Source: Euglena gracilis
Lineage: Eukaryota
Assembly: GCA_039621445.1 (NCBI GenBank)
Contig: CP154954.1
Location: 28,762,417-28,798,850, forward strand
DNA: 36,434 bases
Direction of reading: 5' to 3'
How positions within the stretch are numbered: the stretch's first letter is position 1; each line of letters begins with the position of its first letter. The position numbers and the translations under genes were made by a program. Below, piece after piece: positions 1 through 36,434 of this stretch. The notes beneath the pieces are model-generated. The model was given only the letters and a program-made list of their open reading frames with translations, was not told where the DNA came from and ran no database searches.

Positions 1-425
1 CTTTGCATTTTTTTTGCATTTTTTTTCATTTTTTTTGCATAAAATATTTTGCCCTGGAAAATTTTTTTGTAGTTGGTCGCCATATGTTTGCCTTTTTTTG
101 CATTTTCTTTGCATTTTTTGCATAAAATTTTTTGTCCTGGAAAATGTTTTGTAGTTGGTCGCCATATGTCATGTTTTGTCTCAGGTCCCTTTGCAGTTGC
201 CTGGGGTTTTTGGGGTCTCAGTGCTTGCCGTTGTCTTCCAGGAGGTCTTCTTTGCAAATCATTGACAGGTATACACCGGCATTGTCACATGTCTATGGAT
301 TTTAGGCAGCAACTCTGTTATATTCCAACCTTTTCTCAGGGGTTTTTTTGCAAGTTGCATTTTTTTTTGCAGTTTTTTTTGCATTTTTTTGCATTTTTTT
401 GCATTTTTTTGACTTGCATAATTTG
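1..425. repeat. Low-complexity (TTTTTTGCA)n tracts with a ~50-bp direct repeat; a similar tract lies at ~18890-19180
   Basis: Repeated T(5-9)GCA units; CCTGGAAAA...TTGTAGTTGGTCGCCATATGT occurs twice (~53-88 and ~136-169). Confidence 0.75.
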
Positions 426-1683
426 AAGCCAAGTTGCATTCCCCCCCCCTGCTGAGTGGGTACCCCACTGCAGGAGGGGATTCTTTTGGAGAGTAGAGCC
501 AGAGTTGATTTGCTTTGCATTTAAAAGAATAAAACTCCTTCCTATGGGGGGAGATGGGCACAGCTTACGTCGGGGAAAGATTGGTGCCAATGCACCATTT
601 GAGCAGTTGCATTTGTCGCCCTTTTGCGCAACTGCACACACTGCGCCCAACGGTTTTTGCAAAACCCAAAGCGGATGGTGTTGATGAGGCGGCGATTGGA
701 AGGTTCCTAAACACGCATTCCAGGCGTGCGTGCCCCGCATGCTGTGCGGACACCTGCTCCGGGGCACCCTGAACCATCAAAGCCTTTGCATTTCTTTTTC
801 CGGTCCCAGGGCACCAGACCACCTCTTGATTGCCTTGTACGGGTTTGGTGTTGTATCCCAAGGTGTTGACGGATTTCTTGGGTGACCGGAAACTTGGCCA
901 CCGGCACCCATGCTGAATGGCTTCGCTTTTTGGCTTGTCATGTTTGAAAGTTCATTGCAATGCACTTGGGAAGTTGTCATCAAAAGCTTGTGCCACCTAG
1001 CTTGCATGGGGAGAAATGTTCTTTAACGAAGTGATCTTTCGACCTGGCCCGTGAAAAGGTTCCTCGCCGGGCCTCGCAGCGCCCTGCTCGCAGAATTGCG
1101 GTGCAGCGAATGCAGCACTTTATTTTGGAATCCGGAAACGTTGCGAAGGGTCATCTCGTCTCAACCACTGTGCCGTTTCTGGGTTGCAACCTGTAGACAG
1201 GGGTCCCCAGTCTTTTAATCACTTTAGGATGGCAAGGGTTGCATTTCATCTTTCTGCCATCCAAACAAATGAATATTTTTGCAAATTTACAGCGTTTCTG
1301 TATCTCCAAATGAACATTTTTGGATGGTCATTATTTGGAGTAACAGGGAAAGGGTTTCGTTAAGTAATGAATTCTTGAGCAATGTTTTGGGCCGGCTGAT
1401 TGGGAGCATGGCAATGCCCAATAGGAGCAGTTTGTGCCTGCAAATCCGAAACAGCGAGTGCATGGTATGTGCTGCGAGCAGTGAAACTCGTGAAGTACAA
1501 TTGTGTGCCAGAACAATTGCATTGCTGGAATATTCGGGCAGATGGCCACAAAGATGACACGAAGACGGGACACATGGAACGCAGGTCCGCATGCATATTC
1601 GAAATGAAGGAATCCCTGCAGTGTTGACGAGATGGCCCTCTGCCCGTTTTGCTTGTGTCGCTTTGTCCCTCTGCCGCTGCCGG

Positions 1684-3301
1684 CAGGCATTATTTTTTTT
1701 TAAGGCGAGATTTCTCAAAATATTTTAAGGCGTTTTTTAAGGTTTTTTAAGGTTTTTTAAGGCATTTTGAGGAATTTTAAAAAGTTTTAAGGTTTTTTAA
1801 GGCATTTTTTTACTCAGGTAAAATCTCAGACCCCGAAGATGGCCCGATGGCTTCAGACTCCTGTGGCTTCGGAACGCCCAAGGAAGAAGCCTTGGGTGAA
1901 GCATGGGATCAGGGCGGTCCATGAGGGACAGTTATTGCCATTTTAGGCATTTTAGGAATTTTAGGCCATTCTAGGAATTTTAGGAATTTTAGGCCATTTT
2001 AGCTCTGGGTTCCTGCACATGGGTCCCAAAATGGGCCAAAAAAACATCCGGTGCCGAAGGAAAAATTATTTCGGGTCCAAAACTGCCCTGGAGGGGCAGT
2101 CCTTAAGGGGCAGTTAACTATTTTAGAACTTTTTCCTCAAAAAATGGCCATTAAACTCCCTCAAACCCCCATTTTTCACACCTTCCAAAAAATCAACGTT
2201 TTCTCAAAATTTTGAATTTGAGAGTTTTTTTGAAGCAAACAAAATGCCATTGAAAATCCAACAAATTTGACAGAGGAAAAGTGTCAGTAAAATTTGATTG
2301 TGCCAAAATTTGGTCCACCTTTTTTGACCTTCGTTAGTTTCCCCCCCCTAAAACTACCAAATTTAACCCTGAAATCTTTGAGTTTTTTTGTGTCAAAATC
2401 AACATTTCTCAAAATTTTAATTTTGAGAGATTTTGGAAGCAAAAAAATGCCACTGAACATCCAAAAAAATTCCAAGGGAAAAATGTCAGTAAAATTTGAC
2501 TGTTCCAAAATTTGGTCCCATTTTTTTTGACCTGCATTTTTTGACCCCCCTCCTAAAAACTAGCAATTTTCATCCCTAAAATTTTGGTGATTTTTTTTGG
2601 GAAAATGTAATTTTCCATCAAAAAATCAACCATGCATTTTGGGTTCATTTTTCAATGTATTTTTTAAAAATTTTCCCATACCAAAATCCCCTTTTCCTTA
2701 ATTTTTGGTTGGGAAAAAAAGTGGGAAAAACTCGCGGAATCACTGCTCAATTGGAGAATGCACTGTTTCGCTGCTTGAAATTCTGTGGCAAGTGTGGGAA
2801 ACTGCTGTAGTAAGTTGTCCCAAATCGGGATTTTTTTGTTGTTCATGCAACTTTTGCTGCAATTGCACTTTTGAGCAATTTGGGTTGACTCCTCTAAGAA
2901 TGTCTCAAGTAATTCAAATCAAGACAGATGTGGTTGAAAGTTTTGCTTATTCTGGCCGTGTGTCACAGCTTTTGGTGAACCGAGGCCAACCGAACTATGC
3001 CAGAAACCTTGGCAAACAATCCGGTTTTCATATTGTTTGTTCACAACCGCTTCTGCATTGACTGGCTTTATGCGGGGTTTCAGGCATGCCATTATTTGTT
3101 TGGTGCAAGAAAAAAATTCCCAGGGAAAATTTTTAAGGTTTTTTAAGGTCATCACGGGAAAGAAAAAATTCCCCGGGGTGATTTTTTTAAGGTTTTTTAA
3201 GGTTTTTTAAGGTTTTTTAAGGCATTTTGGCAAAAAAAATTTAAAGGTTTTTTAAGGTTTTTTAAGGTTTTTTAAGGCGCCTTAAAAAATAATAATGCCT
3301 G
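1684..3301. mobile_element. Non-autonomous hAT-like TIR element, 1618 bp
   Basis: ~24-bp TIR CAGGCATTATTTTTTTTTAAGGCG / CGCCTTAAAAAATAATAATGCCTG (1 mismatch). 8-bp TSD GCTGCCGG/GCTGCCGC. Subterminal (TTTTTTAAGG)n arrays at both ends. No transposase ORF recognised. Confidence 0.88.
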
Positions 3302-3331
3302 GCTGCCGCCACGTTGTCCGATGTGTTGCAG

Positions 3332-6300
3332 GGCCTCAGGCGACTGGAAGTGCCCTTCTCCCCTCTTTCTGTCCTCTTGTGCTGGCCTGGTTCTGTCCCT
3401 TGTGCGGGCTCGAAACTGATGGGGCCCTGCACAGTGCGGCCAGGTGGCCGTGGGGGGTGGAATCATGGAAAGTGGTCCCTATCCAACCAACTCAAAAAAA
3501 ATCAAACTTTTTTTTTGATTTTGAACGGTCGATGCCCAGACAATCCTTTGACCGTCCTATTTTAAAAAAAACATCAAATTACCTGAAGAGACAACAAAAA
3601 AAACCCTCAAAAATAGAAAAAACTTGAAAATTTCCGCTTAAGAATAATCCATCCTGCCCAACTAGGGTTAATACACAGGGGGAACCCGAATAAACGGGTC
3701 CCGCCGATGCATCAACCCAAGTTGAGGAGCTCTTTGGGTTCTAACACAGCGGCGTTGAGCACCGAGAATCGCGACCCGAACCTTTTAAATGACCTGTTCC
3801 ATTTCAAGGCACATCATCATGAGGCGCACCATTTCAGTTTGAAGTGAAGTATCACGCCGTCGTGGGACACGATCATTTATTGTTGTTCCATTTCAGGTTC
3901 ATTGCCTTGGGGCATGAGAGGTGCCGAGAGCATTCCAGCGATACCGAAAGCATGTTTTCCCCTGGAGTTGGCCTTTTTCACCGAGGTTTTGCAACTTCAA
4001 TTTTGCTGTTGGGGGAAAAAAATTGCCAGTGATTTTTTGAAGGCTTTGAAGGTTTTAAAAAAAATTCTAAGGCATTTTGTCAAAATTTTATGGTTTTTGA
4101 GGGGGTTCAAAAGGTTTTTCTTAAAGATTTTTAAAAGCCTCGAAAATAATCCCCATTGGGCAGCTCTTTGGATTCACTGGCATCCTTGAGGGGCCGAACT
4201 ATTAAACAAATATGCACACACAATGCAACTGCAATCTTACACGCTTCTAGACCCCTCCTCGTTACATGCCCTCTTGGTCCCCCTAAGGTTGGCCCTTGGC
4301 CCCCTGGCCTTACCTTCAATCATGGACAGGCCAAGCGCCCGGAGGGGGGTACCCAACTTCGTCATTGGTTCTTGGCATTTGGCTCCCGATGAGCATTTTG
4401 CCGTTGTGTCTTCTGAAGGGCCCATCGGACCTTGACTGGTGTGCCAAACCCTGGCCTCCTTTCTGCGATTGCAGGCCCAGCGGCCGAGGCGCATTTGCTT
4501 TCTGCGCTGTACGATATCAACAAAAGGTACCACGAACTCACACACACGATGTTCACAGTCGACACAGTCTGTCCCGGGCGCAGGATCCTGCTTGCTTTCA
4601 GCATCTCCCAACTGTGGTTTACGGATTGAAACAATGCCGAAGCTGAAAGATGAAGATGATTTGACACCTCGATTGGGGTTCGTGAACAAACGTTAACTGA
4701 TGGTTCATCTGTCCAGAATGGTGCCGTCCCAAGTTTTGATAACAGCTTGATGCGGATACCCAAAACAATAACTGTCGCTCCGCCGGAAATGTCTCGTCCA
4801 TGCAACGTTTGGAAACCCATCCAGAGGCATTTGGATCCGGCAGGGGGTGTGGGGTTTGCCATGGGTGCACCGCGGGGACTTGGGTCCGCGTTCCACAGGT
4901 TTGAGGGGCGGGTGGCTGGGAGGGGGTTGCTGCCGCCCACTCCGGCCGCCCCTTCCCCCTTCAGGCACCCACCGGGGCACCCCGCGCCTGGTGGGGCTGC
5001 CGCGACGCCGGGCACAGGGTTTCCCACTGCCCCGGCCCCGGCGGAGGAGGGGTCCTCGCCCCTCCGTCTCCCCGCCCACCGCTCGCCCCCGCATCCCATG
5101 CAGGGTTCGATGTAAGACCCCCATCAGATAATAAGACCCCCGGCAACCCCCGGGTATCATTTTTCGCCTGAAGTCCCGGCCCGAGGGGGGGTACCATTTG
5201 GGGGGTATTTTTTCCCCAAATTTTCGAATTTTTTCGAAGATTCATAAAGGCTCAAAATAACACCCAAAGCCACCCTTTTGGGGGCAATTTGCAGTTTTCA
5301 CAATATCGTCCTTTTTGGAGGCCAGATGGTCACAAAAATATTTTTGTTTGTTATTTATTGCCCTAATTCTGTTTTTCAACCACATTTTTTCGGGCGAAAA
5401 TCACGGTCAGCGGCCCAACCAGGCTTCTTAGTCGGGGGGGGGGGTGCTAGGGGCAGGCACCCCATGGCACCCGATCCGACCCCCCCCCGGGGGGGGTAGG
5501 GTTTTGGGGGGTGCCTGCCCCTAGCAGGCACCCCCCTCCGACCCCGGCACCGAAGGCGCCGGGGGCCGGGAAAAGGCCATTCTCAATGACAATTTTCTGC
5601 CCCCCCGGACCCCTATCCCCCCAGGGGGAGGTGTGCCTGCAAGGGGCAGACACCCTATAGCACCCACCCACCCCCTCCCCCCTCGGTTGGTAAGCACAAG
5701 CATGGGCCCAAAACTCAGGCGTGTATTATTTTTTTTTGGTTCAAGGGCAATTGTCACCCCCCTCTGTGCCCTCTGTGTCACCCTGGGAATTTGTCACCCC
5801 GCTCCGTGCTGCCCAAATTGTCGCGCAACAATTACCCGGGGGGGGGGGTGGGTATGTCAAACCCTGGTCCCATGCCTGGCGTGAGGCACTGCACCCCCTG
5901 GCGCTGGAGGCCCCCTGGTCGCCTTCTGACCCGGCACTGCTCTTCCGCTGGTTCAATGGCTGCTCAGCGGCGGCCATCCCGACTTGTGGGCCCCCCCGAG
6001 ACTCGGCGCGGGGTTTGGCGGGGCGTGCTTGGCCCCCAGGTCTTGCCTGCAACTGCGGAGAAGGGCGGGCAAGCACCCCGCTCCCCCTAGCGCCAAACCC
6101 CGGCCCAGTTTCGGGGCTTCCATCCCCCTTCCCATCTATTCTGTTCCCTTCCCTTCCGTCTCCTTCTCACGTTGTCTCTCTCTGGTCCGTCCCAGACCTT
6201 TGCTTAAGGATTTGCACAGTGGTCACCCCCCTCTCCCCGGGAGGGAGAGCTGGTCCAAAGTCGGCCAGTCCATTTTGCAGCACCCCTGGGGAGGGGGGGG

Positions 6301-7030
6301 GTTGCAAACTATTCCAGGTGGGGGAATTTTTTTCCAGTGACCGCTGCGAAGCGCCGGATGTTTTTTAAATCCCCAAAACGTGCCGGAAACCCTCATTTTG
6401 ACGTTTTAGGGACAAAATCAGCAGAACACACCCGGTCAAATGCAAAGCGCCATGGAAAATACATTTTTTTTTCTGGCAAGGACCCCCCAGACCTCCTCGG
6501 GGGGGGAGGGGGAGGGGTCTCATTACTGAGCTTTCCCCAGTCGGTCAGTCCGTGACAGTCTCCCGCCCGTCGACCGGCCGGGATCCTTCAGCCAATGCCT
6601 GGCCCCTCCCCTCCACCCTACCCGCCCCCTGGGGCGCCGTCCAAGGGCCCCCACCCCCGGGCGGCCGAGGGGGGCCAGCGGGAGGCCGGCATCCCGCCCA
6701 GATTTTCATTTTGTGCGTTGCAGAATTTTTGTGACCGCGTGCGCCGCGGAATTTTTTTTCTGTGCGCCGCCGCAAACTTCGTCGCGGTGTACTAATTGAA
6801 AGCCTGTCCCGCCGCCGCCCTGCTGGCCCCCCCCTGTCCCGCTCACGCGGTGCGCCTTGCCCTACCTCAAACGCTTTGGCATTCCGGTGGCCTATGGCTT
6901 CCATCACAAGTCCGGGCTGGGGCAGCTGCTGCAGGTCGCGTTTGCGGGTGCGTTGCGTCTGGGGCCCGCTGTCACCTCCGGGGAGGTCATGGGAGGCCTC
7001 CGCTTCTGCTCACTGGCCTCCAGAGCGTGA
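3332..7030 (+). CDS. Candidate spliced gene of unknown product. Putative exons 3332-3443, 4475-4526, 4965-5097, 5872-6039, 6935-7026/7030; may extend upstream to ~1622 and downstream to ~8371
   Basis: A chain of CAG acceptors and GT donors with compatible phases (1, 2, 0, 0) gives a stop-free read GLRRLEVPFSPLSVLL...RPG-PAAEAHLLSALYDINKR-HPPGHP...PHP-MPGVRHC...VLGPQ-VAFAGALRLGPAVTSGEVMGGLRFCSLASRA. No domain was recognised, and the junction at 5097/5872 needs a nonconventional intron. Confidence 0.35.
5101..5866. mobile_element. hAT-like MITE (766 bp) containing a nested element
   Basis: TIR CAGGGTTCGATGTA vs CAGGGTTTGACATA (reverse complement of the right end); TSD ATCCCATG/GTCCCATG. Confidence 0.8.
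5420..5704. mobile_element. hAT-like MITE (285 bp) nested in 5101-5866
   Basis: Ends CAGGCTTCTT...CACAAGCATG; TSD GGCCCAAC/GGCCCAAA; internal GGGGCAGRCACCCC repeats. Confidence 0.7.
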
Positions 7031-7970
7031 GCATTGGGGGGTTGGCTCAGTTGTCCATTTTCCTGCACAGTATTGAAGCCCAGATAAAAAGAGAAATTGA
7101 TTTGATTTATCTGGGTGAGCTTTCTGCCCCATATGGTTCAAAGCGCCCACATTCAGGTTAGTAGGTGTCGGGTGCTGTGGAGGAGGGGGTGGGTATGGTG
7201 GTGTTCAGAGTTTGAAGAGATGTGGGGGATTGGGGGATTTGTGTACAGTTTTTTTTGTGCTTTTTTTTGGGTTTTTTTTTACAGTGAGGGGGAACGTCCA
7301 AGGAGTGTTCACCACCCGAGACACAGGAAAGGAAATTTGGGGAAATTTGGTCCCCAACATGCAGAAGGGAGTTGTGGTTTAGGGGAAGGATCCGGGGCTT
7401 CCCTACCCCAATGAGGCCGAAGATCAATTCAGCATTTGGACCAGGCTTATACTATGTTTGACACATTTTCCAAAAGCTTGAGTGCCAAACGCCAGAGGGG
7501 GCATTCAAGCTTTCGGAAAATGTGTCACAACCTCCTGCTTGCATGCAAACTTTTACCCTGAAGTTGTCTGCCATTCCTGCACCCCCCCCCCCAATGGAAC
7601 AGGAGTGCACAACAAGAGTACCGCCCCCATCCCTCGAAGCAGATGTGTGGGCAGCAACCTGCCCTCCTGGGGAGGGGCCTTGGGACATGATCTAAAGTGC
7701 GGCCGGCAGACCAAATCCATACATTGCAAACGTTGGCCAAAAAGCCTGACCTGTCTTTGGCCCCTGCTCTCGGGCAGGACACGCCCTGAAGGGGGCAGGG
7801 GCGTTGAATGCTCCATCCCCCGGTGGAACCACCCCAATCCCTGCAGCGCCCCACTGCGGCTGCCAAGGCTGCCAGGGTTTCGCCTCCCCGGGCAATGGTG
7901 TGCACCGCTCCGCTGCAGCGCTCTGGGCTTCCTGGGGCCTCTCGACGGGGCGGGCCCGTCCTGTACATAC

Positions 7971-8063
7971 CAGGCTTCTCTTTAAGTCAGAAGACCCCCC
8001 CCGGGGGAGGGGAGGTGGGGGGTCCGGGCCGGACCCCCCCCGGGGGTCTTAAAAAGAAGCCTG
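7971..8063. mobile_element. Very short hAT-like MITE (93 bp)
   Basis: TIR CAGGCTTCTCTTTAAG / CTTAAAAAGAAGCCTG; perfect 8-bp TSD GTACATAC. Confidence 0.92.
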
Positions 8064-9881
8064 GTACATACCACCCATGGCCCCCCTCCCTTCCTGCCAC
8101 CGCAGTTGCTCTTCTGTGCTCCCTCATCCCATTCACCGCCGGACCGCATTTTTCTGGCCACCCCGTTCACCGCGGACCGCATCTCTGGCCACACGTATGG
8201 TTTTTTGACTCCGCCCTGTCGCGTCCCAGAGACGCCTTTGCGGCCACACAGGAAGTTGTGCGCTTCGCAATACGTTTGAAAACCGGGAGCAGTTTTCTAA
8301 GAAAGGTGGCAACACAAAATCACAATGGAGACACGTCAGGGATTTCGGAGCATGCCCCAGAAGGCTCCTGAAATTCCTGAACAGAAGAAGTTGGGGTTGC
8401 ACATATTTGGGTGTATCCACTGGGGCGAGTCAATTTCAAAGAGCTGCCCACCCCCCAACGGAGCGAGCGTCCACATCAAGAGCCTTGCTGTTTGGTTTCA
8501 CAGGTTTCGCCGGGCCTCTGCAGAGGCTCCACCGCCGTTTGCTAATTGTTGTCGATGGTCCGAAAATTTGGAGCCTTTCTTCATGTTCATTGTGTGTGTT
8601 CATTGTTCGGTTCATGTTCATGCATTCCGGCTGTTTAAAGGAGGATATTTAGGGGATCCGAAAGAGTTGCTTAATTAGAATTCAAAACATGGCGTGGCAC
8701 ACCCAAGGTAAAAAGAAAGCAACCCCCCCCCCCGGAGTCCAGGAGTCCAATTTTGCAGGGAAATCACAACATGTGCAAAGAGAAGGCAGAGACCCCACAA
8801 CGAATGAAGAGACCCATTGCAAAATTCTATGAAGGGAGAAACACTTCGGCACAAACAAGGGCAACAGAGGTCGGATTTCCCCATTTCCGCCGAGCCAAAA
8901 ATTGTTCCCACCTTCTGGAAAGGTACCTCTCCTATCCTCCATTATTTTCACTTTTCTCATTTCCTTTGGTTCCATTGTTTTTGGTCGGATGATTTTTCTC
9001 CTCCATTGAAACGTACTCTGTTTTTCTATCCATCGAAGTGAAACGCGGTGAGTGATCTTTGGGGGGGCAACGGTTCAAATTTTGAGACCAGGACAAATTT
9101 TAAGAAGCCCCCCCCCCCCAATGGCCGTGCTGGCCCTCTACTGCCATTTCTTTTGTGAAACTGGTGCCCATTCTGTTGCTTGGTTCTCTGGGAGGGGAGC
9201 TCCCAGCGCAGTTTACAGATGTGAACTATTTCAGAATAGCAAGTTTTCTTCAACGTCGAATGGAAGCACATGAATGGAAAGCACATTTCTTATGATCATT
9301 AAGTGGCGGCGTACAACAACAACCTTGCCCCCCCCCCAGGCCCGAGCAGTTGAATTGGGGTCGTATGGTGGGACCCGGGTTCCATTTTCCAGATTTTTCG
9401 GCCTGGTTTGCGAAAAAAAAAATCCTTTTTGAACACACAGAACACCGAAGCCAAGAAAGAAAAGCGATTTCCCCCGTTCGATTTTGGAGGGAACAAAACA
9501 GTGGGTGTTTTCTCAGGGAAACGCTCAAAGGTGCCATTGTGCAGCTTTTCCTGTGACTTTCCGCCCTTTGTGGCAGACACTGTTGGGCTGGCTGGGGGGC
9601 ACCACCGCCAGGCTGGTCACTGACGCCCGGGGAAACGGTGCTGTAAGAGGGGGGGGGGCAGAGTCCAGCCCCAAACCCCACCCTTTCACCAGTTGCTAAA
9701 TGAAATGATGTGCACGGTTTCCCATCAACTTGAGTTTGCCCCGGGTCAGGGAACAGAGTCCACTCGGGGGACAGAAACCATGTCACTGCTGGCGGGAGCA
9801 CCCCAACCCACCTTGGGCTGGGTGACAGGGCCCCTCCCTTCCCCCGACTCCTTCGGGCGACTCCACGGGCGGGTCCGCCCA

Positions 9882-9895
9882 GCCGCTGTCCACAG
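9882..9895 (+). promoter_or_regulatory. Candidate spliced-leader trans-splice acceptor (or 5' UTR intron acceptor) of the oxidoreductase gene
   Basis: gccgctgtccacag, ending 43 nt upstream of the ATG, with a C-rich UTR in between. Euglenids add a spliced leader at such AG sites. This is inference only. Confidence 0.35.
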
Positions 9896-9938
9896 AGCAC
9901 CCCCGACCCATTCCCGCCGCCCTCCCCCTCCCCCTGCC

Positions 9939-10019
9939 ATGCAGTGGCGGCTGCCGCGGCTTGCGACCGCTGTTGGGCGACAGCTGCGGTCTCTCACCTC
10001 CGCGATGAAGGCAGTCCAG
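9939..10019 (+). CDS. Quinone oxidoreductase exon 1 (MQWRLPRLATAVGRQLRSLTSAMKAVQ), probable mitochondrial presequence
   Basis: ATG after a C-rich leader. Ends CAG|GTCTGC in phase 0, matching exon 2. MKAVQ is the usual MDR domain start, and the preceding 22 aa are Arg-rich with no acidic residues. Confidence 0.85.
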
Positions 10020-13000
10020 GTCTGCCCCCCCCCCCCACCGCCCGCCCCAGCCCGCCTATGCGCCTGTGCGGTGTGGTGGCGGAATCTGCACGCATGGCAT
10101 CCTGTCCTGTTGCATTTGTCCCTTTGTCTGGGGGGGGGTTCTTCATTCGGCCCTTCGGTATCCTTAGCTGGTATCTCCTGCAGAGATGGGGTTCAGCCAG
10201 CACCCTTTTGGCAGCCAGCTCAAACTTTCCTTTCTTCCACTCGGCCTGCCCTCCCCACTACGATGATTTCAGATGCCCTGGCCATGAATGAATCTCCCCA
10301 GGCGTTGTTCCTGGTTTTTTTTGCCCACAAACACTTTCAATTTCGATTCTGAGCACACATTTCGAATATAGAAGCGCAACAATTTGTATCTTCTGGCATC
10401 CGGTTCGATTCATGGGGGTGCCGGAGGGTCAGCCAGCAGCTTGTTTTCAGAGCCAAAATTTCCCGCCTTTGAGCTGGGTGTTTGAAGCGCGAGGAGCGGT
10501 ACAGCAGGAACCATCCAGGTGGGTGGGGTTGGGGGCTATTGAGGGCAAGCCCAGGGACTGACACGTAATCTGAATGAACAGGCAGTGCATTATGTAGGCA
10601 TGTCCCTTGCGCTTCGGTGCAATGTATTTCCTCACCAAGCCCACACTCTGGCCGTGCAGAGAGGGGCCCCCGACACACCGTAACACATCAGAGGGATTCC
10701 CATAAGCTCAGGGGGCTTCCGATAACCATTGAGCTTAAGTGCAATCATTTGACATTGCGCTTAAGTGCAAGATAAAACTATTGCGCTTAAGCACAACTTC
10801 CTTTCAAATAGAAGTTGTATTTCAATGTGTTCGTGCTGTGTGAGAACGTGGGGGATTGAGGAGAATGATGGGAATACAGATGTATCAGCATGCCTTCCCT
10901 TCTCCGCCGTTGTTAATGGACCCTTTCGATTTCTCAATTCCATTCGCTCATCCCCAAAGTTGTGTGCTTCAAATACTGGGTGAGAAAAGGGGGGTGACGA
11001 GCTTCTTTAAAACACGTTTTCGATGCCTAAAATGGCTTCCTCGGCTGTGATTCCAAGGGTTCAACTGGTACCTGTTCTTCCCCAAAAAGAAAATTTCCGA
11101 CTTTCAAAAGTTGGCCAAAAGAAGGGCCGCTCAGGCATGCTTAACTGCGAAGCAAGTGGGAGGAACCTCTGGCACTGGCAGTTGGGCTCACAACGCCTAG
11201 GACAAGAGACGTCTGGATATGAAGAAGTTGGTGGTTGTTTTCACACACCAGGGGTTGCTTCCTGTCCCAGGCAAGGTTTCCCTTCACCTTTGCTCTGTCC
11301 GCTCTGGTAATGAGATGCTTCCAGGACTCTCCACCCACAGTGATAGAAAGAGGAATTAAAAATTGGCAACTGTTGCGCCGAAGCGCAATGGGCAGGCTTA
11401 TTAACAGCTTGAAAATTATCTTACAACGGAGGGAGAGAACGGCTTTGGTAGAGGATGAACACCAGAGGGGATAGAACACAAAAATGTAGAGCAGGGGGAC
11501 GAAAGCCTACCCTCGGTCACGGTTGTCTTAAATGTGGTCAACATTGCGCTTCGGCGCAACACCCACGCTGCTTTTACAGTTTTAAAATTGTATTTCTATT
11601 GCGCTTTGACGCAACGTAATTCTTAAAATTCCATTCTACATAAGCGATATGATAATTATCTTATAATGATAATTAATAAGGTTAATTTTCAAGCAGTTAC
11701 ATTGCGCTTTGGCGCAACACCCCGCTAACATAAAATTGTAAAAATTGTGTTTCTCTTGCGCTTGGGCGCAATGTAACTCTTAAATTTCCATTCTTCATAA
11801 GCCTATAAGCCTGCCCATTGCGCTGTGACGCAATGGAAACAAATGTTGACACATACGTTACATCATTGCGCAAGTACGGCAATGGTCACCCACATGTTGA
11901 ATTACAAAAAAGGTAAAAAGTTTACGCTCAAGCACAATGTGTTTTATTTTTTGTGATGAAAAAAAATCGTTGCGCCAAGGTGCAACTGCGCAATAGAGTC
12001 CCCTCGTTTCATCACCCGGCGCTTTGTATTCATGCACACTGGGCCCGGGAGCGCTGTGCCTTCAGACCATAGAGTTCCAAGTCGTTGGTTTCGTCCCCAG
12101 GCCCTTGGAGTGCAGGGAGACAGTAATGCGGGCTGTCTCGAGTCTCAGGCCCCGGTGTTCGAAAACAGAAAAATTCTTTGGCATTGCGCGTTGGCGCAAA
12201 TTTACAGACATTTTCAAAGCTTAGTGCAAGTTAGGCCGCCTAAGTGGAGCCGTGGGCAGGTGGTTTCCAACCTGAAAAGAAGTGGGTGGTGCGGGTTTGG
12301 GGGTTTTTTTCCCCCCCCCCCCCCCCCCCCCCCCCCGGAGGACACTGAGTGAACCCGTGTGGCACTGCCCCCCTGCACAGGAACGTGTCTGGGGCTGGCC
12401 CAGCGTTGCCCGCCCCTCCGCAGATCCGATCGCCCCCAGAGGGGCAGCCCCGGCCCGCCGACCTCTTCGTCCAGGACGGCATCCCAGTCCCCGCCGTGGA
12501 CCCGGACGGCGTGCTCATCCGCGTGCACGCCACCGCCGTCAACCGCGCCGACACAGTCAGAGGCCCCCTCAGGTCGCAGTTCATTTGGAATTTGGAATGG
12601 AGGGATGGGGGGCCCGGGCGGCTCATATTCACCGCACCGACGATGAGCGACCGTGAGCGATGATGAGCGACCAGGGCTGACCATGACCTCAAAGGTGGGA
12701 GATGCCCGGGATATTTTAAACCCAGAACACCCCCAGAGGGTTCTCGGCCAACCCCCCCCCCCCCGCCCCTGGGGGATTGGGTTGAGCCAAAAAAAATTCC
12801 GGCTCAACCCATGGAGCCGGAAATTTTTGAAAATGGTCCAAAAATGGTCGGAGAATGAAGCATTGAGGGGTCTGTTCTCTGGCCACCTGAAAAATATTGG
12901 CCAAAATTTGTAAATCAAAATGATGAAAACTGGAGTTTTGAATTTTTTTTTGTCAGATGGGCCTGTTTTGTGACCCCCTCCCTGGGGGGAGGGGGTCACA

Positions 13001-16000
13001 AAAGAAGCCTGGTTCGCTTGGTGTATTCAACAACAACAGCAACAGCAGCAGCAGCAGCAGCAGTTGGTATAAATGGGGGGTCGTTCTAAATGGGGGTACC
13101 ACAAGCACAAGCGACAGCTCCAAAAACAAGGGGCTACGCAAGTGCACAAAATAGACCACTTGTCATGGCCAAACAGACGGCTCAATTGCTTCTTTAGGGT
13201 AACACAATTCTTTAAATAGGTGCCATTGCTGGAGAAAGTTTGACCTCTGGGATTTGGCAAAAAACTGGCAGTTGGGCATTGACGAGCCTCAGCTTTTCAG
13301 AGTGAATTTGAAGCTGCCCCAGGGGAGGACAGAAAAATCCTGTTTCTGTCGAACAGGATTATGCAAGAAAAACCTCACAAGGTAATGCTTAGCTCTATTC
13401 AAAACCTGCTTAACCCCATCAGCTGCCAATTCTTATGCCCCGCCTCCATTATCCCATGATACAACATCACCAGCACCACCACAATTTATTGAAGCAAAAT
13501 ACGACGCAACAATGATCCACTGTAAAACCGAAAACGTGGCTCGGACGCAGGGGCGGAGTATGGGAAAATTTTTTCGGTACATTTTGGTGCTCATTTTCGG
13601 CTCAAAAACAGTTTTTCTGGGTCCTGGAGGCCAAAGAACATCGTTTCAAAATTTTTCCCGGCTTTTTCGACTTTTTCACCCGTTTTTGACCCAAAACCCA
13701 TGGGTTTCGGGCCAAAAACAGGGGGGCCACGGGGTCGAAAAACACTCATTTTGGGCTCAAAAACAGTTTTTCTGGGAGGCCAAAAACATCGTTTCGGGCA
13801 ATTTTTTTCCCGCCTTTTTTCGACTTTTTTTGGCCCAAAATGGCCGAAAATGGCCAAGTCAAAACAGCCAAAGCTGTACAAAATGGCCAAAATTGGCCAA
13901 AAAAAATGGCCGTAACTCGGGAGGGCGGGGACCCCGAAAACAGCCCAAAATGGCTCCAGAAACGGGCTAAAATTGGCCGAAAAATGGCCATAAATCAGGC
14001 TCGCGAAGAGTTGGGGGAAAGCAAACCATGGTTGGACAGGGCATTCCAAGGACTTCATTTTTGCTCTCCGGACTTTTCCTTTCATTTTGTTTCATAGTCG
14101 AGATCTTTTGGAAAAAACAGTTTTTTTTGGCCAAAAAAAACGGCCCAAAAAAACACCCCAAAACGGCCGTTTTGGACCACAGCACCGCGCCAGAACACGG
14201 GCCAGGCGTGTCAGCGGCCAAAATGGCCAACGGGGGGGCGATAGAGGACCTCCAGGGGTACATTTTGTCAGCGGGTCAATTCTGGAGATAATGTACGTTT
14301 TATCGAGATATTTTCGAAAAATCGATTTTTTGCCCCATTTTTTGACCCCGACGAAATGGCAGAGTCGGAAGGGGGGGGGCAGTACACAGTTTGGACCCCT
14401 TCACGGGTGAATAACTCGGGCCTGGCGGGGAGTTGGGGATCAAACGGAGGTGATTCGGAAACTAGAAATCCAGTCGCTTGAGACTGAAAAAAAAAATTTC
14501 TGGAACGGAGCCGGGATCATGGTGATAATCCACCGGTTCTCGAGATGGCCCCGACCCGGAACCGGGGGGGGGGGGGCGGGGGGGCGCCCCCCCCCCTTTT
14601 CCCCAGGGGTAAGCTTCGCTCTTACCCATAAAGGAATGACAGCTGAGCGACCCCGTCGTAAACCCCCCTGTGGTCCTCCCCAAGGGGTATTTGAATGTAA
14701 AGTGTATTTTTGTTGAAGCAGAACATCATTTACACAACGTTTCATTTGGCTAACATTTGCTGTCTTTCATAATTTGACTCACATGCTGCAAATGGGTAAC
14801 CCCCCCCCCCCAATAGAAGCACGGGGCCGCTACAAGCGTAGGGCCCAAATAAAAGCGCACCCCCCGCCGCCGAAGGCATGAGTGCACCCCCCATTATGAT
14901 ATGATTTCTAAAGGAAATCAACAAAAATCGCGTGGGTAGGGTCCAAATAGAAGCGCACCCCCCCGCCGCCGGAGGCGGCGGCTGCTATAAGCGCCCGCGC
15001 TTCTATTAGGGGGGGGGGGTTATGCCCGGGACTCTGAAACACATCGCAAACTCTCAAAGATTTTGGGGATGCAAGAATTACGACACCATAGCAGACGACG
15101 GTGCATGAAACATTCCAGAAGGAATCTGCAAATGTGCCTCCCAAAACGAAATGGCAAGAGCATTTTTTGTTCGCTTCCACGGTATCCTTCCTTTTGCCAC
15201 CTGGCTCGCCGATGTGATGTCCTTCTGGGGATCCGTCTGTGTCGGTTTGGTGTTTGACCCAGAGGAGGGGTTTCTTTTTTTTTTTTACACGGGAGAGGGG
15301 ATGGATTCACTCTGCCAACCCGGGGACGCTGAGGGCGATGCAGCGCCGGGGCTTGTACCCGCCGCCTCCCGGGGCGTCCGACATCCTCGGTGTGCCTGCT
15401 GTCCATCGCCCCACCCATCAAAACGCAGTCGAGTGGTCTACATATGCATGCGTGTGCACGTGTGTGTAAAGTATGCACATATATGTATACTTATACAAAT
15501 GCATGTTTTTGTGCACACCTTTTCTTTTAAGTTTCTCTCCGGACTGTCTCGCTTGCAATGGGCCGCTTAGTAAAAAAAAAAAACCGTCCTGTTGTTGCGG
15601 CTCCGTTAAATTTCGAATGTTTTCCATCTGCAGTCATCTTCACGACGCATTTTTGACCACGTGGCCATTGGCGGTCCTGCCCCCCCCCCCTCCACAGGGC
15701 TGGAGGCTGCCGGCATCGTGGAGAAAACCGGGGCCAACGTCACCCAGTTCCGCCCGGGGGACCGGGTCATGGCGCTGCTGAGCGGCGGGGGGTACGCCCA
15801 GTACTGCGTGGCGGACGTGGGGTGCTGCATCCCCATCCCGGACGGTGTCTCCTGGACCGATGCGGCTGCCATCCCAGAAGTGTGAGCATTTATTTATGTG
15901 TGGGGGTGAACGTGTGCCTATGTGTGTGTGTGTGTGTGTGTGCTTGTGTGTGTGTGTGCTGTGTGTTGTGTGTTGTGTGTGTGCGTGACGTGCGCGCGTG

Positions 16001-19000
16001 TGTGTGTGTGTGTGTGTGTTGTGTGTGGTGTGCGTGTGTGTGTGTGTTTGGGTATGTGTGTGTCTGAGTGTGTGTGGTGTGTGTGTGTGTGTGTGTGGTG
16101 TGTGGTGTGTGTGTGTGTTGTGTGTGTGCGTGCGTGCGTGCGTGCGTGGCGTGCACGCGCGCACATGTGCGTGGTGTTTGCAGTCGGTGGTGCATGTGCG
16201 GCAACTGCTGTGAATGTCAGATGTTTTGAACCACTTTATTTTTGTGGCCATTGTCATGCACGCAGTTGTGACTGTTTGTGTGTGCATGCCAGGGCATGCA
16301 CACACAAACAGGCATCGCTGGCGTCGCTTAAGCTGTAGTGGACCTGATCCCGGGGGGGGGGGGGGGTGTCCAGCAGCCTTTTTCGGCTAGCAGCATTTTC
16401 CAGCCTCGGATCCCTCCATTGCGGAAGTTTGTTTCATTTTTTTTTTTTTTTTTGTTTTTTTTTTTTGTGTGTTTTTTTGTTTTTTTTTTTTTACTTTGTT
16501 TTTTTTTTATTTTTTTTTTTTTTTTTTTTTTTTTTTATTTTTGAGGTTTCTCTGTGTTTTTTTTTGTGTTTAGGTGTACGAGTTTTTTTTGGACTTTTGC
16601 AAATTGGCCCAATGGGCAAAAATATGGGCTCGGGCAAAGTTTTGGGTGGAAAATCGGTTGCATAATTTATTTTATATTATTACTATATATTTTTTTGTAT
16701 TATTTGCAGTTTTGGGGGCACCCTTTTTTGGATACCCCGTTTGATCCAGGTCAGGACCAGTTCCACCTGAGGGACTCCCGGAGGGGGCCTTATTCAAGCC
16801 AGCCGGATTATCCAGCCTCTGAACTGCCCCCCCCCCCGGGGGATCCCAAGCGACGCTTTGGTGGACGCAAACTGGTGCACAGGAACGTAACCCCCCCATT
16901 TAAACTGCCCCCCTTCCCAAACGACCCATTGCAGAATTTCAACCAAAAAAAGAAGGAAACCGACCATGGCAAGTTGGCTGACAAACATGCACAACATAAT
17001 GGAAGCCGCCAACAGAAGGAGCGTCCAGGCTCATCGAATAACCCCCCCCCCCCAATAAGTGCGCAGTGTGCCCTACTGTCACATCTCAGGTCGGAAAGCA
17101 CACACAATATTCAGAACTGTCTTTCTCCAACCAAATATCTCTATCGTCCAAGCCCAAATTTGATACATAATCATTTGACTCATAGCTTGAAATCACAAAA
17201 CAGCGGGAAAATTAAAAAAGAGGGGTGGAATGTAAGTATTTTCGGCTTTGCCCTAAAAAGTGCGCACTGCCCTAATAAGTGCGCACCCCTTGGGGTCTGA
17301 AACGATGTCCTTAAAATGCGCGCACCCGTGCACTTATTTGGGGGGGGGGGCAGTTATTTTTGCATGAAATATGAGCGGATGGAGCTCTGTTTGGTTGGCG
17401 GCACAGGTGACAGTGGAATGGACGCCGCACTGGAAGCCCGAACTTCCTCATCAAACTTTTTACCAATTTTGTCCAAAGGGTTATGAACAAAGGAAGGCAA
17501 GGTGAAGGGCTTAATGCCATCAGCGGGTGAGGTGTGGGTGTATCCAAACTGAGTGAGCTTTTGGTGGCGGGTTGGTTGAATCATAAGCAAAAGAGGACAG
17601 GACGGTGGAAAGTGTATCAGACATTGGCTGTGACAGGAGAAACATGAAGTCACCCTCTGAAACCAACCCCCCCTCCACTGACCTCCTCCAAGATTTCCGC
17701 CAACCCAAAAGTCCTAAACCGATGGTCGGTTTAAATGGGGGGGGTATGCATCCTTTTACCTGTGAATGTGCCTTGCAGCAGACACTCAAAAGTTCAATGA
17801 GCGTTGTTTAATGAAGAAGACGAAGTAGTAAGTGCCAGTTGACTCTCCAAAGCATGACCTGGGGTACATTCCTGGCAGCTGTCGTTGGAAACTTTGTTTG
17901 GAATTATGGGTTGGAATTGTGCTGCCCAGGGCAAATTTTGGGTGAAAGCAATCGGCTTTTTGCATAATTAGCAGTTTTTGCCCCTCCTCCCCCGTTTGAG
18001 CACTTGGCCCCCATCCGCAAGGATTTTTCCCCGCGCTGAAGGTTTTTTTTGGCTTTCCTTCGACCCTTTTGGCCTTTTTGGGAGGACTTTTTTTTTCAAT
18101 GCTGCTCACAAATCAAAAGGGCACACAACCTTCCTCGAAGAAGGCTAACCCATGAAAAAGGGGGAAGGGGTGGGGTTGAGTATCGGGTGCTGGCCGATAA
18201 GCAGCGAGTTCGGTGTCGCAGCATCAGCTGGTGGTTCGGTCATTGTTTTGCGGAAAGCCCGTGCCACGCTGTCTCGCAGGTGTTCCTCACCGCATACCAG
18301 TGCCTCTTTCAAAACGCCAAGCTGCAGCCCGGTACGCTCGTACCCTTCGTTCTCAAACCTTCATATTTCATAAGTTAACCCCCCAAATAACCCCCCCCCC
18401 CCCGGTGTGTTATTTGGGCACCCGAGCTGGGGCCCCGGGGGGGGGGGGTGTTATTTGGGGGGTGCTATTTTTACATGGAAAACAAAACTAAAGAAGGGGG
18501 GGGGGGTTATTTAGGCGCTCTAAATCGGCCCCCCCGAGGGGGGGGGATATGATTTGGGGGGTTTAAATACCCGCCCCTGGGAAACTGTCATGCACGAGAA
18601 CCTGTCAGGGTCCTGCCGGGAAACTGTCAGGGTTCCTGGTACCGGCCAACCTTCTCAGGGTCATTTTCATTGACTTTCCCTTGAAATTCCCAACCCGTGA
18701 AACTGTCAGGGTCCTTGGCACTGGCCAACCTGTCAGCATAGGAAGTTGACAGGGTCCCTTATACCGGCCAACCTGTCAGGTAACAGTTTCCCGGGGGGGG
18801 GGTAGGTGCAAAATGAAATTTTTTCACTGTGGAATCCTTTTTTTGTGATGGAGAAGAGGACGGCATTGCAGGAAGTGTTCAGGGGGGCAAGTGCGTTTCG
18901 CATTTTTGTGCATTTTTTTGATTTTTACTACATTTTGTTTGATTTTTTGGCACATTTTCTCCCGCTTTTCCCAATTTTTTTTGCATTTTTGACCATTTCT

Positions 19001-22000
19001 TTGCAATTTTTTTTTATAAACTGGCATTTTCCTCATAATTTCATACAATATTTGTAAATGCCTCATTTTTGGGGTATTTTCGATTTTTGCGCCTTTTCTC
19101 TCACTTTTGAGCATTTTTTGTGCATTTTTTTCGCATTTTCGCGCATTTTTTTCCCGCATTTTTGCACATTTTTTTTCGAGTCCGGGCTGCCGCATCCCCC
19201 CCCTTTGAACCATCTTTCCAGTGTAGAAAAGATCAACTCATTGTTGTTACCCTAAAGCTGATGAGGAAACCTAAATCAGGAAGTTTCTTTCCTTTGGATA
19301 AGAGGAATTCATTGTTATTAAGCTAAAGTCTTTTCACAGTGCATTTACGGCAGTGTTATTCAATAGTGTGGGTCCCCAAGGAGGGTTTTTGTTGATGTGG
19401 AGTGTAAACCCCCAACCAAACAATAATCCTTCCCATACTGCAAAAAAAAACAGAAATCATTTTGTGTGTCCAGTGGTTGTAAATGCATTTGCCAGAGATT
19501 TTACACAGCCAATCAAGGTGATGTAGTGTTTTTTTTTCTTCTACAAAAAACAAAATTTAAGAATTGTCCCGGGATTTCAAGAATTGTGAAAGTGACATGC
19601 CAACCCGTCAGTGTAAATGAGGGGGGTTTAGGATAAACCCCCCTCCCCAAATGGCCTGGCGGGAGTCATCTTTTTTTGCCTGTCCCCCGCCAAGTTATTC
19701 GGCCACCACAGGAGCAAGGCTATTTGGGGGGGGGGGTCAGGCATTCCACAACCTCATAATTGTGCCGTATTTTTCTCGCATCTGAACATTCTTTTCACTT
19801 TACAGTTGTATTTGGCCTTCTAAGAGTGAATCGCGTTTTTGAGAGAAAAAAAATTCTAGAATGGGGAGCTGTGGGTGTTCTGTGAGTGTGTCTCAATGCA
19901 ATTTTGCCCTCATTTTTGCCCAACTTTTTGAATTTTCTGGATAATCCCGCTGGGCACCATTTTTCAGGGCAGAAGGTGTCATTTTCCTCGATTCTGCTCG
20001 TGATCTTCTTTTCAGCACTTCGTGTAGGGTGTGTATTTTGTTGACAAATCAAAGCCCCCAGGAGATGTGGAGGTGTGGGGGAAAGAGGTTGTATTGGGGG
20101 GAGGGGGTGCACTTCAAATTGATTCCCCAGTGTCACGTTTCATTTCACACTACAAGCCACCCCACCATGACACATGTCATTGTTTCTTCTTGTACCACAA
20201 ACGCCGCCCCCCCCCCCCCCTCTGCGGTGCCCAGCCGGAGTCTCCCCCACAGGGCAGAGCGTGTTGATCCACGCGGGGGCCAGCTCGGTCGGCATCGCCG
20301 CCATCCAGCTGAGCCGCGCGGCCACTGCCCAGCACGTCATCACCACGTCCTCCGCCAGCAAAGTGGAGGTGTCCGCCAGGCCAGCCACTTTTCCATTTTA
20401 GGGCCTACCCCACCCCCGGGAGGGGGGGGGCTTTTGGCCAGTCAGTCACTTTGCATTTCACTTTGCAAAAACAAGTCAGTCACTCCCTTGGGGGGGGGGG
20501 GGGATGGGACAGCAATGGTATGCCAGTGGTGCATCTCACCTCACAGACACCCCCTCTCAGCCGAAGGCGCCGGAATTTTTTTGGAATTCTTTGAGACTTT
20601 TGGGCAATAGTGCCTTGCCAACATAAGCGCAGTCAAGAGTGGCCGATCCCCCCCCGGGGGGGGGTAAAGTGACTGACTGGTTGTTGTTGTTTTTTTTTGG
20701 GAAAAAGTGACTGACTGATTTTTTCAGAGTGGAAAGTGGCCCCCCTCCCTGGCCCCCGGGGGTCGCTAAGCAGTGGTATGACCATTGGTACGGTCAGTCT
20801 CCAACTCCCCCTCACCTCCTGTAGCCTACCGGGTCCATGAGCCCCCCCCCCCTGGGGGGTAAAAACTTTGTGACCAATTGCCGAACTCGTTTCACAATTT
20901 GTCAAAGATTTTGGCATAGTTGTTTGTGATTATGTTTAGTTAAATAACATGTCTTCCACCCATCGCTAAATTAAAATCCCTTTTCCATTTATGGGCAGTT
21001 TTCGATGTCATTTCGAATTGCTTGTTTTTCTGTGATGAATTTTGTTGACGACTGTGGTCGTTGTTGTTTTTTGCAAACGACGGTGGTTAGGCGTGGGATA
21101 AAAATTCGCAAAGTAGAAAGTTTACATTCCGTCAAGAATTGCAAACTCTTGGAGCAATGAGGAATAATGGGCGGAAAACCCACAAAACATTGTTGGGAAA
21201 ATGAAAGGTCTTCCGTGTCTGGCCTGCCTGGTGGACTCAAAACTGCAACCCAAAAACATTATTTCCACAGAGAAGAGACCTTGACCATGGATTCACTCAA
21301 CTGTGTGGCCCACCGCCCCAGGGGGTGAGTGGGTTTTTAAGGGTGGGTGGGTGGGTTGGGGCCTCCCGACCCCCCCCCCCCCAGGGGGTGTGCCATGGGT
21401 CAGGTTTTTGCATTGCCGAAGGCCGGGCTGGATTTTTTTCTGCGTTTTCGGCCGGTTTTGGTTGGATTTTGGGTGTGTGTGTGTGTGGGTGGGTGGTAGA
21501 CCCCCACAAGGGGGGGGTCGCAGGTGGGTGTTGCTTTTCGAAAAAAAGTGCGTGGGTTCATGGGTGGGTTTGGACCCGGGGAAAAGTCCCCCCCCCCTCT
21601 GGAGTCACAAACTGAATCTATGATCTTGACCCCCCCATTGGTATGTAATTTTTCATAATGCTTTACGTGCGAATTGCCCCGAAATGGTGAATTGTGGGGA
21701 GATGTGATGTTCTTCTGTGTTTGTCATTTGAAAATGTCTGCCTAAAAGTATATTGGCATTTTGGTGGGGCAGGGGTTGTTTGACTTAAATTTATCAAAGC
21801 GATATTCCTCGCCTTCAAATTGTACTGTTTTGCCCTCTCTCGATGCCCTGGTGGTGAGAGTTGTTCGATTTCGTCTCGTTGCAGGTTTGCAAGAAGTATG
21901 GTGCAACCACCGCTCTTTCCCATCACGGCTGCCTGTTCTCCTGTAAATCCTTCACGAAGTCATAACATGATAACTTGTGAGTTGTGGATTTGCTTAGATG

Positions 22001-25000
22001 TTGGTTTTCGTTTGATGATTTTGCTTACTGCTATTTGGGAGTTGCCATCCCAATTCTGCCCATAGCAAGCACTCCCCCCTCCTGGGGAGGCCCCCCCAGG
22101 GGGGTGGGTGGGTGGGGGGGACCCCCCCGGTCTTAAAAAAAAAACCCCTGATGGGGGTCCCATCCATCCATCCACACCGGTGTCTTTGGCGGTGCCCCAG
22201 CACTGGTCTGCCCTCCCCCCCCAACGCCGGCAGCCGGCCCGACAGCCGCACCGGTCCCCACGCCCCGGCCAGGCCAGCCCATTCCCCCGACCGCCAGCCC
22301 CCCCCTACGCGCCTTCAGCCAAACATGCCCCCGCGGAAATGTCGGTCGGTTGGGGCCCAAAGGCAAAAAAAAATTCTACCCCCCCCCCTGTGTGCACTGT
22401 GGCTGTTTGTTTGGTGCCTTTTATCCCTTCTTCTGGCCTGGCGCTGTTTTTCGCCTCTTGCCACTCCCCCCCCCCCCGGGAAATTGACACCTCCCAGTTT
22501 GGCAAATACCGGGGACCCGGAGAATTTTCTGGAACCCACCGGGTTCTCGTGGTTGGTGGCATACCTTTTTCCTTGGCCAACTGCCTCGGGGGAGGTCCCC
22601 AACCGTTTCCCGCCCCGCCGCTGGAGGGTGCCTTGCACCGGATCTTCGCCGCGGACGTGCAGGACGTGGTGGGGGCCCACGGGGTGGACGTCATCCTGGA
22701 CCCGGTGTTCGGGAACTACATGCAGGAGAACGCGGAGGTGCTGGCGGTGGACGGGACCATCGTCATCATCGCCATGATGGGCGGTGTGCCCTCCCAGCCC
22801 ACCGCAGATTCGTCCAAAAAAGGCCGCCTGAAAGGTATTGGCAGGACTTTTGCCTGCCAAATTAGTCCACACAGCTTTTATACCCCCCTTCTGCAAGAGC
22901 CGCAACAGCAGGGTCGCTCTTGCAGGGCAGCAACATTCAGCTCTGTATCAGAACATGTTCAGGTCTGCAGAACCCCAGTTTCTTTTAAACTCCCGTTCTG
23001 TCCTCGGCCAACTTTTAACACCATTTTCTTTCTTCGCTTGGATGACATCACGATAGTCATTTTCATCCTACTGCATAACATTTGGCTGATTATTTTCCTC
23101 TGGTGCTTTCCCTGTCGTCCAGATTGAATGTGTGTGTGCAGCTAATGGCAATTGTGAAAATGGGGCGGCCCTGTTTAGCCAAAGTAGCTCTGTCATTGTG
23201 GGCTTGAGATTGGGAACAGAGAACCCTGCATTCCAAACCGTGGGCGGAGAATCATTGGGATTTGTTGAACGTGCCCCCCCCCCCCCCCCGGGGTTCATGC
23301 GGGGTTTGGGGTGGGCGGTCCCCGCGGACCGCTGTGCCTCCCCTCGGCAGGGTCCACCATTGACCCGCCGGCCAGCATGCCCACCCTCTTCCGCAAGCGG
23401 GCCACACTGAAGTTCTCAACGCTGCGGAACACCAGTGTGTCCCCCGGCGGATGGACCCTCTCCCGCAGCATCGTGCCGTGCCAGGGTGTCAGTATATTCA
23501 CAAAGCTGGGACAAAGATAAGAACTTCGGAACTTTTTTTTCTGATAGTCAGCATATCGCCAATGTCCGCCAGCCACCTCAGACCCCCCTCCCAAACAGGG
23601 TGGTCCGTAAGGGACGGGAATTTTTTTTTTTAGTTAAGGACCGCCCCCCACCACCTCTTCCCGTATTTCCGGGAGCACCAATTTTTGGACCCGAAAATTT
23701 TTTTCCATCGCCTTCGGCGCCAGGTGTTTTTTGCCCCATTTCGGGACTCATATGGGAGGTCCCCCCCAAAAACCCCTCAAAAACCCCATTTTTTCACACC
23801 TTCCAAAATTCAACATTTTCTCAAAATTTTGACTTTGAGAGGTTTTTGAAGCAAAAAAAAATGTCATTGAAAATCCAAAAAATTTCACAAAGAAAAAAAA
23901 TCTCAGTAAAATTTGGCTGAGCCATAATTTGGTCCACTTTTTTTGACCTTCGTTTTTTTTTTTCACCCCCCTCCTAAAAACTACGAATTTTTAACCCTGG
24001 AATTTTTGAGATTTTTTTGGGAAAAAATGCGGTTTTCCATCAAAAAATCATGTATTTGGGTTCATTTTTCAAAATAATTTTTAAAAATTTCCCCAGCCAA
24101 AGTCCCCGTTTTCCCAAATTGGTGAAAATCTGTGGTGGGTCCTTATTTTTCGGTTGAAGTGCATTGGGACATATATGTTTTTTTTTTTTAGTTAGGGACC
24201 GTCCTGCTCCCAAATAGTTCACACAGGACAGGCTTCCACACCATGCATGCTCATGTGGGTGGGTCCCGTCAGGGGGATTGCACCTCGGGTCAAGTTCAAA
24301 GGCTGGCCAAAAATTTCATTGAAGGGTGTGCCACTGTTTTTTGTGCCACCCCCAGGGATCTGAACAAATTATTTTTGCACGTATCAGTTTCATGACCAAT
24401 CTTCAATCGGCTCACCCGGGGTTCTGCAAGGATGTAAAAGTCATATTGTCCAGAAAAAAAGCTTTTTTTTCGGGCGTGATAAACTGCGGGAATTTGCAAA
24501 TTCCCAGAAATCGCTCCTCCATCACCCAGAGTCACAGGGATTGGAAAGGTGGGAACACCAAGGACTTCCACCTGAATGAGCTCCCGGCTTGGAAAGGAGG
24601 GAGGACCATTGGGCCATCCGGTGCCATCGCGGGAAGAAGGAAGATTGGCATCCGGGTGGGTGGATTGCGGTGATCAGCGTCGCTGAGAACGAATGTTGGC
24701 AACGTGCTCCCTTGTAAGATAATGATACCTGACACCTTCCCTATTGGAAGGTGGTCTCCCGAAAAGAATTGGCCTCGGGTGCTCGCCAATTTGGGCCTAC
24801 CCGAAGAACAAAGCTCTTTCGGGGTACAACTCCCTGCAAGGCCAGGTCGGCGACAGGCACCTACGGCCGACCAGGACCGACCACGGCCGACCAGGGCCGA
24901 CCAGGGCCGACCAGGGCCGACTATGGTTTTCAGGACCCCCATAGGTGGGGGTTCCGACCAGGGCCGACCAGGGCCGACCAGGGCCGACTAGGGCCGACCA

Positions 25001-25809
25001 GGGCCGACTTGCATGTGGTTGGCCGACCGAAGGGGAATGGATGAAAGAATTCGGCAGCTTTGCCTCTGGAACAAGCACCTCTGATGATGTTGGGCGATGC
25101 AGGGCGATGCTGGGTGATTCTGGATTTTTGGAGACCAGCGGTTGGGTTCTGATGCGGCGATGCAGGGCGATGCTGGGTGATGCTGGCAGTTTTTTTGTAT
25201 ATTTTGAAGAACTAAACCCATCTTTGGATAATTTTCTCACAAATCTCCAGTTTTACACCCATTTTGGCTATTATGGATCAGTTTTTGCTAATTTGGGGGC
25301 TATTTATCACTGATTGGGCAAATATTGGGCTAATTTGGGTCAATCTGAGCATTTTTTATGGCATTTTGGCCATTTTGCGCCCTCTTGGTAATTTTTGGGT
25401 CATTTTTCACAATCTTTTGTGGATTTTGTTGGCATTTTTGGGTAATTTTTGGTTATTTCAAGCCATTTTAGGTCATTTTGGTTGCTTTTGGGGAGCCAAT
25501 GGAGGCCTTATGGGGCACTTCCTTTTGATCTTGGCGAGACAATTCAGAAAATCATTGCATCCCCTTCACATTTTTTCTGTGACGGATACCCCCACCTATG
25601 GCCGACTATTTGCCGACCAGGGCCGACCAGGGCCGACCAGGGCCGACCAGGGCCGACCAGGGCCGACCAGAGCACCAAAATGGGAAGTGACCATAGGTGC
25701 CTGGTCGGCGAGCACAGGCCCAGAGGCCAATTTCTCAGGCAAGACAGGAGTTCGCCTGACCCTCCTATCAAATTAATTTCCAATCAAAAAAAAACCCTGC
25801 ATATATAAT

Positions 25810-25884
<75 letters not shown>

Positions 25885-27895
25885 CTGATATATTCACTCC
25901 CTCCCAAAAAGACTTGGGTCTTATTTTTGGGTCCATGGCTGGAAACCTCCAGGGGGGTGTTTTATTTGGGGGGTCTTATTTTTGGTTTTTTCTTGACCGA
26001 CCCAAGCCCGAAAAAACATCATTTTTCAGGTTCAGCAGTAAAAATTTTCCTTCGGCTCTTCGTGCCATGTGTAAATCGGTGTAAGTTGACATTTGGCATG
26101 TTTTTTTTGAACTTCAAAAATCTGAAATTTTTTGAAATTTCATTATTTTTGTCTGTGAAATTGGGGATTTTGGTAATTTTTCAGGGAAAATTTTCACCGT
26201 CTTCGGCGCTTTGCGCCGTCAGGGGGGTCTTATTTTTGGATTTTTGCTCGTTGGGCCCAGAGGGGAGGGGGGGTGTTATTTTTGGGGGGTTCTTATTTTT
26301 TGGAGGGGGGCTAAAAATGTATTTTGTATAGTTTATTCTTAATTGTTACATTAGAATCAAAAGTTTAAACAGAGGGGGAGATCGTGGGTGGGCGAGGTTT
26401 TTGGGGTTGTCGTGGTGTTTTTGGGCCCAGGGGGCCGTGCCCCACCCCTGCCGGCCCCAGGCAAGGCGTACAAGGCGGCGCTGGTGCGGGACTTCTGGGC
26501 CTTCTCGGAGCCGCTGTTCCGCACGGGCCAACTCCACCTGGGGGCCCCCCTGTGCCCCCCCCCCCCGCCTGGCCCCCACCCCCCCCCCCCCCCCCTCCCA
26601 ACCCTCATCTGGGGTTGGCAGACCTCGGGGATTTTTGTAAGTCTGGGGGGTGGATCGTGAGCCTGTTCACAATTTACAGGGCTTTGTATATTTTGGGGGT
26701 CCAAGTAATGCCCTGATAATCGTGAACAGAAACCGTTTCTACAAAGAAACCCACATCTGGATCCGGGATTCTGTCCGGGAAACCCAGAAAACAAGAGATG
26801 GGCTTACGTCCAAGCTATTGGGGGATGCTTTGGGTTTGGGGGGGCGCCCGCAGTCCCCCCCCCCCAAAGGCCCTCACAATGCTTGGACCAAAGGCAATTT
26901 TCAGTTTAGAGCCCAAGGGTGGTTTCCGTTCAGTTCACCATACCATTCCATTGTGTTCCATTCTGTTTTAATTCTGTGGCCATCTGTTGAAAGCCCTTCG
27001 AACCAGTTGCAACAGGGCAACTGAATTGCGAAATCTGACCAACAGATAGTTCAAATTTCAGATCACTCGATCGGACAGAAACAAGAGTGCTATGCAGCGT
27101 GGCTGAATTCTGTGGCGGTCTGTCGAAAGCCTTCGGGAAGACTTTTGTGCAACAGTTTCCTGAGTTTGTATTTAATCAAAATTCTCTTCACAATTTCAAG
27201 CCCTAATAATCGTGAACAGCCTGTTCACGATTATCAGGGCGTTATTTGGGGGGGTCCAAACAACGCCCTGCAATTCACGTTCATGTCCACGAAATTCAGG
27301 GCAGGCGCCGGGCCTCTGTTCCCAGTGACAAAGAGGGAGGATGAGACAACTTGGAGAAATCCTCATTTCACAATTGGTCGAATGGTATTCAAGCCAGGCA
27401 CTCATTAATGTCTAACAGTTTTCAAGACGGGCGCGACGCTATAAAACGGTTTTCAGAGTGGCGCCGTTTTCTTGGTGAAAAGAAAAACAAAAACGCCAAA
27501 AAAGCCACCGTACGGGTTTTGAATCGTCGAACGTTGAACACAGGCGTGCGGTGTTTCGACTTAGCCGTTTGTGGGCTATTTTTTCGTGGGTGGGTGGGTG
27601 AGCCGGACCCCCTCCCCCTGGGGGATACCCCAAGGGCCTCGTGGGTCCCAACCGGAAGTGCGCCGAATTCTTTGGCCCCGGACCCCGGGGGGTACCCCTG
27701 GGTGGGTGGGGGGCACCCCCCGGTCTGAAAGAAAGCTCCCCGGACGGGCGCCGGCGAGAGAGGGGCCCCCCGCCCCGGCCGGTGGTGCACGCGGTGCTGC
27801 CGTGGACGGAGGCGGGGGCGGCCCACGAGCTGATGGAGGCGAACCGGACGGAGGGGAAGGTGGTGCTGCTGGTGGAGGCCCCTGAGGCGGCGTGA
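9939..27895 (+). CDS. Spliced gene for NAD(P)H:quinone oxidoreductase, PIG3/zeta-crystallin-like (MDR superfamily, non-zinc). Exons 9939-10019, 12424-12554, 15337-15389, 15698-15879, 18280-18331, 20253-20368, 21885-~21921, (possible micro-exon ~22234-22253), ~22612/22640-22783, 23351-23434, 26461-26535, 27777-27895
   Basis: Joined exons read MKAVQ-IRSPPEG...[40 protein letters not shown]...FRPGDRVMALLSGGGYAQYC...AAAIPE-VFLTAYQCLF...LQPG-QSVLIHAGASSVGIAAIQL...GVDVILDPVFG...FRKRATLKFSTLR...AHELMEANRTEGKVVL. These are the hallmark motifs of PIG3-type quinone oxidoreductases in the expected order. Intron phases are compatible at every resolved junction. Confidence 0.95.
10607..12199. repeat. Cluster of ~13 dispersed 16-bp palindromes TTGCGC-N4-GYGCAA in intron 1
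   Basis: Copies start at 10607, 10729, 10755, 10781, 11373, 11544, 11599, 11702, 11756, 11818, 11866, 11922, 11970 and 12184 (some degenerate). Confidence 0.85.
12424..12554 (+). CDS. Quinone oxidoreductase exon 2 (IRSPPEG...[11 protein letters not shown])
   Basis: Acceptor ccctccgcag|ATC, the [14 protein letters not shown] motif, and a 3' end at a nonconventional C|A junction. Confidence 0.92.
13028..13063. repeat. (CAA)/(CAG)n trinucleotide repeat, intronic
   Basis: caacaacaacagcaacagcagcagcagcagcagcag. Confidence 0.9.
14797..15022. mobile_element. TA-flanked MITE with C/G-tract TIRs (Tc1/mariner-like by TSD)
   Basis: TAACCCCCCCCCCCCAATAGAAGC...GCTTCTATTAGGGGGGGGGGGTTA; internal AATAGAAGCGCACCCCCC repeats. 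Confidence 0.8.
15337..15389 (+). CDS. Quinone oxidoreductase exon 3 ([18 protein letters not shown])
   Basis: Signature [17 protein letters not shown]; donor G|GTGTGC, phase 1. Confidence 0.95.
15698..15879 (+). CDS. Quinone oxidoreductase exon 4 (LEAAGIV...AAAIPE)
   Basis: Acceptor tccacag|GG; GDRVMALLSGGGYAQY motif; donor GAA|GTGTGA, phase 0. Confidence 0.95.
15920..16150. repeat. Imperfect (TG)n microsatellite
   Basis: Seen directly; it produces the spurious VC/HT ORFs. Confidence 0.95.
16436..16565. repeat. Interrupted poly-T tract
   Basis: Seen directly. Confidence 0.9.
17039..17356. mobile_element. TA-flanked MITE related to 14797-15022
   Basis: TAAC(n)AATAAGTGCGC...GTGCACTTATTTG(n)CAGTTA; internal TAAGTGCGCAC repeats. 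Confidence 0.75.
18280..18331 (+). CDS. Quinone oxidoreductase exon 5 (VFLTAYQCLFQNAKLQPG)
   Basis: Acceptor ctcgcag|GTG; continues IPE-VFLTA; donor G|GTACGC, phase 1. Confidence 0.92.
18376..18565. mobile_element. TA-flanked MITE
   Basis: TAACCCCCCAAAT...ATTTGGGGGGTTTA; repeated GTTATTTGGG motif. Confidence 0.65.
18568..18804. mobile_element. TA-flanked MITE adjacent to the previous one
   Basis: TIR TACCCGCCCCTGGGAAACTGTCA / TAACAGTTTCCCGGGGGGGGGGTA; internal (AAC/ACC)TGTCAGG and CCGGCCAACC repeats. Confidence 0.8.
20253..20368 (+). CDS. Quinone oxidoreductase exon 6 (QSVLIHAGASSVGIAAIQL...SKVE), Rossmann motif
   Basis: Acceptor ccccacag|GG; nucleotide-binding VLIHAGASxVG; donor GAG|GTGTCC, phase 0. 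Confidence 0.93.
20377..20751. mobile_element. Probable degenerate CAG...CTG MITE starting 8 nt inside the intron after exon 6
   Basis: Inverted GCCACTTT(T)CCA / TGGAAAGTGGC near the ends, and CAGTCAGTCACTTT vs AAAGTGACTGACTG inverted subterminal repeats. The TSD is not convincing. Confidence 0.5.
21885..21921 (+). CDS. Quinone oxidoreductase exon 7 (VCKKYGATTALS...), 3' boundary uncertain
   Basis: Acceptor tcgttgcag|GTT in phase 0 supplies the CxxxGA segment expected after KVE. No clean in-phase GT donor follows directly. Confidence 0.8.
22640..22783 (+). CDS. Quinone oxidoreductase exon (IFAADVQDVVGAHGVDVILDPVFGNY...AMMGG), 5' boundary uncertain (22612-22642)
   Basis: GVDVILDPV and DGTIVIIAMMGG motifs with GC-rich third codon positions; donor G|GTGTGC. 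There is no YAG acceptor immediately upstream. Confidence 0.88.
23351..23434 (+). CDS. Quinone oxidoreductase exon (GSTIDPP...FRKRATLKFSTLRNT)
   Basis: Acceptor ctcggcag|GG; KRxxxxxSTLR motif; donor A|GTGTGT, phase 1. Confidence 0.92.
23596..24206. mobile_element. hAT-like MITE (611 bp) in an oxidoreductase intron
   Basis: TIR CAGGGTGGTCCGTAA vs CAGGACGGTCCCTAA; perfect TSD CTCCCAAA; interior similar to 2160-2700. Confidence 0.88.
24765..25735. repeat. Element with three (GGCCGACCAG)n decamer arrays bracketed by inverted repeats; probable non-autonomous transposon
   Basis: Arrays at ~24865-24921, ~24954-25008 and ~25612-25670. Inverted pairs AATTGGCCTC..GTGCTCGCC / GGCGAGCAC..GAGGCCAATT and CAGGCACCTA / TAGGTGCCTG. 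Confidence 0.75.
25801..25882. repeat. Compound (CA)n/(TA)n microsatellite
   Basis: Seen directly. Confidence 0.95.
26461..26535 (+). CDS. Quinone oxidoreductase exon (SKAYKAALVRDFWAFSEPLFRTGQL)
   Basis: Acceptor ggccccag|GC in phase 1; YKAxLV follows STLR as in homologues. Confidence 0.9.
26536..27776 (+). other. Nonconventional intron, 1241 nt, with neither GT nor AG ends
   Basis: C|ACCTGGGGGCCCCCCT...AGAGGGGCCCCCCGCCCC|G. Both junctions are Y|R, and a 9-bp stem GGGGGCCCC/GGGGCCCCC lies in the +5/-7 register. Removal gives in-frame GQL-R-PVVHAVLPW. Confidence 0.85.
27777..27895 (+). CDS. Quinone oxidoreductase last exon (RPVVHAVLPW...AHELMEANRTEGKVVLLVEAPEAA*)
   Basis: C-terminal MDR motif AHxxMExNxxxGKVVL followed by TGA. 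Confidence 0.93.
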
Positions 27896-30056
27896 GGCGG
27901 CGCCCCCCCCCCCCCCCACCGGTGCCCTACATGGCACGTGCCCCGCGCACCGTTCCCCCAGCCCGGCTCGACCTGGGGAGACCATCAGGGCCCTCTCCCT
28001 GGCGAGAGGCTGAACAGGGGGGGGGGGCAGACCACGACTCTCCAAAGCAACGATTTGTATAAGTTAACCACATTTAATGCAGTTGTGAGACCAAGGGATT
28101 GATATTCTTTTTTGGGTTGGGGGGGATTGGTGTCGGTCTTCAATAAACGCGACTCAACAAGATTTGGAAGACTCCAGAAAACTGGTACATCCGATACAAA
28201 AGTTTCAGTCAGGGCATGGCTGCAGGCATGGCTGATGCCTAAATTGGCATAATGCACAAAACCTGTGCAGGAGGAGACTCGCACGAAATCAGCGTTGTAA
28301 GTATTCTGGGTCAATTCATCAAGACACCAATGGTTACTCTAAATCTTAGTTAGAATTGTAATTAAAATAGGCTTTTTGGGGACAACTGCTTTGAGGACCA
28401 CGTGCCTTTTCAGCATTTTGAGGAATCTGTAGAAATTTATTTAGTCTGCAGGTCCAAAATAATTCTTTTTATTCATTAAAAGTTGTGTATGAGCAAAACG
28501 TCACCACAATATGCGAAATAAATTGCATAATGTTCCGGAACAACCCGGAATCAAACCCCTGAATAAATGAGTGTCAAAAGCGAAGCCTTTCTGGAGGAAT
28601 ACCAACACATATTTTTCCCCAGGGGGTTGGAGTGCACAGCCAAAGAAGGAAGCTCAGCCGCCAGTCAACGACGCTGTGCTTTGTACAGCAGTTTTGTCAT
28701 CAGTCCATCACCGCCGACAGAATAGCTAGTTATTGTTGTGCTGCCTTTGGTCGGTGTTCGTGCCTCTTCAAGGAGCATCAAATTTTGACAGGTCAGCGTG
28801 GTGGGCATTTTTCCGCTCAATCGCTGCAAGTTCCGGCAGAAAGCACCCCCTCCAGCCCCCTCCAGAACTCCCTTGTACTCCCTTGTACTCCTTCCAAAAG
28901 GCCCTGACTTCTTTTTCTTTTTATGTCAACTCACTCCCAATTCGCAGCCCAGCTAAGATGGCCCCGGAAGAGGAGCCGGTTGGCTGCCCCCCCCCCCGTC
29001 CTGGCCCCTGCCCCACGGCCCCTGAGGCTCCCCATCCCCCAGCCCGGAGCTAAATTAAACGCGTGGCGCTAACTCCTTGACAGCAACGGATGGTGCCAGC
29101 CGATCACATGGCACCTAAGCTGGGGGGTCCCAATCTAAGTCCAAATCTCCAGCGATTAAATATTAGTTTGGGAATGGTTTGGCTGGTAGACTGAGGGAGG
29201 GGAATCAAGTGAACGATTAATCCAAAACGCCCAAAATGTTGGACTGTCTGTCTTTTGGCATCGAACGCTGGAAATGGCAAAAACAAAAGCCTCTGTGGCA
29301 CTTGTGTTCTGAAACTGTCATGCCTGCGAACGTGTCGGGGTTCTGGCATGGGAATTTGTTCGGGCCCTTGGTATTAGCCAATCCGCAGGGACCAATCAAT
29401 TTCCTGAAACCACCCTGCCGGGAATTTGCCAGCATCCTGCCCAGGAAACTCGCAAGGTGTCCCATGGCGGCCAACGGTTGATCAAGTTCGAAGAAGGACG
29501 GGGGGAAATTTGATTAAATAGTCATCGAGCGAGAATTCAGAATTTTTTACGAAAAAAACATAGAATGCCGAAATTACTTTGTTATACACCCCAGAAACAG
29601 CCACTGGGAGGGTCCTTCGTTCCTTTTTTCACAATAAAGGGGGGTTATTAGCGCGGTTTGGTGGGCCAGCCCGGGGGATTAATGAGTGGTATGAGTGGGG
29701 GGGGGTGGATGGGCAACATCCTTTCACATAAACCGCGTGTCAGAACAGACCCAGCTGTGCGGTTTTGCAGAGAGGGCAGAATTTAAGTCCGCCCCCCCCC
29801 CCCCCATAGCCGTGACCCCATGTTTTACTTTTTTTTTTCCTGGGTGGACCCGGGTTCACCGTTAGCTGCAACGTATCATTCCCCACTTCTGTTTGGTGGT
29901 TTGCTCCCTGGGGCCACCCACCAACCCAGATCCTGCAACCGTCTGGGGTGTTCAAAAGGGGAGGGGGGTTAGTGGAGGGAGGCACGAGGCGTGTTGGGGG
30001 GCGGGGAGGCCGGCCCTGTCGTTGTCGCTCACAGGACCGGAGGGGCCCCGGCATGG

Positions 30057-31564
30057 ATGGCGCCCGGGGGGCTGGCCGACGGCTATCACAGCACGCGGAC
30101 TGTGCCGGGTGTGCCATTGTGCTTTGTCTGCCAGTTCCGGGTGCAACGGAAGTGAGCTGGCGGATTCCCTCAAATTTCCTTTTTTTGTGAAACACTATTC
30201 AAAAATCTACCCCCCCCATGCCCAATGAACAAATGCCTCTGACGTTTGTCACCTGAGTGTTCATGGGGGGTTCTCCCTTTTGGCTGGGGGCTATGAGGTG
30301 TATTTTTTTTATAGCCAAAAATGATTTGTGACCACTTTTTTGCATACACATCCTTTCAAAGAATATGAGTGAGATTTTCATTTTGGTAAAAAAAACCTCC
30401 TCGAAAAGGGTGGCCGAAAAATGGCTCTCAGATCAAGAATGCACTGTTGCAGAACCATACTGGTAGCACAGTTGGATTTGCAGGCATGGATGGATGGTCT
30501 TATGGTGCCATGGGGAGGCGGGGGAGGTTGACTCTCCCACCCGGCAGGTGGGGGTCTGTACCATCAGAAATTTTTACACCCACATCAAAATTTCACCCCA
30601 CAGAGTAAAGGGAAGGAGCGACCTCTGCCAGCATGTAAGGTTTCTGGGCTTGGATAACAGTTGGGGGCGGGGGGACTGTCGACCCCACCCACCAGGGCAT
30701 TGTGCACAACGACGTTTGGCATTTGTTGAATGCCTCCGCACATTTTTTTTTGCTTATTTTGCACCTTGTTTCCCCTTATTGTCGTTCTTTTGTATTGAGG
30801 AATATGGAAGCCGCGTGCATATAAGAGTGGTTGGTGTGTTGCGTACAGTGGTCTGCCTCTTTTCCCGGTCGGCTCTCAGCCCCCCTCAGAACACCAGTTC
30901 TTTGCTCTTTGCTCGTCTTCTGGTGCGCTGCCTCCCCAGGGACGCCGTGCTTCACGGTGGATGGGTTCAGGCACGTCCGCCCCGAGTGTCAGCACTTCTT
31001 TCTCACGTATGTTCACGGCGTGCAAGCTGCCATCTTCACAAGCTACACACTCGGCGCGCACAATGAAACGAGCCGAAGGCTCGTCGGATGGTTTGAACCT
31101 TTCATGGGACCCAATCCTTTTTGTATGATCCTTTTTTTGAAGGGAAGACATTTCTTTCAAACAAAGTTAACTTTGATCAATGGAGGGTGAATGTTGTAAA
31201 TAAATTGTTCCCCGTATGTGTATGTGTGTGGGTGAGTGAGTTGCTTGTCTCATGTTTGCTGAAGGGCACCATTCTCTCTGAGGGAGGGGCATGGGACACG
31301 ATCTGAGGCGTCATCCAGAGTTGAATGACCCACCCAAATCGATCGGGGCGGGTCTTTTTCCGGTACCTGCAACCCCAAAATGGAAGGAATCTTGCCCACA
31401 GAACGCCGCTATGCAAAGCCATTTCCATATTCAGTTTTTTTTTGCTCCAAAAACTGGCACCAGGGGTATATAGCACCACCCCGGTCTATTCCTCTTCCTT
31501 TCCAGTCACTTCCACACGGACCACTATGAGGGGCTGCGCAAGACGTTCCATGCTGGCACCATCT
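30057..31564 (+). CDS. 5' part of a spliced SNM1/PSO2 (DCLRE1-type) DNA cross-link repair nuclease, metallo-beta-lactamase/beta-CASP family. Exons 30057(or 30035)-30108, 30940-31006, 31506-31564; continues downstream, probably beyond the window
   Basis: Joined: MAPGGLADGYHSTRTVP-GTPCFTVDGFRHVRPECQHFFLT-HFHTDHYEGLRKTFHAGTI. This matches the family pattern PGT.F.VD.F....FLTHFHxDHY.GL. Donors GTGTGC, GTATGT and GTATGC, CAG acceptors, and phases 1 and 2 are all compatible. Confidence 0.9.
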
Positions 31565-32600
31565 GTATGCCTCAGCATACCCACCTGTATGGAATATGAA
31601 CAATTTTTAATGAGCTGACTTGCTGCATTTAGAAATGTGTATATTTCAATCTGATTCATTGCCGTTCCTCGGGTGACGGCAGCACCCGGGGCCATGCAAC
31701 ACGCGGAGCCGCTCTCCAGGTGGGTGCCAAGGGGCCGTGTCTCGCCCGCTTGGATTGAGCCGTGGGTGGCCCTGAGGGTCGGCATACCCTTGGGGTCTAT
31801 GACGCGCCCACCCGCGGAGCATGAGCGCCCCGTCACCAGGCGGTCTGCCCCCACCAGCCGGGCGTCGGGGGCATCGACAAGGAAGGCCAGGCTGGATCCG
31901 AAACCGCCTGGCTCCTTTACCGCTGTGTGCGGAAAAGAGAGAGAGACGCGGGAAACCGCGGCCACCCCACAACGGGTGGAACAAAAGTCCCGGCCTTCCT
32001 TCCGGGCAACTAGCGCTTGCGAGCCCTTCGAGGCCAGGCGCATGGGACTGAAGCGCTTCCCCACACAGCCCAAGACGGCTAGGGGCTTGGAGTCCAGGTT
32101 GAGCCGACGCCGCAACCGCCCACGGCAAAAAGAATATGGGCTCCCGCCAGCTGACGCGGTTACAAACATCAGCTAGGCCACCCCACGCAGCAACCAAGGT
32201 GGTGCCTCTCGGCCTGCAAGCACTTGAGCGCAAAGTCCCGCCCGCACAGTCTCCAGTGCAAGTCGGCACAGAGGAAAGAGCCACGTGCGGGTGAAGCCCT
32301 TTACCCTCCTGGTGAGTCGCGGGTCGGGCTCCCCATACCTTGCTTGGGGTCGAAGCAAGTGGCTCTCTGCGGGAATTAATTGGCAGCTTTTGTCCCAAAA
32401 AAAGATGACTTTAGATAGATCGCCAAAACTCAAATGTGGAACTGGCACTCTGGAAATGAGTTGCAGAATGGCACGGCACATCTGATGATTCATTGAAAAA
32501 ATATTTCAGACAAACCGAAAAAAGGGCCCCAAACTACACCAAAATGGTGCAACACTTGCCTATGTGGACATGGCAATTTTCAGACAAATTTGTTTGCAAC

Positions 32601-32876
32601 CAGGGCAGGCAACTATTTTTTTTTTAGTGTTGGACCCGGGGGGGGAGAGGGGAGGGGGGTGGGTCCGGCCGACCCCCCCCCCCCGGAGGGTCCCCCCAGA
32701 GGGGGGTGGGATATATTTTTCAGTGTCGAAGGCGCGAAATTTTTGAAAAAGGTGCTATTTTTAGCATTTTCGCAATTTTTGGCCTTTTCGGGTAAAAGTG
32801 GGTTGGGTCCCCCGGGACCTCCCCCCGGTGGTGGGTGGGTGGGGGGACCCCCCCCCCCGGTTTTAAGAAAAACCCG
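32601..32876. mobile_element. hAT-like MITE (276 bp)
   Basis: CAGGG...AAAAACCCG ends; perfect TSD TTTGCAAC; G/C-tract interior similar to 35996-36281. Confidence 0.82.
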
Positions 32877-33347
32877 TTTGCAACCTCTCTGTCCCATAAA
32901 GCTCTGATGAGACACCAGATTCGTTGTTCTTTGCAGAGTCACACAGGAAGCATCTTTTAAAATTTTAAGCAATGGAAGGGAGGCGTGAATTTGAATTGTG
33001 CAATTTTTCGCACGTTTGGCATTTTTTTCTGTTTTCTTTTTTTTTTGCATGCCCTTGGAGGAAGGATGTACACGGGATATTTTGTGTAGTTTCAAAGGTT
33101 TTTATAGCTTTTCCCCCTGCCCCATGGACACACGCACTTGTCTGACAGAGTTAGTAAATCTGTTATCAAATTTCAATTCAGGGGAATATCAATAAAAAAA
33201 ATAGTATCAATCGATTCTCGAAATGCTTTTTTGTATTTGGCCATGAGATGGCCACAATTCAGCCGCAGGAATTGTGAAATTTTTGTTGTTCTTTTTATCC
33301 AGGGGCTTAGACGGCCGGGAATTCACTTTTCATTTTTGGTGGTTTTT

Positions 33348-36300
33348 TGCGCACCTGCGCATTCTTTTGTGACCAAGTGTGTCGCCATCACTTGACGGGG
33401 CGGCCGACCTGTCAACTGAAACCCCTGGTACCAAAGTGGGTACCACTGCTTTCGACCCCTGGGTTTTTTCCTGGGCAAACCGACTTTTTTCGTTTTGAAA
33501 ATGACGGTTTTGCACCTCCGCCGACCGAGGGAAAACCCCCATCTGCCGAAGTAGGTGCGACACAAAACACTGTTTTACGAGGACGAAACCTCGTCAGGTG
33601 GAGGCGTTGTACCTGTCGCTGTCCCCCCTGCTTTGTGGTGCCGAGTGAATGCGCAGGTGCGCATTCACCCTCCTCCCCGTCCTGGCCTGTTCCTGAAGCT
33701 TTGGACGGTTATTGTGGCTCCCGGGGGTGGTTGTGGGAAGGGGGTACCGTGGTCTCTACGGTTTGGGTGGAGAGGAGGTTCTGTGCTCTGTGCTGGAAGC
33801 AGGGCACGAGGGGGCGCTAGCGAATGTTTGGGGTGTGCGTGTAGTCTGTATTCAGAGAGTGGTGGGGTGTGTGTGTTAAAATCCACACCAGATGTCTGTA
33901 GGGGAGGGCTCGTCACCCTCCTCAGGCTGCCTGCTGTTTGCAATCCCACACGGTGCACTGCACCCCTCCTTGACACTTGCAGGCACAGCATCCCTCCAGT
34001 AACGCATGCAGTCTGCTCCTCATGTGCCTTCTCATAGGCACCACGGCACATCACCATGTGCGACCACCTGTGTTAGGTCTGACGTTTGGGATGTGGTGCT
34101 GGGTATGGAAGGGGGGGGGGCTGGCTTGCACTCCTCTCCTGTGTGACACTGGTTTTAAAAGCTACGGAGCGGAGCCCCACTTCAACCCTTTTTGCCACAG
34201 ACAACACCCTCCCGAACAGCCCTCACAAACGATGTAAAATGGCTCCTCTCCGAGCTTGCATGAGGCTCAAGAATGCGCACGTGCGCACTCTTGAGGCCAT
34301 TCCTTCGCTGGCTGGTTGTGATTATATCTGCAGGAGAGCAGGAGGGGAGCAGTGCTGGGCAACCACAAGAGTGCGCCTGCGCATTCCGTGAGGGGGAGTG
34401 CGCAGGTGCGCATTCTCTGTGCTGTGGGGAGCTGTGTCTCGCACTCCTGAACCCAGTGCCAGCACAGCATTGTGGCAGGGCCACTCCCATGGTGCACTGC
34501 TGGCCTTTTTGTTGACGATTTCAGAGGCATCTCATTGCACAGGTGGATGCCGCCAGAGCAGGGCGGACGTCTCCCTGGCTGTGCCTCCACCTTGTGTGCT
34601 GAGTTGTTGGGCATGGCCTTGTACAGCAACCTCCTCCTACCAGGTGCTTTAAGGGGAGACACAAGAAGGGAATGTGCATGTGCGCATTCACCCTGATGTG
34701 CCATGTTTGACTGCAGCCATCGCGGATGGGGTGTGTGGAGAAGGTGTGTGCATATGTGCTTTCCCTGGTCTTCACAGCGGCCAAGGGTTGTGCAGTTTGC
34801 AGTGTTGGTGCGTCGACTCTGAGTACATGATAAAAAAGGGTTCTATGTGGTGGGTGGTTTTTGTTGCCAGCAAGGCCACAGGTGGTGGTCATCCTCTGCC
34901 TTGTTTCGCTCCAGGGCTGCCTCGTCCTAGGACACCATACGATCCTCGCAGGAAGGTCTACTCTTCAGCCGTGTGGTTTCAAACCCAGGCCAGGCGGGGG
35001 AGTTGGCGTGGGTGGTGGCATACCCACCTGGGAGTGAAAATATTCGACGGTGTGGCTGTCATTCAAAGAAAGGCACAGGACGATTTTTTGCGCATGTGCG
35101 CATTCACCGACTTTTCATTCATGCCATGAAGGACTGCTGACCGCATTTGGGAATCAGGGTGCCCGTCACCGAGGAATTTCCTCGGGCACTGAAGTCCCTT
35201 TCTCATCCGTATGCCCTTGGTACGACACAGTGTAATACACAGAAAAAGCAGAACGAAAAATTTCCTTGGGTTTATCGGCAAGTTTTTGTTGTGATGTGCT
35301 TGTGCCTGTCACACGATCTCAAGGGCCTGGAGAAAATTTGGGGCAAGGACTAACCAGTGGTGTTCGCTTCTTTGAGTCCATTTGGATTGTGAATTAATTC
35401 TGTGTTTCACAGACCGTTTTTGGGAATGATGTCGAAGGTGGTGACAGGCGTGTTTCGCTCTCGGGGTGCCAACCCCGTGAGCTGTGTGTGGTACCAGACA
35501 CAATCCCCTGCGTTGACCCTAATTGTGGGGCACAGTGCTCCTGGCACCATGCACTGCAGCCCAACATAAGGTTGTTCAGGGAGCCAAATAGCTGTGTGAT
35601 GCCATGCACGCTCTGGGGCGTGGGGTCGGACAACGCTGGCAGCAGCCTCCCTATCACCTCCCCCAGGTGGGGGACGGTTGCATGTGCGTTGTGACTTGCT
35701 CCACATGTTCATTAGAGCAGTGTCACTCGGCTGGGCACTGGACTGCAGCGGGTGAAGTGGAATGCGCAGGTGCGCATTCTGATTTGTTCGGTGACTTGCA
35801 CTGCAGCGGGTTAGTTCCCCTGTCACTGAAGGACATTAATTCGTGCCTTGACACCTGCCGTCGCCGAGCCCAGGGTTTTCTATGCTGCTGCAGGTGTCGT
35901 GTATCAGGGTGTTGTCTAGTACCGCGACATGGTTGCCCAGGGTGATTTTGTTGGTGCATCTCCCCCTCACACACCCATGTTCTGCAAGCCCGAAACAGGC
36001 TTCTTTTTAAGTCACCTGACCCCCCCCCCCCCGGGGGGGGGGGGTGGGGGGGGTGGGCCCGGGCCGGACCCCCCCCCCGGGGGGGGGGTCCCGCGCCGGA
36101 GGCGCTGGGTATACCTTTTCGGCGCGAAGCGCCGAAAATTTTTGAAAATTGCCTTTAACGGGCCCGATTTTGGGAGGGTCCCCGGACCCCCCCCCCCACC
36201 CGTGTGGGGGGATCCCGCGCCACCCTTGGTGGTTGGGGGGGGCCCCCCCCCCCCCCCCCGGGGGTCTTAAAAAGAAGCCTGGCCAAAAACCACATCACAG

Positions 36301-36427
36301 CGGTGCACAGCTCGCATTCAAGGCAGGCAAACAACAGGCCATACCCAGTGTGCCCTTCAATGCGAGTGTGCACATTCCCCCTTCCCATAGCCTGTGCCCA
36401 TTCCAAAAAATGCGCACCTGCGCATTC
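33348..36427. repeat. Cluster of ~10 dispersed 20-bp palindromes GAATGCGCA-NN-TGCGCATTC
   Basis: Copies start at about 33348, 33647, 34271, 34369, 34396, 34670, 35089, 35760, 36359 and 36409. Confidence 0.85.
35996..36281. mobile_element. hAT-like MITE (286 bp), longer relative of 7971-8063
   Basis: 16-bp TIR CAGGCTTCTTTTTAAG / CTTAAAAAGAAGCCTG; degenerate TSD GCCCGAAA/GCCAAAAA. Confidence 0.85.
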
Positions 36428-36434
36428 TTTGAGG

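What the first reader, a model, noticed from the sequence alone, without database searches (positions are those of the whole stretch)
1676..32884. Target sites are biased to CA at TSD positions 5-6, the same C|A seen at nonconventional 5' junctions
TSDs ATCCC|ATG, GGCCC|AAC, CTCCC|AAA, TTTGC|AAC and (reverse complement of GCTGCCGG) CCGGC|AGC all have C|A at the 5|3 split. GTACATAC and GCCCGAAA do not, so the count is 5 of 7. Both clear nonconventional introns of the oxidoreductase also begin at C|A (12554|12555, 26535|26536). Several of these MITEs sit inside introns or other elements, where splicing should not be selected. That suggests the Y|R junction rule comes from transposase target preference, or that the elements are excised recursively from pre-mRNA. 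Four of the five fit the + (transcribed) strand. The sample is small.
Basis: partly seen in the sequence, partly recalled or inferred. Interest (0 to 1): 0.75.

Follow-up and report, generated by a model that had tools for sequence, protein, structure and literature searches.

The report
Euglena MITE target sites and intron junctions
Small hAT-like transposons in this Euglena DNA insert at non-random 8-base sites, but the claimed "CA" bias at the point where Euglena's unusual introns are cut rests on too few elements to be trusted.

Summary
The window is Euglena gracilis-type nuclear DNA. Its exons match EG_transcript_24767 at about 91%.

All seven quoted 8-mers flank CAGG...CCTG elements, so the 5-of-7 count is correct. 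One of the five needs the reverse complement. One TSD (GCCCGAAA) lies outside the stated range. Two elements without CA were missed. My census gives 4 of 9 on the + strand and 5 of 9 on either strand.

For CA named beforehand, P is 0.002-0.01. Allowing any dinucleotide at any position, P is 0.19.

A stronger, symmetric signal exists. The TSDs fit the hAT target consensus nTnnnnAn in 10 of 18 letters (P 0.006) and GTnnnnAC in 19 of 36 (P 5e-5). Positions 4-5 are G/C in 17 of 18.

The published code N3-CAG...CTG-N5|R (PMC12501133) cuts between TSD positions 5 and 6. The Y|R junction consensus and a MITE origin are already in print.

Junction 12554|12555 fits that code. Junction 26535|26536 cannot be verified.

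RNA excision of intronic MITEs was not shown. The one MITE-precise joint listed also exists in DNA.

Verdict: a real hAT-like target preference, an unproven CA bias, and moderate interest.

The parts
1676..3309 (.). MITE #1 (element 1684-3301, 1618 bp). It is composite and holds a #5-like segment at 2016-2703. TSD GCTGCCGG/GCTGCCGC.
   Evidence: TIR 22 of 24, TSD 7 of 8. The internal similarity to #5 is.
5093..5874 (.). MITE #2 (element 5101-5866). TSD ATCCCATG/GTCCCATG.
5412..5712 (.). MITE #3 (element 5420-5704), nested in #2. TSD GGCCCAAC/GGCCCAAA. The right end has mutated to CATG.
   Evidence: Family relation to #4 and #9 is.
7963..8071 (.). MITE #4 (element 7971-8063, 93 bp). TSD GTACATAC twice. 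This TSD is a perfect GT....AC site.
   Evidence: As RNA the palindromic TSD lengthens the terminal helix by 3 bp.
12555..15336 (+). Nonconventional intron 1 of the oxidoreductase gene: AGT-CAG...CTG-AGGGC|G.
   Evidence: Protein-guided junction search, 0 mismatches. It fits the code of PMC12501133.
23588..24214 (.). MITE #5 (element 23596-24206) inside conventional GT-AG intron 9. TSD CTCCCAAA twice.
24846..25711 (.). TSD GTCGGCGA twice. It holds GCCGACCAGG decamer arrays.
26694..27256 (.). MITE #7 (element 26702-27248), a weak case with CAAG ends and a 29-nt TIR. TSD TGGGGGTC/GGGGGGTC, in G-run flanks. It lies inside nonconventional intron 10.
26538..27778 (+). Nonconventional intron 10. The coordinates given are the homology-preferred placement. 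Its true ends are uncertain by up to 3 nt and it has no CAG/CTG motif.
32593..32884 (.). MITE #8 (element 32601-32876). TSD TTTGCAAC twice. The right end is CCCG.
   Evidence: It is collinear with #9.
35988..36289 (.). MITE #9 (element 35996-36281). TSD GCCCGAAA/GCCAAAAA. Copies of the site without the element exist.
   Evidence: Joint 35992->36287 skips 294 = 286 + 8 and stands in 7 DNA contigs of run X1.

Best explanation
The elements are non-autonomous hAT-like DNA transposons (MITEs) of Euglena gracilis. They have CAG(G)...(C)CTG ends and 8-bp target-site duplications.

Their insertion sites are chosen non-randomly by a hAT-type transposase that has not been identified. The preference is roughly palindromic: G-T at positions 1-2, G/C at positions 4-5, A-C at positions 7-8, with a weak Y at 3 and R at 6.

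Euglena's nonconventional-intron machinery cuts 3 nt before CAG and 5 nt after CTG, and 3 + 5 = 8. It therefore removes a MITE plus exactly one TSD copy, and both junctions fall between TSD positions 5 and 6.

Any target bias at positions 5, 6 and 8 is then inherited by both junctions of MITE-derived introns.

The C5-A6 excess in this window is at most a weak, perhaps family-specific part of that preference. It sits on a + strand-C-rich local context and is not established by 9 elements.

What is shown: the anatomy, the TSDs, the fit to the hAT consensus, and one empty site in DNA.
What is inferred: the transposase, the inheritance of junction letters, and any role of CA.
For: - 8-bp TSDs around CAGG-type TIRs: 4 perfect, 4 with 7 of 8, 1 with 6 of 8. 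The reversed-sequence controls gave 0-2 hits.
- Fit to nTnnnnAn in 10 of 18 letters (P 0.006), to GTnnnnAC in 19 of 36 (P 5e-5), and to the best palindrome in 35 of 72 (P 0.005).
- Positions 4-5 are G/C in 17 of 18, P 0.0006 at the local GC content.
- The Hermes consensus nTnnnnAn and listed GT....AC sites are seen in passages of PMC2803484 and PMC8721813.
- Published code N3-CDG...CH'G-N5-6|R with a purine requirement (PMC12501133, sections 9 and 11).
- Published junction logo: Y at the exon end and the intron end, R at the intron start and the exon start, C at the third base of the downstream exon (PMC3935182 passage).
- N3 + MITE + N5 folds with CAG paired to CTG in 6 of 9 elements.
- Joint 35992->36287 skips 294 = 286 + 8 in DNA contigs.
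Against: - Only 9 elements, two of them weak (#7, #9).
- G1 and C8 of the consensus come partly from recall. They are supported only by a table of 16 Hermes sites.
- Three TSDs share the non-palindromic CCCA, all on the + strand, which a symmetric preference does not predict.
- The flanks are C-rich on the + strand (C 0.33 against G 0.24), so composition contributes.
- No hAT transposase was found. No whole genome is held, and ten long ORFs gave no Pfam family.
- The purine at position 6 has a proven splicing role regardless of origin.
- The Hermes sites in PMC2803484 show CA at positions 5-6 in only 1 of 15.
Confidence: 0.55

Rival explanations
1. The CA at TSD positions 5-6 is a small-sample accident helped by local composition (C-runs followed by A on the + strand). 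There is no position-specific CA preference.
For: - After a look-elsewhere correction, 5 of 9 is reached by 18.8% of random sets and 5 of 7 by 4.5%.
- One of the five hits needs the reverse complement.
- Two missed elements lack CA.
- The flanks are C-rich, with a CA frequency of 0.096 against 0.070 window-wide.
- As Y|R the hand count is 4 of 9 on the + strand, close to what composition would give.
Against: - With CA named in advance, P stays at 0.007-0.010 even with local composition.
- Per-letter matches to NNNNCANN are 10 of 18, P 0.004.
- The published Y|R junction consensus gave an independent prior for these two positions.
Confidence: 0.3
2. The bias reflects selection for, or the action of, RNA-level excision. 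MITEs in transcribed DNA persist only if the nonconventional machinery can remove them, which needs a purine at position 6 on the sense strand. This would include recursive removal from inside introns.
For: [quoted passage not shown]
- 3 of 9 MITEs meet the strict N3/N5|R code on the + strand, and 6 of 9 meet it with N5-6. This was read from the sequences.
- CAG pairs with CTG in 6 of 9 folds.
- Four related MITEs share one orientation on the + strand.
Against: - Only #5, #6 and #7 lie in a demonstrated transcription unit. They sit in introns, where no such selection is expected, and #6 has C at position 6.
- Nonconventional introns are reported to be removed after conventional ones (PMC11282704 passage), so MITEs inside GT-AG intron 9 would leave with the intron.
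- The donor-side last exon base is free, so C5 is not explained.
- The one MITE-precise joint seen in RNA also exists in DNA.
Confidence: 0.12

Closest known systems
hAT-superfamily transposons and their MITEs (Hermes, hobo, Ac)
   Same: - 8-bp TSD.
- Short TIRs beginning CAG.
- Target consensus nTnnnnAn with frequent GT....AC.
- One empty site in DNA.
   Different: - No transposase partner was identified.
- The fifth TIR base is G, as in the recalled YARNG motif, in only 3 of 9.
- There is a strong G/C preference at TSD positions 4-5 and a possible C5-A6. CA at 5-6 is seen in only 1 of 15 listed Hermes sites.
Euglena nonconventional introns (Milanowski et al. 2014, PMC3935182; Nomura et al. 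2025, PMC12501133)
   Same: - CAG at +4..+6 and CTG at -8..-6, with the ends base-paired.
- Flanking direct repeats.
- Y|R junctions. Intron 1 of the gene here fits the code.
- MITE + TSD geometry reproduces the 3-nt and 5-nt spacers exactly.
   Different: - Most MITEs here interrupt no exon, and no RNA removal was shown for them.
- Two of the gene's nonconventional introns examined closely (I7, I10) lack the motif.
- The papers propose a MITE-like origin. In the passages and sections I read they do not name hAT, an 8-bp TSD, or a target-site logo.
Introner elements of Micromonas and Aureococcus (Huff et al. 2016, seen only as cited in PMC11282704 and PMC11170887)
   Same: DNA transposons that become introns, with the TSD supplying part of a splice junction.
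   Different: Introners use the spliceosome and GT/AG co-opted from the element and the TSD. Here the junctions are non-GT/AG and are set by distance from the TIR ends.

Membership tests
hAT superfamily (non-autonomous) | 8-bp target-site duplication | tested here: met
   9 elements: 4 with 8 of 8, 4 with 7 of 8, 1 with 6 of 8. A skip of 286 + 8 stands in DNA contigs.
hAT superfamily (non-autonomous) | Short TIRs with the terminal motif YARNG (motif recalled, not taken from a call) | tested here: inconclusive
   - CAG at both ends in 6 of 9.
- One end mutated in #3 and #8. #7 has CAA.
- The fifth base is G in only 3 of 9 (#2, #5, #8).
hAT superfamily (non-autonomous) | Target consensus nTnnnnAn | tested here: met
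   10 of 18 letters, P 0.006. GTnnnnAC 19 of 36, P 5e-5. The consensus itself comes from PMC2803484 and PMC8721813.
hAT superfamily (non-autonomous) | An autonomous partner encoding a hAT transposase (DDE core plus hAT dimerisation domain) | not testable with these tools
   No genome is held. No element longer than 3.5 kb in the window. Ten long ORFs gave no Pfam family.
Euglena nonconventional intron | Sequence code N3-CDG...CH'G-N5-6|R | tested here: inconclusive
   - + strand, strict N5: #2, #5, #9 (3 of 9).
- With N5-6, also #1, #4, #6 (6 of 9).
- #3, #7 and #8 fail at one end (sequences).
- Intron 1 meets the code. I7 and I10 do not.
Euglena nonconventional intron | Ends brought together by base pairing (CAG with CTG) | tested here: met
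   In the MFE folds of N3 + element + N5, 3 of 3 pairs form in 6 of 9 elements, 2 of 3 in #3, and 0 in #6 and #8.
Euglena nonconventional intron | Actual removal from RNA at the predicted junctions | tested here: inconclusive
   One search listed 15 of 1594 joints. The gene's own splice joints were not among them. The only MITE-precise joint (#9) also stands in DNA.

The most novel reading that the evidence does not exclude
The junction consensus of Euglena nonconventional introns may be a fossil of the target-site preference of a hAT-like transposase. That consensus is a pyrimidine before and a purine after each cut, plus C at the third base of the downstream exon.

On this reading the splicing machine evolved to cut exactly between TSD positions 5 and 6, so that it erases the MITE plus one TSD copy.

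On the helix formed by the TIRs and a partly palindromic TSD, these cuts lie 2 nt apart and leave a 3' overhang. That points to a structure-measuring endonuclease rather than a sequence-reading spliceosome.
Probability: 0.3. Interest if true: 0.7.

Novelty: new member of a known kind. Interest (0 to 1): 0.42.

Why it matters
The origin of Euglena's nonconventional introns, and the enzyme that removes them, are open questions.

Free MITEs with CAG...CTG ends and 8-bp TSDs are physical candidates for the long-proposed MITE-like source. In this window they sit in introns, in other elements and between genes. In my four literature searches and the passages I read, no paper names hAT, an 8-bp TSD or a target logo for euglenids.

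The arithmetic 3 + 5 = 8 explains why splicing restores the uninterrupted sequence.

If target preference sets part of the junction consensus, conserved junction letters need not all be splicing signals. That changes how the code should be dissected.

The specific CA claim, however, is not yet evidence for any of this.

Tried and rejected
- **Whole-genome search.** No genome is held for this window, so no genome-wide TSD logo could be built.
- **Earlier scan notes.** Four look-ups returned nothing.
- **Collection scans for MITE ends.**
  - Metagenome contigs with a 20-nt end: 0 matches.
  - A degenerate 18-nt end: 98 single matches.
  - A 16-nt end in genome contigs: 120 or more single matches in bacterial or archaeal records.
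  - None of the 218 loci shares more with any MITE (blastn, no hit at 1e-6). All are chance matches.
- **Sequencing runs.** No RNA holder is listed by the index.
- **Lay of reads on 16435-36434.** I used 2 raw RNA runs, 1 probable RNA contig set and 1 DNA contig set.
  - The tables were swamped by repeats and poly-C/G reads.
  - Only 15 of 1594 joints and 24 of about 5900 loose ends were printed.
  - The gene's own splice joints, any skip of MITEs #5-#8, and TSD information from paralogous copies could not be read. This says nothing either way about RNA excision.
  - The stretch left out MITEs #1-#4 and introns 1-3.
- **Search for a full-length E. gracilis protein across the E10|E11 junction.** The first query was too short. 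The second found no hit.
- **Possible partner ends.** I looked for partners of a #5-like left end at 1910 and of a family right end at 13011. None was found.
- **Elements longer than 3.5 kb.** One low-complexity hit, equal to the control.
- **Papers.** PMC3009821 (Gangadharan 2010) is not held. Supplements of PMC12501133 and PMC3935182, which hold the junction logos and intron lists, were not seen and may bear on positions 5, 6 and 8.
Full report
**What the window is**

The window has about 50% G+C, with long C and G runs and many short repeats. A zinc-type quinone oxidoreductase gene lies on the + strand in about eleven exons between 12.4 and 27.9 kb. No whole genome is held for the window.

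**The observation**

- Three pairs are perfect: GTACATAC, CTCCCAAA, TTTGCAAC.
- Three differ at one base: GCTGCCGG/GCTGCCGC, ATCCCATG/GTCCCATG, GGCCCAAC/GGCCCAAA.
- One differs at two bases: GCCCGAAA/GCCAAAAA. That element (35996-36281) lies beyond the stated end of the finding. The only other GCCCGAAA, at 26006, flanks nothing.

The scans required CAG/CTG or C-N-G ends, a TIR anchored at the ends and a TSD of at least 6-7 of 8. Reversed-sequence controls gave 0-2 hits.
- 24854-25703, with a perfect GTCGGCGA.
- 26702-27248, a weaker case with CAAG ends and TGGGGGTC/GGGGGGTC.

Three further weak candidates were not counted: 6193-6601, 5550-5928 and 13764-14143. None has CA at positions 5-6.

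The census is therefore nine elements. CA sits at positions 5-6 in four on the + strand, and in a fifth after reverse complementing.

**Is it more than chance?**

- The window's CA frequency is 0.070. CA at 5-6 or TG at 3-4 occurs in 0.141 of all 8-mers.
- With CA fixed in advance, the binomial tails are 0.0009 (5 of 7, either strand), 0.004 (5 of 9) and 0.002 (4 of 9, + strand).
- With the composition of the 50-nt flanks, which are C-rich on the + strand, the tails are 0.010 and 0.007.
- If the dinucleotide and the position may be picked afterwards, random sets of 8-mers from the window reach 5 of 7 in 4.5% of draws and 5 of 9 in 18.8%.
- As the literature's Y|R rule alone, my hand count is 4 of 9 on the + strand. 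I did not test this formally; it is close to what composition would give.

The CA bias is suggestive, not established.

**A stronger, symmetric signal**

A transposase acting on double-stranded DNA should leave a roughly palindromic preference in an unoriented sample. The nine TSDs do show one.
- They match the classical hAT consensus nTnnnnAn in 10 of 18 letters, P 0.006. The consensus was seen in passages of PMC2803484 and PMC8721813.
- They match GTnnnnAC in 19 of 36 letters, P 5e-5 in 20,000 draws.
- The best palindrome is GTTGCAAC, 35 of 72 letters. Among 3000 random sets, P is 0.005 of doing as well with their own best palindrome.
- Positions 4 and 5 are G or C in 17 of 18 letters, P 0.0006 at the local G+C.
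- Y at 3 with R at 6 is weak: 13 of 18, P 0.048.

So the sites are chosen non-randomly and in the hAT manner. CA at 5-6 with its mirror TG at 3-4 (4 + 2 of 18 half-sites) may be part of that. Three of the hits share a non-palindromic CCCA on the + strand, which a symmetric preference does not predict.

**Link to nonconventional introns**

Nomura et al. 2025 (PMC12501133; abstract and sections 9, 11 and 12 read) defined the code 5'-N3-CDG...CH'G-N5-6|R-3' by knock-in mutagenesis.
- The first base of the downstream exon must be a purine.
- The last base of the upstream exon is free.
- They also report that 84.4% of introns have short direct repeats at the splice sites.

Milanowski et al. [quoted passage not shown] They proposed a MITE-like origin. 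The 2024 review PMC11282704 (passages read) repeats the Y|R consensus and mentions TSD-like repeats.

For a CAG...CTG element with an 8-bp TSD, cutting 3 nt before CAG and 5 nt after CTG removes the element plus one TSD copy. Both junctions then fall between TSD positions 5 and 6.

On that frame, the published R (position 6) and C (position 8) coincide with the symmetric preference seen here. The occasional +2,+3/-5,-4 pairing is what a GT....AC site gives. In MITE #4 the TSD GTACATAC lengthens the predicted helix by three pairs.

As RNA, N3 + element + N5 folds with CAG paired to CTG in 6 of 9 elements.

In four literature searches and the passages I read, I found no statement of hAT, an 8-bp TSD or a target logo for euglenids. 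Supplements were not available.

**The two intron junctions**

A protein-guided search gives six conventional GT-AG introns (I2-I5, I8, I9) and four nonconventional ones (I1, I6, I7, I10).
- I1 is 12555-15336. It reads AGT-CAG...CTG-AGGGC|G, so 12554|12555 (C|A) is sound.
- For I10 the best match to P0001 puts the exon end at 26537 or 26538 (Q-L-H|P-V-V-H).
That placement is possible but unproven.
- No placement of I10 has the CAG/CTG motif.
- I7, placed by its CAG, has C|C at the 5' junction.

**RNA evidence**

One lay of reads was allowed. I laid 16435-36434 with two raw RNA runs, one probable RNA contig set and one DNA contig set, at 90% likeness.
- The gene is expressed: exon bins have depth 6-13 and about 60-77 reads cover single exon positions.
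- Near-fixed differences at 20290, 20320, 22274, 22282 and 22659-22679 show that most reads come from an allele or paralogue like P0002.
- Repeats and poly-C/G reads filled the tables. Only 15 of 1594 joints were printed, and none was a splice joint of the gene.
- One printed joint is MITE-precise: 35992->36287, skipping 294 = 286 + 8. It is seen in 4 + 1 RNA reads and 4 contigs of X15, but also in 7 DNA contigs of X1.
- Copies of that site without MITE #9 therefore exist as DNA. This supports insertion with an 8-bp duplication and gives no evidence of RNA excision.

The recursive-excision idea remains untested. It is made less likely by the published order of removal, conventional introns first (PMC11282704 passage). 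MITEs #5 and #6 lie in a GT-AG intron.

**Verdict**

- The elements and their TSDs are real.
- They behave as hAT-like MITEs with a non-random, largely palindromic target preference.
- Their geometry reproduces the published nonconventional-intron code.
- The specific claim of a C|A bias at positions 5|6 is correct as a count, weakened by two missed elements and a strand flip, and not robust statistically.
- That the junction rule derives partly from target preference is plausible for R6 and C8 and unproven for C5.
- The statement about the transcribed strand is unsupported.
- The Y|R rule and the MITE hypothesis are already in print. What may be new is the identification of free 8-bp-TSD elements, the 3 + 5 = 8 arithmetic and the hAT-type target logo.

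Noticed in passing
14799-15020; 17042-17350; 18380-18463: A second MITE family with poly-C/poly-G terminal inverted repeats (ACCCCCCCCCCCCAATA...). It is flanked by TA on both sides in two of three copies, which is Stowaway/Tc1-mariner-like. DNA contigs of run X1 lack 313-318 bp at 17039-17358, so this insertion is absent from some copies.
   Followed up: partly
20290, 20320, 22274, 22282, 22659-22679; 22239-22250: Most RNA reads differ from the window at these exon positions and agree with EG_transcript_24767. The window also has one extra base relative to that transcript's reading near 22240-22250. The window's oxidoreductase copy may be a poorly expressed allele or paralogue, or a pseudogene.
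   Followed up: partly
24866-25028 and 25602-25677 (inside MITE #6): Arrays of the decamer GCCGACCAGG inside a very high-copy element. The DNA word depth in this bin is among the highest of the stretch.
   Followed up: no
5420-5704, 7971-8063, 32601-32876, 35996-36281: Four related MITEs (shared G-run/C-run core, CAGGCTTCT-type ends) all lie in the same orientation on the + strand. In that orientation their TSDs end TAC, AAA, AAC, AAC, which hints at an element-oriented asymmetry of the target site.
   Followed up: partly
22290-22641 (intron 7) and 21919-22249 (intron 6): Two further nonconventional introns of the gene. Intron 7 can slide over a 5-nt direct repeat (ACCG+) and has CAG at the 5' side but no CTG at -8. 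The junction of intron 6 could not be fixed from homology.
   Followed up: partly
15896-16148; 16428-16560; 25810-25885: Long (GT)n-rich, poly-T and (AC)n(AT)n microsatellites inside introns of the gene.
   Followed up: no
16435-36434, run X24: In the size-fractionated RNA library, reads on repeat-rich bins are strongly one-sided. Examples are 25106-25772 (0.41 against 14.5) and 31776-32442 (5.0 against 27.9). These repeat families appear to be transcribed mainly in one orientation genome-wide.
   Followed up: no

Follow-up and report, generated by a model that had tools for sequence, protein, structure and literature searches.

The question raised by this stretch of Euglena gracilis DNA (a window of 36,434 nucleotides) is whether the segment at 5098-5871 is a transposon insertion that is removed from RNA as a nonconventional intron. 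That euglenid nonconventional introns stem from MITEs has been proposed before, and a recently gained intron with an 8-nt repeat is on record; the origin of these introns is still called unclear in the 2025 paper from which the splicing code used here was taken (Nomura et al. 2025; PMC12501133). The segment and its borders comprise the following features:

5093 to 5100, + strand: left copy of the target-site duplication (TSD), 8 bp, ATCCCATG; 5098-5100, at its right edge, serve as the N3 spacer of the code.
5098 to 5871, + strand: nonconventional intron of 774 nt, placed by the N3-CAG...CTG-N5/R code among the positions that the RNA joint allows.
5101 to 5866, no strand assigned: transposon-like element body, 766 bp (481 bp without the nested element), with inverted ends and the 8-bp repeat.
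5101 to 5114, + strand: left terminal inverted repeat, which starts with the 5' code motif CAG (5101-5103).
5853 to 5866, + strand: right terminal inverted repeat, which ends with the 3' code motif CTG (5864-5866).
5867 to 5874, + strand: right copy of the TSD, 8 bp, GTCCCATG; 5867-5871, at its left edge, serve as the N5 spacer of the code.

On the + strand the borders read C/ATG-CAGGGTT...AACCCTG-GTCCC/A at 5097/5098 and 5871/5872 (slashes mark the borders). The joint found in RNA has nine equivalent placements, from 5093/5868 through 5101/5876 (8 ambiguous letters), and N3-CAG, CTG-N5 and the purine were satisfied together at only one of the nine, 5097/5872, which is probably the exact cut. 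At this placement ATG-CAG...CTG-GTCCC matches 5'-N3-CDG...CH'G-N5-6 with a complementary middle base, and a pyrimidine is followed by a purine at both borders (C/A at 5097/5098 and C/A at 5871/5872), the downstream exon starting with the purine A at 5872. GT/GC...AG borders were found at 0 of the 9 equivalent placements of the 774-nt intron. ATCCCATG (5093-5100) and GTCCCATG (5867-5874), which abut the element ends, agree at 7 of 8 positions. The initial annotation, made from the letters of this DNA, had claimed agreement with every code criterion (including the pyrimidine-purine step at both borders) and a 7/8 TSD, and both claims held at 5097/5872. For euglenid nonconventional introns, PMC11282704 and PMC12501133 describe removal without the U2 spliceosome and release of a full-length circle, and the present intron would leave the RNA by the same non-spliceosomal Euglena route. 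No back-joined reads occurred among the 15 of 102 joints listed.

Evidence for removal came from four data sets. X21 and X24 are raw RNA-Seq reads from two studies (about 5-6% of each run was sampled), X15 consists of cDNA-like contigs and X1 of contigs from a DNA run; RNA and DNA are perhaps from different clones, and X1 contigs can drop variants. The 774-base joint was present in X21 (2 reads, 2 start places), X24 (3 reads, 3 start places, 70 letters on the shorter side) and X15 (1 contig, depth 197.6, 76 letters on the shorter side), and in 0 X1 DNA contigs. RNA depth in the unique part of the element (5201-5400) was 0 + 0.05 in X21 and 0 + 0.03 in X24, with about 6 in the flanking X21 bins; since the flanks were covered, the element is missing from nearly all RNA molecules. 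The segment is absent from mature RNA, with 5 raw reads and 1 contig that skip exactly 774 bases, and present in DNA, with X1 contig 4 (4802-5188) passing from exon to element without a break at the left border. Reads joining 5097 to 5872 were what the initial annotation had named as its check. X1 contig 4 carries 5025 T and 5026 G, as does the joined X15 contig. Both alleles at 5025/5026 were found in X21 (T/G in 7 of 12 reads), and in DNA each of them occurs on a sequence that carries the element, the one allele in the window and the other in X1.

The joined form might instead be a DNA empty site, with the RNA coming from an uninserted allele, paralogue or strain and the inserted copies being silent. 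An RNA that lacks the element and exactly one repeat copy is just what such a site would give, two diverged haplotypes exist at the locus (e.g. at 8098-8314), and not every allele is displayed by X1 contigs; because X1 shows one of the two RNA alleles at 5025/5026, the absence of the empty-site form from X1 is weak evidence. That absence and the unbroken left border in X1 contig 4 nevertheless count against an empty site, as does the linkage of both RNA alleles to the element in DNA. Introns without a flanking repeat are also joined in X15 (3412 to 4434 and 8358 to 8490), from which X15 is cDNA-like and not a different genome, and three independent elements of one transcript would all need to be absent from the expressed copy. 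An empty site is judged quite improbable on these grounds.

Reverse-transcriptase template switching is an artefact classically met at direct repeats around a strong hairpin, and at this locus the two 8-nt direct repeats would be brought together by the stem. That the joint is an artefact of this kind is hardly credible: RNA depth in the element interior was near 0 while the flanks were covered, which indicates that the element was not in the template RNA, and the same joint was obtained from three libraries of three studies. Knock-in experiments in Euglena also demonstrate genuine splicing of this type of sequence: synthetic 50-bp sequences bearing just the code features are removed (PMC12501133).

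The transcript around the intron was delimited by RNA depth and joints as follows:

3413 to 4433, + strand: nonconventional intron, non-slidable, AAA-CUG...CGG-ACCUU/G (X21 16, X24 5, X15 1 contig).
4893 to 5097, + strand: upstream exon; the 3' end is set by the joint, and the 5' end, at or before about 4893, is estimated from depth.
5872 to 6186, + strand: downstream exon, which extends past 6039 as far as 6186 (slidable to 6188), where it is joined to 6605.

The intron at 3413-4433 fits the asymmetric N3/N5/purine rule on the + strand only, and the direction of the transcript is therefore fixed as +. X24 is a stranded run, and its first mates map to the - strand in every unique exonic bin. 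Transcription of the flanks is from the + strand; untranscribed flanks had been put forward as a refutation of the intron. The exon limits given by the initial annotation were not supported. It had started the upstream exon at 4965, after CCCCTTCCCCCTTCAG, and the letters of that motif are present, but X21 depth was 6.6 in 4801-5000 and 5.9 in 5001-5200, and a start at 4965 would give a ratio of 0.37 or less. It had ended the downstream exon at 6039, at CAG/GT; these letters are likewise present, but two cDNA-like contigs extend beyond them, as far as 6181 and 6186, the sequence of one continuing at 6605. Its observation that the joint creates no stop is a weak argument, two of the three frames being open over the joint, where G+C is about 60%. 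No RNA reads were found in 4601-4800. For the intron between the exon at 4434 to about 4600 and the exon ending at 5097, 547 candidates (fitting the code, or GT-AG with end pairing) were obtained, with no clear winner.

The ends of the outer element, CAGGGTT/AACCCTG, are inverted repeats of 7 bp perfect, 9/12 and 11/14 at the DNA level, the last of which corresponds to the inverted repeat of about 14 bp that had been described. In + strand RNA the ends pair at 13 of 14 positions, two G.U wobbles included. The end duplex has an energy of -29.8 kcal/mol, compared with -16.5 +/- 3.6 for shuffled ends (1 of 300 shuffles was as good), and the two ends are also paired in the minimum-energy fold of the whole intron (5088-5881). 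Across the 766 bp of the element the longest overlapping ORFs are of at most 224 aa and of low complexity, and a Pfam scan of the overlapping frame 5590-6087 gave no match; with this length the element has no room for a transposase gene, as expected of a MITE.

Copy number differed along the outer element. No second copy of its ends was found within the 36-kb window, and X1 DNA depth was 57.7 at 5112 and 49.2 at 5307, with one contig each, as for single-copy sequence (at least 88% likeness). Other parts are repeated: 5160-5191 had 49 X1 contigs with loose ends, the consensus of the loose ends beside 5160 resembling the local sequence, and X1 depth reached 3138 around 5385. A metagenome scan with the repeated piece 5160-5191 gave 0 matches. 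The term MITE, as applied to the outer element in the initial annotation, agrees with its architecture (inverted repeats, TSD, short length) and lacks the second copy of the ends within the window; the outer element is a putative MITE, so labelled from its architecture only. It had also been called young, a claim that the data do not support: both the duplication and the inverted repeat show decay, another element is nested in it, and the insertion is present in both haplotypes seen (window and X1).

These data bear on whether the segment is a real nonconventional intron that did not originate by transposon insertion, its repeats and ends resulting from double-strand-break repair or from selection for RNA pairing. 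The uniqueness of the outer ends in the window and the single-copy depth at 5112 and 5307 agree with such an origin, and both transition mismatches of the stem can pair as G.U in the transcript, as pairing selection would yield. A precedent is intron 4 of gapC in Euglena agilis ACOI 323, which is likewise nonconventional, has eight-nucleotide direct repeats at its junctions and is regarded as recently gained (PMC4770533); double-strand-break repair is offered as the source and has been discussed for this intron (PMC4770533; Milanowski et al. 2016). The gapC intron was dated by its absence from other strains (PMC4770533), whereas the case of 5098-5871 rests on architecture and on RNA and DNA reads. 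The partial repetition of the outer element, with the loose-end consensus beside 5160 that is like local sequence, already weighs in the other direction, and further evidence came from the elements within and around the intron.

A second element lies inside the first, as had been noted for 5420-5704:

5412 to 5419, no strand assigned: left 8-bp duplication of the nested element, GGCCCAAC.
5420 to 5704, no strand assigned: nested high-copy element of the CAGGCTTCT family, 285 bp; the left end is CAGGCTTCTTAG and the right end is decayed.
5705 to 5712, no strand assigned: right 8-bp duplication of the nested element, GGCCCAAA, 7/8 identical to GGCCCAAC.

The right end of the nested element has ATG for CTG, and the nested element alone does not fit the intron code. 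Ends related to it were found elsewhere in the window (7 matches; 2.03 expected), and its summed word depth in X1 was 1.07 million, compared with about 60-100 in flanking single-copy bins. By window matches and by X1 depth, the nested element has the many copies that are a feature of MITEs.

Two more elements of the same architecture, both within the same transcript, are skipped in RNA:

1684 to 3301, no strand assigned: second element, 1618 bp, with an 11/12 inverted repeat CAGGCATTATT and the 8-bp repeat GCTGCCGG/GCTGCCGC; RNA-skipped, in the same transcript.
7971 to 8063, no strand assigned: third element, 93 bp, of the CAGGCTTCT family, with an 8/8 repeat GTACATAC; RNA-skipped at the joint 7962 to 8064.

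Skipping of 1684-3301 was seen as RNA reads that start at 3302 and are preceded by the sequence of 1646-1675 (21 X21 reads, 1 X15 contig), and the joint 7962 to 8064 was found in 10 X21 reads, 1 X15 contig and 0 X1 contigs. With N3/N5 placement the exon after each of these two elements begins with a pyrimidine, and the purine rule thus has exceptions here. The window was scanned for CAG...CTG ends with an inverted repeat of at least 9/12 and a flanking 8-bp repeat of at least 7/8, and 5 elements were found, compared with a mean of 0.1 (maximum 1) in 30 Markov-1 simulations. Among 81 CAG...CTG end pairs at 10/12 or better, the flanks matched at 8/8 twice, at 7/8 once, at 6/8 once and at 5 or fewer positions in 77. 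The combination of CAG ends with an 8-bp repeat is beyond chance.

An origin of the intron other than by transposition is unlikely in view of this excess of CAGG ends with 8-bp repeats (5 against 0.1 expected). The architecture is moreover common to the CAGGCTTCT family, with several copies in the window and about million-fold summed word depth in X1, and a copy of that family is nested inside the intron, where no splicing selection acts. The preferred reading, to which a probability of roughly 0.75 is given, is a non-autonomous DNA-transposon-like insertion that is removed from RNA as a euglenid-type nonconventional intron. The element at 5101-5866, with its CAGG...CCTG inverted ends, would have inserted in a region transcribed from the + strand and duplicated an 8-bp target. 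In the transcript the CAG and CTG termini would pair, and the stem of about 14 bp would bring the borders together. Cuts placed 3 nt ahead of CAG and 5 nt beyond CTG would then remove the element and exactly one 8-bp copy (3 + 5 = 8), by which the mRNA would regain the pre-insertion sequence. A related element of a high-copy family would later have inserted within the first, and would leave the RNA along with it.

Relative to the euglenid nonconventional introns (Milanowski et al. 2014, 2016; Nomura et al. 2025), 5098-5871 shows no difference in kind: it shares with them the lack of GT-AG, CAG at +4 to +6, CTG at -8 to -6, pyrimidine/purine borders, ends in a stem, a joint made slidable by direct repeats, and removal from RNA. 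Its transposon signature is unusually complete: the full-length 8-bp repeat still agrees at 7/8, the stem spans about 14 bp, and an element from a related family is nested inside. DNA transposons with 8-bp TSDs (hAT, Merlin) resemble it in the 8-bp duplication and the terminal inverted repeats. The duplication of the outer element agrees with hAT and is a feature common to Merlin, P and other transposons, which also make 8-bp duplications. Merlin elements with 8-bp duplications are recorded for Euglena gracilis; Merlin ends are 5'-GG (PMC8101967), whereas the window elements end in CAGG and have CA/TG within the inverted symmetry. Introner elements (Micromonas, dinoflagellates and others) are also small transposons with inverted repeats and TSDs that are removed as introns, and there, as at 5098-5871, the duplicated target supplies part of the cut sites (PMC11282704). 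They differ in that introners are removed by the spliceosome, at GT-AG borders formed from element plus duplication (PMC11282704), while 5098-5871 follows the euglenid code.

The locus at 5101-5866 supports the published idea that nonconventional introns derive from small DNA transposons; as a single locus, 5098-5871 is a good further example and not a new kind or principle. Until now, inverted ends and short repeats have been the basis of the MITE idea. The 36-kb window adds three cases verified in RNA, with the ends and 8-bp duplications of elements that lie at non-exonic places too; one such non-exonic copy, of a very high-copy family, is nested in the 5098-5871 intron. The hypothesis becomes a genome-wide question of whether the slide length is peaked at 8 and whether intron interiors belong to CAGG-ended repeat families.

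A broader proposal, offered tentatively and at somewhat less than even odds, is that the splicing code mirrors in RNA the insertion geometry of one transposon group (CAG/CTG termini, 3 + 5 = 8-bp TSD). Transposon geometry would explain the spacers of 3 and 5, and insertions would be erased to the base in either orientation. Most CAG/CTG-type introns would then be decayed CAGG-ended, 8-bp-duplicating elements that are still multiplying in the genome, and the machinery would take its measure from the terminal hairpin in the manner of a transposase. In the literature searched, including that on nonconventional introns and transposable elements since 2022, no explicit link of euglenid introns to an 8-bp-duplicating superfamily was found; the slide-distance chart of PMC12501133 (Fig. 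1B and SI) may already show an 8-nt peak.

Homologue searches with the exon peptides 5874-6185 (against near lengths) and 4435-4596 (against longer lengths) gave none at E of 0.01 or below. The Rfam and tRNA scans of the window gave 0 matches each, and the Pfam scan gave 0 families in seven single exon or element open frames. In the distant frame 22066-23124 the Pfam scan gave a weak match to ADH_zinc_N.

The element at 5101-5866 was, with a probability of about 0.75, a nonconventional intron of transposon origin that is removed from RNA. On the plus strand its borders were those proposed by the initial annotation, which took a MITE to act as an intron: C|ATG-CAGGGTT at 5097|5098 and AACCCTG-GTCCC|A at 5871|5872. 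The proposed inverted repeat of about 14 bp was recovered as 7 perfect bp, 9/12 and 11/14 matches, and two of its three mismatches turned into G.U pairs in the plus-strand RNA. The proposed 7/8 duplication was likewise present, as an 8-bp direct repeat adjoining the element ends (ATCCCATG, 5093-5100; GTCCCATG, 5867-5874). The end duplex reached -29.8 kcal/mol against -16.5 +/- 3.6 with shuffled ends (equalled by 1/300 shuffles), and the minimum-energy fold of 5088-5881 paired both element ends (z = -4.1; 20 shuffles).

A scan of the window required CAG...CTG ends spaced by 40-3000 bp, an inverted repeat of at least 9/12 and abutting 8 bp matching at least 7/8. Five elements were returned; 30 Markov-1 simulations averaged 0.1 and never exceeded 1:

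1684-3301, 1618 bp, inverted repeat 11/12 CAGGCATTATT, 8-bp repeat GCTGCCGG/GCTGCCGC (7/8)
5101-5866, 766 bp, the outer (focal) element proper
7971-8063, 93 bp, CAGGCTTCT family, perfect 8-bp repeat GTACATAC
23596-24206, CAGG-ended, flanking repeat CTCCCAAA (8/8)
24854-25703, CAGG-ended, flanking repeat GTCGGCGA (8/8)

Among 81 end pairs matching at 10/12 or better, chosen with flanks ignored, 8-bp flank matches were 8/8 (two pairs), 7/8 (one pair), 6/8 (one pair) and 0-5 (the remaining 77). Because of this distribution and the excess over simulation, CAGG ends with an 8-bp duplication are a real, repeatedly occurring class in the window. The inside of 23596-24206 shared sequence of about 81% similarity with the interior of 1684-3301. 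The latter element also contained an internal duplication and, close to each end (1722-1808 and 3183-3277), arrays whose repeat unit was a 10-bp TTTTTTAAGG-like sequence.

RNA-Seq runs X21 and X24 (different studies; chosen by species label and sampled at about 5-6% of the raw reads per run), the small run X15 (guessed to be RNA) and contigs of DNA run X1 were aligned to 3001-9000 at a likeness of at least 88%. Reads compatible with the junction of 5097 to 5872 that the initial annotation predicted were found in X21 (2 reads, 2 start places) and X24 (3 reads from 3 start places; shorter side 70 letters). The joint, aligned as 5093->5868, skipped 774 nt with 8 letters fitting either side; it was carried by one X15 contig (depth 197.6; shorter side 76 letters) and by no X1 DNA contig. 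The ambiguous letters comprised the duplication and one chance base, giving nine equivalent placements. Only 5097|5872 combined N3-CAG and CTG-N5 with a purine at the exon start; GT/GC-AG borders arose in 0/9. RNA depth in the unique interior (5201-5400) was 0 + 0.05 in X21 and 0 + 0.03 in X24, with X21 flanks at about 6; an RT template-switch artefact was excluded by this near-zero depth. Other joins in X15 were 3412->4434, 6186|6605, 7962->8064 and 8358->8490; two of them had no flanking repeat and therefore cannot be empty transposon sites. X15 behaves like cDNA.

Two more elements were skipped in RNA. In 21 X21 reads starting at 3302, the loose end of 30 letters (agreement 0.99) was located at 1646-1675; RNA joined 1675 to 3302, skipping the 1684-3301 element plus 8 bp. 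The joint 7962->8064 (10 X21 reads, 1 X15 contig, 0 X1 contigs) lost the 7971-8063 element and its repeat copy; under the N3/N5 placement its exon start would be T, not a purine. Reads around this element came mostly from a second, diverged haplotype (11/14 X21 reads at 8098), which X1 also contained. Across 8064-8358, many sites, as well as small insertions near 8267-8274, distinguished the window from the RNA reads and from a cDNA-like contig of 1278 nt; in X1 DNA the two forms were about equally deep (45 and 41). This suggests a pair of diverged haplotypes or paralogues that are expressed unequally.

An allele without the insertion would also show the outer element and one repeat copy missing, and the joined form could then be an empty site and not a product of splicing. 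X1 contigs drop variants, retaining one allele only at 5025/5026, and the RNA and DNA were not established to come from one clone. Yet X1 contig 4 (387 nt, 4802-5188) ran unbroken from exon into the outer element with T at 5025 and G at 5026, and the joined X15 contig had the same letters. X21 had both alleles (T/G in 7/12 reads, the window's C/A in the rest). Since the window has C/A and X1 has T/G, each allele is linked to the element in DNA, yet the element was missing from RNA, as were the two further elements of the same transcript. The empty-site explanation is very unlikely, and removal from RNA is preferred.

In unique exonic bins, first mates of the stranded run X24 fell on the minus strand only, which by the usual convention indicates plus-strand RNA. 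The intron at 3413-4433 (AAA-CUG...CGG-ACCUU|G), which was not slidable, obeyed the asymmetric N3/N5/purine rule on the plus strand only (one of the pairs being G.U), and is independent support for this direction. Its joint 3412->4434 (major; X21 16, X24 5) and the joint 3340->4433 (minor; X21 4, X24 1), both non-GT-AG, had nearly the same 3' side, which suggests alternative 5' cutting of one nonconventional intron.

The downstream exon, said by the initial annotation to end with CAG|GT at 6039, continued to 6186 and 6181 in X15 records 12 and 13, and record 12 then joined 6605. The upstream exon had been started at 4965; X21 depth was 6.6 in 4801-5000 against 5.9 in 5001-5200, and a start at 4965 would leave no more than 36 positions covered in the former bin, against 97 in the latter. 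The start is therefore placed upstream of 4965, probably near 4893 or earlier. No reads fell in 4601-4800, and a sequence-only search for the preceding intron gave 547 candidates, none of them standing out. The claim of a stop-free, in-phase junction held in that 2/3 frames were open across the joint; it carries little weight in a G+C-rich stretch. The continuous exon 6605-6859 had stops in 3/3 frames. Exon peptides gave no Pfam family (0 in 7 frames) and no homologue at E <= 0.01. Through the RNA joints (1632-1675, 3302-3412, 4434-~4600), an ATG at 1632 opened a frame whose start had a pair of Cys-x-x-Cys-type motifs plus a hydrophobic stretch. From 4435 on, the frame gave the peptide that looked most like protein in this region, and the homologue search returned nothing.

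Most likely, the outer element's own termini supply the CAG and CTG motifs of the intron code, with its terminal repeat as the stem. The fixed spacers (3 nt upstream of CAG, 5 nt downstream of CTG) sum to the length of the 8-bp duplication, so that removal would excise one repeat copy, and exactly one, together with the element and restore the pre-insertion RNA. The same geometry is available on either strand because the ends are symmetric. Code fit and precise removal from RNA were observed here; the non-spliceosomal enzymology is drawn from the literature only, with spliceosome-independent removal and circle release as cited in PMC11282704 and PMC12501133.

Nomura et al. 2025 (PMC12501133) defined 5'-N3CDG...CH'GN5-6|R through knock-ins, reported 71.8% of E. 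agilis introns as nonconventional and 84.4% of all introns as slidable owing to short direct repeats, and considered the origin still unclear, with MITE-like elements a possible source. A MITE origin was proposed by Milanowski et al. 2014 (PMC3935182). Milanowski et al. 2016 (PMC4770533) gave pyrimidine|purine rules and described a gapC intron that was gained recently and has eight-nucleotide direct repeats, discussing break repair for it. A 2024 review (PMC11282704) already labelled CAG/CTG an inverted repeat and junction repeats duplication-like. Merlin elements of E. gracilis make 8-bp duplications but have GG termini (PMC8101967), unlike the CAGG ends here. In this literature, whose figures and supplements may bear on both points, no link of euglenid introns to a named 8-bp-duplicating family and no demonstration of a repeat-family member as a nonconventional intron were found. 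The intron code is indicative of a euglenid. The intron at 5098-5871 is a genuine, well-preserved example of an already known kind; it backs the published MITE-origin hypothesis and suggests a simple genome-wide test.

The intron had been called young, which applies in a relative sense only: the repeat was recognisable, but repeat and ends had decayed, a further element was nested inside, and the insertion was present in both haplotypes. The nested element, proposed as a second MITE, was located at 5420-5704, starting with CAGGCTTCTTAG, with a decayed right end and a 7/8 8-bp repeat (GGCCCAAC/GGCCCAAA). X1 word depth was 1.07 million in bin 5401-5600 against about 60-100 in adjoining single-copy bins, and the nested element is clearly a member of a high-copy family. 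Ends related to CAGGCTTCT occurred elsewhere at 7971/8063, 13011 and 35996/36281 (7 matches against 2.03 expected; 7 reached by 0/100 shuffles). The nested element's family included a 286-bp element at 35996-36281 (12/12 perfect CAGGCTTCTTTT ends, flanking repeat 6/8) and a lone right end at 13000-13011.

A second copy of the outer element's ends was not found within the window. At 5112 and 5307 X1 coverage was by one contig (depth 57.7 and 49.2), near 5385 depth was 3138, and the highly repeated 5160-5191 had loose ends in 49 X1 contigs, whose consensus resembled the local sequence at lower identity. This pattern is compatible with the outer element being one diverged copy within a larger family. 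The 32-bp piece 5160-5191 showed extreme repetition in DNA as well as RNA runs and loose ends to either side (16 X24 reads per side), and may be the best-conserved core of that family or a further nested fragment.

The sole recognisable protein signal in the window was a weak match to a zinc-binding dehydrogenase family (ADH_zinc_N, E = 1.6e-4) at 22645-22815 on the plus strand, which at 22.1 bits fell short of the 31.8-bit cut-off. The match, in the open frame 22066-23124, probably marks an exon of a dehydrogenase or quinone-oxidoreductase-type gene.
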